A DNA stretch of 64,000 nt, taken from the IMG/VR virus record IMGVR_UViG_3300032242_003291, positions 1 through 64,000 of that record. One strand, written 5' to 3'. The number at the start of each line of letters is the position of its first letter. Position 1 is the stretch's first letter. The position numbers and the translations under genes are program-made. The notes beneath the pieces were generated by a model, which was not told the DNA's origin, did no database searches, and saw nothing but the letters and a program-made list of their open reading frames with translations. Shown in pieces: positions 1 through 64,000 of this stretch.

Positions 1-3000
1 CCATTAGAACCCGAAGTTCCACTTGTACCATCCGTTCCATTAGAACCTGATGTTCCACTTGTTCCTGAGCTACCATCCGTTCCATTAGAACCCGAAGTTC
101 CACTTGTACCATTTGTACCATTTACACCACTTATACCTGAAGTACCCGATGTTCCTGAAGAACCATCTGTACCACTTGTTCCTGAAGAGCCGTCTGTTCC
201 GTTTGAACCACTAGTACCTGAAGTTCCATCTATTCCACTTGTTCCTGAAGAACCGTCTGTACCACTCGTTCCTGATGTACCGTCTGTTCCATTGGAACCT
301 GAAGTTCCGCTAGTTCCCGAAGAACCATCTGTTCCGTTTGAGCCTGATGTACCTGAGGTACCATCCGTACCACTTATCCCAGATGTTCCTGAAGAACCAT
401 CTGTACCACTTGTGCCAGATGTTCCTGAAGAACCATTTGTACCTGAAGTACCATCTATACCACTAACACCAGAAGTACCTGAGGTTCCGTCTGTGCCACT
501 TGTTCCTGAAGAACCATCTGTACCACTCGTTCCTGATGTACCGTCTGTTCCATTGGAACCTGAAGTTCCTGAAGAACCATCTGTCCCGTTTAAGCCAGAT
601 GTACCTGATGTACCGTCAGTTCCATTGGAACCACTAGTTCCTGAAGAACCATCTGTACCACTTGTACCTGAAGAGCCATCTGTTCCATTTGTACCACTAG
701 TTCCTGAAGTACCATCTGTTCCGTTCGACCCCGAAGTTCCGTCTGTACCACTAGTTCCTGAAGAACCATCCGTTCCATTTGAACCTGAAGTTCCACTTGT
801 TCCTGAACTACCATCAGTTCCGTTTGAACCGCTTGTTCCATCACTTCCATTAGAACCGCTCGTACCACTTGTACCATCTATTCCATTGACACCACTTATT
901 CCTGAAGTACCATCTGTACCATTTAAACCTGAAGTTCCTGAAGTACCGTCAGTTCCGTTGGAGCCACTTGTTCCGCTAGTTCCGTCCGTACCATTACTAC
1001 CACTCGTTCCTGATGTACCAGAAGAACCATCCGCACCATTTGAGCCTGATGTACCACTTGTCCCATCTGTACCACTTGTACCTGAAGAGCCATCTGTTCC
1101 ATTTGAACCACTAGTTCCTGAAGTACCATCTGTTCCCGAGGTACCATCTGTTCCGTTAGAACCACTTGTTCCCGAAGTACCATCTGTACCATTCGAACCT
1201 GATGTACCTGATGTTCCCGAAGAACCATCAGTTCCGTTTGAACCTGAAGTTCCGCTAGTTCCTGAGCTACCATCTGTTCCGTTTGAACCACTAGTACCAT
1301 CAGTACCACTTGTTCCTGAAGAACCATCTGTTCCGTTAGAACCACTAGTTCCCGACGTACCATCCGTACCGTTTGAGCCCGATGTACCTGAAGTACCATC
1401 TGAACCATTACTACCTGACGTACCAGAAGTTCCTGATGAACCATCCGTACCATTTGAACCTGAAGTTCCGCTAGTTCCTGAGCTACCATCTGTACCATTA
1501 CTACCACTTGTTCCATCAGTTCCAGATGTACCACTTGAACCATCTGTACCATTACTACCTGAAGTACCTGATGAACCATCAGTACCATTTGAACCTGAAG
1601 TTCCGCTGGTTCCTGAGCTACCATCTGTACCATTACTACCACTTGTTCCTGAAGTACCACTTGAACCATCTGTACCACTAGTTCCTGAAGAACCATCTGT
1701 ACCGTTAGAACCGCTTGTTCCGCTAGTTCCATCTGTACCATTACTACCACTTGTTCCTGAAGTACCATCCGTACCATTTGAACCGCTAGTTCCTGAAGTA
1801 CCATCCGTACCATTCGAACCGCTAGTTCCTGAAGTACCTGAGCTACCATCTGTTCCATTTGAGCCAGATGTACCACTAGTTCCATCTGTACCATTACTTC
1901 CACTTGTACCGTCTGTACCACTTGTTCCTGAAGAGCCGTCAGTTCCGTTTGAACCGCTAGTTCCTGACGTACCATCTGTACCATTACTACCACTTGTTCC
2001 TGAAGTTCCTGAACTACCATCCGTTCCGTTTGAGCCAGATGTACCTGAAGTACCATCTGTTCCGTTGGAACCTGATGTACCTGAGGTTCCACTTGAGCCA
2101 TCTGTGCCATCTACACCACTTATACCCGAAGTACCTGATGAACCATCTGTACCATTACTACCACTTGTTCCTGAAGTACCATCTGTACCATTACTACCAC
2201 TTGTTCCTGAAGTACCATCTGTACCATTACTACCACTTGTTCCTGAAGTACCATCTGTACCATTACTACCACTTGTTCCTGAAGTACCGTCAGTTCCGTT
2301 AGAACCACTAGTTCCTGAAGTACCATCTGTTCCGTTACTACCACTTGTACCTGAGGTTCCGTCTGTACCATTTGAACCAGAAGTTCCTGAAGTTCCGTCT
2401 GTACCATTCGAACCAGAAGTTCCTGAAGTACCATCACTTCCGTTAGAGCCGCTCGTACCACTTGTACCTGAACTACCATCCGTACCATTTGTTCCGTTAA
2501 CACCACTTATTCCTGAAGTACCACTTGTTCCTGAAGAACCGTCTGTACCATTACTACCACTTGTTCCATCTGTACCATTTGAACCACTAGTTCCTGAAGT
2601 ACCATCTGTTCCATTAGAACCTGAAGTACCTGATGTACCATCGGTTCCATTAGACCCGCTTGTACCTGAACTACCATCAGTACCACTCGTTCCATTTGTA
2701 CCTGAGGTACCATCTATACCACTAACGCCAGAAGTACCTGAAGTACCATCTGTTCCGTTTGAACCCGAAGTACCATCCGTACCACTGGTTCCTGAAGAAC
2801 CATTAGTTCCGTTGGAACCACTTGTTCCGCTTGTTCCATCAGCACCGTTAGAACCAGATGTACCACTTGTTCCTGAAGAACCGTTTGTACCTGAAGTTCC
2901 ATCTATACCACTAACACCAGAAGTTCCACTTGTGCCTGAAGTACCATCATAACCAACATATCCTGTTAAATTTAGTGTCCAAGAACTATATGAACCAGAC

Positions 3001-4073
3001 CCTACAATTTTTGTTATAGTAAGACTTAGTGTCGGGTAGGTATATGAAGTATCATAACTAATAACAGTTCCAACAAAATAATTGAATTGGTCATAAGCAA
3101 CTACTACTGATTCTCCAATAGTATATGATAAATTATGGTAAGGTTCTGGATTAAATCCAGTTGAACCTCCCACCACTAAAGTTGATAGGTTTAACGAACC
3201 ATTATAAAAACCAACATAATTAGTTGTTCCTGTAACTACCACCGTAATATTCCCACTACCATTATCTATAACCGATGCACCACTAAACGTAATTCCTGAA
3301 ACAGGATTTACCGTTGTTGTCCCGTCACTTACTGAAAGTGCTGAACCCGAGCCTGATGTAATACCCGTAATTGTAACATTTGTACCATTACTATTATTCA
3401 AAGTCAACGTTGAAGTTCCGCTATTATAGGTCCCTCCTGTTACACTTGAATTGAACCCTGAAATAGAAATTGTACCTCCAGTACTATCATACAAATTTAA
3501 TGTTGAAGTACCAGAATAGAAAGTTCCTCCTGTAATTAATATATTTTCTCCATAAAATAATTTCCATCTCGCATTATCATGAGTCACACCACTTACCCCC
3601 TCAACCGAAGAATTTAACCAAGCGTTCACAAAGTTTTGACCCGCTACCGTATCATCAAAACATTGATATCCCCCACCTGATGGAACTAAAGAACCTGATG
3701 TTTCTGCCGCATTCCATAATGTCGCATAATCATCTATAATATATTGGTACGTATTATCCTCTTGGATAACATATACCGACATACCTATTCTTCTTCTTCC
3801 CGAAGAAATTTCATCTGCCTCAATTGTTACAGAATTCGGAATAGAATATGGTGAATTATATTGGTAATTTATTGGAATAGTATTACCTGAATACAGAATT
3901 GTACCATCCGAACCTGGAGGTATTGTGAAGATTAAATCTGATAAAGAATAAACTTCCATGTATCCACCTATCGAGAAGACACTAAAGTTGGTACCTGTAT
4001 TATTATCAAGTGTGACACTGTTAGGTCCTGTTAAGACAATTGGGGATGTTGGGTTTTGATAATTAAAACTCAT
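1..4073 (-). CDS. Collagen-like (Gly-X-Y) tail fibre/whisker protein, partial (>=1357 aa, 3' end beyond the left window edge)
   Basis: ATG at 4073 (MSFNYQNPTSPIVLTGPN...). I read the frame by hand from 4073 to 2941 with no stop; it continues in register into the (GTS/GSS/GTD/GSN)n array to base 3. It is missing from the ORF track because no stop lies in the window. Confidence 0.9.
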   Translation of the reverse strand, partial: MSFNYQNPTSPIVLTGPNSVTLDNNTGTNFSVFSIGGYMEVYSLSDLIFTIPPGSDGTILYSGNTIPINYQYNSPYSIPNSVTIEADEISSGRRRIGMSVYVIQEDNTYQYIIDDYATLWNAAETSGSLVPSGGGYQCFDDTVAGQNFVNAWLNSSVEGVSGVTHDNARWKLFYGENILITGGTFYSGTSTLNLYDSTGGTISISGFNSSVTGGTYNSGTSTLTLNNSNGTNVTITGITSGSGSALSVSDGTTTVNPVSGITFSGASVIDNGSGNITVVVTGTTNYVGFYNGSLNLSTLVVGGSTGFNPEPYHNLSYTIGESVVVAYDQFNYFVGTVISYDTSYTYPTLSLTITKIVGSGSYSSWTLNLTGYVGYDGTSGTSGTSGVSGIDGTSGTNGSSGTSGTSGSNGADGTSGTSGSNGTNGSSGTSGTDGTSGSNGTDGTSGTSGVSGIDGTSGTNGTSGTDGSSGTSGSNGTDGTSGTSGSNGTDGTSGTSGSNGTDGTSGSNGTDGSSGTSGTSGISGVNGTNGTDGSSGTSGTSGSNGSDGTSGTSGSNGTDGTSGTSGSNGTDGTSGTSGSNGTDGTSGTSGSNGTDGTSGTSGSNGTDGTSGTSGSNGTDGTSGTSGSNGTDGTSGTSGSNGTDGSSGTSGISGVDGTDGSSGTSGTSGSNGTDGTSGTSGSNGTDGSSGTSGTSGSNGTDGTSGTSGSNGTDGSSGTSGTDGTSGSNGTDGTSGTSGSNGTDGSSGTSGTSGSNGTDGTSGTSGSNGTDGTSGTSGSNGTDGTSGTSGSNGTDGSSGTSGTDGSSGTSGTSGSNGTDGSSGTSGTSGSNGTDGSSGTSGSNGTDGSSGTSGTDGTSGSNGTDGSSGTSGTSGSNGTDGSSGTSGTSGSNGSDGTSGTSGSNGTDGTSGTSGSNGTDGSSGTSGTDGTSGSNGTDGSSGTSGTSGSNGTDGSSGTSGTSGSNGTDGTSGTSGSNGTDGTSGTDGTSGTSGSNGTDGSSGTSGTDGTSGTSGSNGADGSSGTSGTSGSNGTDGTSGTSGSNGTDGTSGTSGLNGTDGTSGISGVNGIDGTSGTSGSNGSDGTSGSNGTDGSSGTSGTSGSNGTDGSSGTSGTDGTSGSNGTDGTSGTSGTNGTDGSSGTSGTDGSSGTSGSNGTDGTSGTSGLNGTDGSSGTSGSNGTDGTSGTSGTDGSSGTSGTDGTSGTSGVSGIDGTSGTNGSSGTSGTSGTDGSSGTSGISGTDGTSGTSGSNGTDGSSGTSGTSGSNGTDGTSGTSGTDGSSGTSGIDGTSGTSGSNGTDGSSGTSGTDGSSGTSGTSGISGVNGTNGTSGTSGSNGTDGSSGTSGTSGSNGTDGTSGTSGSN
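3..2951 (-). repeat. Gly-X-Y coding array (~327 triplets), including 4 x 36-nt perfect tandem repeat (2143-2286) and a 135-nt duplication (1435/1570)
   Basis: Gly at every third residue, mirrored by Pro at every third residue of the antisense ORF. The unit CCATCTGTACCATTACTACCACTTGTTCCTGAAGTA occurs four times in tandem. Confidence 0.9.
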
Positions 4074-4110
4074 TTTATTTTTTTATTTATTTTATATTAA
4101 TTTTATGGCT

Positions 4111-6069
4111 TTATCCTAAAGTGACTCCTTTGAAGTAAATATCGTTTGTCGTTCCATTAAATCTCATAGTTGAGTTTGTGAATGTTGAATAAACTCTATA
4201 AACTCCAACAGGTAAAGTTGAACCTGTAGTTGTCACAGTTAAGTTATAAATTGAACTTTGCATGTTTGCAACCGTTAATGAGTTAGGGTTACCAGCATTG
4301 TTAAATCCAATTTGGGTTAAGTTTTGTCCATTTGTAGAACCTGTTGGAATAATCCATGTATACCATGCATTTCCAACTGCGGTACCCGCAGGAACTTTGT
4401 AAGTTTGGAATAAGTAAGCCGTAATTGGATTACCATATGCATCATTTCCTCCTGAAACATTAGAAGTAATACCTGTTCCAATTGATGGTGCATTTCCACC
4501 CCATCCTGAATACTGAATGTAATTGTTCATTTGAGTATTGAATGTAATCGGGTTTGTCGAAAGTCCAGCACCTGCACTAAATCCTCTAAACACCCCTGGT
4601 GTTGATTGAGAGTTCATCCAACCTGCCATATTTGAAACGATTGATGTTGGTTCGATGAATAAGTAAGCGGATAATAATGGAACATTAGTTGCTGTTGGTG
4701 TTGTTGTTGGAGTTGGAGTTGGTGTTTCAGTAGTTGTCTGACTTGGTGTCTGAGTTGGTGTTAATGAAGGTGTAGTTGTTGGTGTTTCGGTAGGAGTTTC
4801 AGTTTGTGTCGGAGTTTGCGTAGGAGTTTGAGACACTGTATTTGATGGCGTCAATGTTGGTGTTGAACTTGGAGTTACACTTGGTGTTTGTGTTGGTGAC
4901 TCACTTGGTGTAATACTTGGAGTAGGTGTAGGTGTAGATGTCACATTTGGAGTTGCCCCTGGACTCAATGTAGGTGTTGGTGTTGGTGTATTTGTAGGAG
5001 TTTCAGTTGGTGTTGCAGTATTTGTAGGTGTTACAGTTGGAGTTGCAGTGTTGGTTGGTGTCTGACTTGCAGTTTGTGTCGGTGACAAGGATGGTGTTAC
5101 ACTCGTAGTTACTGTAGGAGTTTGTGTTGGTGTCGGAGTTTGCGTAGGAGTTTGAGACGCGGTATTTGTTGGCGTTAATGTCGGTGTAGTAGTTGGTGTA
5201 GGAGTTGATGTAGCATATGGTGTTGCACCTGGACTTAATGTTGGAGTTGGTGTTGGTGTACTAGATGCCGTTTGACTTGGAGTTTGAGTAATTGTTGGTG
5301 TATTAGTCGGTGTTTCACTTGGTGTTACACTTGTAGTTGGTGTTGATGTTACCGCTGGCGTACCTGTTTGAGTTTGAGTTTGTGTAATAGTTGGTGTTAC
5401 AGTTGGTGATGGTGTTATTGATGGAGTTGGGGTTGGTGTAACGTTAAACACTGTCGTACCAGTATTCGCTGAGAAGTTATACACTGTTCCTCCATCAGGC
5501 GTTGCAGTAAACCCTGTTAATGAAGCTTGTTGACTTAGGTCTACATAAAGTGCATCGACATACGTTTGCGTAAATCCTGAAGTTTCACCAATAGGAATAG
5601 TTACAACTACACTCTGTGTAATTGGACTACCAGTTGTTGTTTGTAATATACTTTGGAAGGCAACACTTACAGGGGCATCAACAGTATATGATGCTGTTGC
5701 AGAATATCCCGCACCAATGATTGAACTTGAGAAGAAAAATCCATTGACAACAATTGCATTTAGAATTAACGATGTTGCTGTTGGTGTCTGAGTAGGTGTT
5801 GGCGTTACTCCTTGAGTACTACTTGGTGTCGGAGTCGGTGTTGGAGTTACACATTCTAAAGTAACAACAACCCCATTAAACATATCTGTTCTTGAATATC
5901 CTGAACCATATAAAACATTATCAACATAAATGCTGAATGGACCCAAAGCATTCGAATTTGAAGCTAATCTTACGATATAGGTTGTACAACCTGTAACTGT
6001 AATTTGTTGTTCAATTTGTGTGTTACAACCTGGTGCGTTATTTACGACTAATATAGTATGAAGAGACAT
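4111..6069 (-). CDS. Thr/Pro/Ser-rich (mucin-like linker) virion/adhesin protein, 652 aa
   Basis: Two TPTPTPS/TQTP low-complexity tracts separate globular beta-rich segments; lies in the fibre cluster. Confidence 0.75.
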
Positions 6070-6085
6070 CCGCGGATTTTTATAT

Positions 6086-6093
6086 TATAAATA
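6086..6093 (-). promoter_or_regulatory. TATTTATA promoter-like motif
   Basis: Sense-strand TATTTATA 16 nt upstream of the ATG at 6069; one of at least 15 similar sites. Confidence 0.55.
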
Positions 6094-6156
6094 CCACATT
6101 TATAATAATGTTATCCATCGTTTGTAAAAATAATTAAAACTTATTTAATTATTATT

Positions 6157-6543
6157 CTATATTACACAGGACGGGTCTGAAAAAGACAAATTATTTATAA
6201 AACAAGAAGGGTCCGTAACTACCACTCCAAAATTACAACTTGAGTTTTGAATATTAATATCAACAACACAACTTGCCATCTCAATAGTAATTTGGAATGT
6301 ACAACCAAAAGTACATTGAAGAATCTTAAATACTTGGCAATTATTAGCGTCAACCAATAAAAGCATTATTTCAGGTGCTGTTTCGAAAATTGCAGGAATT
6401 GTTGTATTGTATTCTACAACAGGTGGAACAGGACCTGGATTTATTTGTCCAAGAAAAGTTTGATGATTACCATAGACATCTGCTATGTAAACATTAATTG
6501 GGTATGTACCCCCTGATATGTCTGTAATTCTTACCTGCGTCAT
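6157..6543 (-). CDS. Small Cys-containing virion/fibre-associated protein, 128 aa
   Basis: Start revised to ATG 6543 (MTQVRITD), which overlaps the upstream TGA as ATGA. Contains a SprB-like LVDANNC motif. Confidence 0.65.
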   Translation of the reverse strand: MTQVRITDISGGTYPINVYIADVYGNHQTFLGQINPGPVPPVVEYNTTIPAIFETAPEIMLLLVDANNCQVFKILQCTFGCTFQITIEMASCVVDINIQNSSCNFGVVVTDPSCFINNLSFSDPSCVI

Positions 6544-8675
6544 GTTAAGCACATTGTATCATAAACAATTACAAGGTCAACAATAATTTCTTGTCCGTTA
6601 AGTGATGTACCACTTGCGTTTGTTTGAATTGTAATTTGATTTTCAAGTTGATTTATTGTCACATTTCCAATACCTGGTATACTCAACAACAACTGTGTTA
6701 AAGTATTATAATATAAATTATCAGATGGAGCGTCATTTAATGATGTTGATGTATAGAATGTTGCACTTGCAGTGTATCCTGCAGGTTTTACATATACGTC
6801 AATTGAAAATGTTGCAGTTATTAAGTTACAATTTGTGTTTCCTGAGGTTAAATCTACATATCCTTCATTTAACATTTGTAATAAACCATACTTAACAGGT
6901 GAATTAATATTAAACGATTCAGAGCCCATTACATATGTTTGATAGGATACATAATTAGTATTACAATTTATTGTTGTACTTCTTTGTTGTGAACACCCAT
7001 CATTATCAGTTATAATTAAATTATATGTTCCCGCAGTTAATCCTGATACTTGAATTTGTTGTGGATTTCCAATAACATTACTAGACCAATTAAATGTGAA
7101 TGGTGGATTTCCTGTAGAAATAAACGCTGTTATTGTTCCGTTATTTCCCGTACCACAAGAAGTACTATATAAAGTGTAGTTCAAAGGTTGGCTTGATGGT
7201 ATATAAACATTTGAAGTTTGTACACAACCTGATGCGTCTGTCACAGTAACAATATGAGTGCCTGAAGGTATGTTTGAAAAAGTTACTTGGTTTAATGCAC
7301 TATTTTGAATAACAAATAAACCATCAACTGAATATGTTATTGGTAATGTTGCTCCTGTAGTTGAACTTACTTGAATTTTTCCATTAGTTTGACCACAACT
7401 TGTAGGTGTAATTACTGTTGATATTGTATATTTGTTTTCTGTAATAATTGTTGTTTCTTGCATGTAAGAACAACCTGAATTATCTTGGACAACTACAGTA
7501 TACGTACCTGCGGAAAGAGATGAAAATAATTGTGTTGTTTGGGTTGTATTTACATTTTTTTGGTTTCCGTCGGGATAAATTAATGTATACATATAAGGTG
7601 TTAATCCTCCTGTGACACTAATAGTTATTGAACCGTTAGTTGTTGAACAAACTGAATTTTCACCTGTAACAACAACTTTAGAAATTCCGTTAGGTGATTG
7701 TATTGTAATACCTGCATTAAAACTACAAAGTCCCGCATCAGTAACTAAAAACCCATAAGCTCCAGCAGAAAGACCTGATAAAGACCAAACATTTGAATAT
7801 GATACTAAAATTGTTCCAGTTGACGCAGAATAATAATAAGGTGCCGTTCCTCCTGTAACTGTAAGATTAATAACACCATCACTATTGAAACATGTTGGTT
7901 GTGTACTTGTAAATCCACCTAACCCCACTGGTGGTACAGTATTTACAGTTGCTGTTTTAGATTGAACACATCCAAGAGAATCTGTTACTGTAACCGAATA
8001 TTGTCCGTTAGTTAATCCTGTTATTGCTTGAGTTGTGGCACTGTTGCTCCATAAATAAGTGTAAGGACCTTGTCCTGTTTGTCCTGTAACAAATAATTTA
8101 CCATTTGGTAGATTTGTACAGGTTGAGTTTGGAACCGCGTAAATTCCAAAGTCCATTGAATACGATTGTTCGATTATGAAGTTTTGACTTCTTCCTGAAC
8201 ACCCCCCTAAATCATAGGCAACCATATAATAGGTTCCAGCAGTTAAATGAGCAAAAACAACATTTGTTTGATTTGTTGTTGCAGATTGACTATATGTACC
8301 ATCACCAAAATATAAATAATAAATTGTGGATGAATAAACGCTTGTTGATGTTCCTGTAACAGAACCATTATTTAAAGAACAAGTTGTATTTTGAGTTGAT
8401 ACAATACTACAACAAAGTCCACTAGATACTGGTATGTTAACATACACTTCATTATTTATTGGTAAAGTACTGTCATTAATTCTAACACTATAATTACCGT
8501 ACCATAGATTAGTCTTAGTTGCTGGTGTCGTTGTTAAAATATCTGTACCTAAATTAGGTGTAATCCATTGTACAGTGTATGGTGGAATTGCACCATATGG
8601 TAAAATACTTATCCCCCCCAATCCATTTTGAGAACAATCCCCACTAACAGATAAATTATATGATATTGCAGACAT
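6540..8675 (-). CDS. SprB-repeat protein (putative tail fibre/adhesin), 711 aa
   Basis: Six repeats ending in Y/H-x-V-x-V-x-D-x-x-G-C (VAYDLGGC, VTVTDSLGC, LVTDAGLC, VVQDNSGC, VTVTDASGC, IITDNDGC), preceded by GL-x-AG-x-Y, typical of Bacteroidota SprB repeats. Confidence 0.75.
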   Translation of the reverse strand: MSAISYNLSVSGDCSQNGLGGISILPYGAIPPYTVQWITPNLGTDILTTTPATKTNLWYGNYSVRINDSTLPINNEVYVNIPVSSGLCCSIVSTQNTTCSLNNGSVTGTSTSVYSSTIYYLYFGDGTYSQSATTNQTNVVFAHLTAGTYYMVAYDLGGCSGRSQNFIIEQSYSMDFGIYAVPNSTCTNLPNGKLFVTGQTGQGPYTYLWSNSATTQAITGLTNGQYSVTVTDSLGCVQSKTATVNTVPPVGLGGFTSTQPTCFNSDGVINLTVTGGTAPYYYSASTGTILVSYSNVWSLSGLSAGAYGFLVTDAGLCSFNAGITIQSPNGISKVVVTGENSVCSTTNGSITISVTGGLTPYMYTLIYPDGNQKNVNTTQTTQLFSSLSAGTYTVVVQDNSGCSYMQETTIITENKYTISTVITPTSCGQTNGKIQVSSTTGATLPITYSVDGLFVIQNSALNQVTFSNIPSGTHIVTVTDASGCVQTSNVYIPSSQPLNYTLYSTSCGTGNNGTITAFISTGNPPFTFNWSSNVIGNPQQIQVSGLTAGTYNLIITDNDGCSQQRSTTINCNTNYVSYQTYVMGSESFNINSPVKYGLLQMLNEGYVDLTSGNTNCNLITATFSIDVYVKPAGYTASATFYTSTSLNDAPSDNLYYNTLTQLLLSIPGIGNVTINQLENQITIQTNASGTSLNGQEIIVDLVIVYDTMCLT

Positions 8676-11653
8676 TATTGATTATTACAATTTATACTTA
8701 TGTTTATCCCAACATTCAATGAAACGATATCTTTCAAGTTATTGGGTGTACAAGTTAAACTTGTTATCGTTAACGAATTACCATTAAGGAAATAAGTATA
8801 TCCATAATCATATATATTTGGTAGATATTCAATTAATGCGTTTCTCCAAGCCATATTTGTTGGTACATCAACATATCCGTATCCGCTATAAAACATTTCT
8901 TGTATAATAATATTCCCACCTATTCTTAAATCAACATACCATTCAGTTTGTGTTGAACTTTTAACACATTGGTTTAATGTTAAACCACTTGACGCTAACA
9001 TGCTATTAACCCTGTTAGCCAAAATACTATTAAAATTACTTACATCAACATCACCATTTAACCAAGGATATATGTAAAAATTAACGTACTCCGCGGCACA
9101 TGTAAAATCGAATATATTACCAATAATATAACAAGGTTCGACAGGTACTGGTATAATTTGACAACCTCTTTGTCTTCTGTAAACAAATTTTTGTTTTTGT
9201 AAGACTGAGTTTTCCATTTTAACACCTGTATTCCAAATTGTTGTTGCTGGTACCATTTGTTCAACCAACTTCATCCAATAGGGACCTAAACCATTTACGT
9301 AATCAATTAACTTTTGATATGTGTATTTGTTATTAGGTAATCCTACAGTTTGTTCTGATTCGATATACTTCCACCATATTGATTGTAATGTTGGATATCC
9401 CCCTGTTTTACCATCACTAATCCATTGTCTGTTTCTAACATTAATCATGTTCTCCCAAAATGTTTGTGAGAATTCAAAAAATGTTTTTTTCTTTGGTTCA
9501 GGATTAACGTAAGTCCAATCAAGACCACCAGGGACAGGATAACCAACAGTTAAACCTGATTCAGGTATTGGATAATCATATCTAACTGATTCATCCCATA
9601 CATCATAAACTAACCCTTGAGCTGGATTTAAGAATAAATCAACATTCTTAACGTTTAATACTAATCTTTCATCATCCACATAATAATATGCATCATAATC
9701 ACCATCAACTGAAAGTCTAATTTTATTATCTTCTTCTAACCACGACTTTTTGTTATCAACAACTTTTTGTAATTTGAATCCTTCAGTCATATAAGGGAAT
9801 TGTCTAAATCTATTCAAATAAGGCTGACCATATGTAAATGGTTGGAGTTGGGTTTGTATCGAATAATTCTGTCCTGTATATACATCTCCTGTTAATACAA
9901 CCTCATCTGGGCTTCTATGTGATGGCGTTTGTTCATACCAACCAGCACCCAATTGGAAGAAGTATGTTTCGGTGTTTACAGGTGCTTTAGGGAACCCTAA
10001 ATCATCTATAGGATAATCCGCTAATGTTATTGAAACGTCTGTGTATGTGTCTGTAGTTGTGAATGCGGTGTATGTATTACCTCTAATCTTATAAGTCGCA
10101 CCAGGTAGATAGCTTGGAGTATTTTGAACATAAGTACCTCCCGATATTTGAGCCCATTGATATGTGAATTGGTCTAAATTAATTTTTTGGTCGGCTAAAT
10201 AGATATGTTCATTATATTCAATTAATGAATCGGGTGCACCAATTAATCTTAACATAAATTCAACTGACCTTCTTGTACCTTTAGATTTGAAAAGGTATGA
10301 AGCATTCATGATTAGGTTTCTATAATATGCATAGTTAAGTTCTGTTGGTGTTAACGCTCTTGTATAACCAGGGTATGTAGGTATTGAAGTATTACCAAAT
10401 ACTGAACTTAAAAAATCTTCGTTTGTAATTGGCGAAAAATTTGAGGACCATCCTAATGTTTGTGCTAAGTTAACTAATAGTTGAGATGGTATGTCGTTCT
10501 CAGGATTGTAATTAACTGAATTCATATAAGCCAATCCATCAATAAATTGTTTAATTTGGTCAAAACTTCTACCATAAATTTGAAATATCTTTTCAACTTT
10601 TTGTCCAAGTGTATCAAATTCTTTGAGAGAATCCGTAACTAAAAATCTTGAAATTAAATTACTCTTGAATGAATCTAAATTAACCGCAATTGCTTCAAGT
10701 TGAGCTAGGTAGTCATCAAAAAGAAAAGACCTAATATCCAAATTCCAAGGGCCATCTTTCGGCCATGTAACTTGTTGATAGTCTGTGTAAAATTCACCAT
10801 TCTCAGTTTGTTGTGGGACTTGAAATACTGCAGTAAATTCGGGTTGGATTAATCTATTTAACATAAATTTTTCAACCTCGTCAAAGTCTTCAGCAAATAC
10901 TCTATCAGCAACAAAATCATTTGGTCTTATTTGAAAGTTATCGTAGATAGTTGTTGCAGTAGTACCAAATGGAGTACCTGAAACATAAAAAGCAATATAA
11001 CCTGATGATAATGTTTGAGATGGTGTAAAAGATAAAACCTTAAATATTTCACCATTAATTGCAACCGCATAGTCAAGATAGGTGTTATATAAATTTCTAT
11101 ACTTAGAAACTGTTATTTCACGTAAATTTAAATTAGTTGCAGCACTAATTGAGTAATCAATGTCAAAGGGATTGTTAATCCTATCCACATTTACTTCAAA
11201 ATAAGTTTCATCCGAAACTGAATCGTATTGGATATTAGTTGCTGTTGCACCTGTAACAAACGATAAATTTGAAAACATAATGTCCAAAGACGCTGGGAAA
11301 TAGTTGATAATTTGTGTTGCAGAAACTTGTAATCTTTTAGATAAAGAACCATACATTGAAAAGTTCAATACTTGAGATACATCGTAGTTAGGGTATACTC
11401 TAAACTGTGTTGCTAATATACTTCTACTTTCCGTTAAATTATCAATGTTCAAATCACCCAAATTAACGGGGTCTGAAAACGCACCAACATTAAATCTTCT
11501 ATCAACTTTTTCAACAACAGAAGTTGTAAAATCGAAATTACCTTGCGTAAGTCCCCCACCTTGTACAGTTTGTAAACCTACAATGTTATCTGAAAAAGTA
11601 CCAGAACCATTTCCAGGTACTGGTGGATAAAAATATTTTTTAGATGTAGCCAT
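8675..11653 (-). CDS. Baseplate wedge protein, P2 gpI-like domain, 992 aa
   Basis: LVNLAQTLGW...YLFKSKGTRRSVEFMLRLIG motif typical of Tail_P2_I-type proteins; baseplate context. Confidence 0.6.
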   Translation of the reverse strand: MATSKKYFYPPVPGNGSGTFSDNIVGLQTVQGGGLTQGNFDFTTSVVEKVDRRFNVGAFSDPVNLGDLNIDNLTESRSILATQFRVYPNYDVSQVLNFSMYGSLSKRLQVSATQIINYFPASLDIMFSNLSFVTGATATNIQYDSVSDETYFEVNVDRINNPFDIDYSISAATNLNLREITVSKYRNLYNTYLDYAVAINGEIFKVLSFTPSQTLSSGYIAFYVSGTPFGTTATTIYDNFQIRPNDFVADRVFAEDFDEVEKFMLNRLIQPEFTAVFQVPQQTENGEFYTDYQQVTWPKDGPWNLDIRSFLFDDYLAQLEAIAVNLDSFKSNLISRFLVTDSLKEFDTLGQKVEKIFQIYGRSFDQIKQFIDGLAYMNSVNYNPENDIPSQLLVNLAQTLGWSSNFSPITNEDFLSSVFGNTSIPTYPGYTRALTPTELNYAYYRNLIMNASYLFKSKGTRRSVEFMLRLIGAPDSLIEYNEHIYLADQKINLDQFTYQWAQISGGTYVQNTPSYLPGATYKIRGNTYTAFTTTDTYTDVSITLADYPIDDLGFPKAPVNTETYFFQLGAGWYEQTPSHRSPDEVVLTGDVYTGQNYSIQTQLQPFTYGQPYLNRFRQFPYMTEGFKLQKVVDNKKSWLEEDNKIRLSVDGDYDAYYYVDDERLVLNVKNVDLFLNPAQGLVYDVWDESVRYDYPIPESGLTVGYPVPGGLDWTYVNPEPKKKTFFEFSQTFWENMINVRNRQWISDGKTGGYPTLQSIWWKYIESEQTVGLPNNKYTYQKLIDYVNGLGPYWMKLVEQMVPATTIWNTGVKMENSVLQKQKFVYRRQRGCQIIPVPVEPCYIIGNIFDFTCAAEYVNFYIYPWLNGDVDVSNFNSILANRVNSMLASSGLTLNQCVKSSTQTEWYVDLRIGGNIIIQEMFYSGYGYVDVPTNMAWRNALIEYLPNIYDYGYTYFLNGNSLTITSLTCTPNNLKDIVSLNVGINISINCNNQ

Positions 11654-12561
11654 TAACTAGTTATTGTTGTGAAATTTTTACTGAAATCAATGTTATTACC
11701 TCTACTTTGTCTAACTTCATAAAGTAACGCATTAAATTGGTCTCTAATTTCGTATAAGTTATATTGTCTGTATATGTTATTTTGTGAATCGTAAATTGTG
11801 TAGATACCATCATCAATTGACTTAGTTTGATTACCGTAAAGAGCAATTGCAAGAGATGAAATATCATATTCTACCATTTCAATTTCAATTGTTACAGGAT
11901 TGAAGAAAGTATTTGTTATAATGATATTTTGGTCTGGCTGTCCAATAAAAGGAGTAGCATTTGGTTTGTTTGTTGGTGATGATGATGGTGACAAAGTTAA
12001 AAACAATAAATTAGAATCTCCGTCTACATATCTATATCTAATAGCCTTTTGTGAAGTATTAACTTCATTAGTAACCACTGGCTCACAATAAAAACAAGAA
12101 GTTACAACTCTAAAAAAATTAGGTATTTTTGTACCATCAGCATTTAGGTATTCAATCCTAAATCCAACCAATCCTTGTGGTACAAATTTATTAACATACT
12201 GTGTTGGTACATTAGCCAAATTTATAACAATACCTTTAACATTTGGTAAAGCACTTAACACTCCACAATCAGTTATTGATGTTCTTATTTGTGCTGGTCT
12301 TAAATAAAGTGTATATATACCTAACGCATTAAATTGTGTTGCGGGTAATGTTAGATTATATAATCCTCCCAAAACTTCAACACCAGCATTTCCACCTGTT
12401 TCTGAATTGTTAAAATATGGTCTTAAAATTGTTTGGGCATCTAATTTTGATAGGACAAAAGAATCGGTTACGTCTCTAGTCGCAGTATAATTCATGATAA
12501 TCTCAACATCGGCTGGACTAACATCTGAAGGTCTTATTGTACCATATGAACCTATTGCCAT
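11653..12561 (-). CDS. Hypothetical structural protein, 302 aa
   Basis: Long ORF coupled to its neighbours; TATTTAT at 12578-12584; structural cluster. Confidence 0.6.
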   Translation of the reverse strand: MAIGSYGTIRPSDVSPADVEIIMNYTATRDVTDSFVLSKLDAQTILRPYFNNSETGGNAGVEVLGGLYNLTLPATQFNALGIYTLYLRPAQIRTSITDCGVLSALPNVKGIVINLANVPTQYVNKFVPQGLVGFRIEYLNADGTKIPNFFRVVTSCFYCEPVVTNEVNTSQKAIRYRYVDGDSNLLFLTLSPSSSPTNKPNATPFIGQPDQNIIITNTFFNPVTIEIEMVEYDISSLAIALYGNQTKSIDDGIYTIYDSQNNIYRQYNLYEIRDQFNALLYEVRQSRGNNIDFSKNFTTITS

Positions 12562-12602
12562 TTGTTTTTATTTTTTAATAAATAGTTTAGTTATTTTTTT
12601 CA

Positions 12603-13700
12603 TTACTTTAATTTCTTATCAACAACATTAAAAAATCCATAACCGTAGTTAATCATATCTCCAATGTTATCAACTTCTCCAAGTCTTTGAACTCTTTCGT
12701 AAGCGCTATTCTTACCTCTCTCAACAAATACATTAGTTTGAATTTGCGGTTGGTCCATAACTTTTAACAACGCTTCATTTTTAGTGATTGGAACCGCTGT
12801 CATATTATATTGAGTCAAGCCTGAAGATTGTTCAAAAAATATTGTTGTTCCATCAATATAATCATAATAATCAATTCCTGTAATTGTATAGGCAGTAAAA
12901 ACTGGTGTTACGTTACTTATTGCACCCCATATTTGTCCATTACTTATAATAGGTAATCCAATTCTTTGTTGTATTGTTAAATTACCATATGGAGTTAATT
13001 CTGTAATCCTTGATTTAGTTAGTCCTGATATGGTGAATGGAACTGAAACATAATTAATTGATTCTTGTGGTGCAACTTCATTAACCGCATCACCCGAAAA
13101 AATGTAATTGTAGGATATTGGTGTACCAACCCAATTCCCATAAGAAGGTGCAAAGAAAGCTTCTCCTTGTGGATTATAATCTGTTACCAATTTATATGGA
13201 GTTGTAACAGTTTTAGATACAGTAGTTATCCCCCAAGGATTAACTTGTTTCATTGTTATTGTATATTGAGCATCCGCAACAGGATAAGTATGATGTAAAG
13301 AATTTGGAGTATATATTGTAATATTTTGTATTGGTGAACCATCACCCCAATCAATAGAATATGCCGACAAATCCAAGAATTTTTGAAATTGGTCAGAAGT
13401 ATTATAAACATAATATACATACGGACTTCCTGTGGTTGCCGAGAATATAAAGTTCGCAACAACATCTTTCTGTAATACAGCACCATCAAATTCTGAATAA
13501 TAACCCGCATCCACAGCTGTTTGTCTTAATAAAACAGGTACAGATAAATGGGTCATTATCGAAGAACCATTGGGTCCTGAACTAACGACTTCTGTCATCG
13601 CGGAATAAACACCAACAGCAGTCCCATTGTTATATACAACTGACAAATCACTCTTAACGTTTTCAGGTGAGACAATAAACTTATAGTAATCTTGTTCCAT
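12603..13700 (-). CDS. Structural protein with PKD-like domain, 365 aa
   Basis: YSIDWGDGS...HHTYP...YTITM matches the PKD/Ig-like signature. Confidence 0.55.
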   Translation of the reverse strand: MEQDYYKFIVSPENVKSDLSVVYNNGTAVGVYSAMTEVVSSGPNGSSIMTHLSVPVLLRQTAVDAGYYSEFDGAVLQKDVVANFIFSATTGSPYVYYVYNTSDQFQKFLDLSAYSIDWGDGSPIQNITIYTPNSLHHTYPVADAQYTITMKQVNPWGITTVSKTVTTPYKLVTDYNPQGEAFFAPSYGNWVGTPISYNYIFSGDAVNEVAPQESINYVSVPFTISGLTKSRITELTPYGNLTIQQRIGLPIISNGQIWGAISNVTPVFTAYTITGIDYYDYIDGTTIFFEQSSGLTQYNMTAVPITKNEALLKVMDQPQIQTNVFVERGKNSAYERVQRLGEVDNIGDMINYGYGFFNVVDKKLK

Positions 13701-14536
13701 TATTGTGGTGGGTTTACATATTCATACCATTTTATGGGAATGTTTGTTCCCAATCTTTGATTGTGTGTATTAAAGATTTGATAAGTTTGACTTGGGTAAT
13801 CCAACTTTACTGTATAATAAAAATATTGTGTGTTATCAAAATTATACTTACCTTGTCCTATGGATGGTAAATAAGCTTGTGGTCCATTTGTTAAATCATT
13901 CGGATTTGAACCGTGTCCTGTCATCATTTTTGTGAATTGTCCTGTCTTGGCATTATAGAATTTTGCCGTCATATAGAATGTATCAATATCTAAAAAAGTT
14001 CTTCCTTTCAACCAATAGATAAAAAATCCTTCTTTGTCACCAATAAAATCCAAAACAAACTGTGGTTTTTTAATTGATACTGTTGTTCTTTGCATTTGAG
14101 TATCCATTTTCAATCCTTGCTGTGTTGGAATTATTATTGTAATATAATTCTTTTGTCTTTTTTCATCGGGAGTGTCATATAAATCTAATTTGAAAAATGA
14201 GTTAGAAAAATCGTTAGCATAATAATATATCTCTTGTGGTGTAAATCCTTCAGATATATAATTTATTCTCCAATTGGTTATATCATCCATCGAACCTCCT
14301 GAATAAAAATAAAACTCATAGTTTGCTTGAGTATTATCAGTAGTTCCTGTAGCTGGAGCATGTGAAAATCTTGACACTTCGAAATCTCTACCAACACCAA
14401 TAACTTCGGTAATTACTTGAGTTTCGTACTCATCAATCGACATATCCATTCCTAAATAATCCCATGTTAATTGCACAGGAATATTAATTTGTTTGTTGTT
14501 TGGAACAATGTCCTGTCTAATTACAAAATTATTCAC
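13700..14536 (-). CDS. Hypothetical structural protein, 278 aa
   Basis: ORF overlapping both neighbours in the baseplate cluster. Confidence 0.55.
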   Translation of the reverse strand: MNNFVIRQDIVPNNKQINIPVQLTWDYLGMDMSIDEYETQVITEVIGVGRDFEVSRFSHAPATGTTDNTQANYEFYFYSGGSMDDITNWRINYISEGFTPQEIYYYANDFSNSFFKLDLYDTPDEKRQKNYITIIIPTQQGLKMDTQMQRTTVSIKKPQFVLDFIGDKEGFFIYWLKGRTFLDIDTFYMTAKFYNAKTGQFTKMMTGHGSNPNDLTNGPQAYLPSIGQGKYNFDNTQYFYYTVKLDYPSQTYQIFNTHNQRLGTNIPIKWYEYVNPPQ

Positions 14537-16217
14537 ACTTATCTATTAATGGTTTTATTGGTTCGTTAACCCCTGTTAAACTTTGATTAGTTCCTTCAGG
14601 AATCAAACGGAATATTGCATCGGCAAAAGGATAATGTGAAGTATTCAAATATGGATAATTCACTCCTCTTCCCAAGTTATCTTTAAACCCATAAGTATAT
14701 AGGTCTCTCCATCTAAATTGTTGGTCTGCCGATGAATAGAAAGACCAACTTGGTATTTGGTCAACAACGTTAGCTTCACCTGTTTCAATGTAGTCTGAAA
14801 AAACTCTTATGGTCATTTCATTATGTGGCATATAATAATAGCCAGGTGCATTTGTGCTCACATTTTTTGTTGTCTGAAATACACTTTCATTGTATTTTAA
14901 TTTGTGATGGTATGGAGAAACAATCCTTTCTATTTGTTCATAATCATTCCACTCACAAAAATCACCATCAATAATATCATCAGATTTCAAATTCAAATTA
15001 TAGTTGAAAGTTTTAGTTGCCCCATTTGTTTTAGTGTAAGCGGAAACTTGTATGTTAGTGTTTGAATCAATGTTATTCAAATCCCACCAACTATTAGTTG
15101 GAGTTGTAATATTAAACTCCCATCCTTGTTTCAATCCAACATTATTATTGGGTTGATTAAAATACCCTGAATATCCTTTATTAATTATAGTAAGGTAAAT
15201 TTTACTGATTGGTCTTTTTTGATTATCTCTCAAAGTTGTAAAATCTAAGTCATATGCCGATGTAATGTTATAGGCATTACTACTTGTTTTTTGTGATATT
15301 CTTGAAATATTATTTGGTGTGATTGAACTATATTCAAACTTTCTTTCTTCATTAAATACATTTTTTTCAAATCCAGCCTTTGTTACGACTATGTCTTCTA
15401 AATTAGTTAGAATTTTATGTTCCCTTATGTAATATTTTGATTTAGTCTCCATATTTGCAGGATTTATAACTCTTTTGAAAGTACCTGTAACACCATTGTT
15501 AAATGTGGTTCCTGTGTATCCAATATTCAAAACGTTAAAGACATAAACATCACTGCCAAACTGTCCATTACCTAAAGAATAAACCTGAAAAATATTTGTA
15601 TTATTATATGTTAGACTCAATTCAACATATTCACCTGTGGTTAGTCCATGAGACGCTATACATTGAAAACTAATTATTCCACTACCATCACTTGTTGAAT
15701 TTAATATAGTGAATGGAATACCCTCTTTAGCAATCCAGTTTATATTTGTATTCTTTGATGAATAATACGTTAAGTTTTTATCGTAATTGTTACTATAAGC
15801 ATAACTTAAATAATATGTCCAATTGTAGGTGTAGGCGCTTTTGGATTTATAATCAATATGTTGGTCATCAACTGGTGGTCTATAAAAATCAAATTCATAA
15901 TATTGTGGAAATCCTGGCCATGAACCACTTACGGCAGAGTTGTCAGGACTTGTGTAGTACAGATTATATTGAAAAGGTAAATAATCTGTAGTCCCAGTGT
16001 ATGTGTTCGCATATAAATAAGTCACCTTGAACGTTGGCCTAAAAACAGTAGTAGCTTGTCTTTCATCATCATAAACTTGTGATAAGTTTATCGAAGAACT
16101 TTTGTCATATTCAGTAATTTGTTGACTTGTTTGATTTAAAGAAATTGAAACTTTTTCATCAACAAATGGTGCCGACTTATACGTCAAATTACTTGGTTGA
16201 ATCGTATATTTATACAT
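14529..16217 (-). CDS. Hypothetical structural protein, 562 aa
   Basis: ORF overlapping both neighbours; Tyr/Asn/Thr-rich beta-type composition. Confidence 0.55.
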   Translation of the reverse strand: MYKYTIQPSNLTYKSAPFVDEKVSISLNQTSQQITEYDKSSSINLSQVYDDERQATTVFRPTFKVTYLYANTYTGTTDYLPFQYNLYYTSPDNSAVSGSWPGFPQYYEFDFYRPPVDDQHIDYKSKSAYTYNWTYYLSYAYSNNYDKNLTYYSSKNTNINWIAKEGIPFTILNSTSDGSGIISFQCIASHGLTTGEYVELSLTYNNTNIFQVYSLGNGQFGSDVYVFNVLNIGYTGTTFNNGVTGTFKRVINPANMETKSKYYIREHKILTNLEDIVVTKAGFEKNVFNEERKFEYSSITPNNISRISQKTSSNAYNITSAYDLDFTTLRDNQKRPISKIYLTIINKGYSGYFNQPNNNVGLKQGWEFNITTPTNSWWDLNNIDSNTNIQVSAYTKTNGATKTFNYNLNLKSDDIIDGDFCEWNDYEQIERIVSPYHHKLKYNESVFQTTKNVSTNAPGYYYMPHNEMTIRVFSDYIETGEANVVDQIPSWSFYSSADQQFRWRDLYTYGFKDNLGRGVNYPYLNTSHYPFADAIFRLIPEGTNQSLTGVNEPIKPLIDKCE

Positions 16218-19200
16218 TTACAGAATATTTTGTTTTGAATTTATCGAACGCACTCTGTCCTTTAACTAACCCAAAATAAAAATGAAATGGTGCCCCTACT
16301 AAAAAATAATTGTAGGGTGGAACGTAATTGGCATCATAACCACCAGTACCATTTATGTTGAAAATATATCCCCTTTCATAAATGTCTCCAATTTGACTAT
16401 TTGGGCTTATAAAATATTCATCTGTTAAAGCCCTTCTACTCAAAGATTGATAATTCATAGCCATAATCTGCGAACTATTTGTCTTCCAACTATTTTTCTC
16501 ATCACCAAAAATTGTTCTTGTTGAATTTCCATTATATCCCCATTTATAAAAAGGGACTTGTTGTGAAAAAATACCATAAGGATATGTTATTGCATTAACA
16601 TTTGCTGCAGGTCGGAAATCAATGACACCTGGTGTTATGAAATCTTTATCTTGTAGATTTTGTGTTGTAGAGGAAAAAAATATACCAATTGTTGGATTTG
16701 AACTACCTCCATAAACTGAAACTGGTGAATTAATAGTTCCATCAGAATCATAAAACTCTTGTGAAAACGGGACAACACCATATTCACTATTAATTGAAAG
16801 TGTTTGAGCTAAATCTCCATCCACTCTTTTTTGTGGTCTTGAGAATAATTTATCAAGCCCATTATCACCAAACGAAATTAGTTCTTTTAAAAAAGAAGAG
16901 TTTGCTATTCTTGAAATTACAAATAAATTTACCAAATCTGAAGTATCCGAAAAACTTGTAGGTGAAAGAGTATTCATTATGTATGCACGAGCCGATGGGT
17001 CAAATATTATTTCTTGATAGAATGACGCTTTGATACCTAAATTAATTATAGTTGTTGGAAATAATAATTCTCTATCGTTCAAAGGGTTGTTATCACTTCT
17101 TGGTGCTCCTTTGAAAGGTTGTGATTGGTTTACATAATACGGCGAACTTCTAAAATAAAAGTTATTTGTTTTATCATCAAAGTATACTAATTGTTTTGCA
17201 AAAACTGGTGGTAGTGGTTTGTTTTGTTTGTCGAAATAGGTGTCCACTTGGATTGGAAAAACATATAGGGTTCCGTTAACCCAGTTGTTCACAAATGATT
17301 GTGCTAAAACTCCTCGACATAAACCATAAAAAAATCTGAATCTGTATGCCCATTCTTCAAAAGCACTCAAATCTTTACCTAAATCTAACAGCGGTCTGTT
17401 TACAAGAGTATAACATCCATTTTCAATTGAATCACCAGCTTGACAACCACTACTGATACCAAACGTACCTGAATACCCACTGTAACAATTTAATCCAACC
17501 ATCTGAGAACAAACACTCAAACTTTCAACAACGTTCTGCGAATAAACTTGACCACTAATTGTTGCCGTTACAATATCAGCACCTGTACTATAAGATGAAC
17601 TTGTATATGTACCTCCATTTCCATTGTATGTGTAAACTGAAAAACCTAAATTTTGTTGTAACAAACTAACACTTCCGTTAAGATTTGGTCCGTTGTCAAT
17701 ATAATCTGACGATGGTAGTCTATCTGTCCTCATAACATTTTTATTGTATTGTGTTATATTGACTTCATTACTTCCTGTGAATTTAGGATACAAGATTGGA
17801 CTGAAATAAACATCTTTTGCTTGACCTGAAACAGCGTCATAACTATCTGAATTACACCCAAACACACTACTCAAAAAACCAACACACTGATAATATTTAT
17901 TGTAAGGATATCCATAAAGAATTGAGCCACCCGATAAATCTTCAGATAAATCATATCTATTATCTGCAACTTGTGATAAATAAAACCTGTTTGAGGTTTT
18001 GGTTATTACACCTGAAGGTGATGAAGGAGTGTTTGTTGTAAATGTGGTATCAGTGTAAACCGTTGCATTTGCATTTATTGATGAAACGTTAGAATCTAAA
18101 GCTCCGTAAAAACCTAAGTTTGGTGTTGTATATGCAGAAAAGTTATTTCCTGATTGATTTGATTGAGGAAATCCTTGTATTGTTGGTGTATATACGTATG
18201 ATGAAAAAAATATATTATTTTGATTATTATGCTGTTGTACCGTTGTTGTAGAACCATCTGGCAGTTTTTGAATTGGAATATTTAATCTTGTGCTGGCTGT
18301 AATTACAACATCATCCTCGTTTGTGTGGCCCAATATTTTACCAATACCATATTTGTTTACATATTTAGGGGAATATGGGTCAACTCCCCTTTGTAGAATC
18401 AATATTTTTTGGGCTTCAAATCCACCAAAATATTCATATGCTGCTAAATTTGAACTTTCTACAAATCTGTAACCACCATGTAGGCCATTAATATACTTGT
18501 CTATGGTACTACTTGTTGTTAATAAAGGCCATATACCATAACCTGTTCCTAATTGTGGAATTGAATATTGAGTGGTTCCATTCACAACAGTCTTTGTAAT
18601 AGTAATCGCCGTAAGGACTTGGTAATATTCTATGTCTGAGGGATATACATATCTTTGACAAGATTCCCCATAATCAACAATTCTATAATCACCCGTAGCT
18701 GAAATGTTTGTGGTGTTAATACAATTAACATTTGAGATAGTCTGTGTTGTACCCGCTATCAAAGTAACTGTATGTGCCGAACCAGAACAGTCTTGATAAG
18801 TTAAAACACCGTTTGTTATAACATCCACAGTAAAACTAACTACACAGTCGGTTTGACCTGATGGTAACAAGTAACTTACTGATGTATCTGTCGTTTGACT
18901 TGTAGCATATTTTACATCAATCTGAAATGGTTTATTTTTCAAGGTACCATTTATACCATTTAATAAAACTCCACCTGATTCACTTTGTCCTGTCCATAAA
19001 TAATTTTTATCTTTACTCAAACTTGGAGAAACAAAACTTAATAAATCCCCTGGTTGTGCATCTACTGCCGACAATACAGTTAATGTGTTGTCGTAGTGAC
19101 TAACCATATTTTGATTAGATGCAAAAGTAACTTTTATTTTATTAACCCCTTGGAAATATTTGTTTCTTAAATTGAAAACATTAATTCTTTCCCCTATTGG

Positions 19201-21396
19201 CAAATCACTTGTCGTAGCAAAATAATTTCTATTATCGGGATAAGTTTGTGATGCAGATTGGACATCTTTGAAAAGAGTTGGATTTTTAATCTTGTCAGCT
19301 CTACCAGATAATGTCGGTGCAAGAATCAACGCGTTAACCTGGTTAATTGTGTCGTAATTCTCATCTGTCACAGGTACAGTTGTTATTTTTTCTTCATAAA
19401 CAATTAGACTATCTAAATACAATGAAGGGTTTGATATTTGAGTTAAAACTCCTTGGGCTGGTAAAGCTCCATCGGCAGCGTCACTACCTGCTGTAGTTTG
19501 TTCAGGTGTACAATCACAAGCTTGGCAGTCAGGATAGGTAATCATTGGTAATTTTATTCTACCAAATGTGTACCTCACAATATCTCTAAATTTGACAAGT
19601 AATAAAACTGTTAATGCTGTCCAAAGAAGTCCTTTTGCAACGAAAGGTGCAACCATAGCAAGAGTTGCTCCAAAAGACCCTGTTGCCGCAATTCCCGCAG
19701 CGACCGCTGATGCATATTCTTGGACTGCGTTGTATCCAAAATATAAACCTAACAAACCAAGTAGCACAACCGCAAAATTATTCCATAAAAATGCAATAAA
19801 ATGATAAGCTATTAATAATGGTATTCCAATCAATTGGAATATCTGCATTAAAATAGAAAACAAGAAAAATAAAAAATCAAAATTTCTGAATCCATCGTTT
19901 GTTGGAAATTTGTTGGCAGTTGTTTCACAATCACTACTATCAATTTCTTTTATCCCAATGAATCTTCCTTTCGCACCTTTTTTATATTCACTTATTAAAC
20001 TTGCTATGGTATAAACTCGATTGAATTCAAACAAATAAAAAGTGTCTTCACAATTAATTTTTGAATTCAAAACATCTATGTTGCTTGGTACTGTGCTATT
20101 TGAAAAACCTTGAGTATAACCTGTCCAATCTAATCCAAAATAATAGGAACTTGACAATCTTTGTTTGTTAATATTTGGCGTAGCTATGTCAGTATTTGGG
20201 TCGGACCCTTGGGAAGTCCAACCGTACTCTCTAACGTTAGGTACTAAATAATATGGTCTTTTTGTTTGTTCATTAACAACTGATGATTGAGACCATTTGA
20301 TTTTGAATCTGTATTTTGCCTTTGTAGGAATACCAATTGTAGGGTCATGGGATATTACTTTTTCACCAAATTCATTGGTTATAACGTATTCTAAATTCAT
20401 TGGCAACTCAGTCAACCAAGAACCTGTACCATCAATAATATTACCTGATTGTTCTATTTGATATTGTTCAAGAACAGGGTTACCATTAGAATCCTGATTG
20501 ATAGTTTGTCTTATAGCTAAAATTTGCCCAGGTCCAGCAATTAGTCCACACAAATTACCCATGTCATCTTTTGGCTTAGCGTCGTCTTTAACACGATATT
20601 TGTCAGGGGTTGAAATGATTGAACCCATAAATGTTGCCGTAGGTTCTATGTTAATGTTAAAATCATCTCTTAAATCAAAATCAATTCGGTTAATCGCAAT
20701 TTGACATATTGTTGGGTCCCCCCACAATGGTGACACTTCAATTGTTTTACTTAAAGAAATTATTTGAGGAAGTGAATTCAAATCTGGTGATGTTTTGAAA
20801 TTAGCTCCCGCAACTTGAGCCTCTGTTGCTCTCCCCATTCTAATTAAATCTTGGGGTGTTAGTGAAAACTCACCTATATCAGATAAATCCAAATCCATGA
20901 AAACGGTCTGAACTCCTAATGGAGCCCCCATTATCATGTAATCACCACTCTCATTTGTTTTAGAAGTAAACTTGTAATATTTGTCATATATTTCAACAGC
21001 AGTTGAACCCGTGAGTGCATCTAATCTTGATGGTAATGTTCCTGTCGCTGCATGTGTAGAATAAGATTTTTCATAAGGTAATAGGTTATATCTGTACCCG
21101 TCAGAATTCTTATCAGTTGGCGATTTGTAAGGGTATATTGATGATATAATAGGATTGGATTCATCAACTACTTCAATTGGTATAAAAATTGAAACTCTTG
21201 CATTTGGAAGACCAAATCCGTTATTTGCCGTAACTCTACCGACAACAACACCATAGTCTGCACAATTTCTTGTATAGATATCGGCTTGTTGTATTTTCAA
21301 AGATAAGATTTCTAAAAATTCAAAATCTTGTTCTAAGTCTACATTGATTGTTTTGTTTACTCCGATGTCGGTTTTTATTCTGTAGGATTGACCCAT
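16210..21396 (-). CDS. Large virion protein with N-terminal carboxypeptidase-regulatory-like domain and a central hydrophobic (TM) segment, 1728 aa
   Basis: VVVGRVTANNGFGLPNARVSIFIP near the N-terminus; ~100-aa hydrophobic stretch at about 19590-19880; TATTTATA at 21413-21420. Confidence 0.6.
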   Translation of the reverse strand: MGQSYRIKTDIGVNKTINVDLEQDFEFLEILSLKIQQADIYTRNCADYGVVVGRVTANNGFGLPNARVSIFIPIEVVDESNPIISSIYPYKSPTDKNSDGYRYNLLPYEKSYSTHAATGTLPSRLDALTGSTAVEIYDKYYKFTSKTNESGDYMIMGAPLGVQTVFMDLDLSDIGEFSLTPQDLIRMGRATEAQVAGANFKTSPDLNSLPQIISLSKTIEVSPLWGDPTICQIAINRIDFDLRDDFNINIEPTATFMGSIISTPDKYRVKDDAKPKDDMGNLCGLIAGPGQILAIRQTINQDSNGNPVLEQYQIEQSGNIIDGTGSWLTELPMNLEYVITNEFGEKVISHDPTIGIPTKAKYRFKIKWSQSSVVNEQTKRPYYLVPNVREYGWTSQGSDPNTDIATPNINKQRLSSSYYFGLDWTGYTQGFSNSTVPSNIDVLNSKINCEDTFYLFEFNRVYTIASLISEYKKGAKGRFIGIKEIDSSDCETTANKFPTNDGFRNFDFLFFLFSILMQIFQLIGIPLLIAYHFIAFLWNNFAVVLLGLLGLYFGYNAVQEYASAVAAGIAATGSFGATLAMVAPFVAKGLLWTALTVLLLVKFRDIVRYTFGRIKLPMITYPDCQACDCTPEQTTAGSDAADGALPAQGVLTQISNPSLYLDSLIVYEEKITTVPVTDENYDTINQVNALILAPTLSGRADKIKNPTLFKDVQSASQTYPDNRNYFATTSDLPIGERINVFNLRNKYFQGVNKIKVTFASNQNMVSHYDNTLTVLSAVDAQPGDLLSFVSPSLSKDKNYLWTGQSESGGVLLNGINGTLKNKPFQIDVKYATSQTTDTSVSYLLPSGQTDCVVSFTVDVITNGVLTYQDCSGSAHTVTLIAGTTQTISNVNCINTTNISATGDYRIVDYGESCQRYVYPSDIEYYQVLTAITITKTVVNGTTQYSIPQLGTGYGIWPLLTTSSTIDKYINGLHGGYRFVESSNLAAYEYFGGFEAQKILILQRGVDPYSPKYVNKYGIGKILGHTNEDDVVITASTRLNIPIQKLPDGSTTTVQQHNNQNNIFFSSYVYTPTIQGFPQSNQSGNNFSAYTTPNLGFYGALDSNVSSINANATVYTDTTFTTNTPSSPSGVITKTSNRFYLSQVADNRYDLSEDLSGGSILYGYPYNKYYQCVGFLSSVFGCNSDSYDAVSGQAKDVYFSPILYPKFTGSNEVNITQYNKNVMRTDRLPSSDYIDNGPNLNGSVSLLQQNLGFSVYTYNGNGGTYTSSSYSTGADIVTATISGQVYSQNVVESLSVCSQMVGLNCYSGYSGTFGISSGCQAGDSIENGCYTLVNRPLLDLGKDLSAFEEWAYRFRFFYGLCRGVLAQSFVNNWVNGTLYVFPIQVDTYFDKQNKPLPPVFAKQLVYFDDKTNNFYFRSSPYYVNQSQPFKGAPRSDNNPLNDRELLFPTTIINLGIKASFYQEIIFDPSARAYIMNTLSPTSFSDTSDLVNLFVISRIANSSFLKELISFGDNGLDKLFSRPQKRVDGDLAQTLSINSEYGVVPFSQEFYDSDGTINSPVSVYGGSSNPTIGIFFSSTTQNLQDKDFITPGVIDFRPAANVNAITYPYGIFSQQVPFYKWGYNGNSTRTIFGDEKNSWKTNSSQIMAMNYQSLSRRALTDEYFISPNSQIGDIYERGYIFNINGTGGYDANYVPPYNYFLVGAPFHFYFGLVKGQSAFDKFKTKYSVNV

Positions 21397-21494
21397 TAAA
21401 ATCTCTTTAACTTATAAATAGTTTATGTGTTATTTTTCAAGGTGCACACATACACATTATAAATTATAAGTCAAAGTTTTAATAAATAAATGTG

Positions 21495-23333
21495 TTAAGA
21501 GAAAGTCACAGATTGGAAATTCTTAACTAAGACTCTAACATCTTTGTTTGGATAACGAATCTGATAAACTTGAGAAGGTTGTGCAAAAATAGTATCATCT
21601 ACAGGTTGTATTTGATTAGTTGCTGGGTCTGAATATACCATAGATGTTTGTGCTGAAGAATATTGTCCTCCAACCATGTTATAAACATTTAATCCCGCAA
21701 CAGTTAATACACCATTTTGATTTTGGATAATACTTCGAAGTTCTGATAGATATACGTTTTGACCTAATTGTCTTGTTTGAGGGTTGAAGTACGTGTTAAC
21801 TTTATCAATAACATTTGAAATAATCTGACCTGAGTTTTGTGCTGAGTCTAATACAATAGAAACTTCAATACTTAAATCGATAACTTCGGCACTTAATATT
21901 GAGATATAGTCATTCATCATTCTATAATTAGAAAGATAATTGGCAACATTTTGTCTTAATGTATTAGACACTAAGTTTGTCAATTTACCTGAAGTATCAT
22001 AAGATAAAAGTTGAATTAAAATTTTGTTGTCGTTTTCAGTTATTGATACCTTCGCTGGTGCACCAAATTCAGATGGCATATTTCTAATGATTGATTCATA
22101 ATCTTGAACAGTTACTGCTCTTTTTTGTGCCGAGAAGTTAAATGAAACATAGTTTCTAATTTCCTCCAAAGAAGGTACTCCCGCTCCACCAACAGCTGCG
22201 GTTACGTTGTTAGCTCTTAAAGAGTTAACAACTGATGAGTTCGTTGTTTCTGAAGGACCGTTAACGTAAAAAGAGACTGTACCAATTTGATTGATAACAT
22301 TTGTTCCCAAGTTTGTTGCCAAACCACCACCAACTCTATACTGAATAAACAATGTTGAATTTGGCGTTAGTGTAGAACCCAATGAAAAGTTATTCATATA
22401 TCTCTGTAAATCCAAAGTAGCGCCCACTGTTGTAAATTGGTTAAGTGAATCTTGAGCAGTATTTGTTCCTCCACCAAAAGTCATTTTTTTAAATCCTTCA
22501 GGTGTGAATTCACTGATAAATCTATTTGATGTTTGTATGTATCTACCAACTTTAATACCAGGTTGGTCTGAAACTTTTGTTGGGTCTTCAACAAAAACTC
22601 TATCTTCGGCTAAGGCGTCTACTTCATACCATCTGTTGGCTGCACCTAAAAATTCTGCAGCTGTAGGTACGTTTGTATATTCTGTACCACTCTTTAATAA
22701 AACACTTGTTATACCTAAAACATTTTTTTCAGGTAAAAATAATTCAAAGAATGGAACCACGTCGTTTGGCGTGATTACTCTTTTGAACACTTTTGTAATA
22801 CCATTTACCACAAGTTCCCTTTTGGTAATTGTATAATTAATTAAAACATTGTTGGCGTTGAAGTTAGGTATCTTTAGTCTATTTGGATATCCTTGAGCAT
22901 TATATGGTGATGAAAAATCGATATCATAAATATTTTCAAATACTATTCCTGCACCTGTTACTTGAGAACCTCTTGTTAAAATACCAAGATATCTTTCGTC
23001 TTCTTTGTCACCATAAGCTGGTACTGTGATTGAGAAATCAACTAAGGCAACTGATGGTCTTTGTCCTGGTAATTTCAAACCATAAGTTCTGGCAATGTTA
23101 TAAATTGAAGACCTTTGCTGTGCATATTGTAACACAGTTTCTTGAACACTTCTATCTATATGATAGTGCAAGTTATCAGCAACCGCAGCATTCAAATCAA
23201 TAAAAACTGAGAATACCGATGCATCATTAAAATCCTGAATTAATTCTGGATAATATGTTCTTACATAATTTAAAAGCTCGGTTCTTATACCTTCAAAATC
23301 CCTCGTTGTATACGATATTTTACGATTTGCCAT
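21495..23333 (-). CDS. Baseplate wedge subunit (T4 gp6 / P2 gpJ-like), 612 aa
   Basis: N-terminal DFEGIRTELLNY and C-terminal AVGGAG...EEIR...AQKRAVTVQDYE motifs; adjacent to the gp25-like gene. Confidence 0.85.
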   Translation of the reverse strand: MANRKISYTTRDFEGIRTELLNYVRTYYPELIQDFNDASVFSVFIDLNAAVADNLHYHIDRSVQETVLQYAQQRSSIYNIARTYGLKLPGQRPSVALVDFSITVPAYGDKEDERYLGILTRGSQVTGAGIVFENIYDIDFSSPYNAQGYPNRLKIPNFNANNVLINYTITKRELVVNGITKVFKRVITPNDVVPFFELFLPEKNVLGITSVLLKSGTEYTNVPTAAEFLGAANRWYEVDALAEDRVFVEDPTKVSDQPGIKVGRYIQTSNRFISEFTPEGFKKMTFGGGTNTAQDSLNQFTTVGATLDLQRYMNNFSLGSTLTPNSTLFIQYRVGGGLATNLGTNVINQIGTVSFYVNGPSETTNSSVVNSLRANNVTAAVGGAGVPSLEEIRNYVSFNFSAQKRAVTVQDYESIIRNMPSEFGAPAKVSITENDNKILIQLLSYDTSGKLTNLVSNTLRQNVANYLSNYRMMNDYISILSAEVIDLSIEVSIVLDSAQNSGQIISNVIDKVNTYFNPQTRQLGQNVYLSELRSIIQNQNGVLTVAGLNVYNMVGGQYSSAQTSMVYSDPATNQIQPVDDTIFAQPSQVYQIRYPNKDVRVLVKNFQSVTFS

Positions 23334-23338
23334 TACTA

Positions 23339-23809
23339 TTAAATATTGATTATTACAAAATCACTTTGTGCAAAAGTATTTTTATTGTTTGAGTAGTCTA
23401 TTTTAATTTTTGCAGTGTACTCAGCAGTCCCTTTACCAGGAAATCTATAGATTGGTGAACTAGTCGTACCCGCAGTTGCTTGTCCCGTACTTAAATCATA
23501 TTCTTCCATTGGGTCCAATGGAGTTATTGTAATATTATTTAATAACAGATTTGGCATAAATTTTGCAACGGCATCTCTGATATCGGATTGAATTGCATCA
23601 AAAGTTAATCCATCAAATGGTTCAAATATAAATTCATACAACCTTGTTCCAAAGTCAGGTAAAAAGTATCTTGACCCCTTTCTTGTTAAAAGGAGATGAA
23701 TTAAATCCGCTTTAATTTCTTCAGATTCTAATTCTGTTAGTTGAAGATAATCTCCTTGTGTTGAATTTTGGAAAGGAAAATTAAGACCGTATGTTACTCC
23801 TGCTGCCAT
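23339..23809 (-). CDS. Baseplate wedge protein gp25/GPW-like, 156 aa
   Basis: IKADLIHLLLTRKGSRYFLPDFGTRLYEFIFEP is the GPW_gp25 signature. Confidence 0.9.
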   Translation of the reverse strand: MAAGVTYGLNFPFQNSTQGDYLQLTELESEEIKADLIHLLLTRKGSRYFLPDFGTRLYEFIFEPFDGLTFDAIQSDIRDAVAKFMPNLLLNNITITPLDPMEEYDLSTGQATAGTTSSPIYRFPGKGTAEYTAKIKIDYSNNKNTFAQSDFVIINI

Positions 23810-23829
23810 ATAACATAAATATACATGGA

Positions 23830-24042
23830 TTATTTTTTTCTTAAAGAGCTTGTTCCTTTAGTATGTTTTGGGTCATAAGGGCAATGTCTGCAATAATTAC
23901 CGCAACAAGTCCCTCTTTTTATGTGAAACTCTTCTGTAAAAATAACTCTATCACCTTCTGTATAATAATGAGAAGGGAGAAGTTTATTAGACTCCTCCCT
24001 TTTATTATCATCTATTTCCTTTGATTGAACCGTAGATTCCAT
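23830..24042 (-). CDS. Small Cys-rich protein (DUF5522-like), 70 aa
   Basis: FTEEFHIKRGTCCGNYCRHCPY motif. Confidence 0.65.
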   Translation of the reverse strand: MESTVQSKEIDDNKREESNKLLPSHYYTEGDRVIFTEEFHIKRGTCCGNYCRHCPYDPKHTKGTSSLRKK

Positions 24043-24077
24043 TAATAATATTTTGAACTAAATTATCGTTTGACATA

Positions 24078-25940
24078 TTATACAAGTGTTACTTCACAAG
24101 CTCCACCAGCACAAGCTGCTTCACCACTTAAATCTGTATCATCGTCCATTTCAACGATTTTTGACAAATCAACATCATGAAGAGCTTTCATTAATTCTTC
24201 GTACTTGTCTTTAGTACAATCTTCAAATGGAGCTTGAATATATGTTCCACCATCGTAAGGTAATACAGAAAGACCATTATAGTATTCTTTGTTTTCCCAC
24301 ATCCACTCACCAACCGCTGGCCATTCGTGTTCTCTAATTGAGATTGTTGCAGATACGTTATGAGCGTTTGAACCACTTCTATGACCTGGTTTAATCCATT
24401 CTTGTTGAACCTTCTTCACTCTCTCCAATAGTTGAATTGGTGATTCGTTTCTTAAGATTGAACCTTCAGGTGCCTTTTGTGGAATACCAATAACCGCTGT
24501 GTCATGTGGTCTGAAATATTCATCTTCTACTAATTCAGGGTGATTAACCGCTAAGTGACTATAAATTGCTTCGTTCTTACCAACTCTTACTCTTCTAACA
24601 TAGTAATCATTATGCCAAGCATGTATACCTGATGACGTACCTAATGTTAATGAAGTTGTTCCCGCAGGTTTAACTGTTGTTGTTCTTGCCGCTGGATTGA
24701 TTCCTAATAACTCAGCAACTCTTTTATTTTCTTCTTTAACAACTTTAGCTGCTGATTTCATATTCAAACCTAATACAGCTCCCGAACCGATACCTGTCAT
24801 TGATATTCCAATCAACGCATCTTTCTCTGTTGTTCTTTGCCAAATTGGTCTTAAATAGTGGAAATTAGTATATCCCGCTTGTAATGTTCCAATGAATGAT
24901 GCCGCTCTAACTCTACCTTCGTAATCTTCTTGAGATACAACGTTAGATACGTTAACTTCCGTTAGGTTACAGAATTGGAATGGTCTTAAAGCAATTTCAC
25001 AACAAGGATTAGTTCCCCAATCTTTATCATTACTTAAGTAGATACCAGGTTCGCCAGCACCACTTGCTTCAATTCTCTTCCATAAATCCATAAAGTAATC
25101 TTTAGTGATTTTGTGTCTCATCAAAACTGCAGAGTTATTAGCTCTACCTCTTTGTGGATTTGTTTCCCACCAAGCTCCACTCTTACATCCAATCATTTCT
25201 TCATCAGTTGCTGAGAATAATGAGATAAGAGCTGCTCTTCTGATACCACCCGCTAACACTGCGTCTGCAATATGACAAACGATATCATGTACTTCAATCG
25301 GACTTAGTTTTTCACCGTCTTGTTTTGAATCTAAGATTCCTTCAACTTTAATTAAACATTCTTTTAATGGTTGAGGACCAGGAGCTTTACCACCTGATGT
25401 GATAAGTCTTGCACCTTTTGGTCTAATATCACTAAAATCAAATTCTATCTTTGAACCTCCAAAGAAGTATGATTTTACTAACACTTTTACAGCGTCAGCC
25501 CATCCTTCAATAGAATCAGCAACTAACCATCTTCTACCTCTTTCTTTATTTGGTTTTCTGATTTCAGGTAAAGCATCAACGTGATGTTTTTGAACTGAAT
25601 AACCAACACCTGTTCCACCTAAAAGTAAGAACATAATTTCAGAGAATACTCTCCAATCATCGATTGGTGCGAATGCACAGTTGTAAATTCTGTTTGGTGA
25701 AATCTCAATAGGTTTTCCTGCGAATTGCATTGACCTCATTGATGGAAGAACTTGTTTCTTGTAAACATACATGTAGTTCTCTCTAATTTCTTTTTCTAAT
25801 TTTGGATATTGCTTAATATGCATCTCCATATTTCTTGTGACTAATTCTTGCCACGTTTCTCTCCTCTTTAATTCAGGGATATACTTTGCGTATTTCATAT
25901 ACACTGTGATATCACTAAGAATTCTGTTTGAAATGTCCAT
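24078..25940 (-). CDS. nrdJ: Class II (adenosylcobalamin-dependent) ribonucleotide reductase, monomeric type
   Basis: TNPCCEI active-site loop, FCNL, VKPAGTTS and C-terminal CAGGAC redox pair; no small-subunit gene nearby. Start revised to ATG 25940 (MDISNRIL). Confidence 0.9.
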   Translation of the reverse strand: MDISNRILSDITVYMKYAKYIPELKRRETWQELVTRNMEMHIKQYPKLEKEIRENYMYVYKKQVLPSMRSMQFAGKPIEISPNRIYNCAFAPIDDWRVFSEIMFLLLGGTGVGYSVQKHHVDALPEIRKPNKERGRRWLVADSIEGWADAVKVLVKSYFFGGSKIEFDFSDIRPKGARLITSGGKAPGPQPLKECLIKVEGILDSKQDGEKLSPIEVHDIVCHIADAVLAGGIRRAALISLFSATDEEMIGCKSGAWWETNPQRGRANNSAVLMRHKITKDYFMDLWKRIEASGAGEPGIYLSNDKDWGTNPCCEIALRPFQFCNLTEVNVSNVVSQEDYEGRVRAASFIGTLQAGYTNFHYLRPIWQRTTEKDALIGISMTGIGSGAVLGLNMKSAAKVVKEENKRVAELLGINPAARTTTVKPAGTTSLTLGTSSGIHAWHNDYYVRRVRVGKNEAIYSHLAVNHPELVEDEYFRPHDTAVIGIPQKAPEGSILRNESPIQLLERVKKVQQEWIKPGHRSGSNAHNVSATISIREHEWPAVGEWMWENKEYYNGLSVLPYDGGTYIQAPFEDCTKDKYEELMKALHDVDLSKIVEMDDDTDLSGEAACAGGACEVTLV

Positions 25941-26073
25941 TTTGTAAATTTTTAGGTGTAGATATTTTATTAAAAAATCGTTGATTTTTATGATAAATAT
26001 GTGGTCGAACACCAATCGACCAACATTTTCTAATTAAAAAAATAAGTTTTTTTTGAGAAAAGTAGATATTTAA

Positions 26074-27456
26074 TTAAATTGATTTTTGTTGTGCTTCTCT
26101 TTCTTTTCTTTTTTCAAGAAGCTCCTTAACTCTATCCCTCTTTTTCTCCTCTTGTTGACCCTCAAAACCTAAGAATGTTACTGAAGACTCAGTATCTATC
26201 TCAAGAAGTTCGTTGTTGAACTTACAATTTTCGAAGACAACTCCGTCTTTACCAAGACGCGACTTTGTGATGGCAATCGTTGCTAAGTTCATCTCTTTTT
26301 GTACAAGAGTCTTAGCTACCGTGATGATTACGTGTCCCACTTGAGCTTTCTTAATTGAACCTCCCATTTGGTCAGTAGTTACAACTTCAGACGAAATTGA
26401 ACTTCTATTACCCTGAGTTGCTGTCCAACCAACAAGATTTAATTCGTGACACATAGCCTCGAATCCTCTCATTACTGAACCCTCAGCTTTCCACTCATCT
26501 TTAGCGCTTGATTCAGGTAATACACAATCGATATAGTCCAACAAAACCAAATCAATTTTGTTACCGTCAGCAATCATTTTTCTAACCTGATTTTTGATTT
26601 GACCCATAGTAGTTGTATCGGATGCAAGTTTCTTAAGAATCAATTTGTTTTTCATTGTATCTTGAATCTCACCAATCTTATTCAATACTTCTTCCTTGTG
26701 ATTCGCCAAATTATCAGGTTCGATACCTGTCCATATTGTGAAGTGCTTTCTTTGTACAATCTTAGGGTTATCCTCAAAAAATATTTGAAGAACGTTATAC
26801 CCTAAGTTAAAGGCTGTATTTGCAATCTTGGTTAGGATAGTGGTTTTACCGACTCCTGTAGGAGCCAATATAACCCCAATCTCACCTTTGGCTAACCCAC
26901 CCTTAAGTAGATTGTCAATACCTGCAATACCCATCGGAATCGGATGTCTATAGTCCTCATCCAAAACTGTATCAAGTCCCATGAAGATGTCAGTAACATC
27001 CTTTTCAATTTCACCCACTTGAAGTGCTTCTCTAACCAACCCTTCAACTTTGTCATAAGATTCAAAGTCACCTTCTGTAATAATCTTTTGAGCCTTGTCC
27101 ATTGCCTTTTGTAACTCCTGTTGTTTACAGAACTTCAAAGCCTTTTCCTGTACAAAATGTGTACCCTCAAATGGTGCATCTTTGACTTGTTTTAGAGTAT
27201 CCAAAACAATCTTTGCAACCAACTCCTGTGAAATTTCTGATTTAACAATCTGTTCCAATGTATCAAAGTTTGGACAAGATTCGTACTTCACGTAATATTC
27301 TTTTATCATCTGTAAGATGATTTTAAAGTATTTGTTATCGAAGTATGAACTTTCAATTACATCAATGATTGATGATGCAAAATCTTTGTCTTCGATAATT
27401 TGGTTCAATAATTGTATCTGAAAAGTGTTCCCTAAGTAGTCAAAATTTTTATTCAT
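26074..27456 (-). CDS. dnaB: DnaB-like replicative helicase (T4 gp41-like), 460 aa
   Basis: Walker A APTGVGKTT, LDYID, WTATQGNRS, SRLG motifs. Confidence 0.9.
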   Translation of the reverse strand: MNKNFDYLGNTFQIQLLNQIIEDKDFASSIIDVIESSYFDNKYFKIILQMIKEYYVKYESCPNFDTLEQIVKSEISQELVAKIVLDTLKQVKDAPFEGTHFVQEKALKFCKQQELQKAMDKAQKIITEGDFESYDKVEGLVREALQVGEIEKDVTDIFMGLDTVLDEDYRHPIPMGIAGIDNLLKGGLAKGEIGVILAPTGVGKTTILTKIANTAFNLGYNVLQIFFEDNPKIVQRKHFTIWTGIEPDNLANHKEEVLNKIGEIQDTMKNKLILKKLASDTTTMGQIKNQVRKMIADGNKIDLVLLDYIDCVLPESSAKDEWKAEGSVMRGFEAMCHELNLVGWTATQGNRSSISSEVVTTDQMGGSIKKAQVGHVIITVAKTLVQKEMNLATIAITKSRLGKDGVVFENCKFNNELLEIDTESSVTFLGFEGQQEEKKRDRVKELLEKRKEREAQQKSI

Positions 27457-27490
27457 GTTTGTGTTTCGTTCTCCCCTTATTATTAAATAC

Positions 27491-27943
27491 TTACTTGCTC
27501 AAGTCAAAATCCAAATACTCGTAAGTTAATTTCCTGTTTGAAAAAATGTCAGTCAACTCTCTTAAGACATCTTTCAAAAATGGTCGTACATCAACCGTAT
27601 AACGAACTTTCGGTGGAAATAATTTTCCGTCAAAAATTCTATGACAAATTGTCTGTTCTCCTACCTTAACAAAAAGGTTAAAAACTTCAGGTCCATCAGT
27701 GAACGATGTGTTCATGATACTTGGGTCGCTCTCAATCGAGCTTCTGTTATCCATCATATAGATAACTGTTTTCATCTTTAGATAATACTGAAGTTCTTCT
27801 TTTAAAGACTTCATGAACTCATACAACTCTAAAGAGTTTTTTGCCTTTGGGTTGAACCCTCTAACGTTGAAGAATCTTTGAACAACGATGTTATCGTTAA
27901 GTGTCAAAAGAAACTCCATTTTGGTGCTGTCCATTTCTTTCAT
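27491..27943 (-). CDS. Hypothetical protein, 150 aa
   Basis: ORF filling the gap in the replication operon; no motif recognised. Confidence 0.6.
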   Translation of the reverse strand: MKEMDSTKMEFLLTLNDNIVVQRFFNVRGFNPKAKNSLELYEFMKSLKEELQYYLKMKTVIYMMDNRSSIESDPSIMNTSFTDGPEVFNLFVKVGEQTICHRIFDGKLFPPKVRYTVDVRPFLKDVLRELTDIFSNRKLTYEYLDFDLSK

Positions 27944-27963
27944 AGCGTTTAATTTGTGTTTTT

Positions 27964-28710
27964 TTAAGTTGTTTTGAAAATATCGTCAATTTTTTTTGTA
28001 ATACCTAAATCTTCGTCTTTATAAAAAATTACAGAATGTTTTGATTCTGGAGTTTCATCTGTGAAATAATATAATGCTAAAGAATACCTATCAATTCCTT
28101 CTGGTGTGTTTAGTGGAATTGGATGTCCATGTGGAGCATTTTCAATTGAAAATATTACCGCTCGGTTGAATATTGGTTCTACCTCAATTTTCTTTTCCCA
28201 ATTTTTCTTATCCCAAAGCTCAAGGTTCCCCTCCCACTCACTCTTCCAATTTTCATTTAGATAAATCAAAAGATTTAGTTTTCTTTGTTTCAAAGTACCA
28301 GGATGAGTATTATAATCAACGTGAACTGATAATTTACCCCCATTTGAAATTTTATGAATACCACCTCCCAAAAGAATAGGGTCTCTATATAAACCATCAA
28401 AACCTGTTAACTTTTGTAAGAAATCTATAAATGAGTCACTGTTCAAATAATCAAAAATCAAATTGGTGATAGGTATTTTTTTCGAAAAGTCTTCAACGTT
28501 CGAATCGTAGTTAGGATAATAAAATTTATTTACTTGAAATTCTTCGACCCACTTTTCTTGATTATGAAACCACTCATTGTGATTTTTTAATTCTGTTACA
28601 CATTTTTTTAGTAAAAACTCAGGTAAAAAATTATCAATCACAATATAAGGGAAGGGATTTGCTGTTTGGTATTGAACCCTTAATTTATCTGATAAACTAT
28701 AATCTATCAT
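27964..28710 (-). CDS. 2OG-Fe(II) oxygenase (prolyl-4-hydroxylase-like), 248 aa
   Basis: HVD...HGH facial triad, RYSLALYY 2OG-binding Arg, ANPFPYIVIDNFL N-terminus. Start revised to ATG 28710 (ATGA overlap with the exonuclease stop). Confidence 0.85.
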   Translation of the reverse strand: MIDYSLSDKLRVQYQTANPFPYIVIDNFLPEFLLKKCVTELKNHNEWFHNQEKWVEEFQVNKFYYPNYDSNVEDFSKKIPITNLIFDYLNSDSFIDFLQKLTGFDGLYRDPILLGGGIHKISNGGKLSVHVDYNTHPGTLKQRKLNLLIYLNENWKSEWEGNLELWDKKNWEKKIEVEPIFNRAVIFSIENAPHGHPIPLNTPEGIDRYSLALYYFTDETPESKHSVIFYKDEDLGITKKIDDIFKTT

Positions 28711-29693
28711 AATTTTCGTTTTTCTTTTCTTGTTAATTTCATAAAAGGTTTGAGGAAGTTTACCCAAGCATTGTCGTCCTTAGGTAGATACTTAAAGAGA
28801 CCATCTTCCATCATCATTCTCATTAAGTTTTTATAACCCCTATCGGTGGGGTCAATTGTATCAGTGTGAATTTGTTCGACTAGGGTTTTTCCATCGTCAG
28901 TGATTAATGGGTTTGTAAGGTCAACAATTTTTTTGTTTGTAATATAAAACTCTTCTCCAAGTATAGATGATTTAGTCTTACCAGTCAAAAGATTTACTAA
29001 TGTTTTAATAGGTTTCTTTTGCGGGATATTTCGTGCAATATCGAGTAATTCTTCGACAGTGCATGGTTTTTCCTGCACTTGTGGGAAGTATTTTATTAAA
29101 GTCTTTTCACCAAGTCCTTCAATACCATCTATGTTGTCTGATTTATCTCCTGTGAATATCTTACAAAGTAATACGTTGTAATGAGGTATATTTACCTTAT
29201 TAATGATGATATTATCCCCATTGCCGAAGTATTGCTTTGAGATGGGTGAATACACGCTGACGTTCTCGTTAATCAACTGAGTGAGGTCCTTATCAGCTGA
29301 GAAGATGATTATTATTTCATCAGTAGCAACTTTACAATAATACGCAATAAGGTCATCTGCCTCATTATCAATCATTTCAACTTGTCTTACAAAAATTTCC
29401 TCAAGGTATTGTTTGACTCTTGCTTGTTGATTTAGATATGACTCATACTTGTACTCGTTCATATCTTGGCGTCTATTTGCCTTATATTGTGGGTAAATTG
29501 ATTTACGAATGGAGGAATTGGAATCCCAGAATACAACCACTTTATCGTGGTCATGTTCCTCCAAGAATTTTCTAAGAATGTTTATAAAGTGATAGATTCC
29601 ACCTAAATGGTCTCCATCACTATATAAATCTCTTACACCGTGAAATCCTATTTTAAATAAATTGTTTCCGTCTACTAAAAGTGTTTTAGTCAC
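28707..29693 (-). CDS. 5'-3' exonuclease / flap endonuclease (T4 RNase H, PolA N-terminal-like), 328 aa
   Basis: LLVDGNN, YKANR, EADDLIA, SADKDL, GDKSDNIDGIEGLGEKT (H3TH) motifs. Confidence 0.9.
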   Translation of the reverse strand: MTKTLLVDGNNLFKIGFHGVRDLYSDGDHLGGIYHFINILRKFLEEHDHDKVVVFWDSNSSIRKSIYPQYKANRRQDMNEYKYESYLNQQARVKQYLEEIFVRQVEMIDNEADDLIAYYCKVATDEIIIIFSADKDLTQLINENVSVYSPISKQYFGNGDNIIINKVNIPHYNVLLCKIFTGDKSDNIDGIEGLGEKTLIKYFPQVQEKPCTVEELLDIARNIPQKKPIKTLVNLLTGKTKSSILGEEFYITNKKIVDLTNPLITDDGKTLVEQIHTDTIDPTDRGYKNLMRMMMEDGLFKYLPKDDNAWVNFLKPFMKLTRKEKRKL

Positions 29694-29725
29694 TTTGTTA
29701 AATTAGAGGTGATAAAAATTGTTTC

Positions 29726-30709
29726 TTATTCGCTGATATCGTCAGTTGTTTCTTCTAAGGTTAACTCACCAGTACCTGATAAGATACCATTCCAATATTG
29801 TGAATACTCTTTCTTATAAGCTTCTAATGCTTCTTTAGTATCCTCAATATATCCTTGTGGTACCGCAATTAACTTTCCATCATTATATCCTAAACCATTT
29901 ACGTGGTTCTTTAAAATTGATATTTTAGTTCTGATTGCATATCTAACAGTTCTTCCCCCTTTAGTTGCTGTGATGTGGTTGATACCCGCACTTGCCTGAT
30001 TACCAAATAAGAATACTAATGAAGACGCTAACCATAACGCCTCTCCACCTTTTGCTTTGATTGTCGGTTGTCCAAACGGATTGTCAGGGAGAGCAACCCA
30101 AGGTTGATTAACGACAACTAATGTGTTGTAGTAAGAATAATCTTCTTTCTTTGATTTAGAAATTCTTGAATGAATACCCATACCAATCTTATCTGCGAGA
30201 GTTGCTGCATTATGTTGTTTACCACCTTTACCATCAAAGGTCATCTTACAAGGGATTGAACCTACTGAATCCCAAAGGAATAAAATAGATTGTTGTATAT
30301 CACCCTTTTCTTGAGCATCTAATACTTCGTTCATGAAGTCAGTTACTTGCTCGATATAGTCAAAACTATCGTTGAAAATAAAATCTCCGTCCCATTCTCC
30401 GTCAGAATTCTTTTTAGCATCTAATCCTAACTCAACAGCATGTTCCCAACTCCACTTTTTTTCAGTGATAATGAAGACAGGTAAATGACCTTTCTTTTGA
30501 GCATCAGCCGCTGCTAATATCATAGCTGTTGTTTTAGAACTATTACTATGTCCTAAGAACATATTAATACCACCCATAACAGGACCTGGTAATCCACTGG
30601 CATTTAAGAAAGCATCACCACAAAAGTAGTAAGCAGTTTCTTTGTATTTTGTTTTGGTTGAGAACTTATCCTTAAATCCTCCACTTTCTTTTTTCTTAAT
30701 TCCCGCCAT
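29726..30709 (-). CDS. recA: RecA/UvsX-like recombinase, 327 aa
   Basis: Variant Walker A GHSNSSKTT, Walker B LFLWDSVG, VVNQ and KGGEAL motifs. Confidence 0.8.
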   Translation of the reverse strand: MAGIKKKESGGFKDKFSTKTKYKETAYYFCGDAFLNASGLPGPVMGGINMFLGHSNSSKTTAMILAAADAQKKGHLPVFIITEKKWSWEHAVELGLDAKKNSDGEWDGDFIFNDSFDYIEQVTDFMNEVLDAQEKGDIQQSILFLWDSVGSIPCKMTFDGKGGKQHNAATLADKIGMGIHSRISKSKKEDYSYYNTLVVVNQPWVALPDNPFGQPTIKAKGGEALWLASSLVFLFGNQASAGINHITATKGGRTVRYAIRTKISILKNHVNGLGYNDGKLIAVPQGYIEDTKEALEAYKKEYSQYWNGILSGTGELTLEETTDDISE

Positions 30710-31001
30710 CTTCTATTCTTTTAATGCTTGGTAATTTATTTGTTTTGTTTCGGTTGTAGAATATTTTATCCTCTTCATAAAGTTCACCTATTTCATCTTC
30801 ATGGAATGTTATTAGTTTAATAGTTGACTCACCTTCATCACCTTGATAACCTTCTTCTCTTAACATACCGAATAAAACGGTATCACCAATTTGTTTAGGT
30901 CTACCTGAGAAGTATCCTTTATCCTTTAACTGACTCAATATCTCGTAAGATATCATCTTATTGTCTCTTAGTTGTAAGTCAATCTCTTCTTTGAATGTCA
31001 T
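30696..31001 (-). CDS. Hypothetical protein (~101 aa)
   Basis: Start revised to ATG 31001 because the longer start runs through the terminator hairpin. Confidence 0.5.
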   Translation of the reverse strand: MTFKEEIDLQLRDNKMISYEILSQLKDKGYFSGRPKQIGDTVLFGMLREEGYQGDEGESTIKLITFHEDEIGELYEEDKIFYNRNKTNKLPSIKRIEDGGN

Positions 31002-31011
31002 ATTATAGATT

Positions 31012-31039
31012 AAAAAAGGGTGAAGTTTTATCTCCACCC
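31012..31039 (-). terminator. Rho-independent terminator after SSB
   Basis: GGGTGGAG-ATAAAA-CTTCACCC-TTTTTT on the minus strand (one G-U pair). Confidence 0.75.
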
Positions 31040-31046
31040 GTATAAT

Positions 31047-31907
31047 TTAGAATGGTAAATCTGAGTCCACATCAGCATCTGCTTGTGGGTCAACCACTTT
31101 AGATGGTGTTGATTTTTTAGTTCCACCAAAACTTTCTTCGGATACAGTTTCATCTCCGTAAACATATCCACCTTTTTCATTATCCCATTTTGGAGTTTCT
31201 CCTCTTGCGATAGCTTCAAGATATTCTACAGGTTTTTTACTATATACATCATTCCATGTTAACTCATCGTTAATCCATGCGTTTGCTTGTTCTTTTTCTT
31301 CGTGAACAGGACCTTGGTCTTCATACATAATTGTAGATACACTTGTGTACTCTTTACCCGCAGGTGTTTTAGATTTTGTTAACTCGATGATTAAGTCACG
31401 TCCTTTTTCAGGGTCAGTGATATCACCTTTGTTTCTCCAAATAGGAATGATTTTATCTAAGATACCATCATTCTTATAGTTGTGTTTGAATCTCCAAAAC
31501 TTTGGACCATCTTCTTCGTGGTCTCTGTCGATTACTTTTACAATATAGAACTTACGAGACTTATATTGTTTCGCCAATTCTTTATCAGATTCTTTACCAG
31601 TTGACATCAACTCTTCATAAACCTCATTCAAAGGTGAACGTTCGTTGTTATTCTTAGCTGGGTCATAGAACTTTTGCCATTGTCCACCTACTTGAATTTC
31701 GTGGTACCAAGCCTCTTTAAAAGGTGATGAACCATCTGTTGTTGGTAGGATTCTAATTCTTCTTTGACCTGATTTCTCTTTATCCCCAAGGATTAAAGCG
31801 AAATACTTTTTCATTCTTTCGTCTTGCGACATTTTACTTTGGGCCCCGCCCGATGCGCTTTGTGATTTCTCATACTGTGCCAATACGGCGTCTAATACGT
31901 TACTCAT
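31047..31907 (-). CDS. Single-stranded DNA-binding protein, T4 gp32-like, 286 aa
   Basis: RIRILP, YIVKVIDRD, PKFWRF, DITDPEKGRDLII motifs; acidic tail ending DSDLPF. Confidence 0.85.
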   Translation of the reverse strand: MSNVLDAVLAQYEKSQSASGGAQSKMSQDERMKKYFALILGDKEKSGQRRIRILPTTDGSSPFKEAWYHEIQVGGQWQKFYDPAKNNNERSPLNEVYEELMSTGKESDKELAKQYKSRKFYIVKVIDRDHEEDGPKFWRFKHNYKNDGILDKIIPIWRNKGDITDPEKGRDLIIELTKSKTPAGKEYTSVSTIMYEDQGPVHEEKEQANAWINDELTWNDVYSKKPVEYLEAIARGETPKWDNEKGGYVYGDETVSEESFGGTKKSTPSKVVDPQADADVDSDLPF

Positions 31908-31940
31908 GTTGTTAAAATTAAATTATTAAATTGTTTATAA

Positions 31941-31970
31941 AATATAGTAATAAATAAGGCGTATGTCAAA
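31941..31970 (-). promoter_or_regulatory. Host-RNAP-type (early/middle) promoter for the replication block
   Basis: TTGACA-N17-TATATT, also readable as Bacteroidota TTTG-N20-TATATTTT; 34 nt upstream of the SSB ATG. Confidence 0.6.
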
Positions 31971-31971
31971 T

Positions 31972-31999
31972 AAAAAAGGTCATCTTTCGATGACCTTTT
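31972..31999 (-). terminator. Rho-independent terminator ending the tail-module transcript
   Basis: AAAAGGTCATC-GAAA-GATGACCTTTTTT: perfect stem, GNRA tetraloop, U-tract. Confidence 0.85.
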
Positions 32000-32007
32000 A
32001 TTTATTT

Positions 32008-32703
32008 TTAACGTTTGAATTCGTCGTTGTACTTGTCTCCACCTCCTGGTTGAAACGAGTTTTTAATATCATTAACATTAATATCTTTAACATCATCTGT
32101 TGTTAAAATATAATTATGTTTTCCTGTTTTTTCCATGTCTTCTTGTTTATCATCAAAGAATTGTGATAACTTTTGGTTGAATGGGTATGAATCTAAACTT
32201 CTCAATTCTAATTTTTCTTGTGGTGTTTTTTCTCTATATTTTTCAATCTTGTTTTCAAGAGCATTTAACTTGTTCATAATTGAATCCATCTCACCTAATT
32301 TAGATTCAAGATTTTGAATTTGACCAAATAGATTTTCAAAATATTCATTTTGTTTTTTCTCAATGTTCTTTTGCGAATCAACTAAATCAGTGATATCTAA
32401 AGTTTCAGTTCCTTCGTCATCACCATCACCTTTATCTTCTGGTTTCCCTTTATCGTCAACCTTTTCAACATCTGGGTCATTGTCCACATCAATTTTTTGT
32501 GGACCCGCATCAGGTGCTATTGCTTCTGGCGGTGCTGGCGGTAATGCCTCAGCTGGTGGTGGCGGTGCTCCCGCTCCTTCTCCACCTTCAGGTGCCAAAG
32601 CTCCCAAATCAGGAGGTGGTGGTGCTGCCGCTTGTTCTAAGATATAGTTGTTAATATTTCTATATCTTTCAATCTCACTAATAATTTTTTTATCTAAACT
32701 CAT
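32008..32703 (-). CDS. Hypothetical acidic/Pro-rich coiled-coil protein (possible head-internal/scaffold), 231 aa
   Basis: PPPPP/EAA low-complexity linker, acidic stretch and C-terminal coiled coil. Confidence 0.55.
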   Translation of the reverse strand: MSLDKKIISEIERYRNINNYILEQAAAPPPPDLGALAPEGGEGAGAPPPPAEALPPAPPEAIAPDAGPQKIDVDNDPDVEKVDDKGKPEDKGDGDDEGTETLDITDLVDSQKNIEKKQNEYFENLFGQIQNLESKLGEMDSIMNKLNALENKIEKYREKTPQEKLELRSLDSYPFNQKLSQFFDDKQEDMEKTGKHNYILTTDDVKDINVNDIKNSFQPGGGDKYNDEFKR

Positions 32704-32707
32704 TTTG

Positions 32708-32932
32708 TTATCCGTTTAATAAAGTCTTAACTCCTCTCGCAGTTTCAACTCTAACTCTTTTATTTATTGTTGTTTGATGACCAGCTCTTTCGATTAGACC
32801 ATCTCTTTCTCTTACAGTATAACAATCGCCTGTATCCAAGTCACAAACTTGTTTAGTTCCATCTCCATTATCTTCCTCAGAATATCTAACTGATTTTCCA
32901 AGGTAATTGTTTAATGATGCTCTTAAATCCAT
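32708..32932 (-). CDS. Hypothetical protein, 74 aa
   Basis: Own TATTTATA at 32947-32954; fills the gap between structural genes. Confidence 0.6.
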   Translation of the reverse strand: MDLRASLNNYLGKSVRYSEEDNGDGTKQVCDLDTGDCYTVRERDGLIERAGHQTTINKRVRVETARGVKTLLNG

Positions 32933-32964
32933 AAAAAATCTTTTATTATAAATATATTGTTATG

Positions 32965-35900
32965 TTATAAAGTGAAAGGTGGACTATATACAGTTTGCTT
33001 TAATACTTCTCCACCGTTTGGTGATGTAAGTCCATAAGGATAGTACTCCACTGATATCTTAAATGTTCCAACGGAATTAACATTACCAAGATAAGTATAC
33101 TTTGTATCTATCCCTCCAACCATACCAGACCCTGGTACTGGATATCCATCTTTATCAACGAATAGTTTATACCCATAATTTGCTTCATTGAATGTTGGGG
33201 CATTAAACTTAAAGGTAATATATCCTCCTGCAGGTTTTTTTACATTGAAATACTCCCATCCATTTCCTTGTAAATTAGGACTTTCACCGTATAACGTTAT
33301 TGACAATGGTTGTTCTGCAAATGTTTTTGATGCGGTAGTAGCTGGTGATGTTGTTGTAGTTGTTGTACTTCCATCACTATAATTAAAGTTAAATGATTGA
33401 ACAGTTGGTTGTGGGTGTTTAACTTTATCCTCAGCATTTGCAAGAACATTGAATTGAACTGTAACCATTTGACTTGGTTTAATTGGTGTCGTTTTGAATG
33501 GTTCACTCGTTGTTAATATTGTTGTAATATCATCACGTGTTATTGTAAACGTATTATTATTTACATAATCACTCTTTTTCATCGTTACTTGAACATTCAA
33601 TCTTTGTGTCGTGTTGTTGTTACTTGTTATAACTTCAAACACAGATATATTCATTTCAACACTCTTATCAAGAACCCAAACACCAGCATCGGGATTAACA
33701 TTTACCGTTAATTTATTAGTTATCTTACCACCAACTGAAGTTTCTGATTTGGACAATAATGTCACAGGTCCTGTATTTTGTGGATTGGTATTTGTGTTAT
33801 TTGAGTTTGGTGCTGTAGTACTAGATTGATTATTTCCAGCATATCCACCTGGTGATGAAGCTGCAGATGCAACATAAGCTGGGTCGTACTTGAATACTGT
33901 ATCAACCGAACCATTACCATATGGACTTTTGGCTATTATTTTACAGTTTGTTAAAACTTGACCAGTACTTATTTGTGGTAAGGTAAATCTTAACGTTTCA
34001 TCATTCAAATGGGTAATATCTTTAGCTAAAACTGTTGCTAATACTTGTTGTTCATTTGTTGGATTAACAATGAGAATATCTGTAACAATTGCTAAGTTTC
34101 TACCATTTATTTGAACTATTGTACCCATATTACCTGTTATTGGTGAGAACGATGTAACCAATGGTGGTGGACAAGTGTTTCCCGCTAATGGTGCTTTTAA
34201 TGTTGGCGTTTGTGTCACTCCTGGTTGTTTTATTTTATCTTCCTGTATTTTTATTTGCGCCTTTAATTGATTACCTGTATCTGGTAGAATAATTTTAACT
34301 GTCACACACGAATCCAATCCTTTATTAATTGTTTGTCTCACAGATGCAAAGTCGTCTTTATGTGATTGATAATAATCAACGCTAACATTTTCTTTAGGCC
34401 AGTTACAAACATAATACTGTGGTAAACCATCTTTTAATATTCTTGAAACATTAGGTCTAAGTCTTGCCGCCATGAACTGTATATAATCTTTTACATCCGC
34501 GAATGCAACCAAAGGTTCTGATTTCCCTGGCGTAGAAGCGGATGTTTTTATATTAACACAAGAATAAGCCTTAGTAAATTTATCTGTTGTTGGGGACCAA
34601 TTCCAATATAATGAAATTCCACCAAAATTATAATTGTATCCTTTGAACTTACCGTGATTGTTACTATCGTTTTGATATGTTGTAATATATGATATTACGT
34701 AGATAATTGCTTGTAGGCTTTCTTCATTAGGTATTTCACTTTTCAACGCTTTTGCAAACTCAAGTTCAGTTAGTGACTTCAACACTGGAGTTATGTTTTG
34801 ATAATTAGTGTATACAGCAGTATCAACATTACTTACACAACTATTTGGTGTATCAGGTGTATTATTAGCCTTTTGAACTACGTTAGCGGCCTTCTGAACA
34901 TTTGTAATTGGTGTAACAGTTGGAGTATCTTTTTTAACTTTTAAGATTGCTTGTAAGTTAGTTAATAAATTTTGATTGATACTTTGTAAGAAATTATCTA
35001 TTGATGGTAAATCATAAATCCCTTGTCTGACACCTGTAAATGTTGTTTGGAAATTTCCTGGCGTTATGTGATGTTGTACATCTAAAATCATATAAGGACC
35101 GTTGAACATTGGTACATGTCTCAGGTTGAAATACATAGATGGTTGTAATAATGCATTACCCAAACAAGTCACCGTAGCTTTATAACTTCTCTGTTTATAT
35201 AAGTTGAATAAACTTACATTTTGAGTGGCAACATTTCTACCTGTGGCATTGTTTACCATAGTCAATTGAGTATTAATTGTTTCAGATGTTGCAACCCCAT
35301 TATCTTGTGAAACACTAAATGAATAAAATATGTTTTGGTTTCTTATACCCAAATCAATATTAAATCCAACACATCTGTTTGACAGAGCCCAATCTTTTTT
35401 GTTTTGTTGATTTTCAATTAATGGGTTTTCTGATGCTCTTCTCATTTCAAAAGCATCATCTCTATATCTAAAATTCCCTTTAGGTAAATCCAAATATTGT
35501 GAAGGTTTTCCCGCATAGAAACAAACCATCTTTGGACCTGAGTTTCTATAATCAACATCCAAGAATGTTCCCCACATACTATTGGCAAATTGTAAAGAAC
35601 CTTCAGGTTGAGGTATTGTGGTTCCATCAACGTCTTGTATGTTATAAAAGTTAACGTAACCTGGTAAGTTCATTACCACGAAATTATTCTTAATTAAGAT
35701 ACCACTTACAAAAGTAAAAACACTCATCACTTGATTTAGAGAGTTTTCAGAGAACATATTTTGTAAATCAAATATGTCTATTAAAATTGTGTCTCCAATA
35801 TTTCTTGAGGCTCTATCCAAAAACAACATGTCTTCGAATAAAGTTTTTGTCTTAAAATCATCTCCTGATATCCATTTGTCATTAAGTGCTTTGAACACCT

Positions 35901-38900
35901 CATAAATTTCAGATTTACTTTGGTCACCACTTACAGCACTTGATATAACTTTCGCAGGTAGCTGTTGTTGATTTGGTAATTTTAATCTAACTCCCGCCAA
36001 CACTAAATTCAAGAAATTATTTTGTAGTTCAGTTTCAGAATTCAAATATAGTCTAAGTTGATTTTTGAATTGTGCAGCACTTAATTGTGGTGATTCTAGT
36101 TTTCTAGCTGCATACATTTTAATTAACGGTGCCAATATAACAACGTTATTTACACTAAATTCAATATCATTATCAACAAAAAAGTCAGTGATGTACGAAC
36201 CTGTAGAACTGTATGTCACACCACTTATTGTTGAGAACCCTACTTCAGTTTCTAAGGCAAACCACGCGTCGGGATAGTTAATTTTAGATTGGCTTAACAA
36301 AACATTTCCACCTTTTGTGGGTAAACTACCAACAACATAATGTTTGAAAACAATTGGGTCAGTTATTACAGGAGTACCCAAATAAGATAAGTAAGAATCA
36401 AATACTCTTCTTTTGTATTTTGATGGATTACCATTCTTAAATAAAATGTCATACTGTAAAAATGCGGTCAACTCATTTTTCACAAATTCATTTTGTGTGT
36501 TAATTGTATTTTGGAAAAATTCTAAATCTCCTTGTCCACTTGGAGGTGCTGGTACAGTCATTATACTTCTTAATAACGATTGGAAGTTTCTGAAGTTAGC
36601 ATTTGGATTTGTAGTCGATGTATTGTACTGAGCACTATCTTGAGTTGTATCCGCGTTTGTTATTGGTTTACAGAAATTCAAAAACTCTTGTTCAAATTTA
36701 TCCAAATCTCTTTTTTCAAAAACTCCAAAGATATCTTCTATCTTAGAGTAATCATCAGTAGTCAATAACTTGAATGGTGATTGGTCTGTTGTTTTAGGGT
36801 CAATATGGTTAATGTATTCATATGGTGTTGGCATAACAATTTGATTATTATCAAAATAACCAAAGTTTGGTGTTGACCAAATGGTTCTCACAGAACCGTT
36901 ATACATACTTGTATTGTTAGTCAAGTTCACAACCGTTTGTGGTGCTGAGGTTACATTGATAACACATTCATCTATTGTTTGATTTATTTGAGAACCAAAT
37001 GATGGAACAATAAAATATTTGTTACCTTTTGTATTTGTTTTCGGGTCGCAATTTGAAGTAATTAACTCTGTGTCAGGTAATAGTACTGACCAAGTTTTTA
37101 ATATCAAATTTTTAGAATCTTGTTTCAACCCATTGATTTTTGAATCAGGGAAACTAAATATTTTTACTCCCGAATCAATACTTTTTTGGATGTCTGAATT
37201 ATTATATCCTGTGTATAATTCATATCGATTGAAGAACACGTTAAAGTCGTTCATCAGTTGTGGGTAAAATCCTGTATTGATTGTTATAATATCATTACTT
37301 TCTTGTTGGAGAACAATACTTTCCTTTTGACCTTGATAAACAAAATCATAGGTTTGAGTTGTTGAACTAAGAACAGGACTATAATTTACAGTATATTCAA
37401 AGTTTTTCCAAACATTCGTTAATATATCTACACCAGACTCTTTGTATTTTTTATATCTATACCAAATAGAACCTAACTTAATCATCCAAGCGTATGGTAT
37501 TTTATGAATGGCTCCAAACTTGTTAAAACAAGAAGATATAAAATCTAATTCGGACATTGTTGTTCCATCCAAATTTTTATATCTTTCACTCAAAGAAGCT
37601 AATGGTAAAGAATTCAAAAACAAATAAGCTGCTTGTACAAATGGATACGGTGAATTACTTCTAATTCCTTGTACACCAACTTGAATTGAATTTACAAAGT
37701 ATGGTGTATTCAATAAAGAAGTAGTTTTTGTATAAGGTAATCCCCCCGTCAACAAAGTTGCTATTGATGCTGTTGGCTGATTGTGTACTGGCGATACGTA
37801 ATTGCAATTACCTTCCGTTAGTGCAAAATTATTTGGTGTTCTCAATGTATAAAAAGCAGTTAAGCCATAACCATTCTTTACATTTGTTAGTGCATCTATT
37901 GTTGGGTTAGCGTAGTTAGTGTACGAGAAGTTTGTGACAGGTCTGTTATAAGTAAAATTATAAACATCATTAAAATTTGAAATTATCTTTCTTGGTTCAA
38001 AAACCGTTAAAGATTTTTTTGTACTATAAACTTCGTTGTTTTGAGTTTTTCCCCCATCAGGTAAGTTATTCAAACACCAATTTGGGTCCGAAAATGGTAA
38101 TACATCAACAATTAATTTATCGTTGGTCGCAACTGCAATTAAATTTTTCAAAGCTGCTGAGTCTGTGTGCATCTGTGGTATTTGACCTAATTCAAGTGTA
38201 CTAAGGATTGCTGTTGGATTTTCTGTTATTGTTCTGATATATGGTGTGACAAAGAAATCTCTTATAAAGTCTTGGTAGGATTTACCTGTACCTCCGTTTG
38301 AAAAATTTTCAAGATTTTGTATATAATTCTGTGCATTCAAATCATAGTTTTTTAGTTTCAAACTAAGATATGGTGCACTAATATTAATACTATCGTAAAT
38401 GTTATTAACCTCAGCTTCCGTGTTCAACTTAATCAAATCATTTATTTGATTTGAGTTGGCTCTAATCAATCCTGAATAATGAGATGTTAGAAATTGTCTT
38501 TCCCAAATTTCATAAAAGAATTTTAATTCTTCTTTATTCAGATATGTTAATCCTGCAGACGGGAACTCGATTGCATTAATATTAATATTATTAGTATAAT
38601 TTTGATTTTGTAACGTATCGGGTACTTCAGGGGCGTTGAATTTTTTTGTAAGACCTTTCAAATATTCCTCGACAAACTCAACCTCAGGCCATTTATCATA
38701 TAGATAACCTTGTGTTAAATCTGAAACTGAAGGGTCTCCGATATATTTCAATTGAAATCTACCTTTTTTATCTTCAGGTGTTTCAACAAAAAATTGAGGC
38801 CATGGATAAATTGGAATTTGAGAATAATCATAGTTTGAATTATCTGATAATGATTGTGGTGTAACTGGAAGGTTATCTCTACTATCTGAACTTTGTGCCG

Positions 38901-40719
38901 ATGAAACGTTATTTAATATTGCACTTTTTCTTACGGGGTCGTTTTTTAATGACCACGCATTTGTATGAACATCATCCATTAATCTTAAAAACGCTTCAGC
39001 TGATGCCAAAACAACCGCCATCATATTTCTTACTGTAGGTCTAAATCCTAAACCTTTAGTACGGTCTTCTAATTTTTTCAAAAGTTTTGCACTGATATCT
39101 GCCTCATACTCTTGAAGTTTCTTAGTTGCTTGTGAATCCATTGAAGCAATGGTTTTATCAAATCTTCCATCACCTTCAAAAATAAAAAATTTAGGTCTCA
39201 CATCAACCAAATTATTATCTTTATCTTTAGCAACTACGGGTGTGAACAAACCTGAATAACTATCAATTACTTTTTGTTTTTGAGCTTCAGTTGGATTAGG
39301 AATCCCTGTTTGTTGTGTTGTAGTTGCCACCCAATCTATCTGTTGAAATGATGGAGCAGAAAAAACTATAGTATCATAATTTATTGGGTTTGGAATTTTA
39401 GATGGTCCAGCATCTCCTAAAGTTGGATTTCCCGCTAAATATTGATTGAATACTTTGATGTCATTTTTAAGTCTTGCAATTGCATCATCTTTGTCTTTCA
39501 AGTCTATGTTGTTGAACACATAAACCTTTCCAGAATTGTTAGTTAAAATTATTGGTCTTGGATTCAAATATTTTGAAAACCAAGAATTATCTCCTCTAAT
39601 ATCGTTGAAGTATTCTTGAAGATATTCTTTATATGTTCTGATGTTTGTTAAAGATTCAACTTCAGCTTTGAAATAAGAATCCTGAATTGTTTGTTCAAAA
39701 GTTTGAAGTTTGTTCATCAATTGAACTAATGTTAATTCAGGAAAGTCAGGTGGTATCAACCCTTTTGATTTGTAATCACTATAAACTTCAACTATTTTTT
39801 GGTATCCTTTGTTTGTATATATTGAACCAACAACTTGTTCAGTTCCAGTTGCGTTGTTTTTAATTTGTCCCACTTGTGTTGATGCTTGTGATTCGGCACT
39901 TTTGTTTGTTTGTTGTGGTCCAACAGGCGTTTGTGCAACACTAAATTGTTGAGTATACATATGTGGTAAAGCCAATAAATGACCCATCGATATTTCATTC
40001 AAAATATTGAATTTGTATCCTTTGAATTCTAAATCTACTTCGTAGTTACCACTTAGGGAGTTGAATCTTGCATTAAACTTCTCAAGATTCAGTTGATATC
40101 TAATCGCTTGACCATAATAACCTTTCAAAGTTAAAAAAAACGGTGGATATGGTAAGTTAAAGAAAGCCGCATATGGTGAATTATTCCCTAACTGAAATAA
40201 TGCTCTTCCTTGTATATCTTGTAATTTAATTTTTACTGAGGGAATGAAAGAACTGTTTGTTGATATTGAAATATCACTTATACCCAACAGACCGTTATCC
40301 ATAACATTCTTCAAATCCGCTGGTTGGTCTACAACATAAGCTTTACTACCGTCTTTCGGTACTTGAACACTAGATAACATTTGATTCTCACCTTTGAATT
40401 TTGTTGTATTATTACCAGTCAATTCATCGTAATATCCTGTACTCAGATAAGAATTTTTTGTAGGCTTTAAGAAATCTATTTTTGCAACTGAAATAGTTCT
40501 TATTCTATCTGTAGGTGTTGCACCTACCGCTAACTTTGTTCTTGGCAATACTTCAGCCTCTAAGTTAGCATACATTACCAATTTTTCTGGGTCTACTAAC
40601 CTTTCTTGAATTTTACCTTGATTATCAATAGTTTTGTTTGGGTCAACTACGATAATATTATTATAGTCAAATTCAACATAAATGTTTCCGCTGTTATCCG
40701 CTTGAATGTTACCTGCCAT
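32965..40719 (-). CDS. Very large baseplate hub / tail-tip protein with IPT/TIG domain, 2584 aa
   Basis: gpD/gp27-like hub C-terminal motif (VTCLGNALLQPSMYFNL...GPYMILDVQHHIT...FQTTFTGVR, ~35030-35180); IPT-like PPLVTSFSP..G..GTIVQINGRNL; position after the LysM/gpX-like gene. Confidence 0.65.
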   Translation of the reverse strand: MAGNIQADNSGNIYVEFDYNNIIVVDPNKTIDNQGKIQERLVDPEKLVMYANLEAEVLPRTKLAVGATPTDRIRTISVAKIDFLKPTKNSYLSTGYYDELTGNNTTKFKGENQMLSSVQVPKDGSKAYVVDQPADLKNVMDNGLLGISDISISTNSSFIPSVKIKLQDIQGRALFQLGNNSPYAAFFNLPYPPFFLTLKGYYGQAIRYQLNLEKFNARFNSLSGNYEVDLEFKGYKFNILNEISMGHLLALPHMYTQQFSVAQTPVGPQQTNKSAESQASTQVGQIKNNATGTEQVVGSIYTNKGYQKIVEVYSDYKSKGLIPPDFPELTLVQLMNKLQTFEQTIQDSYFKAEVESLTNIRTYKEYLQEYFNDIRGDNSWFSKYLNPRPIILTNNSGKVYVFNNIDLKDKDDAIARLKNDIKVFNQYLAGNPTLGDAGPSKIPNPINYDTIVFSAPSFQQIDWVATTTQQTGIPNPTEAQKQKVIDSYSGLFTPVVAKDKDNNLVDVRPKFFIFEGDGRFDKTIASMDSQATKKLQEYEADISAKLLKKLEDRTKGLGFRPTVRNMMAVVLASAEAFLRLMDDVHTNAWSLKNDPVRKSAILNNVSSAQSSDSRDNLPVTPQSLSDNSNYDYSQIPIYPWPQFFVETPEDKKGRFQLKYIGDPSVSDLTQGYLYDKWPEVEFVEEYLKGLTKKFNAPEVPDTLQNQNYTNNININAIEFPSAGLTYLNKEELKFFYEIWERQFLTSHYSGLIRANSNQINDLIKLNTEAEVNNIYDSINISAPYLSLKLKNYDLNAQNYIQNLENFSNGGTGKSYQDFIRDFFVTPYIRTITENPTAILSTLELGQIPQMHTDSAALKNLIAVATNDKLIVDVLPFSDPNWCLNNLPDGGKTQNNEVYSTKKSLTVFEPRKIISNFNDVYNFTYNRPVTNFSYTNYANPTIDALTNVKNGYGLTAFYTLRTPNNFALTEGNCNYVSPVHNQPTASIATLLTGGLPYTKTTSLLNTPYFVNSIQVGVQGIRSNSPYPFVQAAYLFLNSLPLASLSERYKNLDGTTMSELDFISSCFNKFGAIHKIPYAWMIKLGSIWYRYKKYKESGVDILTNVWKNFEYTVNYSPVLSSTTQTYDFVYQGQKESIVLQQESNDIITINTGFYPQLMNDFNVFFNRYELYTGYNNSDIQKSIDSGVKIFSFPDSKINGLKQDSKNLILKTWSVLLPDTELITSNCDPKTNTKGNKYFIVPSFGSQINQTIDECVINVTSAPQTVVNLTNNTSMYNGSVRTIWSTPNFGYFDNNQIVMPTPYEYINHIDPKTTDQSPFKLLTTDDYSKIEDIFGVFEKRDLDKFEQEFLNFCKPITNADTTQDSAQYNTSTTNPNANFRNFQSLLRSIMTVPAPPSGQGDLEFFQNTINTQNEFVKNELTAFLQYDILFKNGNPSKYKRRVFDSYLSYLGTPVITDPIVFKHYVVGSLPTKGGNVLLSQSKINYPDAWFALETEVGFSTISGVTYSSTGSYITDFFVDNDIEFSVNNVVILAPLIKMYAARKLESPQLSAAQFKNQLRLYLNSETELQNNFLNLVLAGVRLKLPNQQQLPAKVISSAVSGDQSKSEIYEVFKALNDKWISGDDFKTKTLFEDMLFLDRASRNIGDTILIDIFDLQNMFSENSLNQVMSVFTFVSGILIKNNFVVMNLPGYVNFYNIQDVDGTTIPQPEGSLQFANSMWGTFLDVDYRNSGPKMVCFYAGKPSQYLDLPKGNFRYRDDAFEMRRASENPLIENQQNKKDWALSNRCVGFNIDLGIRNQNIFYSFSVSQDNGVATSETINTQLTMVNNATGRNVATQNVSLFNLYKQRSYKATVTCLGNALLQPSMYFNLRHVPMFNGPYMILDVQHHITPGNFQTTFTGVRQGIYDLPSIDNFLQSINQNLLTNLQAILKVKKDTPTVTPITNVQKAANVVQKANNTPDTPNSCVSNVDTAVYTNYQNITPVLKSLTELEFAKALKSEIPNEESLQAIIYVISYITTYQNDSNNHGKFKGYNYNFGGISLYWNWSPTTDKFTKAYSCVNIKTSASTPGKSEPLVAFADVKDYIQFMAARLRPNVSRILKDGLPQYYVCNWPKENVSVDYYQSHKDDFASVRQTINKGLDSCVTVKIILPDTGNQLKAQIKIQEDKIKQPGVTQTPTLKAPLAGNTCPPPLVTSFSPITGNMGTIVQINGRNLAIVTDILIVNPTNEQQVLATVLAKDITHLNDETLRFTLPQISTGQVLTNCKIIAKSPYGNGSVDTVFKYDPAYVASAASSPGGYAGNNQSSTTAPNSNNTNTNPQNTGPVTLLSKSETSVGGKITNKLTVNVNPDAGVWVLDKSVEMNISVFEVITSNNNTTQRLNVQVTMKKSDYVNNNTFTITRDDITTILTTSEPFKTTPIKPSQMVTVQFNVLANAEDKVKHPQPTVQSFNFNYSDGSTTTTTTSPATTASKTFAEQPLSITLYGESPNLQGNGWEYFNVKKPAGGYITFKFNAPTFNEANYGYKLFVDKDGYPVPGSGMVGGIDTKYTYLGNVNSVGTFKISVEYYPYGLTSPNGGEVLKQTVYSPPFTL

Positions 40720-41035
40720 AATAATAAAAATGATTTTCTACCGCTGCCTTATAATCTTGTAAAGATGGTAGTAGAGGAAATGGAATAATCAATATAGCAC
40801 CATCATAAATATAGTTTTCAAGTCCTCCAAACTTAGGATTGGCTTGTAATATTAACCAACCAAAATATGGTGAATTATAAAATTCTTGTGAAACTCTATC
40901 TAATCTACTTTTAGCAACTTTATATATGTAAGCCTTATCAGTTGTTTTTTGTGGTAAGTTTACAAAAGGGACAACTGTTTGTTCACCATTAAGTAAAAAT
41001 TGACTATATCTATTCCAATACTGTGATGCCGCCAT
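40709..41035 (-). CDS. LysM/gpX-like baseplate protein (T4 gp53 / P2 gpX type), 108 aa
   Basis: SRLDRVSQEFYNSPYFGWLILQANP...GAILIIP pattern. Confidence 0.75.
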   Translation of the reverse strand: MAASQYWNRYSQFLLNGEQTVVPFVNLPQKTTDKAYIYKVAKSRLDRVSQEFYNSPYFGWLILQANPKFGGLENYIYDGAILIIPFPLLPSLQDYKAAVENHFYYYGR

Positions 41036-44000
41036 TAGTTAAGTTTTGCCTTTGAGATGAAACTTCCGAAACCTGAAATTCCGTTAGGGTCGTTCCATGT
41101 TAATTTATTTGTATTTTGGTTTCCTGTTGCACCTAATCCTTTAATCAAATTTTCTTGGGCTGTTTTATTTGCAACATTACTTACAGGTTGTGAGTTATAA
41201 GTAAAAACCCTCTTCTTGGTATCAAAAGGAGTATAAATCAAATATTTTTTAAGTTTATCTTTTTCTAAATTATTTATAAATTCTGTTGTAATATTTGTTT
41301 CAGTATTGAATGCTGGTTTTGCTATTTTATCCCAATATGCATCAAACTGAGTTTCAATATCATCTTGACCTTTTCCAATAATTGAACTATTACCAATTAT
41401 ATTACCAATAAGTGCTTTTTTGAAGGTTTCATATTTTTTACTATCAGTAACATCATTAGATATTAACATATAAACTCTTCTAAAAATTCTGTCATTAAAT
41501 AAATCAGTTTTACTGAATGGATTGAAAACATCACTTGTTTTTAGTTGATTAGTTGTTCCGTCGTTTTGGAGTGGGAACACAAATGGTGCAGAATATTCTT
41601 GTTTATCACCCGAATAAATAAATTTAGTTTCTGTTGATATTGTATCATTAAACGCAATTAAATCTTGTTGGACTTTTGTAACGTCGTTAATTAATTCAAC
41701 TAATGTGTCTGATGCTCCGTTTGAAGATGTTGCAACATCTTTTGTACCTAACGTTACATAAACTTTTACTGGTCCTGATTTAGATTGTAATCCATCTGTA
41801 CCACTATTTGCAGTTCCAGGATATGTTATTGTATTAACTCTAGCGAGTGTTTGTATATATCCCTGTTCTATGTTAACTAAATCTTGAATTGTTTTATATA
41901 CAGGTGTTTGGTATGATGATTTTTTACCATTCAAAAAATTAACATAATTATCTTTAACAGTTTGAATCAATCTAGAAGAAAAATTCTTTGATGTATTAGA
42001 TATAAATTTGATAAATCCTTCGTCTCCTTTTGAAATATTTTCCGTCAACGTTGTGAATATTTCATCAACTCTAGATTGTAATCCTGTTGGTTTTCCAAAA
42101 ATTTGAACGTCAGGGGTATTTGTTAAAAGATTTCCTTTATAATAATTTCTTGATACCATCCACTGTTGGCGCATTGCATTATTGTATTGACTTAAAACTT
42201 CTTTGTTTTTATTCAAGATATTTGTAAAATATGTTTGAGAGTCCACAACAACTTTAGTCATAAAGTCACCATAACTTATCGTCCCTGTTTCACCAGATGC
42301 TTGTATATTTGAAGTTATTATTGAACCTATGGTTGCATTATTACTCTGACCTGCACTTGGTGCCGCCTGATTTAATGCTGGTGGACCAGGAGGGTTTGTT
42401 CCTTGTAAGAACTGTTGGTCTAAGACCGCTAAAAATTCTTCTTTATCGGTAGAATCTGCTCTATCATCATAAATTTCTGTGTTAGCATAATAGTTGAATG
42501 TTAAAGCATTTTGTAACTTATCAATCGACTCTTTTAATCCACTACCTCCAACAAAATTGAATGCCATGGTTACATTTGCAATCATTGGTTGAACTCCAAT
42601 ACCTTCTGGATTTATATCTAACTCCTCATAAGTGATGCCTAAGGTTGTTGGTATTATCTTTGTATTATAAAAGTCACCAACTCGCAATATTAAAACAGGA
42701 GGTGCACCGAAAGATGTATTAGTTGCTTCATTATATTGTAATACAGTTGAGCCTCCAATATCTTTGATAGTTGGTATTGTGTCACCAGGTCTCATACATT
42801 GTTGTAAGAATGTTAATCTGGTATTTAATCCTTCAGGAGTCATTGAGTGAAACGCTGGTTGAAAAAACTTCAACTTTTCTCTCAAGTTATCATAAACCAT
42901 TGGACTAGCTTCTTTTACCGTTTCAAAATAATCACATTCAGATAATAAAGACCTTAAAACAAATTTAGTGATATTGTCTCTTGGCTTCCAAGTTTTTTCG
43001 AGTTCAGTAGTTTTAATAGTGTCTGTTACAACATCATTTTTTGTTACCGTTACGTAATTTGGCGTAGGGTCTACTGTTGGTTGTTTAAGTGTTGAATGGA
43101 TGTTACTAATGTAGGCCCTTCTACACGCCATTGCATTTGTTGTATAAATTTGATGAGAAATTGCTTGGGTATCACCTCCAACGGCTTGCCCGTCATTATC
43201 GGTGCAATTTACAGTTGTACCTGGAATAAATGCTTTTTTTGCACTATCAAATTGTAATACTTGAGCATTTTCACCAAATGCTGTTCCTGACTTAAGTATT
43301 AATCTTTGTTTTCCAACAAAAGTTGCGGTATTAGTATTGTCTGTAAAAAATTTAATTAATGATTTAATTCTTCTATCCGCTAGTTCTCTATTATAAGACT
43401 GTGTTGCAGGTGCAGAACAAGTCGCATCTATTGTTATTGTTATACTACCAATTGGATATTGTGTTAGTTGTTTATTCAAATCTAAAGCCAAATCATTCAA
43501 AGTATTATAGTTTGGTGTAACAACACTATCAAAAAACGTACCTAGCTGAGCACCGTTTGGTTTGCTGGTATATGTAGTTGTTTCACCAGTATATTCATTA
43601 TATTCGTAAGTATACCCTGGTATTGTAGTTGATTTTTTGGGGTAATCGTTGCTAAAATATCCCGCAACGTTATTGTATTTTTTCCAATAATCATCGTTTG
43701 TAGTTGCTTGTGCGTTTTGGTCTCCACCACTATTAGGGTTATTAAATCCTGATTGAATTGTTTCTTTGGTTACAATTAATTGTTCTCTTGTTAATTCTTT
43801 TGAAGTAATTGCAGTTTGAAGTAGGTATAAATCATTTGGGTTTACAGTATAATATTTCTTGGCTAACTCATAAATGTCATACTTTCTACATCCCGCAAAG
43901 AATGAATCCAAGATTGAATTAACTCTTTCTTTATTTGACTCATTACTAAGTACTTTATTAACAATTGTATTAAGAATTGAAGGGTGGTCTACAACTATTT

Positions 44001-46068
44001 TCCAAGTTAGAGAACCTCCTCTTGAAGTATTCTTATACGTATATATTGGCTCAGGTCTTCCCAAGAAATCACTAGTGTTCCAGTTTGCCGTAACCGATTC
44101 TGTGAATGTCAATCCGTATGGTGGGAACCACATAACTCTACCACCGTTTGGACCTCTTTCACAAATTGATAAATCTGAAGCTGTGAACCCAGGTGTGTTT
44201 GATGTTCTCCAAGCAAGGTTTTCAATTGAGAACATATACTTCTTAGCATAAGCAGCGTTTGTACTACTACCACCAGGTCCATTAATAAGGTTAGTGGAAC
44301 TTTGTCCACCTTCTTGTTTGTTAGGAACAATGTTTAAGTTATATGTGTTGTCAAGAACAGAGTTACTAAATCTTCTACCGTTAACCGTAATACCATCAAC
44401 TTTTTGTAAATTTCTGTAATTCAAATAAGGTATGTCTTTTGCAAACACTCTACAATATTCTGTACCAACTTCTTGACCAATGTTACCTGTATAGGTAATC
44501 ACTCTAGAACCCTTTGTAAGCTCTTTATAACCGTCATTAAAGACCTTACTTACTTGGTCAATAGCATTACCAGCATGTTGTAATCTTTTCGCCCCTTGAG
44601 GTTGGCTATCAATAATTCTTTGAGTCTTATCTAATATTGAACCATCCTTGAATGTATTATTAGTTGACTCCGTTGAGTTATATGATGATGGTTTGTTATT
44701 CGATTGATTAACAATTACCCCACCAACACCAACAGTGAAACCAGCATTCTCTTTGTACTTTGGCGAAACCCATGTAAATCCACCTTCAATACCTCCACCG
44801 TTACTATAGGTAGGTCCATTAGCACCCAATCTGATTGATTGACTTGGTCCTTCGTAAAGTTGTGCTAACTCAGATGGTCCAAATACTGGTGACTTTTGAG
44901 GTACGCCATATGAGTTGATTGGTTGTGAACCTGCAGGTGAGAAAATATTTGATGGTTCACTATTAACTGAACCAATGTAGTAGTTAGAGTTACTTGTTGT
45001 TGAACCAACGAGTGCTCCACCTAATCTATCAAATAAAGTTCTTTCAAAATATGGCTTATATCTATTGTAATCAATGTTCCCAAACAATCTAGATTTTTGT
45101 CCACCACCCATGTTGTTATACATGATTTGTGAACCTGTATTACCAGCACCTAACAAACCCGTTACTAAATTACCTAACGTACTTTGTTTGAAAGCATTAT
45201 TAAGTTGTTGTATTGTTGTAGGTTGTCCTGAATTAATAGATGGGTCAAAATATGAACCAGGTATTTCAGATACAGGTAAAATACTACCCGCAAGTCTTAA
45301 AGCAAAATCTGTCGCAGCTAAAATTGGATTTGATGGTACTGTAATTGTATAGTTAGGTTCAATTAAAGGAACTCTACCTGTTACCAAATTGAGAATATCA
45401 GTACCACTTCTAACATTAAACACATTAGCCTTAGCCAATGTTTCAAGATACACTTGACGAGCAATTCTTTTCTGGAATCCGTCTTTTAACACTTTAGCAC
45501 CCAAACGAGCAATAAATGAGTCTTGGCTTAATAATCCATTACTTCCTTGTGGGTCAGGAGAAAGTAAAATTGATACAGGAGTATAACTTGAACCAACGAG
45601 TCCTGCGGGATATGGTTGTCCGTTACCTTGTCTATCTTGGTCTACTCTAACAGTATCTAAAGATGAAAAAGATTCCGCAGAATCAAATACATTCAATCCA
45701 TCAGCATACGCATTTAATGGTCTCCAATATCTAACAGCGTCATATCCTTCAGCAATTATGTGAGCATCTTGTTGTCCTGGTCCATATTCACCCTGATTGG
45801 ATATTGTATTCATCAACCCGTTTGGGTCAGGAACTTGTCGATATCCACCCTCAGCACCCCACTCATTCAAAGGATATAACTTATTAGCAAACGTTGGTTC
45901 GTCAATCAATTGGTCAGGACTGTCCTGTACCGATATGTCTGATTGTTGATATTCGTATGTAATAGGTGGGGATGGTTTGTTTGGAGACTTAGCATAAGGG
46001 GTTAAATTTCTTACAATAAGTTTTTTTCTAAAACCATCTGAACTAATATAGTCTAAAGGACTTGGCAT
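41035..46068 (-). CDS. Tail tube initiator-like (gp48/gp54-type) protein with OmpA-like insert, 1677 aa
   Basis: WFPPYGLTFTESVTANW...FLGRPEPIYTYKNTSR tube-like fold; second tube-like segment LRVGDFYNTKII; OmpA-like YNRELADRRI...CRR; directly after the tape measure. Confidence 0.6.
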   Translation of the reverse strand: MPSPLDYISSDGFRKKLIVRNLTPYAKSPNKPSPPITYEYQQSDISVQDSPDQLIDEPTFANKLYPLNEWGAEGGYRQVPDPNGLMNTISNQGEYGPGQQDAHIIAEGYDAVRYWRPLNAYADGLNVFDSAESFSSLDTVRVDQDRQGNGQPYPAGLVGSSYTPVSILLSPDPQGSNGLLSQDSFIARLGAKVLKDGFQKRIARQVYLETLAKANVFNVRSGTDILNLVTGRVPLIEPNYTITVPSNPILAATDFALRLAGSILPVSEIPGSYFDPSINSGQPTTIQQLNNAFKQSTLGNLVTGLLGAGNTGSQIMYNNMGGGQKSRLFGNIDYNRYKPYFERTLFDRLGGALVGSTTSNSNYYIGSVNSEPSNIFSPAGSQPINSYGVPQKSPVFGPSELAQLYEGPSQSIRLGANGPTYSNGGGIEGGFTWVSPKYKENAGFTVGVGGVIVNQSNNKPSSYNSTESTNNTFKDGSILDKTQRIIDSQPQGAKRLQHAGNAIDQVSKVFNDGYKELTKGSRVITYTGNIGQEVGTEYCRVFAKDIPYLNYRNLQKVDGITVNGRRFSNSVLDNTYNLNIVPNKQEGGQSSTNLINGPGGSSTNAAYAKKYMFSIENLAWRTSNTPGFTASDLSICERGPNGGRVMWFPPYGLTFTESVTANWNTSDFLGRPEPIYTYKNTSRGGSLTWKIVVDHPSILNTIVNKVLSNESNKERVNSILDSFFAGCRKYDIYELAKKYYTVNPNDLYLLQTAITSKELTREQLIVTKETIQSGFNNPNSGGDQNAQATTNDDYWKKYNNVAGYFSNDYPKKSTTIPGYTYEYNEYTGETTTYTSKPNGAQLGTFFDSVVTPNYNTLNDLALDLNKQLTQYPIGSITITIDATCSAPATQSYNRELADRRIKSLIKFFTDNTNTATFVGKQRLILKSGTAFGENAQVLQFDSAKKAFIPGTTVNCTDNDGQAVGGDTQAISHQIYTTNAMACRRAYISNIHSTLKQPTVDPTPNYVTVTKNDVVTDTIKTTELEKTWKPRDNITKFVLRSLLSECDYFETVKEASPMVYDNLREKLKFFQPAFHSMTPEGLNTRLTFLQQCMRPGDTIPTIKDIGGSTVLQYNEATNTSFGAPPVLILRVGDFYNTKIIPTTLGITYEELDINPEGIGVQPMIANVTMAFNFVGGSGLKESIDKLQNALTFNYYANTEIYDDRADSTDKEEFLAVLDQQFLQGTNPPGPPALNQAAPSAGQSNNATIGSIITSNIQASGETGTISYGDFMTKVVVDSQTYFTNILNKNKEVLSQYNNAMRQQWMVSRNYYKGNLLTNTPDVQIFGKPTGLQSRVDEIFTTLTENISKGDEGFIKFISNTSKNFSSRLIQTVKDNYVNFLNGKKSSYQTPVYKTIQDLVNIEQGYIQTLARVNTITYPGTANSGTDGLQSKSGPVKVYVTLGTKDVATSSNGASDTLVELINDVTKVQQDLIAFNDTISTETKFIYSGDKQEYSAPFVFPLQNDGTTNQLKTSDVFNPFSKTDLFNDRIFRRVYMLISNDVTDSKKYETFKKALIGNIIGNSSIIGKGQDDIETQFDAYWDKIAKPAFNTETNITTEFINNLEKDKLKKYLIYTPFDTKKRVFTYNSQPVSNVANKTAQENLIKGLGATGNQNTNKLTWNDPNGISGFGSFISKAKLN

Positions 46069-46104
46069 TAATTATTTTTAATATAAATAGATTATTTATA
46101 GTTT

Positions 46105-47946
46105 TTATTTGTTACCAATACTTGTACTGAGAGGAGCTTTAGTTGGATTATTTGACGTTCTTATATTACGAATTAAAGTTTGTACTTCAGTTGAATTCAT
46201 TTTGTCATTAAATATTCTTGTAAATTGTTCTAATTGTTGTTGTGAAAAGTTTTCAGCTCCAGTGAACTTAACATCTATTTTAAGACCTCCAGCAAAATCT
46301 ACTTGAGATTTTGTTGATGTTGTCGTCCCAATCGTTTTATTTAATGTATCAGATGAATCTCCAAGAAGATTATTGTATATTGGTGATACTGAGTTTACTT
46401 TGTTAACATTACTTGTTGTTGGAGATACTTTACCTCCCACACTTCCCGTTAATTTAGTGGTTAAATCTTTAAGTAGCGCTTCTCCATATGTGTTCTTACC
46501 CAATTTGTCTGATACTCTTTCAAGAGCATCTACTAATCCCTTTTTAATATCTCCTTCAAAATTTTTAGATTGTGAATTTATTTTGTCCGCAAAATCCGCA
46601 AGACTTAAATTCATAGCCTTTCCACTTTTGATGTCTTTGAATAATCCTTCGAAATCTTGAATAACTGTTTCAGTAACTTTCCTTGACTCACTTGGCTTAA
46701 CTGTTTTGGCTAATTCACCTGTCACTGTTTTGGCAATTCTATCGAATCCTGCTATCCCTTGTAACAAGCTTGGTGATGTTGCAGCACCTCCCGCGATTGC
46801 CGTCGCAATTGATTTAACATTGTTATCAACACTTTGAAAAACTGTAAGTTGACCTTTAGCAATGTCTTCTAAAGTTTTTGGTCCTTCTTTTTGTTCTTTG
46901 ATTAATTTGTTAAACTCTTGTTGTGTTAGTTCTGATAGTTTAACAGTTTCTGTATCATTAATTTTAACTTCGTACTGGCCACCATCACCCATTTTTGCAA
47001 TATTAGCTAAATATTGTTTGTCTTCCTCGTTCTCAAATTTAATTCCAGCTCTACTAACATCGGATAACCTTGCATCCAATTCAGCTGCTGCCAATCCCAT
47101 TTTTGATAATGAGCCACTAGTTAAATTAGCTTGTTTTTCCATCTCCCTAAGAGTTAAAACACCTTGTGGATTTATCTTAAAGGATTTTGTTTTCTCATCA
47201 AAGTACGTAAATTGTTTTGAAACTTTAGCTAAACTGTCTTGTATACCTGAAGGGTCATTAATAGATTCGTTCATTAATTGGAAAGGGTCTGCTAAATTTC
47301 CAACTGAAACACCCAATCTTTGAAAAGCAGCTGCCATATTCACAGCACCTTCAGGGTCTAAAACTCTATCTGCAAGTCTAAGTGCTTCACCCATATCAAA
47401 CCTCAACATAGAGGCTTGTGCAGCCATTTTTGTTAGTCCAACAACTCCACCTTCAAACTGGAAACGATTGAGCTGGTCCATATTTGCAGTAACTACTTTG
47501 AAAACTTCTTGTGTGTTACCACCTATACTTCTAACGAAATTAACACTACCTTCAATTTGTTTACCCATTTGTCCCAACCCTACCCCAACATCAGTGAAAC
47601 GATTAACTAAGGTACCAATCTCTTGACCTGTCACTTTCGATGCCGCAAATAGCTTTTCAGTCTGTTCTGTGGTTGCAACAACATTTCTTCTCGAAGATTC
47701 AGCAATTGCTTGAATTTCGTTTTGCACCGAATTAATGTCACCACCTAACCTAATAATTTCAGGAAGAGCGTCGACAATCGACGTTTTTATTTCTACTATT
47801 CTTTCCTTTGTTTGCCCAAACTTGTTATTTACTTCTGTAGCAGCTTTTTCTAATTGAGAAGATATAGATATGAACTTTTGAGCTAAGTCAAATTCTCCTT
47901 TCAAGTCATCAAAAAAACCTGGTATATCTTTTTTTTCGTCAGCCAT
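46105..47946 (-). CDS. Tape measure protein, ~613 aa
   Basis: Ala/Gln/Leu-rich helical sequence in canonical position after tube and chaperone. Start taken at ATG 47946 (MADEKK), 17 nt after TATTTATA. Confidence 0.75.
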   Translation of the reverse strand: MADEKKDIPGFFDDLKGEFDLAQKFISISSQLEKAATEVNNKFGQTKERIVEIKTSIVDALPEIIRLGGDINSVQNEIQAIAESSRRNVVATTEQTEKLFAASKVTGQEIGTLVNRFTDVGVGLGQMGKQIEGSVNFVRSIGGNTQEVFKVVTANMDQLNRFQFEGGVVGLTKMAAQASMLRFDMGEALRLADRVLDPEGAVNMAAAFQRLGVSVGNLADPFQLMNESINDPSGIQDSLAKVSKQFTYFDEKTKSFKINPQGVLTLREMEKQANLTSGSLSKMGLAAAELDARLSDVSRAGIKFENEEDKQYLANIAKMGDGGQYEVKINDTETVKLSELTQQEFNKLIKEQKEGPKTLEDIAKGQLTVFQSVDNNVKSIATAIAGGAATSPSLLQGIAGFDRIAKTVTGELAKTVKPSESRKVTETVIQDFEGLFKDIKSGKAMNLSLADFADKINSQSKNFEGDIKKGLVDALERVSDKLGKNTYGEALLKDLTTKLTGSVGGKVSPTTSNVNKVNSVSPIYNNLLGDSSDTLNKTIGTTTSTKSQVDFAGGLKIDVKFTGAENFSQQQLEQFTRIFNDKMNSTEVQTLIRNIRTSNNPTKAPLSTSIGNK

Positions 47947-47972
47947 TATCAAATGTTATTTTATATAAATAC

Positions 47973-47998
47973 AAAAGGACTGATTTTTCAGTCCTTTT
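47973..47998 (-). terminator. Hairpin terminator between chaperone extension and tape measure
   Basis: AAAAGGACTGA-AAAA-TCAGTCCTTTT; followed after 1 nt by TATTTATA (47964-47971). Confidence 0.7.
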
Positions 47999-48143
47999 TA
48001 TTATTGCTTTCAACCCATTTATCTAATAAGTATTTTCTCATATAAACTGGCATGATAAGAAAATCACTATAAGAAACATGAAATAGGGTACTCAAATAGT
48101 AAAATTCATCTATTTGTCCTTGTCTGTAATTAGAAGAAAGGAC
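47988..48143 (-). CDS. Frameshift extension of the tail assembly chaperone (gpGT-like, 51 aa)
   Basis: Open +1 frame VLSSNYRQGQIDEFYYLSTLFHVSYSDFLIMPVYMRKYLLDKWVESNNKKD* with no upstream in-frame start; entered from TTTTTTCGT at 48150-48142. Confidence 0.7.
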   Translation of the reverse strand, partial: VLSSNYRQGQIDEFYYLSTLFHVSYSDFLIMPVYMRKYLLDKWVESNNKKD

Positions 48144-48873
48144 GAAAAAAGTCAGCCCCAAAACCAACGTTGACTGTTAGTTTTTCTCCTGATGGGGTCA
48201 TTACTGTTTTTCTCATGTCCAACTTTGGTTCATTGTCATCCATGAATTGTTTAATATATTTAGAATCTGCAATTGGCATTTGTTCAACAAATTTGGCAAT
48301 CTCGGCTTTATCAACAATGCCACCTATCTCAACAATTTGTTTATTCAATCTCCAAGTTATTTTTGGTACTACTCTACCTTGTGGATAAGAATCACCCATT
48401 CTCTGAATCTCCATTAATTCACCATATGTTAATGGTTTAATTTTAGCTGATGTTTGAGACTTAGGTAATGTAACTGTAAATGTACCATCTTCATTAGGTG
48501 ACTGACCTTTAATGATTGATAGTTCACTTAAATCAACAGAGGTCTGAAATGGTTTTCTTGTTATCGTGTCAGTAACAGTAATTTCCATCTCAGGTCCAAA
48601 AGAAGTGTTTCTTAAAAAGATTAGAATTGCTTCAACATCTCCCTCTAACATATCTTCAACCTTCAGGTCGGGTTCATAAATTTTATTTCTCAATAATGTT
48701 GTGGTAATATCATTTACACCACCCATTAATGTGTTCTCATCGTTGGCTGTTAAATAACCAACTTTAACTGACTTTTTTTTATTTTTATAAAACACTCCTT
48801 CCGATGGTAATCGTACAACATCGTGGGGTAGTGAAAAGTCTCTTTGTCCGTATTCTCTTGATTGGTCTTCCAT
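48130..48873 (-). CDS. Tail/baseplate-hub assembly chaperone (T4 gp26-like, gpG role), 247 aa
   Basis: LPHDVVRLPSEG...YLTANDE...DVEAILIFLRNTSFG; between tube and tape measure. Start revised to ATG 48873 (MEDQSRE). Confidence 0.75.
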   Translation of the reverse strand: MEDQSREYGQRDFSLPHDVVRLPSEGVFYKNKKKSVKVGYLTANDENTLMGGVNDITTTLLRNKIYEPDLKVEDMLEGDVEAILIFLRNTSFGPEMEITVTDTITRKPFQTSVDLSELSIIKGQSPNEDGTFTVTLPKSQTSAKIKPLTYGELMEIQRMGDSYPQGRVVPKITWRLNKQIVEIGGIVDKAEIAKFVEQMPIADSKYIKQFMDDNEPKLDMRKTVMTPSGEKLTVNVGFGADFFRPFF

Positions 48874-48875
48874 AT

Positions 48876-48913
48876 AAAAAAAAATAACCGTAAGGGTTAT
48901 GTCCTTACGGTTA
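48876..48913 (-). terminator. Rho-independent terminator after the tail tube gene
   Basis: TAACCGTAAGG-ACATAAC-CCTTACGGTTA followed by nine T. Confidence 0.85.
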
Positions 48914-48946
48914 AATATAATTATTTTTAGTTTTTTATAAAGAGTA

Positions 48947-49435
48947 TTAGTAAACCAATACACATCTGTCCATTCTCAAAGTAGCTGCGATTGTCGCTAA
49001 AGCATCTGTATTATACGCAAGTGAGTTGAAGTTAACATCAGTCATAAATGTACCATATAAAATCCATTTTTCAACAACAACACCTGTTGGGTCTAACATC
49101 TCCAAGTCAATATCTTTTTTATAACCTGCAGCATATCCCATTCTACCTGTAACTGATTCCGCGCATAGACGAACCCACTCCATAAGAGCTTGAGCCGCTG
49201 AAGGACCAATTGGGTCTCTAAACACACAGTTAATTGTTTGCCATGTGAATCTACCCGCAACATAAGTTGAAGTATTCAAGAATGGTATTTCAGTTGCGTT
49301 GATTGTAATGTGTGGTCTCGCAGTACTTTCTACAAACCACTCGTTAATTCCTAAGCTTGATGGAAACCTTAAAATGAATCGGTTTTGACGTTTCGGCTCA
49401 TAAGGAATCGGCATTTTCATCAGTAAATCAGCCAT
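48947..49435 (-). CDS. Tail tube protein (T4 gp19-like), 162 aa
   Basis: YEPKRQNRF, YVAGRFTWQTI, MGYAAGYKKDIDLEMLDPTG.VVEKW motifs. Confidence 0.9.
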   Translation of the reverse strand: MADLLMKMPIPYEPKRQNRFILRFPSSLGINEWFVESTARPHITINATEIPFLNTSTYVAGRFTWQTINCVFRDPIGPSAAQALMEWVRLCAESVTGRMGYAAGYKKDIDLEMLDPTGVVVEKWILYGTFMTDVNFNSLAYNTDALATIAATLRMDRCVLVY

Positions 49436-49526
49436 ATTATTAAATTTTTGTTTCTTTGTTTATATCATATAAATATAGTGTGTTGAAAAATTTTTCTCTT
49501 TACTTTATTAATTAAAAGGAATATTC

Positions 49527-50357
49527 TTATTTAACTTCCTTTTTAATTCCTCCAGCAGTAGAATAAGTCTTAACTATATTATCTGGTTTATTTTTAAAAT
49601 GTTTTTTCATTACTTCTACGTTTTTAGGGTCATCGTCTGAAAAACCAATAGTTGGCATAGCTGGTATGAAATTATTACTTACATCTTTTTTTAACCATGC
49701 TCTTTTATTAAGTACCGCAGCCATACCTTTTATATAATCCACAAACTCGTCCATAGCACGAACCTTTGCTTCTTCAGGATTAGCAGCACCTTTTTCGTCT
49801 CCAAAAGAAACGGGGTGGTATTTGTTAAGGGCTAAATAACTTCTGATTAATTCATCATCAGACATTTCATCTTCACCTACAAATGACCTGTATTTCTTTA
49901 AGTTTTTAACTAATTCATCTTTATTTATACCATTAAAATCGTTGATGATATAGTTGTAAATAGCTTCTTTTAGTGTATTTGGATTGTGTCCTCTTGCCGT
50001 AATAATTGAAAAAATCGAACCGTTATTAATAGCTTCTTTAAAGTCTTTGAATGCTGGTCCTGGTTTTGCTTTCATTGCATCTACCAAAAAACTTTTGTCT
50101 CCCTCAGTTCTGAAATTTCTAAATGGGTCAGGAGCAAATCCTATAATAGTGTGTCCATCATAGTCGAAATCATTCTTACCGATTTGACTTCTATACTCTG
50201 CAAAATCATCAGTACTCATTGGTACTTCCTCATCATTATCGTCTTTCAAAATAATCTTCGTAGGCATGTGAACAATATTGTCGTCCCAATCAAACGCATA
50301 ATATTTCAAATCTGGAGTTTTTTCGTCTCTGAAACCTTCGTTAATTTTTCTTTTCAT
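49527..50357 (-). CDS. HAD-superfamily-like protein, 276 aa
   Basis: Motif I AFDWDDNI, motif II IITARG, motif IV GFSDDD. Confidence 0.55.
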   Translation of the reverse strand: MKRKINEGFRDEKTPDLKYYAFDWDDNIVHMPTKIILKDDNDEEVPMSTDDFAEYRSQIGKNDFDYDGHTIIGFAPDPFRNFRTEGDKSFLVDAMKAKPGPAFKDFKEAINNGSIFSIITARGHNPNTLKEAIYNYIINDFNGINKDELVKNLKKYRSFVGEDEMSDDELIRSYLALNKYHPVSFGDEKGAANPEEAKVRAMDEFVDYIKGMAAVLNKRAWLKKDVSNNFIPAMPTIGFSDDDPKNVEVMKKHFKNKPDNIVKTYSTAGGIKKEVK

Positions 50358-50365
50358 GTTTGGCT

Positions 50366-50394
50366 AAAAATAGGGGGGGATTAACCCCCCATTT
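50366..50394 (-). terminator. Rho-independent terminator after the sheath gene
   Basis: GGGGGG-TTAAT-CCCCCC(C)TATTTTT on the minus strand. Confidence 0.7.
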
Positions 50395-50396
50395 TA

Positions 50397-53300
50397 TTAG
50401 ATATTTTCAAATGAAGCACCTGTTGGTGTGATAAAGAATTCGATATCAATGAATTCAAGTGCTTTAGTTGGTTTAAGGTATATTTTACCTGTAAGTCTAT
50501 TCGCATCTAAATCTTCAGGTGAAGACGATACTGTTACACGGAAATCATAAAGACCTCTGTCTCTTCTGATACCATCTAAGATAGGGTTAACACTATCTAA
50601 GAATTGTTGTCTAACGATTTGGTCATTTTGTTCAAATAACAATCTAATAGCTACAGCTGAAATTAACTTACGAGCTTGTAATAACAATCTTCTAACATTT
50701 AATCTGTTAAGAGCCGTATCAGCAACTTGTAAAGTTTTGTTACCCCAAATTACTGTCCCAACGTCAGAGAATGTTGCAATTGGGTTGATTCTACCTTGAT
50801 AAAGTGTATCTCTATCTTCTTGAGTCAACTTAACTCTTGCTTTGATTGAATTCACAAGACCTCTAGTGTAACCCGCCGATGCGAACCAAGGGAATGCGAT
50901 GTTATCAGTCAATGCTAAGTTTCTACAAACTTCACCTGTTGGAGGTAAGTAGATTTGTGTATTGTTTACAGTATCTCTTGTTAATATCCAAGGATAGTAA
51001 GTAGCAGTATAGTTAGAGTCGATTCCAGTATTATCAAGGTTATCGACCGCTTCTTGAGGGTAAATAATTGCTTGAGGGTCAGTAGAATCTGGTAAGTACA
51101 TGTTATAGTCAGGAGTTGTTGTGATATACACAGAGTCAGCTCTTGAATATTGTATCATTTGAATTGCTTCTTCAACTAAATTAGAGTTATAAACATAATC
51201 GATTCCACCTGTTGCAAAAACGTTAATGTTTGTCGCTTCAGGGTTAGCGAATGTTAAAATACCAAGTAAGTAAGCGTAGTAGTCAGTGTTAGCAAAGTCT
51301 TGAGTATTGTTTTGAACAACAATTCTCTTGAATAATCCATCACCTGTTGCCGTTGGGTATCTTACTGAAGCGGCTGCTCCAGCTAAATAACCTGATGCCC
51401 CTAATTGGAATCTATCTTCGTTAGTTCTATATTCTCTGTAGATATCCCATCCGTCAAATCCACCTGCGAAACATACTGTGTATTTTCTTGAGTAAATGAA
51501 GTAATAAGGATTTTCTTGTGTTGCTGGGTCAGTTCTGAAATCTGCAACTCCACACTCAAATGCTGTCTCACCACTTGTATCATAGAAGTTACCAATTGTT
51601 ACAACAGTTGCTCCTGAGTCCATATGGAAACCTTTAGATAAAACGTTCCAAGCAATTGAGTCAGTCGCTGTTGCCCAAGCTTGTTGTGGGTTTTGCTTTC
51701 CTTTATAATCTAAGAATGATTCGTCAATACCATATTCAGATGAGAATCCTAAATAAGCTCTTCTAACAATATTACCTGGTGACTCAACAGTGTTTGGTCC
51801 ACCATAAGGACTACCGAATGGAGGGTCAGCAATTACTTCACCTGGGTAGTAATACTTTGTTTTATATTTTGGATATGGTGCTGGATTAGACATGCTACCA
51901 TATTGTCTTTGAATATAACCGTAAAATCCACATGGGATAGAATCAACAGGTGCGTTGTCTGCCATTTCTAACATAACGTATTTTGAAAGAAGTGCAAACT
52001 CACCATTTGATGTACCAATTTTCTTAGCAACGTAGTTGTTAGAAGCTGGGTCCATATTACAATTAGTGAATTTTTCGATAACAACTGGATTTGCATCTGT
52101 ATCATAGAAATTTCTAACCAACACATCAAAACTCATATTATTAAAAGATAAGTTAGCAATTGATACTTTAATTTCATAGTTTGCAGAATCACCATCTGAT
52201 ATTGAAATAAACTTAAATAAGTTATAAACTTTATTACCTCTCAACTCAGATACTAAGTATGGTGTTTCAGGTGATTGATATTTTTCTAAATTCCAAGCTA
52301 TTGAAGAACTATTTTGACTTCTAGCATCAGGTAGTGCAACCAACTCACAATTTAATCCTTTGATATAACCTTGGTTGAAAGCATAATTTAAAGTACCTGG
52401 ATAAATTTCTTCAACAAACACAGGAACTTCATATCTTGATTTACCGAAGTTATCAACACCTAATACCTTTGTTATATATTTTGAATCTGCAGCACCTAAA
52501 GAAGCCTCAAGTGCAAAATTGTTACCTTCGATAGTGACACCTGATAATAAGAAGTGTGCATAAGGTGATTTAGTAATACCTGAGTATTGACCACTACAAA
52601 CCATTTGTAAATCTGTTAATCCACTTACTTGATAAATTGGACCGTGACTCATACTTGATGAACTGTTATCATAAAGTGAAATACCTCTTGAACGAAGTGT
52701 TGCAATAACCATGTTATTGAATTCAGGATATGCAGAACCCATAAAAGTATTAAGATTACCTGTTAAAGTACCTGTATATTCTCCTGTTGCACCAGTTACA
52801 TAATTAATAATCTCATAGTAAAAAGAATAACCTGAATAATTGTTATCCATGTAGTTATTGAAATTAGCATAATACCAAGGGTCGTTACTATTTGAACTCA
52901 AATCGTTAGTTTCTAAATTAGGTGAATCACAAAGATATTCGTTAACAACTGTACTATAGCTAGATGTTAAACTCCAATAATCTGAACCAGGGATTGAACC
53001 ATAAACATATGCTGTTGTAGCAGATAAGGTAGGTGTATCATAAACAAAACTTGTACTTTTTTGAAAGTCATTGAATAATGTTGATGTGCTTCCGTCACTT
53101 AAAACATATTGTACGTATAAATTTGGTTGGATGTAAGTTGTAAATATTGAATCAGATGAAGTGAACTGGAAAGTTCCTCCTGTCACATTACCACTGAAAT
53201 CAATAGTAAATGTTAAACCTGTCATATCAACATCAACAGTTGTTGGGTCTACGTTAGATGTTACTCTAATGCTCCATGATGGACCTGCATCATAACCTGA

Positions 53301-53606
53301 TAAACCTAATACTCTTGTTACGAATAATTGGTTCGATTGTTGTAAATAAGATTTTGCGATATACGCAGCTTCATATTTTGGGATTTGTGTATTCACAAAT
53401 TTAACAGGTTCTGTCCCACCAAAGTAGGCTTGGAATTCGTCGTAATTTGTTATAAAAACAGGTTCGAAGGCTGGACCTTTAATTGTCTCACCAACTAAAC
53501 CTAATGTCGTTACACCCACACTCTGTGCTACGAACGATAAGTCCGTTTCTGAAGTGTATACGCCAGGTGATACGAATACTTTTTGATTTGCTTGTGCTGT
53601 TGCCAT
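50397..53606 (-). CDS. Contractile tail sheath protein (T4 gp18-like), 1069 aa
   Basis: FVSPGVYTSETDLS N-terminus; PWFASAGYTRG, LYQGRINPI, WGNKTLQ, RLNVRRLL, KPTKALEFIDIEF C-terminal domain. Confidence 0.95.
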   Translation of the reverse strand: MATAQANQKVFVSPGVYTSETDLSFVAQSVGVTTLGLVGETIKGPAFEPVFITNYDEFQAYFGGTEPVKFVNTQIPKYEAAYIAKSYLQQSNQLFVTRVLGLSGYDAGPSWSIRVTSNVDPTTVDVDMTGLTFTIDFSGNVTGGTFQFTSSDSIFTTYIQPNLYVQYVLSDGSTSTLFNDFQKSTSFVYDTPTLSATTAYVYGSIPGSDYWSLTSSYSTVVNEYLCDSPNLETNDLSSNSNDPWYYANFNNYMDNNYSGYSFYYEIINYVTGATGEYTGTLTGNLNTFMGSAYPEFNNMVIATLRSRGISLYDNSSSSMSHGPIYQVSGLTDLQMVCSGQYSGITKSPYAHFLLSGVTIEGNNFALEASLGAADSKYITKVLGVDNFGKSRYEVPVFVEEIYPGTLNYAFNQGYIKGLNCELVALPDARSQNSSSIAWNLEKYQSPETPYLVSELRGNKVYNLFKFISISDGDSANYEIKVSIANLSFNNMSFDVLVRNFYDTDANPVVIEKFTNCNMDPASNNYVAKKIGTSNGEFALLSKYVMLEMADNAPVDSIPCGFYGYIQRQYGSMSNPAPYPKYKTKYYYPGEVIADPPFGSPYGGPNTVESPGNIVRRAYLGFSSEYGIDESFLDYKGKQNPQQAWATATDSIAWNVLSKGFHMDSGATVVTIGNFYDTSGETAFECGVADFRTDPATQENPYYFIYSRKYTVCFAGGFDGWDIYREYRTNEDRFQLGASGYLAGAAASVRYPTATGDGLFKRIVVQNNTQDFANTDYYAYLLGILTFANPEATNINVFATGGIDYVYNSNLVEEAIQMIQYSRADSVYITTTPDYNMYLPDSTDPQAIIYPQEAVDNLDNTGIDSNYTATYYPWILTRDTVNNTQIYLPPTGEVCRNLALTDNIAFPWFASAGYTRGLVNSIKARVKLTQEDRDTLYQGRINPIATFSDVGTVIWGNKTLQVADTALNRLNVRRLLLQARKLISAVAIRLLFEQNDQIVRQQFLDSVNPILDGIRRDRGLYDFRVTVSSSPEDLDANRLTGKIYLKPTKALEFIDIEFFITPTGASFENI

Positions 53607-53640
53607 TATTAATTAATTCTTGTGCAGATTTATTTTAATG

Positions 53641-53647
53641 ATAAATA
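53641..53647 (-). promoter_or_regulatory. TATTTAT promoter-like motif for the sheath gene
   Basis: 34 nt upstream of ATG 53606. Confidence 0.55.
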
Positions 53648-53725
53648 TTCATTACTAACACAAAAAACTTGACTTTTGGATATGTATTTGTAAACGGTAT
53701 GAATTAATTCTGCCTTTTTTCTACC

Positions 53726-53884
53726 ATGAAAACAAAGAAAGAAATAAAGAATCTAAAAATATCACCTGAATCACATGAGATACTGAAAAAGTACTGTGAT
53801 AAAAGGGGTATTAAAATTTATAAGTTTATTGAAAATTTGATAATAGAAAAGTGCAAAGAGAAGAAAGACATTTACGGTGATTAA
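53726..53884 (+). CDS. Ribbon-helix-helix DNA-binding protein (Arc/CopG-like), 52 aa
   Basis: MKTKKEIKNLKISPESHEILKKYCDKRGIKIYKFIENLIIEKCKEKKDIYGD*: beta-strand, helix, G turn, helix. Below the ORF-track size cutoff; stop shares TTAA with the convergent gene. Confidence 0.7.
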   Translation: MKTKKEIKNLKISPESHEILKKYCDKRGIKIYKFIENLIIEKCKEKKDIYGD

Positions 53885-54921
53885 ACCAATTTATCTTCGA
53901 ACTCAATATTTGCATCTTTAGTGTTGTCATTCTTAACAACTTCAATTCTTAAAACATCGTTAGTTGTTATTTGAATTCTTTGAACATCACTACCATAATA
54001 ATCATCATTAATATAGACTTCATATGTGTCAACATTATTTGATTTAACAAAAGATAAGTCAGCGGTAAAATCAATTCTCTCACTTAATATGTTAGTCCCC
54101 GCAACAAATAAAATGTTTGATAGAAAACTATCAGGATTTTCGGGCTCCCTTCTTTTCTTTTGTCTTAAACTACTAACATCAAGTTCAAAGATTTGAGCCA
54201 CTCTTGAAATTGCTGGCTTAACCTGAAACTCCTCTTCATCAATCAAGTAACCCAACATTGTGAAGTCATAATTTTGAATAAAGTATTTTCTATTTTCTAT
54301 TTGCATTTGAGACTCGTCGGCTATATTGTTTAATATAATTGGAACATATTGTCCTTTGATAAACGTGTAGGCTTGTCTTGAAGAAAACTTTTGCATTACA
54401 ACTTTATTCAACTGATTCAATTCTCTCATTCTATTACAAATAATTTTAACTGAATAATTGATATCAACAGGAACTGGTTGTGGAATAGTATATATATCCA
54501 TACCTTGTTCATTTCCGTTCCAAGTTGGAACTGAAGCATAATAAAATTGTTTTCTATTAGGTATTGTATAAAGTAGTGCTGGGTTTGTACCAAACTTAAC
54601 TTCAGGTTGTCTCACTACAGTAATGAACGGAGGTTCGGGGTTATTATCCAAGTTAGTGAACATTGCTGTTTCAACATATTGAGACCAATTTTGACTTGTG
54701 ATTATAATATCAACCATAGGAACAATACTACCCGCACTAACTACTTGTAAATCACCCTTAACAAAATCTAACATACCTCTATCTAAATCGGCATGCAAAA
54801 CTGACTTAGGTAAATAAGTTCCATCTTTATTGATGTATTCCAACAATTGTTCCCTACGTGCAGATAATTCCTTCTTAGGAACTAAAGGTAATGTTGGTTT
54901 AACTTGTCTTGGTAATGGCAT
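53881..54921 (-). CDS. Tail terminator / sheath stabiliser (T4 gp15-like), 346 aa
   Basis: PVPVDINYSVKIICNRMRELNQLNKVVMQKF motif; directly upstream of the sheath gene. Confidence 0.6.
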   Translation of the reverse strand: MPLPRQVKPTLPLVPKKELSARREQLLEYINKDGTYLPKSVLHADLDRGMLDFVKGDLQVVSAGSIVPMVDIIITSQNWSQYVETAMFTNLDNNPEPPFITVVRQPEVKFGTNPALLYTIPNRKQFYYASVPTWNGNEQGMDIYTIPQPVPVDINYSVKIICNRMRELNQLNKVVMQKFSSRQAYTFIKGQYVPIILNNIADESQMQIENRKYFIQNYDFTMLGYLIDEEEFQVKPAISRVAQIFELDVSSLRQKKRREPENPDSFLSNILFVAGTNILSERIDFTADLSFVKSNNVDTYEVYINDDYYGSDVQRIQITTNDVLRIEVVKNDNTKDANIEFEDKLV

Positions 54922-55433
54922 TATATTCCTCTAAATTCATTTTCACTTACCCATGTAGCTGTAACCGTTCTGTAGAATGGTTTGTATCCACCGTAAGTAT
55001 GTTTATTATCAGACTTAACAAGTCCGTCATCTATCACTGTATAATATCTAACTCTATCTTCAGTTTCGTAATACCCAATGTAATCACCCATAAAGATATT
55101 GACTTGCATGTCATCAAGAGTTTTTTGGTAAATTGAAAACTTCATATTACCTGGCTCATCTTGTTTAACTTTAGAATTACCTAATAACTTATTAGTTGGT
55201 GCCATAATTTGAACCAAACCTTTAAGTTCAACAGGTGCTAAAAATTGAATTCCATCTTCTAAAACCTCACCGTATACACCATCAGTTTTTGTCTTTTGTC
55301 TATCAATACGATATAGTACAACAGTGAAATTCATGTCACCTATCAACCACTCCTCACCCATACCGATATCAAGTGAGTAATCCTCACCACCAAAAAATTT
55401 ACCTAACCTTGTAATTGGTACTAATTTTTCCAT
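54921..55433 (-). CDS. Neck / head-closure protein (T4 gp14-like), 170 aa
   Basis: Start revised to ATG 55433 (MEKLVPITR), 4 nt after TATTTAT (55438-55444); synteny with terminator and sheath. Confidence 0.55.
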   Translation of the reverse strand: MEKLVPITRLGKFFGGEDYSLDIGMGEEWLIGDMNFTVVLYRIDRQKTKTDGVYGEVLEDGIQFLAPVELKGLVQIMAPTNKLLGNSKVKQDEPGNMKFSIYQKTLDDMQVNIFMGDYIGYYETEDRVRYYTVIDDGLVKSDNKHTYGGYKPFYRTVTATWVSENEFRGI

Positions 55434-55434
55434 A

Positions 55435-55465
55435 TTGATAAATACTTTAATTATAACTATATTTA
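55435..55465 (+). promoter_or_regulatory. Candidate Bacteroidota-type promoter for the SNF2 gene
   Basis: TTG-N20-TATATTTA, overlapping the divergent TATTTAT site; weak in such AT-rich DNA. Confidence 0.35.
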
Positions 55466-55486
55466 ACTCAAATATTTTTTCCATCG

Positions 55487-57238
55487 ATGGAAGTATCAAT
55501 AGAATCAAAGTCGTTAACATTATTAGAAACCTATGAAGGGGGAAACAACTACCTTTTAGAGTTGAAGAGAAAATCTCAACTCAATAAGAAGTTTTACCCA
55601 ACAAGGAGTCAAGCGGAATACATAATTAACAACCACGACAAACAACCAAAGGTTGCAAAAAAGTGGGTTGTTCTTGATGCATATTTTGCTCAAAAACTTG
55701 CGGATGATAGATTACTCACGGTTATCCCTGAAAAGGTATGGGTGGAAAAACTATTGGCTGAAAAGGAAAAGGCATTTCATATTTGGGGTAAGATAAATGA
55801 AAACCAAGAGCTTCACGATTTTTGGTTACCCAAGGCGTCAATCATAAAAGATAATACAGTTAAAGACGTGGTTATCAATTATGAAAAATATTCTAAACGT
55901 CCCCCATTAACACATCAAAAAGAAGCGGTACAAAAACTTGTTGAGAATAAAAAGTTTATCTTGGCTGATGATATGGGTCTTGGTAAAACTACATCAACTA
56001 TAATTGCTGCTCTCGAAACAGGTGCGAAGAAAATCTTAATTATCTGTCCCGCTACTCTGAAGATTAATTGGAAAAGGGAGATTGAAAATTACTCAGAAAG
56101 ACCAATCTTTATTGCAGAAGGAAAACAATTCTCAACTGAACACGATTTTGTTATTATAAACTACGACATTATAAAAAATTTCCATGACCCTAAAAAGAAA
56201 GATGAATCGCAAATTCTTGCTTCCAATTTTGATTTGGTTGTTATTGATGAAGCACACTATATCAAAAATGCTCAAGCCCAACGTACAAAACTAATCAACG
56301 ATATTGTAAAGAAAGTTGACCGTTTATGGTTACTGACTGGAACTCCCATGACTTCCCGTCCAATTGATTATTATAACCTTTTAAGCCTAATTGATTCGCC
56401 TGTTGCCAAAAACTGGATGGCTTATGTTATAAGATATTGCCAAGGATACCAATTCAAAGTTGGTCCAAGAAAAGTGTGGAATGTTATGGGAGCATCCAAT
56501 TTGGAAGAGCTTAGGGATAGGACCGTAGGACTTACCCTCAGAAGGTTGAAAGAAGACGTTTTAGACCTTCCAGATAAAATTATTACACCAGTGTACCTAA
56601 GACTAAAGTCCAACGAGTATGAGGAGGTAATGGGTGAATATTACAATTGGTATGAAAAGAATCCTGAAGAATCTAAATCACTTACAGTTCAATTCACAAA
56701 ACTAACAAAGGTTAGACAAATCATTGCCGATGAGAAGATTGCTCAAACAATAGAACTTGCTGAGAATATCATAGAACAAGGTAAGAAGGTAATCATCTTT
56801 TGCAACTTTACAGATTCACTTAATAAAATTTGTGAACACTTTGGAAAAAGTGCGGTTAAAGTTGATGGTTCAATGTCTAAACCTGAAAGACAAAATAGTG
56901 TTGACGGATTCCAAGAAAACGAAAAGATTAAAGTTTTTGTTGGAAACATAAAGGCCGCTGGTGTTGGTTTAACATTAACTGCTGGTGAAGCGGTTATTAT
57001 GAATGACCTATCATTTTTACCGTCAGACCACTCACAAGCAGAAGACCGAGCTTATAGATACGGTCAAAAAAATAACGTACTAGTTTATTACCCCATCTTT
57101 GAAAATACAATCGAAGGAGTCATCTACGACATACTTGCAAATAAAAAACAAGTTATCTCAACAGTCTTAGGTGATAACCAAAACACAGTCGACGCAGCAG
57201 AGGAAATATTAAAAAGAATCCACGAATTGCGTCGTTAA
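55487..57238 (+). CDS. SNF2-family (HARP/SMARCAL1-like) helicase/translocase, 583 aa
   Basis: LADDMGLGKT, DEAH, LTGTP, QAEDRAYRYGQ motifs. Confidence 0.9.
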   Translation: MEVSIESKSLTLLETYEGGNNYLLELKRKSQLNKKFYPTRSQAEYIINNHDKQPKVAKKWVVLDAYFAQKLADDRLLTVIPEKVWVEKLLAEKEKAFHIWGKINENQELHDFWLPKASIIKDNTVKDVVINYEKYSKRPPLTHQKEAVQKLVENKKFILADDMGLGKTTSTIIAALETGAKKILIICPATLKINWKREIENYSERPIFIAEGKQFSTEHDFVIINYDIIKNFHDPKKKDESQILASNFDLVVIDEAHYIKNAQAQRTKLINDIVKKVDRLWLLTGTPMTSRPIDYYNLLSLIDSPVAKNWMAYVIRYCQGYQFKVGPRKVWNVMGASNLEELRDRTVGLTLRRLKEDVLDLPDKIITPVYLRLKSNEYEEVMGEYYNWYEKNPEESKSLTVQFTKLTKVRQIIADEKIAQTIELAENIIEQGKKVIIFCNFTDSLNKICEHFGKSAVKVDGSMSKPERQNSVDGFQENEKIKVFVGNIKAAGVGLTLTAGEAVIMNDLSFLPSDHSQAEDRAYRYGQKNNVLVYYPIFENTIEGVIYDILANKKQVISTVLGDNQNTVDAAEEILKRIHELRR

Positions 57239-57280
57239 AACAATATTGGATTATTTATATGAAATGGATAATCCTAAACT

Positions 57281-58819
57281 ATGAAGAAAGTAGAAGAAAA
57301 AATCCAACAACTCGAAACACAAATACACGAAAACCACGTTAACAGAGAAACAGAGTTGTTGATTACAGAAATGAAGAAAATAGGAATAGAAAAGTTACCT
57401 TATTCTTACTCAGCCCTCAAACAGTTCATTGACTCCGAAACGATGAACTTTCATTATAACAAACATTATAAAGGGTACGTGGACAAATTAAATGATGCAC
57501 TCTCAAAAAAGAAATACGGAGATTTAGAGTTAGAACAAATCATTAAGAACATAAGTCGTTACGACAAAACAATCAGAAACAACGCAGGTGGAGCATTCAA
57601 TCACGCATTGTTTTGGAACATGTTGACTCCAACACCAAAGAAACTCGAAGGGGAACTTTACAAGAAAATCACAAAACAATTTGGAAGTCTTACCGCATTT
57701 AAAAAGAAATTTGATGCAGTTGCCAAAGACAGATTTGGTTCAGGTTGGGTGTGGTTGGTACTAACAGCAAAGAATACTTTGAAGATTATGTCAACACCAA
57801 ACCAAGACAATCCATTAATGAATGTGATAGAAGGTGGGGGTTTTCCTTTATTAGGTTTAGACCTTTGGGAACATGCTTACTATCTAAAATATAGAAACAA
57901 AAGAGATGAATATATTTTAAACTTTTGGAAAGTTGTGAATTGGGATTTTGTTTCCAAATTATATGAAATGAGAACTGAAACAAAATTAACAGAATCTTTA
58001 GAATTGAGTGGTTTAATTACTGAGTCTGTTGATACTAAGTTTTGTGATGCAAAAGAAGTCCTTTTCTACAAAGATTTAATCAATAACCCAAAGATAAAAA
58101 GAATTTATCAAGATGGTATTACTAGTGTATTGAAAAAAGTATTTCACCAATTTTGGGTGGATAGTACAAACAAAGAGATGTCAGGGTTTTATGGTGTTGA
58201 ATCTAAAGAAGGAAGGTCATTATTAAATAATCTAAATACAAATTTTAACGCATTTTGTTTATTAGGTAAGGCGGTTAATAGACAGATTGAAAAGATTGGT
58301 CGACAAGATAAGATGTTTGATTTCAGTAAGTCTGAAAATAGAACAGTCAAAGAAGTATCAAGATTTATTAATGCGTTAGACCACTTCAAAACAGATATTT
58401 TTACAAAACACAATGAAGATTTTATTAATATCATTAAGGTACTGAAAAAATTATGGGACAGAGGACAAAAGTCAGAGGACAATGTTTTGAAAAAAGTGGA
58501 AGATTATTTTGAAGGTAGAGCTAAAATTGAAAAGGTTGGTGGTCACGGACAAAAAGTGGATGCATTCAAAGGAGTTGATTTGATTATCAGTGTTGATGGT
58601 AAAACTCACACGGCACAAGTTAAACCGTATTCAATGACTAAAGTTGACGGAACTAATGTAGAACTATATGATACAGGGAATGTAAAACCATATAATGTTG
58701 ATTGGTTAATTTTTATACAAACAAAAACTAACAAGATATTAATATTTAACAACGACCCAATTAGTAGTGAAAATCAATACGTATTTAAGTTAAATTCACT
58801 TAAGCACGAAATAGAATAA
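57281..58819 (+). CDS. sod: Fe/Mn superoxide dismutase fused to a C-terminal PD-(D/E)xK-like domain, 512 aa
   Basis: All four ligands present (FHYNKH, NHALFW, DLWEHAYY), GG and PNQD typical of Mn/cambialistic enzymes; ~280 extra C-terminal residues with DAFKGVD...QVKP. Confidence 0.85.
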   Translation: MKKVEEKIQQLETQIHENHVNRETELLITEMKKIGIEKLPYSYSALKQFIDSETMNFHYNKHYKGYVDKLNDALSKKKYGDLELEQIIKNISRYDKTIRNNAGGAFNHALFWNMLTPTPKKLEGELYKKITKQFGSLTAFKKKFDAVAKDRFGSGWVWLVLTAKNTLKIMSTPNQDNPLMNVIEGGGFPLLGLDLWEHAYYLKYRNKRDEYILNFWKVVNWDFVSKLYEMRTETKLTESLELSGLITESVDTKFCDAKEVLFYKDLINNPKIKRIYQDGITSVLKKVFHQFWVDSTNKEMSGFYGVESKEGRSLLNNLNTNFNAFCLLGKAVNRQIEKIGRQDKMFDFSKSENRTVKEVSRFINALDHFKTDIFTKHNEDFINIIKVLKKLWDRGQKSEDNVLKKVEDYFEGRAKIEKVGGHGQKVDAFKGVDLIISVDGKTHTAQVKPYSMTKVDGTNVELYDTGNVKPYNVDWLIFIQTKTNKILIFNNDPISSENQYVFKLNSLKHEIE

Positions 58820-58837
58820 TAAAGATATTTATTTGAT

Positions 58838-59965
58838 ATGTCAGTAATACCAGAACCAGAAAGGTCAAAAATTTATACAAGAGTCAAGCACCAATTGGGT
58901 GCACCTTTAAGAAGTGTTGAACTTGAAGATGAAATGTTAGATTCATTGATGGAATTATCTATTCAAGACTACGAAGAGTATGTTTTACAGTGGTTAATTG
59001 ATAGTCAATGGGTTAACCTTGTCAATCTGAACATGAGTGAAAAATCTGTTGCTCAAGCACTTATAACAAGAACAATGGATTTTGAACAGCAATTTGCATA
59101 CTCATATTCGAAAATTGCTGGTCTTCAAACTACGGGTCCATGGGTTTTAAAGAAAGATTATTTCACATTAGAAAAAAATGTTCAGACATATGAAATTCCT
59201 GCTGGTAGAGAAGTTAATGAATTGTTATGGTTCTCTGACCAACCTTGGACTGCGTATGGTCTTGGGGGTGTCGGTGGTTTTGGATTCGGTGGAATAGGAT
59301 TAGGTGCAGACCAAGCGGGATACGCTCAAATGGGTAATCAAGGTTCTTATTTTATGATGTCAGGTTTCGATTACTTAATAAGAATGCAAGAAGCCAATGT
59401 ACTTAGTAGAATTTTAGGAGGGTCAATGACATACAGAATTACAGGATTACCTGATGGTAAAAAGTTAATTCACTTAATGAATACACCTGGAGGTAAATTT
59501 AATTGGTCAATGTATAATCAATATGTTGGTAAAGCTGTTTGGTATTGGTATTATGAAACAACACCTGACAGTAGAGCGGATTGTTTGAAAAATAATCCCG
59601 ACGTTATCAAACTTCCAACTGACGTTCCATTAGAAGAGTTAACATGGGAGAACTTGAACACCCCTGGTAAACAATGGGTCAGAAGATGGTTTACCGCATA
59701 TGCTAAAGAAACTTTATCAAGAGTTAGAGGTAAATTCAGTGGTAATCTTAAAACACCTGATTCGGAATTAACTATGGATTATACGAGTTTATCGACAGAA
59801 GCTAAAGACGAAAAATCTAAACTTCTTGAAGAATTAATAGGTGCTGAAGGTTGGTTAACAAGGTTAAGACCTGAAAAGGTTATGGAAAGAGAAGCACAAA
59901 TTGCAGAAAACCTAAATAAACAAATGAAGTTCAGAGCAATGCCTCGTCAAATTTATGTAATATAA
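58838..59965 (+). CDS. Neck / head-tail adaptor protein (T4 gp13-like), 375 aa
   Basis: KHQLGAP...VELEDE, WVRRWFTAYAKETLSRVRGKF motifs; TATTTAT 5 nt upstream. Confidence 0.7.
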   Translation: MSVIPEPERSKIYTRVKHQLGAPLRSVELEDEMLDSLMELSIQDYEEYVLQWLIDSQWVNLVNLNMSEKSVAQALITRTMDFEQQFAYSYSKIAGLQTTGPWVLKKDYFTLEKNVQTYEIPAGREVNELLWFSDQPWTAYGLGGVGGFGFGGIGLGADQAGYAQMGNQGSYFMMSGFDYLIRMQEANVLSRILGGSMTYRITGLPDGKKLIHLMNTPGGKFNWSMYNQYVGKAVWYWYYETTPDSRADCLKNNPDVIKLPTDVPLEELTWENLNTPGKQWVRRWFTAYAKETLSRVRGKFSGNLKTPDSELTMDYTSLSTEAKDEKSKLLEELIGAEGWLTRLRPEKVMEREAQIAENLNKQMKFRAMPRQIYVI

Positions 59966-60300
59966 TGGCAATAGTTAAAACAGTACCAGCAAGAAAATAT
60001 ATCAGTGGACAATTAGTAGAAACATCTGAAATAACATTAGTTTCAGAATTAGATTATCGTACAAACGGTGAGGACTGTTGTATTGTTCGTGGTATGAGAG
60101 AAACATACGTCACGTTGGATTCAAAAACAACTGACCACATTACCGTAAAGGCAATGAATCATCTAATAGTTAGACCAGACGTTGGTAAAATTGATGAAGA
60201 GTGGGATGAAATAGTTGCCGACAAGTTTGCCTGTATCGAATTCAGATTTGTGGGTGGTAACTGGTATATCTTATCTTCAGACGGTTTGAAGCAATCCTAA
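59965..60300 (+). CDS. Small beta-rich hypothetical (probably virion) protein, 111 aa
   Basis: Coupled to the neck gene; ends in IEFRFVGGNWYILS. Confidence 0.55.
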   Translation: MAIVKTVPARKYISGQLVETSEITLVSELDYRTNGEDCCIVRGMRETYVTLDSKTTDHITVKAMNHLIVRPDVGKIDEEWDEIVADKFACIEFRFVGGNWYILSSDGLKQS

Positions 60301-63066
60301 TTTATCTTCCCAACCTTCTTCTGCTAAATCGTACATATAGTCTGATTTAAGTCCTCTCTTTTCCCAATATCGTAATTCAGCTTCTGTTATATCCATAACA
60401 TCTTTCTGTAAATCATCTTGGTCACCTTCACCTAAAGGATGTCCATTAATTAATTCACATTGTGCTGTTGTAAAGATGCCTCTTTGTTCAGGGTCCGCAA
60501 CAATCAAAGCATTTCTTACCTCATCTTGAAATACAACCATAAGAGGTTCGATTCTTTTATTGAAGGTTGCAATAGCTCTTGGAACATTATAATCCCCTGT
60601 TAAGGTAGGGTCTTTGTCCAAGATATCTTTGTCTAACATATAACAATTAATCATTACACCATCTGTGATAGGTTTAGCTTTAGGATTGTTATGTAGATTA
60701 ACCGCGTTAGTATCTTTGATTTGTTTTGCAGTCATTTTTTGAACGTCTCCCTGAGATGCTTTAGTTCCATTATTAACGTACATAATTACATCACCTAAAT
60801 TTACAGTAAGGTTTTCTTGTAATGCTAACTCCATGTGAGCCATTCTACTCATACTGTTACCTGCTTTTGTTTTGGTGGTTAGTCTTTTCTTATATTCGTC
60901 AAGACTTAATTTGACTTTAGCTCTTTGTGCAATTTTACTCAATGGTATTTTCTTGTCGAATATAATTTGAAGATACTCGTAATAGTATTCAATAAATGCC
61001 TTACCATTTCCCTCCAATAACATCTTGATACCTTTATCCAAGAATTCTTCAATATAAAGCGGAAGTTTTTTAGACTTGATAGAATTGCCAGTCAACTTTA
61101 TCTTTCCTTTGGCATCCATAACCGCGTAATTTTTTCTGGCAAGATTTATACATGAAGGCCATACCCCATCGGTATCAAGTGCCATCTCACCTCTCATAAA
61201 GATATCATTATACTCCGCAACATCAGCTTCAGGCCCGTAATATTCTTTACCCAATTTTACCTTCCAATTCAATCCACGACCAACATAAACTCGGTCTTTT
61301 GCTTCAGGCGGGGTTGAGAAGTTTACACCATCCGTATCCATTACTAACGGAACATACCCTTTAGTCATAAAGAACTTAATCATCTGACGAAGATACTGTC
61401 TACCTGTACAAGTAATTTGTTCACCCATATACATGTCACCCCACGCATAAACCTGAGGAGCTGACAACGCACCAAACATTGAGTTGATGAAAATCTTAAT
61501 TGGTAATTGTTTATTACCATATGTTGCAGACTTCTTAGGGTCACTAACATAGTATTGTTCTGCAAGTTCTTTGTATTTGATACGGGTGTTACGGAAATAA
61601 CTTAACATTCCTTTCATTGCACCTGTTACATCACAGTCGGGGAATACATCGTGAACCAATTGGATTGATGGATATAGTGAACTAAAGTCCAACTTAAGTA
61701 CATCTTTTGAATATCCAACTTTGAGTAATCTTGATAATCCTCCTACGAAATCTGTCTTGTCTTGTTTTGCGGGTATTGCTAATCCGTGTTTGTAAGACCA
61801 AGCCAACATCAACATCTTCCATAATGTTGCGGTACCCATTGTAGATACCCTCTCGTATGTTGTCGGAATCATTGCGGCAAGTAAGAATGAACCTTGATTA
61901 AATTCTTTATCTACCTTTAGAGTTTCATCTAAGTCATCGTCAAGATATCTCTCAACAATGTTGTCACCTGTCGTTTTTATGTATACACCAGGGAACTTAA
62001 TATCCAAGTCTTGGAATTCAGTTGCCTTCTTATATTTTCCATTTTGGATGTTTAACCAATATTCTTCTTTGTTGGTATACATTTTACCAATACTCTCGTG
62101 TTCGATATATACACGGTCAGGAGCTTCAGCGTTGATATACTTTGTAATGTACTTCAAACCTGCGGCTTTGATACTTGAATTGATTGCTTGTGCTCTACGA
62201 ACAGCGTGAATAATATCGATAACGTTATAACCCCAAATTGAAGTCTGAATATAATCTTCGACTTCATTTGCAAGTTTTAATATTGTTTCTTTTCTTGTGA
62301 ACGAGTGTTGGGGATGTAATGAATGACAAGCCTTCTTTGGGTCAACACCTAATATTCTACATCTTTCAAATATCCAATGCCAGTCGAAGTTTGCGGAGTT
62401 GTATCCACCAATAATACTTGGTTTGATTTCATCAATCACTTTGAAGAATTCAATGATGGCATTCTTCTCCTGAGACTCATCTATACACTCAATTACTCGG
62501 TGGTACCCTTTATTCGTTTTGATTCCAATCATGAAAATACGACCATCCTTAGGGTCAAGAGCAGTCGTTTCTAAGTCGAATACAAGTCTGGTAACTTGCT
62601 CATAGTCTTCAAAACCTTTGAATAATCTTTTTTCTTTTGAAATTAAGTATTGTTCTACAGGAGGTAGAATCATTATTTTGTCTTTGGATTTTTCACCCCA
62701 AGGGTCACAACCACCATCTCTGAAGAATTGAATAAGTTCTCTATATCCTTTAAGAGATTTAACAATATAAGTTAAACCTTTCTCAAGTCTTTCATTACCC
62801 TTTGTATCAAGTTTTTCAATCATGATACCATATTTGGACATTGCTTCTTTTTGTGCTGCTTTGGAGTCGCTATAAAATTTTAATCCTCGTAAGTCACCTA
62901 CCCAAGCAAATGGGATAAATGTATCCTTACGGATTTCTTTACCTTTGCCAGGTATTTCTTTGATTTTGTAAATTGAATTGGATGCGTAGTCGAACTCGAT
63001 TGCGACTATAAATTCTTCAGGGTCATTACCATGTAAGAATGATTCTATCTCTTCATTAGATATCAT
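60277..63066 (-). CDS. Family B DNA polymerase with 3'-5' exonuclease, 929 aa
   Basis: Exo I FDLETT, Exo II GYNSANFD, Exo III YLDDD; motif A DFSSLYPS, motif B KIFINSMFG, motif C DTDG. Confidence 0.92.
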   Translation of the reverse strand: MISNEEIESFLHGNDPEEFIVAIEFDYASNSIYKIKEIPGKGKEIRKDTFIPFAWVGDLRGLKFYSDSKAAQKEAMSKYGIMIEKLDTKGNERLEKGLTYIVKSLKGYRELIQFFRDGGCDPWGEKSKDKIMILPPVEQYLISKEKRLFKGFEDYEQVTRLVFDLETTALDPKDGRIFMIGIKTNKGYHRVIECIDESQEKNAIIEFFKVIDEIKPSIIGGYNSANFDWHWIFERCRILGVDPKKACHSLHPQHSFTRKETILKLANEVEDYIQTSIWGYNVIDIIHAVRRAQAINSSIKAAGLKYITKYINAEAPDRVYIEHESIGKMYTNKEEYWLNIQNGKYKKATEFQDLDIKFPGVYIKTTGDNIVERYLDDDLDETLKVDKEFNQGSFLLAAMIPTTYERVSTMGTATLWKMLMLAWSYKHGLAIPAKQDKTDFVGGLSRLLKVGYSKDVLKLDFSSLYPSIQLVHDVFPDCDVTGAMKGMLSYFRNTRIKYKELAEQYYVSDPKKSATYGNKQLPIKIFINSMFGALSAPQVYAWGDMYMGEQITCTGRQYLRQMIKFFMTKGYVPLVMDTDGVNFSTPPEAKDRVYVGRGLNWKVKLGKEYYGPEADVAEYNDIFMRGEMALDTDGVWPSCINLARKNYAVMDAKGKIKLTGNSIKSKKLPLYIEEFLDKGIKMLLEGNGKAFIEYYYEYLQIIFDKKIPLSKIAQRAKVKLSLDEYKKRLTTKTKAGNSMSRMAHMELALQENLTVNLGDVIMYVNNGTKASQGDVQKMTAKQIKDTNAVNLHNNPKAKPITDGVMINCYMLDKDILDKDPTLTGDYNVPRAIATFNKRIEPLMVVFQDEVRNALIVADPEQRGIFTTAQCELINGHPLGEGDQDDLQKDVMDITEAELRYWEKRGLKSDYMYDLAEEGWEDKLGLLQTV

Positions 63067-63157
63067 AAAATATATTTTTAGATTGGTGTATTAGCTTTCA
63101 CAATACGTGAAATTTACCTTCTTCTATAAATATAAAAAATCTTACTAACTAATCAAA

Positions 63158-63535
63158 TTAACAACAAGCAGTTTCAGAAATAAAACTATCTTGGATATTG
63201 ATATAAAGCTCCTCTCTAATTGGTAATATTAAATTACCCTCATCGTTTTTAATTAAAAACTGACCTTGGTATCTACCCACGGTGTCTGTATCGTATTTTG
63301 TAAACTTAAAATAAATGTAATATTCAGGTGACGCTCCTTCAGGTAAAATTAAATTAACAATTTCACATGGGGCAGAAACAATCTTAGGAATACCCGTTTC
63401 TACATCAACCATAGAAAAATAAATTGATGATACTTCTAATGATTGCATCAGTTCAAGATACCCAGCTCTACCATCTTTTACTACCTGCATTTTCAACACA
63501 GGGAGTGTTGCATTTTTTTTGATAAAAAATTCCAT
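63158..63535 (-). CDS. BppU-N-like small structural protein, 125 aa
   Basis: MEFFIKKNATLPVLKMQ...GRYQGQFLI pattern. Start revised to ATG 63535, 4 nt after TATTTAT (63540-63546). Confidence 0.5.
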   Translation of the reverse strand: MEFFIKKNATLPVLKMQVVKDGRAGYLELMQSLEVSSIYFSMVDVETGIPKIVSAPCEIVNLILPEGASPEYYIYFKFTKYDTDTVGRYQGQFLIKNDEGNLILPIREELYINIQDSFISETACC

Positions 63536-63551
63536 AACAATAAATATATTG

Positions 63552-64000
63552 TTATGACTCTTTACGTAAGTCTCCGCTATAATGTTCAAATCTATTATGT
63601 TCAGTAGGTGTCATCAACAAGATACCAGGATATAACTCCTTTTTTTTGACTAACTGATACATATGACTCATCCAAGTTTGTTCGAAAGGATGTGCCCAAG
63701 TAGTATCCAAAAACATTTTTTTATTTCCTGTTTTACTTACAACTTGAGGCCAATTACAATAGTAAACCTCACCAACAGCATATGGTAATCCCTTATGTAT
63801 TATAATATTTTCGAACAAAGTTTTGGGAGCATTTGGGTCCAACCCTTGAACTGGTAATCTGTTTTTACCAGGCCAAAACTGTTCTCTAACATGTTGGGGA
63901 ACGTTATACCAAGCCCATTGAGTTCCATTGTCTCCATAAAATTCTGAGTAGTTCAACTTTAAAAAATCAAAATTTTCCTTTTTCATTATTTCTAATGACT
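63552..64000 (-). CDS. 3' part of a gene entering from the right edge (possibly glycosyltransferase-like)
   Basis: The frame stays open upstream of ATG 63986 to the window edge (...SLEIMKKENF); the functional guess rests on weak resemblance only. Confidence 0.45.
   Translation of the reverse strand, partial: SLEIMKKENFDFLKLNYSEFYGDNGTQWAWYNVPQHVREQFWPGKNRLPVQGLDPNAPKTLFENIIIHKGLPYAVGEVYYCNWPQVVSKTGNKKMFLDTTWAHPFEQTWMSHMYQLVKKKELYPGILLMTPTEHNRFEHYSGDLRKES

What the first reader, a model, noticed from the sequence alone, without database searches (positions are those of the whole stretch)
6086..63546. Recurrent sense-strand TATTTAT motif: candidate late promoter, the reverse complement of T4 TATAAATA
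Seen: TATTTAT(A) on the coding strand upstream of at least 15 starts on both strands: 6086, 12578, 21413, 23815, 25993, 32947, 46082, 47964, 49468, 53641, 55438, 63125 and 63540 (minus); 57252 and 58826 (plus). Gaps to ATG run from 4 to 58 nt. It flips with gene orientation. Known: the T4 gp55 late promoter is TATAAATA, and the Bacteroidota -7 element is TAnnTTTG, to which (TA)TATTTAT aligns with G>A. Inference: a single-element promoter read by a phage sigma or RNAP. It also precedes nrdJ, sod and the polymerase. Caveat: the DNA is AT-rich and a few antisense copies exist (4084, 31999, 46093).
Basis: partly seen in the sequence, partly recalled or inferred. Interest (0 to 1): 0.6.

Follow-up and report, generated by a model that had tools for sequence, protein, structure and literature searches.

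The report
Phage-specific single-element promoter TATTTAT
A seven-base word, TATTTAT, marks the start of about half the transcription units of a 317-kb uncultured phage of Bacteroidota; it behaves like a stand-alone promoter, probably read by a phage-encoded sigma factor, and often sits so close to the start codon that the mRNA should have no leader.

Summary
All 15 listed copies exist and two sense copies were missed (21482, 31950). TATTTAT is not enriched in the window as a whole (35 copies against 36 expected). However, 17 of the 35 lie sense-oriented in about 2 kb of intergenic DNA, against 1.9 expected. In the whole 317-kb genome, 121 sense intergenic copies are found against 20.7±4.6 in shuffles. 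In co-directional gaps the count is 85 sense to 15 antisense.

The word is strict, with no -33/-35 partner, and it marks operon starts rather than every start codon. In relatives with divergent flanks, 196 of 197 orthologous upstream regions keep it.

Gaps to the ATG peak at 4-5 nt (35 genes, implying leaderless mRNA) and at 14-16 nt. A-rich positions 5-6 nt downstream mark the likely start.

A separate class of classical Bacteroidota promoters (TTTG-N19/20-TAnnTTTG) lies elsewhere in the genome, so there are two promoter classes.

No phage RNA polymerase was detected. Two phage sigma factors were: an RpoD-like one behind a host-type promoter, and a divergent one closer to T4 gp55.

The best reading is a phage-sigma-dependent -10-type promoter serving middle and late genes, not late genes only. 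No RNA data exist, so start sites and the reading factor are inferred.

The parts
6087..6093 (-). TATTTAT, 17 nt before the ATG of gene 4111-6069 (652 aa, unknown function)
12578..12584 (-). TATTTAT, 16 nt before the ATG of gene 11653-12561
21414..21420 (-). TATTTAT, 17 nt before the ATG of the giant gene 16210-21396 (1728 aa). A second sense copy lies at 21482-21488.
23815..23821 (-). TATTTAT, 5 nt before the ATG of the gp25-like baseplate wedge gene 23339-23809 (leaderless class)
25993..25999 (-). TATTTAT, 52 nt before ATG 25940 of the class II ribonucleotide reductase gene
31950..31956 (-).
32948..32954 (-). TATTTAT, 15 nt before gene 32708-32932
46083..46089 (-). TATTTAT, 14 nt before the giant gene 41035-46068 (1677 aa). 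Kept in 24 of 24 distinct orthologous upstream regions.
47965..47971 (-). TATTTAT, 18 nt before gene 46105-47946. It sits directly behind a terminator-like hairpin at 47973-47998 and is kept in 10 of 10 orthologous upstream regions.
49469..49475 (-). TATTTAT, 33 nt before the gp19-like tail tube gene 48947-49435. Kept in 43 of 43 orthologous upstream regions although the leader length varies from 32 to 44 nt.
53641..53647 (-). TATTTAT, 34 nt before the tail sheath gene 50397-53606. Invariant in 53 of 53 distinct orthologous upstream regions, while the 13 nt upstream of it vary freely.
55438..55444 (-). TATTTAT, 4 nt before ATG 55433, the likely true start of gene 54921-55433 (leaderless class)
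57252..57258 (+). TATTTAT, 22 nt before the Fe/Mn superoxide dismutase fusion gene 57281-58819. Kept in 26 of 26 orthologous upstream regions.
58826..58832 (+). TATTTAT, 5 nt before the ATG of gene 58838-59965 (leaderless class). Kept in 25 of 25 orthologous upstream regions, always at a gap of 4 or 5 nt.
63126..63132 (-). TATTTAT, 59 nt before the family B DNA polymerase gene 60277-63066. Kept in 12 of 13 orthologous upstream regions.
63540..63546 (-). TATTTAT, 4 nt before the ATG of gene 63158-63535 (leaderless class)

Best explanation
TATTTAT is the sole sequence element of a phage-specific promoter class. It acts as a -10/-7-type box on the non-template strand, in the register T-12 A-11 T-10 T-9 T-8 A-7 T-6. 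Transcription would start at an A 5-6 nt downstream. Where the word lies 4-5 nt from the ATG, the mRNA would therefore be leaderless. Elsewhere the leader would be short and A-rich, about 9-11 nt in the main class. The element is probably read by host core RNA polymerase carrying a phage-encoded sigma factor. Host sigma-A would first transcribe the genes behind classical Bacteroidota promoters (TTTG-N19/20-TAnnTTTG), which include the RpoD-like phage sigma. A phage sigma would then redirect the polymerase to TATTTAT units, which cover both replication and virion genes. There are two candidate readers. One is the RpoD-like sigma (G000 277416-278213, minus strand). The other is a divergent, gp55-like two-domain sigma (G000 92371-93153, plus strand). 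I slightly favour the gp55-like one because the promoter has no upstream element. Shown here: enrichment, strandedness, strictness, position at operon starts, conservation in relatives, the second promoter class, and the two sigma genes. Inferred: promoter function, the start site, the reading factor and the timing.
For: 1. Enrichment and strand bias.
2. Single element: there is no information outside the 7-mer except not-T at -1 and A at +11 to +13, and no TTTG at -33.
3. Strictness: no one-mismatch variant exceeds 18 sense copies except T-rich words that are also common antisense.
4. It marks operon starts. Only 3 of 138 genes packed within 11 nt of the upstream gene have it within 40 nt, against 63 of 165 with larger gaps. 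Of 121 sites, 21 have a terminator-like hairpin within 60 nt upstream, against 8 of 500 random positions.
5. Conservation: 196 of 197 distinct upstream regions of eight motif-bearing genes in relatives (sheath 77-99% amino-acid identity) keep the exact word while flanks diverge. None of 138 distinct upstream regions of four motif-less genes have it.
6. Geometry: gaps to the ATG peak at 4-5 nt (35 genes) and 14-16 nt (27 genes). In 69 leadered sites, A reaches 0.68-0.75 at the 5th to 7th nt after the word, which is where the A of the ATG falls in the 4-5 nt class. In Flavobacterium johnsoniae the -7 box lies 4-5 nt from the start site (PMC6847099).
7. Second class: TAnnTTTG occurs 87 times sense and 19 antisense, and 34 of the 87 have TTTG 19-20 nt upstream. 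TATTTAT sites have none.
8. Sigma factors. The RpoD-like one has regions 1.2, 2 and 4 and lies behind a TATCTTTG promoter. For the divergent one, the family profile's best PDB hits are SigA (E 0.004) and T4 gp55 (E 0.087). In addition, 32 of 81 family members hit Pfam Sigma70_r2. Its AlphaFold model (pLDDT 88.8) superposes on sigma domain 2 with Z 9.6 and rmsd 2.5 Å over 91 of 91 residues, and also on full-length sigmas. By hhalign it matches gp55 at E 1.5e-4 but the phage's own RpoD-like sigma only at E 0.39.
9. A more distant clade carrying both sigmas (32% and 38% identity) uses a shifted word, CTATTTA[AC], at 20 sense to 1 antisense.
Against: No transcript data exist. All 20 sequencing runs holding this DNA are DNA runs kept as contigs, so no start site is mapped. 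In this clade the gp55-like sigma gene lies in a long operon whose only recognisable promoter is itself TATTTAT, and no conserved host-type promoter is seen within 1.5 kb upstream in 77 relatives. Both sigmas have a sigma-4-like domain, yet no -35-type element exists. No gp45-type clamp was found. The relatives are orthologous loci, not independent samples. Gene starts come from a simple ORF caller that takes the first ATG. The fold and profile matches of the divergent sigma are individually modest (Foldseek E at least 0.06; hhalign probability 51%).
Confidence: 0.62

Rival explanations
1. The word is a promoter element, but it is read by the host holoenzyme. The host sigma-A or a host alternative sigma would recognise it, possibly after remodelling by a small phage protein, as in T4 MotA/AsiA or Thermus phage P23-45 gp39/gp76. 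The phage sigmas would serve other purposes.
For: The TA at the presumed -12/-11, the T at -8 and -6, and the 4-5 nt spacing all fit the Bacteroidota -7 box geometry. The RpoD-like phage sigma may simply back up host sigma-A on the many consensus host-type promoters.
Against: The nearly invariant T-7 and G-5 of the host box are replaced, and there is no -33 element. The word is far stricter than host -7 boxes. It shifts to CTATTTA[AC] in a clade whose phage sigmas are only 32-38% identical. That is expected if a phage protein reads it.
Confidence: 0.15
2. The word is read by an unrecognised phage RNA polymerase, for example one of the three giant ORFs acting like the crAss-type gp66 enzyme.
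For: ORFs of 2584, 1728 and 1677 aa have no detectable relatives of known function. Strict, short, single-element promoters are typical of phage polymerases.
Against: No beta-prime match (PF00623). No T7-type match either (PF00940), but that search rang in none of the 14 control genomes, so it shows nothing. The giant genes sit among tail and baseplate genes and are themselves behind TATTTAT. The genome has the hallmarks of polymerase-less 'group 2' jumbo phages, which carry sigma factors instead (PMC7824862).
Confidence: 0.07
3. The word acts on RNA. It would be a translation-initiation enhancer or an RNA-processing site in an SD-less host, rather than a promoter.
For: It lies close to start codons, at 4-18 nt in 74 genes. 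Bacteroidota mRNAs lack Shine-Dalgarno sequences (PMC6847099).
Against: It is almost absent before tightly packed operon-internal genes (3 of 138). The spacing is bimodal with a tail beyond 60 nt. It often follows terminator hairpins. It is kept at leader lengths varying from 32 to 44 nt in orthologues.
Confidence: 0.08
4. It is a by-product of AT-rich intergenic composition with no function.
For: The whole-window count equals the shuffle expectation, and the DNA is 67% A+T.
Against: There is roughly six-fold excess over dinucleotide shuffles of the intergenic DNA itself, with the antisense count at chance. It ranks first among composition-matched permutations. It is conserved in 196 of 197 orthologous sites.
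Confidence: 0.02

Closest known systems
T4 late promoters (TATAAATA, read by gp55 with gp33 and the gp45 clamp)
   Same: A single short, strict, AT-only box in the -10 region with no -35 element. The phage has T4-like structural and replication modules: gp18, gp19, gp25, gp6-like, gp32-like and PolB. It also encodes a divergent sigma whose closest specific match is gp55.
   Different: The sequence differs (TATTTAT), and the T4 word is not enriched on the sense strand. The element also drives replication genes, so it is not late-only. The candidate sigma is 260 aa with a sigma-4-like C-terminal domain, whereas gp55 is 185 aa without one. No gp45-type clamp was detected, and gp33 was not sought.
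Bacteroidota sigma-A promoters (-33 TTTG / -7 TAnnTTTG)
   Same: The TA would fall at -12/-11 and T at -8 and -6, and the 4-5 nt distance to the presumed start matches. The same genome carries 87 sense copies of the true host-type box.
   Different: Position -7 is A instead of T, G-5 is lost, and there is no -33 element. The two classes sit before different genes, and the window has no intergenic host-type box at all.
Sigma cascades of large phages (for example Bacillus phage SPO1 gp28, then gp33/34; from general knowledge)
   Same: An early, host-promoter-driven phage sigma gene and a second phage sigma gene behind a phage-type promoter.
   Different: SPO1 middle and late promoters are bipartite. 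Here only one phage-specific word was found, and no third motif emerged among the 60 unassigned upstream regions.
Poxvirus late promoters (TAAATG; from general knowledge)
   Same: The promoter core abuts or overlaps the start codon, so the coding sequence begins at or next to the start site.
   Different: An unrelated polymerase and kingdom. This is an analogy only.

Membership tests
T4-type late promoter | A single -10-region element with no -35 element | tested here: met
   The position matrix of 123 sites shows no information upstream of -1, and there is no TTTG peak.
T4-type late promoter | Consensus TATAAATA on the non-template strand | tested here: not met
   The sense word is TATTTAT. 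ATAAATA on the sense strand occurs 15-16 times against about 15 expected.
T4-type late promoter | A gp55-family sigma is encoded | tested here: inconclusive
   Against gp55, the divergent sigma's family profile gives hhalign E 1.5e-4 with probability 51%, and HMM against PDB chain 7d7c_F gives E 0.087. It clearly has the sigma-70 region 2 fold.
T4-type late promoter | A gp45 sliding clamp (with gp33) acts as activator | tested here: not met
   PF09116 and PF02916 found nothing in the genome. A divergent clamp is not excluded, and gp33 was not tested.
T4-type late promoter | Restricted to late (virion) genes | tested here: not met
   It also precedes PolB, NrdJ, the gp32-like SSB and the SOD fusion.
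Bacteroidota sigma-A promoter | A -7 box TAnnTTTG with near-invariant T-7 and G-5 | tested here: not met
   In TATTTAT the corresponding positions are A and an unconstrained base.
Bacteroidota sigma-A promoter | A -33 TTTG about 19-20 nt upstream | tested here: not met
   At most 3 sites per position have it among TATTTAT sites, against 34 of 87 for the genome's own TAnnTTTG sites.
Bacteroidota sigma-A promoter | A start site 4-5 nt downstream of the box | not testable with these tools
   No RNA runs were found. The indirect evidence is the 4-5 nt gap to the ATG and the A-rich positions +11 to +13.
Canonical sigma-70 promoter (TTGACA/TATAAT, or extended -10 TGn) | Bipartite consensus or a TG extension | tested here: not met
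   The consensus scan found 76 sites against 81.4 expected, and there is no TG at -3/-2.
Translation-initiation signal | Present before most start codons, including operon-internal ones, at one fixed spacing | tested here: not met
   Only 3 of 138 tightly packed genes have it, and the spacing is bimodal with a long tail.
Phage RNA-polymerase promoter | A phage-encoded RNA polymerase is present | tested here: inconclusive
   No PF00623 hit was found. PF00940 also gave none, but that search rang in none of the control genomes and shows nothing. Three giant ORFs remain unassigned.

The most novel reading that the evidence does not exclude
The 260-aa divergent sigma belongs to a large family (1099 clusters at 50% identity) with no tblastn match in the 50,697 deposited phage records searched. 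It may be a gp55-like factor that has kept or fused a flap-binding sigma-4-like domain. If so, it could read a 7-bp box alone, without a -35 element or a clamp, and it would start about a third of its transcripts on the A of the start codon. Its specificity would drift between clades (TATTTAT against CTATTTA[AC]). That would give a natural series of orthogonal single-box sigma/promoter pairs for Bacteroidota, together with a phage that relies heavily on leaderless translation in a phylum where host mRNAs are mostly leadered.
Probability: 0.3. Interest if true: 0.72.

Novelty: new variant of a known kind. Interest (0 to 1): 0.6.

Why it matters
Promoters of Bacteroidota phages are almost unmapped. 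I found no paper in the held library that describes this word as a phage promoter. The phage belongs to a very abundant group in freshwater and lake metagenomes, with more than 580 related IMG/VR loci and thousands of protein relatives. A strict 7-bp box that partitions the genome into host-read and phage-read units gives three things:

- an immediate way to annotate operons and correct start codons in these genomes (for example ATG 55433);
- a testable sigma-promoter pair for a phylum with few genetic tools;
- a case of widespread predicted leaderless mRNAs in a phylum whose own transcripts are mostly leadered (PMC6847099).

Tried and rejected
- RNA evidence: the look-up of sequencing runs returned 20 DNA runs kept as contigs and no RNA run. 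Read laying was therefore not used, because contigs cannot show transcript ends.
- The canonical sigma-70 consensus is not enriched.
- Upstream partner elements: there is no TTTG peak, and no shared k-mer in the 50 nt upstream. The AAGTAAAG block shared by the sheath and tube promoters does not recur elsewhere.
- Third motif: the 60 upstream regions with neither word gave no convincing common motif. TATATTTA not followed by T occurs only 3 times sense and once antisense.
- The T4-orientation word ATAAATA is not enriched.
- A T4 gp55 protein search of the genome found nothing. BLASTP of gp55 against the divergent sigma gave only a 38-residue match.
- gp45 clamp families found nothing.
- RNA polymerase families found nothing.
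- The giant ORFs have no Pfam, PHROG or named Atlas relatives. Phmmer against the PDB gave only a marginal CBS-domain hit (E 0.02) for the 1728-aa ORF.
- Megablast of a 5-kb stretch of the window, and tblastn of the divergent sigma, found no match among deposited phage records.
- The genome-contig scan with the RpoD-like sigma gave only one mis-binned 3-kb contig and one distant hit, so I could not compare it with a Bacteroidota sigma-A.
- Promoter logic did not resolve which sigma reads the word, because the two clades disagree. The gp55-like gene lies behind host-type boxes in the distant clade but behind TATTTAT here.
- A GC-rich contig with a 38%-identical sigma showed a possible AAACGAC upstream word. 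This rests on a handful of sites and I did not pursue it.
Full report
**What the window is.** The window is the first 64 kb of a 317,259-bp virus record that CheckV rates as 100% complete. It has 33% G+C. It carries T4-like virion and replication genes:
- tail sheath, gp19-like tube, gp25-like wedge, baseplate J, and a collagen-like fibre;
- a gp32-like single-strand-binding protein, family B DNA polymerase, a DnaB-like helicase, class II ribonucleotide reductase, and an SNF2 helicase.

SprB repeats and the many Bacteroidota-type promoters described below point to a Bacteroidota host. No close relative exists among deposited phage genomes. However, hundreds of related contigs occur in IMG/VR, and the runs that hold this DNA are mostly freshwater, lake or aquatic metagenomes.

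**The observation.** As a raw count the word is not enriched in the window (35 against 36.2 expected). The signal lies in where the copies are and which way they point.
- I called genes with a simple ORF and codon-usage method (365 genes).
- In the window, 17 copies are sense-oriented in about 2.1 kb of intergenic DNA, 3 are antisense intergenic and 15 are in coding DNA. Dinucleotide shuffles of the intergenic regions give 1.9±1.4 sense copies.
- In the whole genome there are 121 sense intergenic copies against 20.7±4.6, while the antisense count (16) is at expectation.
- In gaps between co-directional genes, where orientation is unambiguous, the ratio is 85 to 15. Convergent gaps hold none.
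- Without any prior, TATTTAT is the most sense-biased 7-mer. It is also first among the 21 permutations of its own composition.

**Anatomy.** Aligning 123 sites shows no information outside the seven bases. The exceptions are avoidance of T just upstream and A-richness 5-7 nt downstream.
- One-mismatch variants are barely used.
- There is no upstream partner: no TTTG peak and no shared k-mer.
- The word marks operon starts. Among genes packed within 11 nt of their upstream neighbour, 3 of 138 have it. Among genes with larger gaps, 63 of 165 do.
- Seventeen per cent of sites follow a terminator-like hairpin within 60 nt, against 1.6% of random positions. In the window this is seen at 47973-47998.
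- Of 187 genes with an upstream gap of at least 25 nt, 93 have TATTTAT, 45 have a host-type box (11 have both) and 60 have neither.

**Spacing.** The distance from the word to the first ATG is sharply bimodal. Thirty-five genes have 4 or 5 nt and 27 have 14-16 nt, with a tail beyond 60 nt.
- In the 69 sites with longer leaders, A reaches 0.68-0.75 at the 5th to 7th positions after the word. That is where the A of the ATG falls in the 4-5 nt class.
- In Flavobacterium johnsoniae the -7 box lies 4-5 nt from the transcription start, and 87% of predicted transcripts have leaders longer than 10 nt (PMC6847099).
- The simplest reading is a start on an A 5-6 nt after the word, in the register T-12 A-11 T T T-8 A-7 T-6. 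About a third of these units would then give leaderless mRNAs.
- This spacing also corrects one start in the window, to ATG 55433 instead of 55520.
- All of this is inference. No RNA run holding this phage was found.

**Conservation.** Eighty related loci (sheath 77-99% amino-acid identity) were compared.
- For eight window genes that carry the word, 196 of 197 distinct orthologous upstream sequences keep the exact 7-mer at similar spacing.
- For four genes without it, none of 138 does.
- Before the sheath gene the word is invariant while the 13 nt upstream of it change freely.
- These loci are orthologous, so this shows purifying selection on the word, not independent origins.

**A second promoter class.** The genome also holds 87 sense copies (19 antisense) of TAnnTTTG, the Bacteroidota -7 box. 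Thirty-four of them have TTTG 19-20 nt upstream, which is the classical bipartite promoter.
- These precede many small ORFs, a primase gene, tRNA genes and the operon of the RpoD-like sigma.
- None lies in an intergenic region of the window.
- TATTTAT precedes both virion genes (sheath, tube, wedge, portal, fibres) and replication or nucleotide-metabolism genes. It is therefore a phage-specific class rather than a strictly late one.

**Who reads it.** No beta-prime or T7-type polymerase was detected, although the T7-type search also failed in every control genome and so shows nothing. Two sigma factors are encoded, and both are core genes of the group.
- The first (265 aa) has regions 1.2, 2 and 4 and resembles primary sigmas. 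It lies in an operon behind a host-type TATCTTTG box.
- The second (260 aa) has no PHROG family and only a marginal Pfam hit by itself.
  - It belongs to a family of 1099 clusters at 50% identity.
  - The family profile's best PDB hits are sigma factors, including T4 gp55.
  - 32 of 81 members hit Pfam Sigma70_r2.
  - Its model (pLDDT 88.8) superposes on sigma domain 2 (Z 9.6, rmsd 2.5 Å, 91 of 91 residues) and on whole sigmas including domain 4.
  - It is nearer to gp55 (hhalign E 1.5e-4) than to the phage's own RpoD-like sigma (E 0.39).
  - It has no tblastn match in deposited phage genomes.
- This pair of an RpoD-like and a minimal or divergent sigma matches what was described for polymerase-less 'group 2' jumbo phages (PMC7824862).

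Which sigma reads TATTTAT is not settled. The lack of a -35-type element and the gp55 likeness favour the second. Its position here, in an operon whose only visible promoter is TATTTAT, favours the first. In a more distant clade the second sigma lies downstream of host-type boxes.

**A shifted word in a distant clade.** A 134-kb contig (29% G+C) carries homologues of both sigmas at 32% and 38% identity. Its top sense-biased 7-mer is CTATTTA (20 to 1), followed by A or C, while TATTTAT itself is not enriched there (7 to 4). The core TATTTA is shared, but the specificity-adding base moves from the 3' to the 5' side. That is what one expects if a diverging phage protein, rather than the conserved host sigma, reads the box.

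**Comparison with known systems.** The element works like a T4 late promoter, as a lone, strict AT box in the -10 region. It is not a member of that class:
- the sequence differs;
- the T4 word is not enriched in the sense orientation;
- it is not late-only;
- no gp45-type clamp was found.

It is not a host sigma-A promoter either, because T-7, G-5 and the -33 element are missing.

**Verdict.** This is a real, conserved, phage-specific promoter-like element in a new variant of a known scheme, in which phage sigmas redirect the host polymerase. It has an unusual, well-supported geometry that predicts many leaderless mRNAs. Function, start sites and the reading sigma remain to be shown experimentally.

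Noticed in passing
G000 131607-138851 (outside the window), plus 159655-159740 and 242893-242965: There are twenty tRNA genes, eighteen of them in one minus-strand cluster. Several lie directly behind consensus host-type TATCTTTG promoters.
   Followed up: partly
G000 185.7-186.5 kb, 218.5-220.2 kb and 242.6-243.3 kb (outside the window): These ORF-poor stretches carry several near-consensus TTTG-N19-TATCTTTG promoters with similar downstream sequences. They may drive small RNAs or very small ORFs.
   Followed up: no
window 50373-50390: A G6/C6 hairpin lies between the sheath gene and the next gene (49527-50357). It is kept in relatives with different stem sequences and often lacks a T-run. 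It may be a partial terminator or an RNA-stabilising hairpin within a sheath operon.
   Followed up: partly
window 48885-48913 (-): An 11-bp hairpin followed by nine T lies immediately before the ATG of gene 48130-48873 and is conserved in relatives. In relatives a TATTTAT or TATTTAC sits about 60 nt upstream and TATATTTAA flanks the stem. It looks like a leader attenuator.
   Followed up: no
window 54921-55520 (-): The longest ORF starts at 55520. The arrangement TATTTAT-CAAT-ATG suggests the real start is ATG 55433 (170 aa), which leaves a true divergent promoter region with the SNF2 helicase gene.
   Followed up: yes
window 32965-40719, 16210-21396 and 41035-46068 (all -): These three giant ORFs (2584, 1728 and 1677 aa) have no informative Pfam, PHROG or PDB-sequence match (only a marginal CBS-domain hit, E 0.02, for the 1728-aa ORF). 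The 2584-aa ORF, the only one sent to the Atlas, has no named Atlas relative. Two of them (16210-21396 and 41035-46068) lie directly behind TATTTAT.
   Followed up: partly
window 3-4073 (-) and 292-2952 (+): A collagen-repeat tail fibre (Pfam Collagen, E 1.6e-140) lies on the minus strand. The long plus-strand ORF over it is a shadow frame of the GC-rich Gly-X-Y repeats, which also explains the 40-47% G+C of the first 4 kb.
   Followed up: yes
window 57281-58819 (+): The Fe/Mn superoxide dismutase domains occupy only residues 36-226 of a 512-aa protein. The C-terminal half is unassigned.
   Followed up: no
L186-L188 (ENA scaffolds, 53% G+C, next to a BACON-domain gene): A 38%-identical homologue of the divergent sigma sits in a GC-rich phage. 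Its upstream regions repeatedly show AAACGAC-like words instead of TATTTAT, alongside host-type TAnnTTTG boxes.
   Followed up: no
G000, genes with TAnnTTTG 4-7 nt before the ATG (for example 120559-121398, 207147-207956, 249836-250615): Fifteen host-type boxes also lie 4-7 nt from the start codon. Leaderless or near-leaderless mRNAs are therefore predicted for both promoter classes of this phage.
   Followed up: partly

What the first reader, a model, noticed from the sequence alone, without database searches (positions are those of the whole stretch)
57281..58819. Superoxide dismutase fused to a restriction-endonuclease-like domain
Seen: a complete Fe/Mn SOD (to about 57960), a short linker, then ~280 aa with helical repeats and KVDAFKGVDLIISVDGKTHTAQVKPY, a D...D...QxK arrangement like PD-(D/E)xK nucleases. 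Known: Fe/Mn SODs are usually ~200-aa single-domain dimers or tetramers, and phage SODs are more often Cu/Zn. Inference: the SOD could protect phage DNA from ROS, be targeted to DNA by the second domain, or serve as an oligomerisation scaffold for a nuclease or anti-defence effector. I do not know of this fusion being described.
Basis: partly seen in the sequence, partly recalled or inferred. Interest (0 to 1): 0.7.

Follow-up and report, generated by a model that had tools for sequence, protein, structure and literature searches.

The report
Phage superoxide dismutase fused to nuclease
A widespread group of giant freshwater phages carries one 512-residue protein that joins an apparently active manganese superoxide dismutase to a previously undescribed, fast-evolving DNA-cutting module, an enzyme combination I found described nowhere.

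Summary

E399, D427, D433, Q446, K448 and Y471 are invariant or nearly so in 75 diverse relatives.

The fusion is real. More than 160 independent IMG/VR loci carry it in frame, and contigs from three studies span it. All domains are under purifying selection (dN/dS 0.03-0.16).

The window is from a 317-kb T4-like jumbo myovirus of freshwater. The module is the core gene: it always lies between an SNF2 helicase and a gp13-like neck gene. Some close relatives carry it without SOD and have no SOD elsewhere on the record.

The module has no Pfam, PHROG-function or PADLOC assignment. It diverges much faster than its neighbours (39% versus 81-87% identity), and the genome holds a second paralog.

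Most likely it is a bifunctional enzyme: a DNA endonuclease, possibly the missing junction resolvase, that carries an accessory SOD. The nuclease's role and the reason for the fusion are inferred.

The parts
57281..58819 (+). Whole gene: 512-aa SOD-nuclease fusion protein, stop codon included
   Evidence: ORF list; 100% self-match in the own genome with no internal stops; the same in-frame gene in 80/80 IMG/VR loci
57281..57376 (+). N-terminal extension (aa 1-32), predicted as a single long amphipathic helix that cellular SODs lack
   Evidence: Full-length AF2 model has helix 2-32 at low confidence (pLDDT about 57); conserved in the family (E17, E23, L27, T29-G35 invariant in A1); dN/dS 0.11
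57386..57958 (+). Fe/Mn superoxide dismutase domain (Sod_Fe_N aa 36-115, Sod_Fe_C aa 123-226), Mn-type
   Evidence: Pfam. The best NCBIfam model is SOD [Mn]. The best PDB sequence matches are MnSODs, 6gsc/5a9g at E about 1e-61. Metal ligands H58, H108, D194, H198, gateway H62/Y66, Q175 and E197/Y201 are invariant in 16 divergent fusions. dN/dS is 0.034.
57959..58030 (+). Linker helix (aa about 227-250) joining the last SOD helix to the module; low model confidence
   Evidence: Full-length model: helix 221-247, pLDDT<50 at 233-250. Unfused homologues begin aligning at query residues about 226-233.
58031..58444 (+). Helical domain of the module (aa about 251-388), unknown fold, with the conserved Asn-rich motif R312-S-x-L-N-x-L-N-T-N-F322 (nt 58214-58246)
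   Evidence: AF2 model of aa 235-512: helices only up to model residue 175, pLDDT 81-96 over most of it. S313 and N316 are 92% conserved, N321 80% and N333 77% in 75 homologues. No convincing structural match.
58445..58816 (+). PD-(D/E)xK-like nuclease domain (aa 389-512). Proposed catalytic residues are E399 (58475-58477), D433 (58577-58579), Q446 (58616-58618) and K448 (58622-58624). D427 (58559-58561) and Y471 (58691-58693) are also invariant.
   Evidence: Foldseek and VIA-align matches to Hjc, I-Ssp6803I, NhoI, SPARDA DREN, RecU, PvuII and DpnI cover model residues about 155-278. AFDB and ESM Atlas clusters are named PD(D/E)XK, Mrr, DUF4365, NOV_C.
55487..57238 (+). Upstream gene of the same strand block: SNF2-family helicase (583 aa), always adjacent to the module
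   Evidence: Pfam SNF2-rel_dom + Helicase_C; PHROG DNA helicase; adjacency kept in all related loci, fused or not
58838..59965 (+). Downstream gene: gp13-like neck/head-completion protein (375 aa), 18 nt after the fusion's stop
   Evidence: 61% identical to the L163 protein that carries PF26809 Phage_T4_gp13; PHROG head-tail adaptor Ad2; distant homologue inside the structural module of Microcystis phage Mel-JY01

Best explanation
The gene encodes one polypeptide with two enzymes.

(1) Residues 36-229 are a catalytically competent manganese-type superoxide dismutase. It was acquired once by an ancestor of this clade of freshwater T4-like jumbo myoviruses, probably from a Bacteroidota-like host.

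(2) Residues about 250-512 are the phage's own conserved module: a helical domain followed by an Hjc/Mrr-like PD-(D/E)xK endonuclease domain. That domain would bind a divalent metal through E399, D433 and Q446 and use K448 to cleave DNA.

The module is the core gene. It is always encoded directly after an SNF2 helicase and directly before the gp13-like neck gene. SOD is an optional N-terminal add-on that rides on it.

Shown: the architecture, its conservation, purifying selection on every part, intact catalytic residues in both enzymes, the nuclease-like predicted fold, the fixed synteny, and the dispensability of SOD.

Inferred, about 0.8: the module is an active DNA endonuclease.

Inferred, about 0.35-0.4: its job is to resolve or debranch recombination and replication intermediates, with the SNF2 helicase acting as branch-migration motor, before or during packaging. 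This would be the role that EndoVII (gp49) or gp4 play in T4. The genome has UvsX-like recombinase, exonuclease, DnaB-like helicase and PolB but no recognisable resolvase.

Inferred, weak: the fusion serves to co-express and co-localise SOD with the phage's DNA-processing or head-completion machinery, rather than being needed for nuclease function.

The overall confidence given (0.6) is for the bifunctional SOD + active endonuclease reading with SOD as accessory, not for the specific resolvase role.
For: SOD:
- Pfam domains, MnSOD best hits, all ligands and second-shell residues invariant in 16 fusions whose SOD domains are 63-93% identical.
- dN/dS 0.034.
- Phage SODs form one clade with 100/100 support, and the nearest cellular sequences are Bacteroidota at 50-56% identity.

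Nuclease:
- The AF2 model has pLDDT 84.
- Foldseek against PDB, AFDB clusters, Swiss-Prot and BFVD, and two VIA-align runs including one independent of Foldseek, put almost only PD-(D/E)xK enzymes at the top. They cover the whole 125-residue domain.
- By the model's secondary structure, E399 lies on the first helix, D433 at the start of the second strand, and Q446-x-K448 on the third strand. The D-to-Q spacing of 13 matches the D33-E46 spacing of P. furiosus Hjc as I recall it; those Hjc residue numbers come from memory and no tool checked them.
- These residues are invariant in 75 homologues that share only 20-40% identity overall.

Core versus accessory:
- Unfused 269-311-aa versions sit at the same locus in near and distant relatives.
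- Five records of 34-178 kb with an unfused module hold no Sod_Fe_C.

Resolvase idea:
- Pfam HMMs for Hjc, EndoVII, RuvC, RusA, T7 endo I and TnsA/gp4 find nothing in the 317-kb genome.
- UvsX-like recombinase, exonuclease and DnaB-like helicase are present.
- Iyer et al. 2021 (PMC7824862) note that jumbo phages lacking a known resolvase carry uncharacterised REase-fold proteins, and that Snf2 helicases may replace UvsW.
Against: - No sequence-based method links the module to any nuclease family. Pfam, NCBIfam, PADLOC and PDB profile searches are all negative, and hhalign against T4 gp4 is insignificant.
- I could not superpose coordinates, so residue equivalence rests on secondary-structure position.
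- The canonical acidic residue of (D/E)xK is Gln here.
- Homodimer prediction gave no answer.
- A second paralog in the genome and the module's very fast divergence fit a conflict-related nuclease at least as well as a housekeeping resolvase.
- Absence of known resolvases in a very divergent phage is weak evidence.
- Nothing tested says why SOD is fused.
Confidence: 0.6

Rival explanations
1. The module is a conflict nuclease rather than a replication or packaging enzyme. It would degrade host or competitor DNA, or act in defence or counter-defence like Mrr-type or modification-dependent enzymes. SOD would be an unrelated passenger.
For: The module is by far the fastest-diverging segment of the locus: window versus L173 is 39% identical, against 85% for SNF2, 87% for SOD and 81% for gp13-like. 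There are discrete allelic types among close relatives. A second paralog sits in the same genome. Other N-terminal fusions of 583-1113 aa exist. Structural neighbours include NhoI, Eco15I, DpnI, SPARDA DREN and Mrr-named clusters. The D...QxK variant is, from my own knowledge, typical of Mrr/MspJI-type enzymes.
Against: The syntenic position between SNF2 helicase and the neck gene is fixed in every relative examined. Within a type, selection is purifying (dN/dS 0.10-0.16). There are no PADLOC hits, no adjacent methyltransferase or immunity gene was seen in the ORFs around it, and there is no sign of sporadic presence or absence.
Confidence: 0.2
2. The module is a head-completion or virion-associated protein, the functional analogue of T4 gp4. 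Fusing SOD to it loads SOD into or onto the particle, either to be delivered at infection or to protect packaged DNA.
For: The gene is co-oriented with, and 18 nt upstream of, the gp13-like neck gene and the following 111-aa gene. The block lies inside the tail-sheath/neck region. T4 gp4 is a small REase-fold nuclease required for morphogenesis (Benler 2020, as cited in PMC7824862). No TnsA-like gp4 is detectable in the genome. From my own knowledge, virion-packaged Cu,Zn SODs are known in chloroviruses and megaviruses.
Against: There is no detectable homology to gp4/TnsA. Fold matches favour Hjc over TnsA, and gp4 is absent from the top Swiss-Prot matches. The gene is equally adjacent to a replication-type SNF2 helicase and close to PolB. 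No proteomic data exist.
Confidence: 0.15
3. The C-terminal domain keeps the nuclease fold but is non-catalytic, serving as a DNA-binding or protein-binding anchor. The protein is then essentially a tethered SOD.
For: Gln replaces the canonical acidic residue. No sequence family match exists. PD-(D/E)xK folds are sometimes used as readers, for example the N-terminal domains of NhoI/Eco15I among the structural hits.
Against: E399, D427, D433, Q446, K448 and Y471 are invariant or nearly so at 20-40% overall identity, which is the signature of an active site. The module exists and is conserved without SOD, so it has a function of its own.
Confidence: 0.07
4. The fusion is an artefact (chimeric assembly, a missed stop or frameshift), or the module is a selfish homing endonuclease inserted next to SOD.
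For: The best PDB Foldseek hit is the homing endonuclease I-Ssp6803I. Two related loci show frameshifts (L242, L186).
Against: More than 160 independent in-frame fusions were found, contigs from three studies span the junction, and selection on both halves is purifying. The module is present at the same locus in every relative, fused or not, which is the opposite of a sporadic homing element. The L242 break lies in a Lys-codon homopolymer inside SOD, so it is a likely sequencing error.
Confidence: 0.02

Closest known systems
Bacterial manganese superoxide dismutase (SodA; e.g. Sphingobacterium MnSOD PDB 6gsc/5a9g, E. coli SodA 1d5n)
   Same: Both Pfam domains are present over the full length of about 195 aa. 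The ligands H/H/D/H, gateway His/Tyr, the Mn-type Gln from the C-terminal domain, and dimer-interface Glu/Tyr are all present. Identity to Bacteroidota enzymes is about 50-56%.
   Different: It carries a 35-aa N-terminal helix and a 280-aa C-terminal extension. It is phage-encoded. The phage clade sits on a long stem branch apart from cellular sequences.
Archaeal Holliday junction resolvase Hjc (PF01870; PDB 2wcw, 1gef)
   Different: There is no HMM match. Gln replaces the second Glu. There is an extra short helix carrying the invariant D427 and an extra beta-hairpin. It is always preceded by a roughly 150-aa helical domain. Dimerisation is not shown.
T4 gp4 head-completion nuclease (TnsA-like, PF08722)
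   Same: It is a small REase-fold nuclease of T4-like phages needed late in infection (PMC7824862). The window's gene sits next to head-completion/neck genes, and the genome lacks a canonical gp4.
   Different: There is no detectable sequence relationship (hhalign probability <1%; Pfam). The fold neighbours differ.
Mrr-like and other D...QxK PD-(D/E)xK nucleases (Mrr_cat, DUF4365/DREN of SPARDA, NOV_C, I-Ssp6803I)
   Same: Fold-level matches. Gln in the (D/E)xK position, which by my recollection is characteristic of Mrr/MspJI-type enzymes.
   Different: No profile match beyond one member at E 0.0045 to Mrr_cat_2. The N-terminal domain is different. The family is purely viral.
Virus-encoded SODs (prophage sodC Cu,Zn SODs; chlorovirus and megavirus Cu,Zn SODs; Fe/Mn SOD listed as a phage auxiliary gene)
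   Same: A virus carries a host-derived antioxidant enzyme. Fe/Mn SOD is listed among viral auxiliary genes in Lake Erie bloom viromes (PMC12542629).
   Different: Those are single-domain enzymes, mostly of the unrelated Cu,Zn class (my own knowledge). Here the SOD exists only as a domain of a nuclease-module protein and never as a separate gene in the records examined.

Membership tests
Fe/Mn superoxide dismutase (PF00081 + PF02777) | Both Pfam domains above gathering score | tested here: met
   81 bits (cut-off 27) and 135.3 bits (cut-off 20.9)
Fe/Mn superoxide dismutase (PF00081 + PF02777) | Four metal ligands (His26, His81, Asp167, His171 in E. coli MnSOD numbering) and gateway His30/Tyr34 | tested here: met
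   H58, H108, D194, H198, H62 and Y66 are present and invariant in 16 divergent fusions. The mapping to E. coli numbering is by motif, from my own knowledge.
Fe/Mn superoxide dismutase (PF00081 + PF02777) | Mn-type signature (active-site Gln from the C-terminal domain in NQD; GGxxNH in the N-terminal domain) | tested here: met
   Q175 in STPNQDNP and GGAFNH at 103-108. The Mn model scores above the Fe model (196.7 versus 167.2 bits), though below the equivalog cut-off. Top PDB hits are MnSODs.
Fe/Mn superoxide dismutase (PF00081 + PF02777) | Dismutase activity and metal content | not testable with these tools
   Needs purified protein
PD-(D/E)xK nuclease superfamily | Core alpha-beta-beta-beta-alpha-beta fold | tested here: met
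PD-(D/E)xK nuclease superfamily | Catalytic Asp at the start of strand 2 and (D/E)xK on strand 3, plus an acidic residue on helix 1 | tested here: met
   D433, Q446-x-K448 and E399 are at those secondary-structure positions and invariant or nearly so in 75 homologues. This is the variant with Gln for D/E. Residue superposition on a solved structure was not possible.
PD-(D/E)xK nuclease superfamily | Sequence-profile match to a described PD-(D/E)xK family | tested here: not met
   There is no Pfam, NCBIfam, PADLOC or PDB profile hit. Single members reach Mrr_cat_2 and RE_EcoO109I only at E 0.0045.
PD-(D/E)xK nuclease superfamily | Metal-dependent nucleic-acid cleavage | not testable with these tools
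   Biochemistry needed
Hjc Holliday junction resolvase (PF01870) | HMM membership | tested here: not met
   No match in the genome at E<=10, nor in hmmscan
Hjc Holliday junction resolvase (PF01870) | Homodimer that cuts four-way junctions | tested here: inconclusive
   The homodimer prediction returned 'no answer'. Junction cleavage is not testable here.
T4 gp4 / TnsA-like head completion nuclease (PF08722) | HMM or profile similarity to gp4 | tested here: not met
   T4 gp4 matches PF08722. PF08722 and gp4 find nothing in the genome. hhalign A4 versus gp4 gives probability 0.6%.
T4 gp4 / TnsA-like head completion nuclease (PF08722) | Requirement for head completion; virion association | not testable with these tools
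   Only gene position next to gp13-like speaks for it
Homing endonuclease (I-Ssp6803I type) | Sporadic presence, insertion into a host gene or intron | tested here: not met
   The module is present at the same intergenic locus in every relative examined

The most novel reading that the evidence does not exclude
SOD is deliberately tethered to the phage's DNA-processing or head-completion machinery. It would then act at the phage genome itself, at replication or packaging sites or inside or on the virion, and shield DNA from superoxide-driven damage in sunlit, oxic fresh water. That would be the first DNA- or virion-targeted antioxidant enzyme in a bacteriophage, built on a new, hypervariable family of Hjc-like nucleases that may be the missing junction resolvase of a large uncultured clade of jumbo phages.
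Probability: 0.15. Interest if true: 0.75.

Novelty: new variant of a known kind. Interest (0 to 1): 0.55.

Why it matters
Fe/Mn SODs are textbook single-domain enzymes, and viral SODs are treated as simple auxiliary genes. Here, in an abundant and uncultured clade of ~320-kb freshwater phages, SOD occurs only as a domain of a nuclease-module protein. It has stayed fused while the SOD diverged to about 60% identity.

This gives three testable questions:
- whether an antioxidant enzyme is being targeted to DNA or to the particle;
- what the uncharacterised helical + PD-(D/E)xK family does, given that it is core to these phages, lies beside an SNF2 helicase, has two copies per genome and evolves unusually fast;
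- whether it is the unidentified junction-resolving or debranching enzyme of T4-like jumbo phages that lack EndoVII, RuvC and gp4.

It also shows that database labels ('superoxide dismutase') hide more than half of this protein.

Tried and rejected
- Sequence-only routes to name the C-terminal part all failed: Pfam, PHROG function, NCBIfam, PADLOC, PDB profile searches with a close (A2) and a diverse nuclease-only (A4) alignment, tblastn against 50,697 phage records, and hhalign against T4 gp4.
- I first took the ~125-aa hits (P0157, P0175 and others) as free-standing nuclease-only proteins. Their contigs are under 1 kb and the frames are open to the contig edge, so they are truncated calls. 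I dropped that claim. Likewise, many 283-aa 'proteins' start at the internal Met230 of truncated fusions.
- I considered that SOD was inserted inside an older gene, between an ancestral N-terminal helix and the helical domain. The N-termini of unfused proteins resemble the fusion's first helix (7/20 identities), but they align equally well to the linker. This is unresolved and not claimed.
- The apparent split SOD/module arrangement in L242 is a frameshift inside SOD at a Lys-codon run, not a two-gene form.
- Homodimer prediction of the module gave no answer.
- The full-length model gave no reliable inter-domain arrangement.
- Promoter and terminator scans around the gene were at background level.
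- The search for related loci failed with the diverse alignment A3 and with P0146 and P0126. A degenerate DNA pattern for INKLNTNY worked instead.
Full report
**1. The observation**

The window holds an ATG-initiated ORF at 57281-58819 (+) of 512 aa, exactly as reported. Pfam places Sod_Fe_N at residues 36-115 and Sod_Fe_C at 123-226, both far above threshold. Nothing in Pfam matches residues 235-512.

The window is the first 64 kb of a 317,259-bp virus record that CheckV rates 100% complete. The record has about 33% GC. It encodes a tail sheath, baseplate wedge, ribonucleotide reductase, DnaB-like helicase, an exonuclease, a UvsX-like recombinase and a family-B polymerase. It is therefore a T4-like jumbo myovirus.

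The runs that hold the sequence are freshwater or aquatic metagenomes. The only cultured-phage hit for the neighbouring neck gene is a 25%-identical protein of a Microcystis phage.

**2. The fusion is real**

- A word-indexed search with residues 235-512 returned 161 proteins. Nearly all are 512 aa and carry both SOD domains.
- All 80 IMG/VR loci retrieved with the close alignment contain one uninterrupted 512-codon frame that matches residues 1-512.
- A second scan, aimed at a motif of other module types, gave 107 module ORFs, 81-82 of them with SOD in the same frame.
- More distant phage lineages have fusions of 506-546 aa.
- In run X1 a contig spans 57297-58876 without a difference at depth 77. 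Contigs from two unrelated studies span the gene at about 5-8% divergence without frame-breaking gaps.
- Pairwise dN/dS over 53 distinct 512-codon genes is 0.11 (N-terminal helix), 0.034 (SOD), 0.10 (helical domain) and 0.155 (nuclease domain). dS is near saturation, so the ratios are approximate.

**3. The SOD half**

The best solved relatives are MnSODs: Sphingobacterium 6gsc/5a9g at E about 1e-61, then Deinococcus, Bacillus and E. coli. NCBIfam's Mn model outscores the Fe model.

The metal ligands are H58, H108, D194 and H198. The gateway residues are H62 and Y66. The Mn-type Gln is Q175, in NQD. The dimer-interface residues are E197 and Y201. All are present and invariant in 16 fusions whose SOD domains are only 63-93% identical.

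In a tree with the 79 closest cellular sequences, the 12 phage SODs form one clade (100/100) on a long stem. The cellular neighbours, at 50-56% identity, are almost all Bacteroidota: Chitinophagaceae, Flavobacterium, Pedobacter. This fits one old acquisition. The donor or host inference is soft, because the cellular set was chosen by similarity to the query.

**4. The C-terminal half**

An AlphaFold2 model of residues 235-512 has mean pLDDT 84 and pTM 0.72. It shows a helical domain followed by a beta-rich domain.

Every structural library gave the same answer for the last ~125 residues:
- PDB by Foldseek: I-Ssp6803I, Hjc, SPARDA DREN.
- A Foldseek-independent scan of 48,161 chains: NhoI, Hjc, I-Ssp6803I, RecU (PrfA), splicing endonucleases, HhaI.
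- AFDB clusters named PD(D/E)XK, Mrr, DUF4365, NOV_C.
- Swiss-Prot: Hjc.
- ESM Atlas: PDDEXK_5, NOV_C, Hjc.

Independent support comes from conservation. A profile search of 1.8 billion representatives found 229 relatives. In an alignment of 75 diverse ones, sharing 20-40% identity, the only positions at 97-100% are G395, E399, D427, G431, D433, Q446, K448 and Y471. In the model, E399 lies on the first long helix, D433 at the start of the second strand and Q446-x-K448 on the third. That is the canonical placement of the PD-(D/E)xK catalytic residues, with Gln in place of the second acidic residue.

No sequence method connects the module to a described family. The helical domain has no convincing structural match. 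It carries a strongly conserved R-S-x-L-N-x-L-N-T-N-(F/Y) motif of unknown role.

**5. The module is the core gene and SOD is the accessory**

The module also occurs without SOD, as proteins of 269-311 aa at the same locus (SNF2 helicase, module, gp13-like neck gene). This holds in distant relatives (L163; L205, L224, L294 and others). It also holds in close ones such as L002, L185 and L246, whose flanks are 78-87% identical to the window's. Five records with an unfused module (34-178 kb, 11-60% complete) contain no Sod_Fe_C anywhere. The apparent two-gene form in L242 is a frameshift inside SOD.

The family is viral and also occurs with other, unrecognised N-terminal regions of up to about 830 aa. 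A ~245-aa subfamily lies in a different genomic context. The window's own genome has a second, distant paralog of 423 aa near 176-177 kb (hhalign probability 94%, E 1e-7).

**6. Evolutionary behaviour**

The module is the fastest-changing part of the locus. Identities of the window against two relatives:

| Comparison | SNF2 | SOD | gp13-like | Module |
|---|---|---|---|---|
| Window vs L173 | 85% | 87% | 81% | 39% |
| Window vs L175 | 81% | 80% | 77% | 36% |

L173's module is 59% identical to the unfused L002 protein. In the SOD tree, L173 falls among the window's closest relatives. So the module was either replaced by recombination at about the domain boundary or went through a burst of change. 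Within one type it is under purifying selection.

**7. Likely mechanism**

Shown:
- two intact active sites on one chain;
- a fixed position in a four-gene, same-strand block (SNF2 helicase; 42-nt gap; fusion; 18-nt gap; gp13-like; overlapping 111-aa gene);
- a T4-type recombination toolkit in the genome;
- no match to Hjc, EndoVII, RuvC, RusA, T7 endonuclease I or TnsA/gp4 models.

Iyer et al. 2021 (PMC7824862) make three relevant points. Jumbo phages without a recognised resolvase carry uncharacterised REase-fold proteins reminiscent of archaeal resolvases. Snf2 helicases may stand in for UvsW. T4 gp4 is an REase-fold nuclease needed for morphogenesis.

I therefore favour a metal-dependent DNA endonuclease that works with the adjacent helicase on branched replication or recombination intermediates ahead of packaging. 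SOD would be an optional domain that is co-expressed and co-localised with it.

The rivals are a conflict nuclease (fast divergence, paralogy, Mrr-like neighbours), a gp4-like virion-associated protein that carries SOD into the particle, and a non-catalytic anchor. They are listed with their evidence in the Rival explanations section. I could not test oligomerisation or inter-domain geometry.

**8. Novelty**

Full-text searches found Fe/Mn SOD mentioned only as a viral auxiliary gene and nothing on this architecture. Such proteins are already deposited as 'superoxide dismutase'. So the sequences are public, but the domain combination and the module family are undescribed. I class it as a new variant of known kinds: a classical SOD joined to a new family within the PD-(D/E)xK fold.

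Noticed in passing
G000 (own genome) about 176.2-177.5 kb, minus strand; L169:1312-2583: A second, distant paralog of the helical + nuclease module (423 aa). It keeps the N-K-L-D-T-H-Y, G-D-R-V-E, D...ID and I-Q-V-K motifs (hhalign probability 94%, E 1e-7), so the family is present twice in this phage.
   Followed up: partly
L002:3-3983 (SNF2 helicase ortholog); also L163:589-3495: The SNF2 helicase of close relatives is 1326+ aa (968 aa in L163) because of two insertions of roughly 360 aa. One follows the Walker-A GLGK, the other the DE of the DExH box. Their junctions look like inteins (...THN|T and DE|C...SN|C). The window's copy (583 aa) has none.
   Followed up: partly
window 292-2952 (+), overlapping minus-strand ORFs 923-2110 and 2120-2506: At the very start of the record there is an 886-codon open frame made almost entirely of proline-rich tandem units (PEVPSVPLEPLVP...). 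GC is 0.40-0.47, against 0.33 elsewhere, and the GC skew is strongly negative. The coding strand and function are unclear.
   Followed up: no
window 4111-6069 (-): A 652-aa protein with very long Thr/Pro/Ser linker tracts (TPTPTQTPT...) between globular ends. No PHROG match. It is possibly a fibre or adhesin-like virion protein.
   Followed up: no
window 32965-40719, 41035-46068, 16210-21396, 8675-11653 (all -): Four giant ORFs (2584, 1677, 1728 and 992 aa) have no PHROG family at E<=1e-5.
   Followed up: no
L083 (CAYVBV010000039.1, binned as an uncultured Polynucleobacter MAG): This 15.9-kb contig is a phage contig of the same clade (170-aa gene, SNF2, 517-aa SOD fusion, gp13-like, 110-aa gene, PolB). 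It is either mis-binned or a hint about a host. The nearest cellular SODs point to Bacteroidota instead.
   Followed up: partly
L242 and L186 (IMG/VR loci): The fusion gene is interrupted by frameshifts. In L242 the break is inside SOD at a run of Lys codons (YQNKKR|DEYI). In L186 it is inside the module. These are probably homopolymer sequencing errors, but pseudogenes are not excluded.
   Followed up: partly
window 24078-30709 (-): A replication/recombination block: ribonucleotide reductase (24078-26015), DnaB-like helicase (26074-27456), exonuclease (28707-29693) and UvsX-like recombinase (29726-30709). It is interleaved with structural genes (baseplate wedge 21495-23333; tail sheath 50397-53606).
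   Followed up: partly
window 57734-57964 versus GenBank OR844995.1, OR850395.1, OR846937.1: The only blastn matches of the gene in the phage collection are 70-75% identical stretches of the SOD core. They lie in unannotated records named Staphylococcus phage SA 1306/1298 Kay and Listeria phage LM 4-11-1. These look like host sodA DNA within those records rather than relatives of this phage.
   Followed up: no
L167:6001-9330 (ENA contig) and BFVD A0A8D9CCA0: The module also forms the C-terminus of proteins of about 1110 aa in marine phage-like contigs. Their first ~820 residues match nothing in Pfam or PHROGs. Neighbours include patatin, peptidase M16 and a primase-like gene.
   Followed up: no
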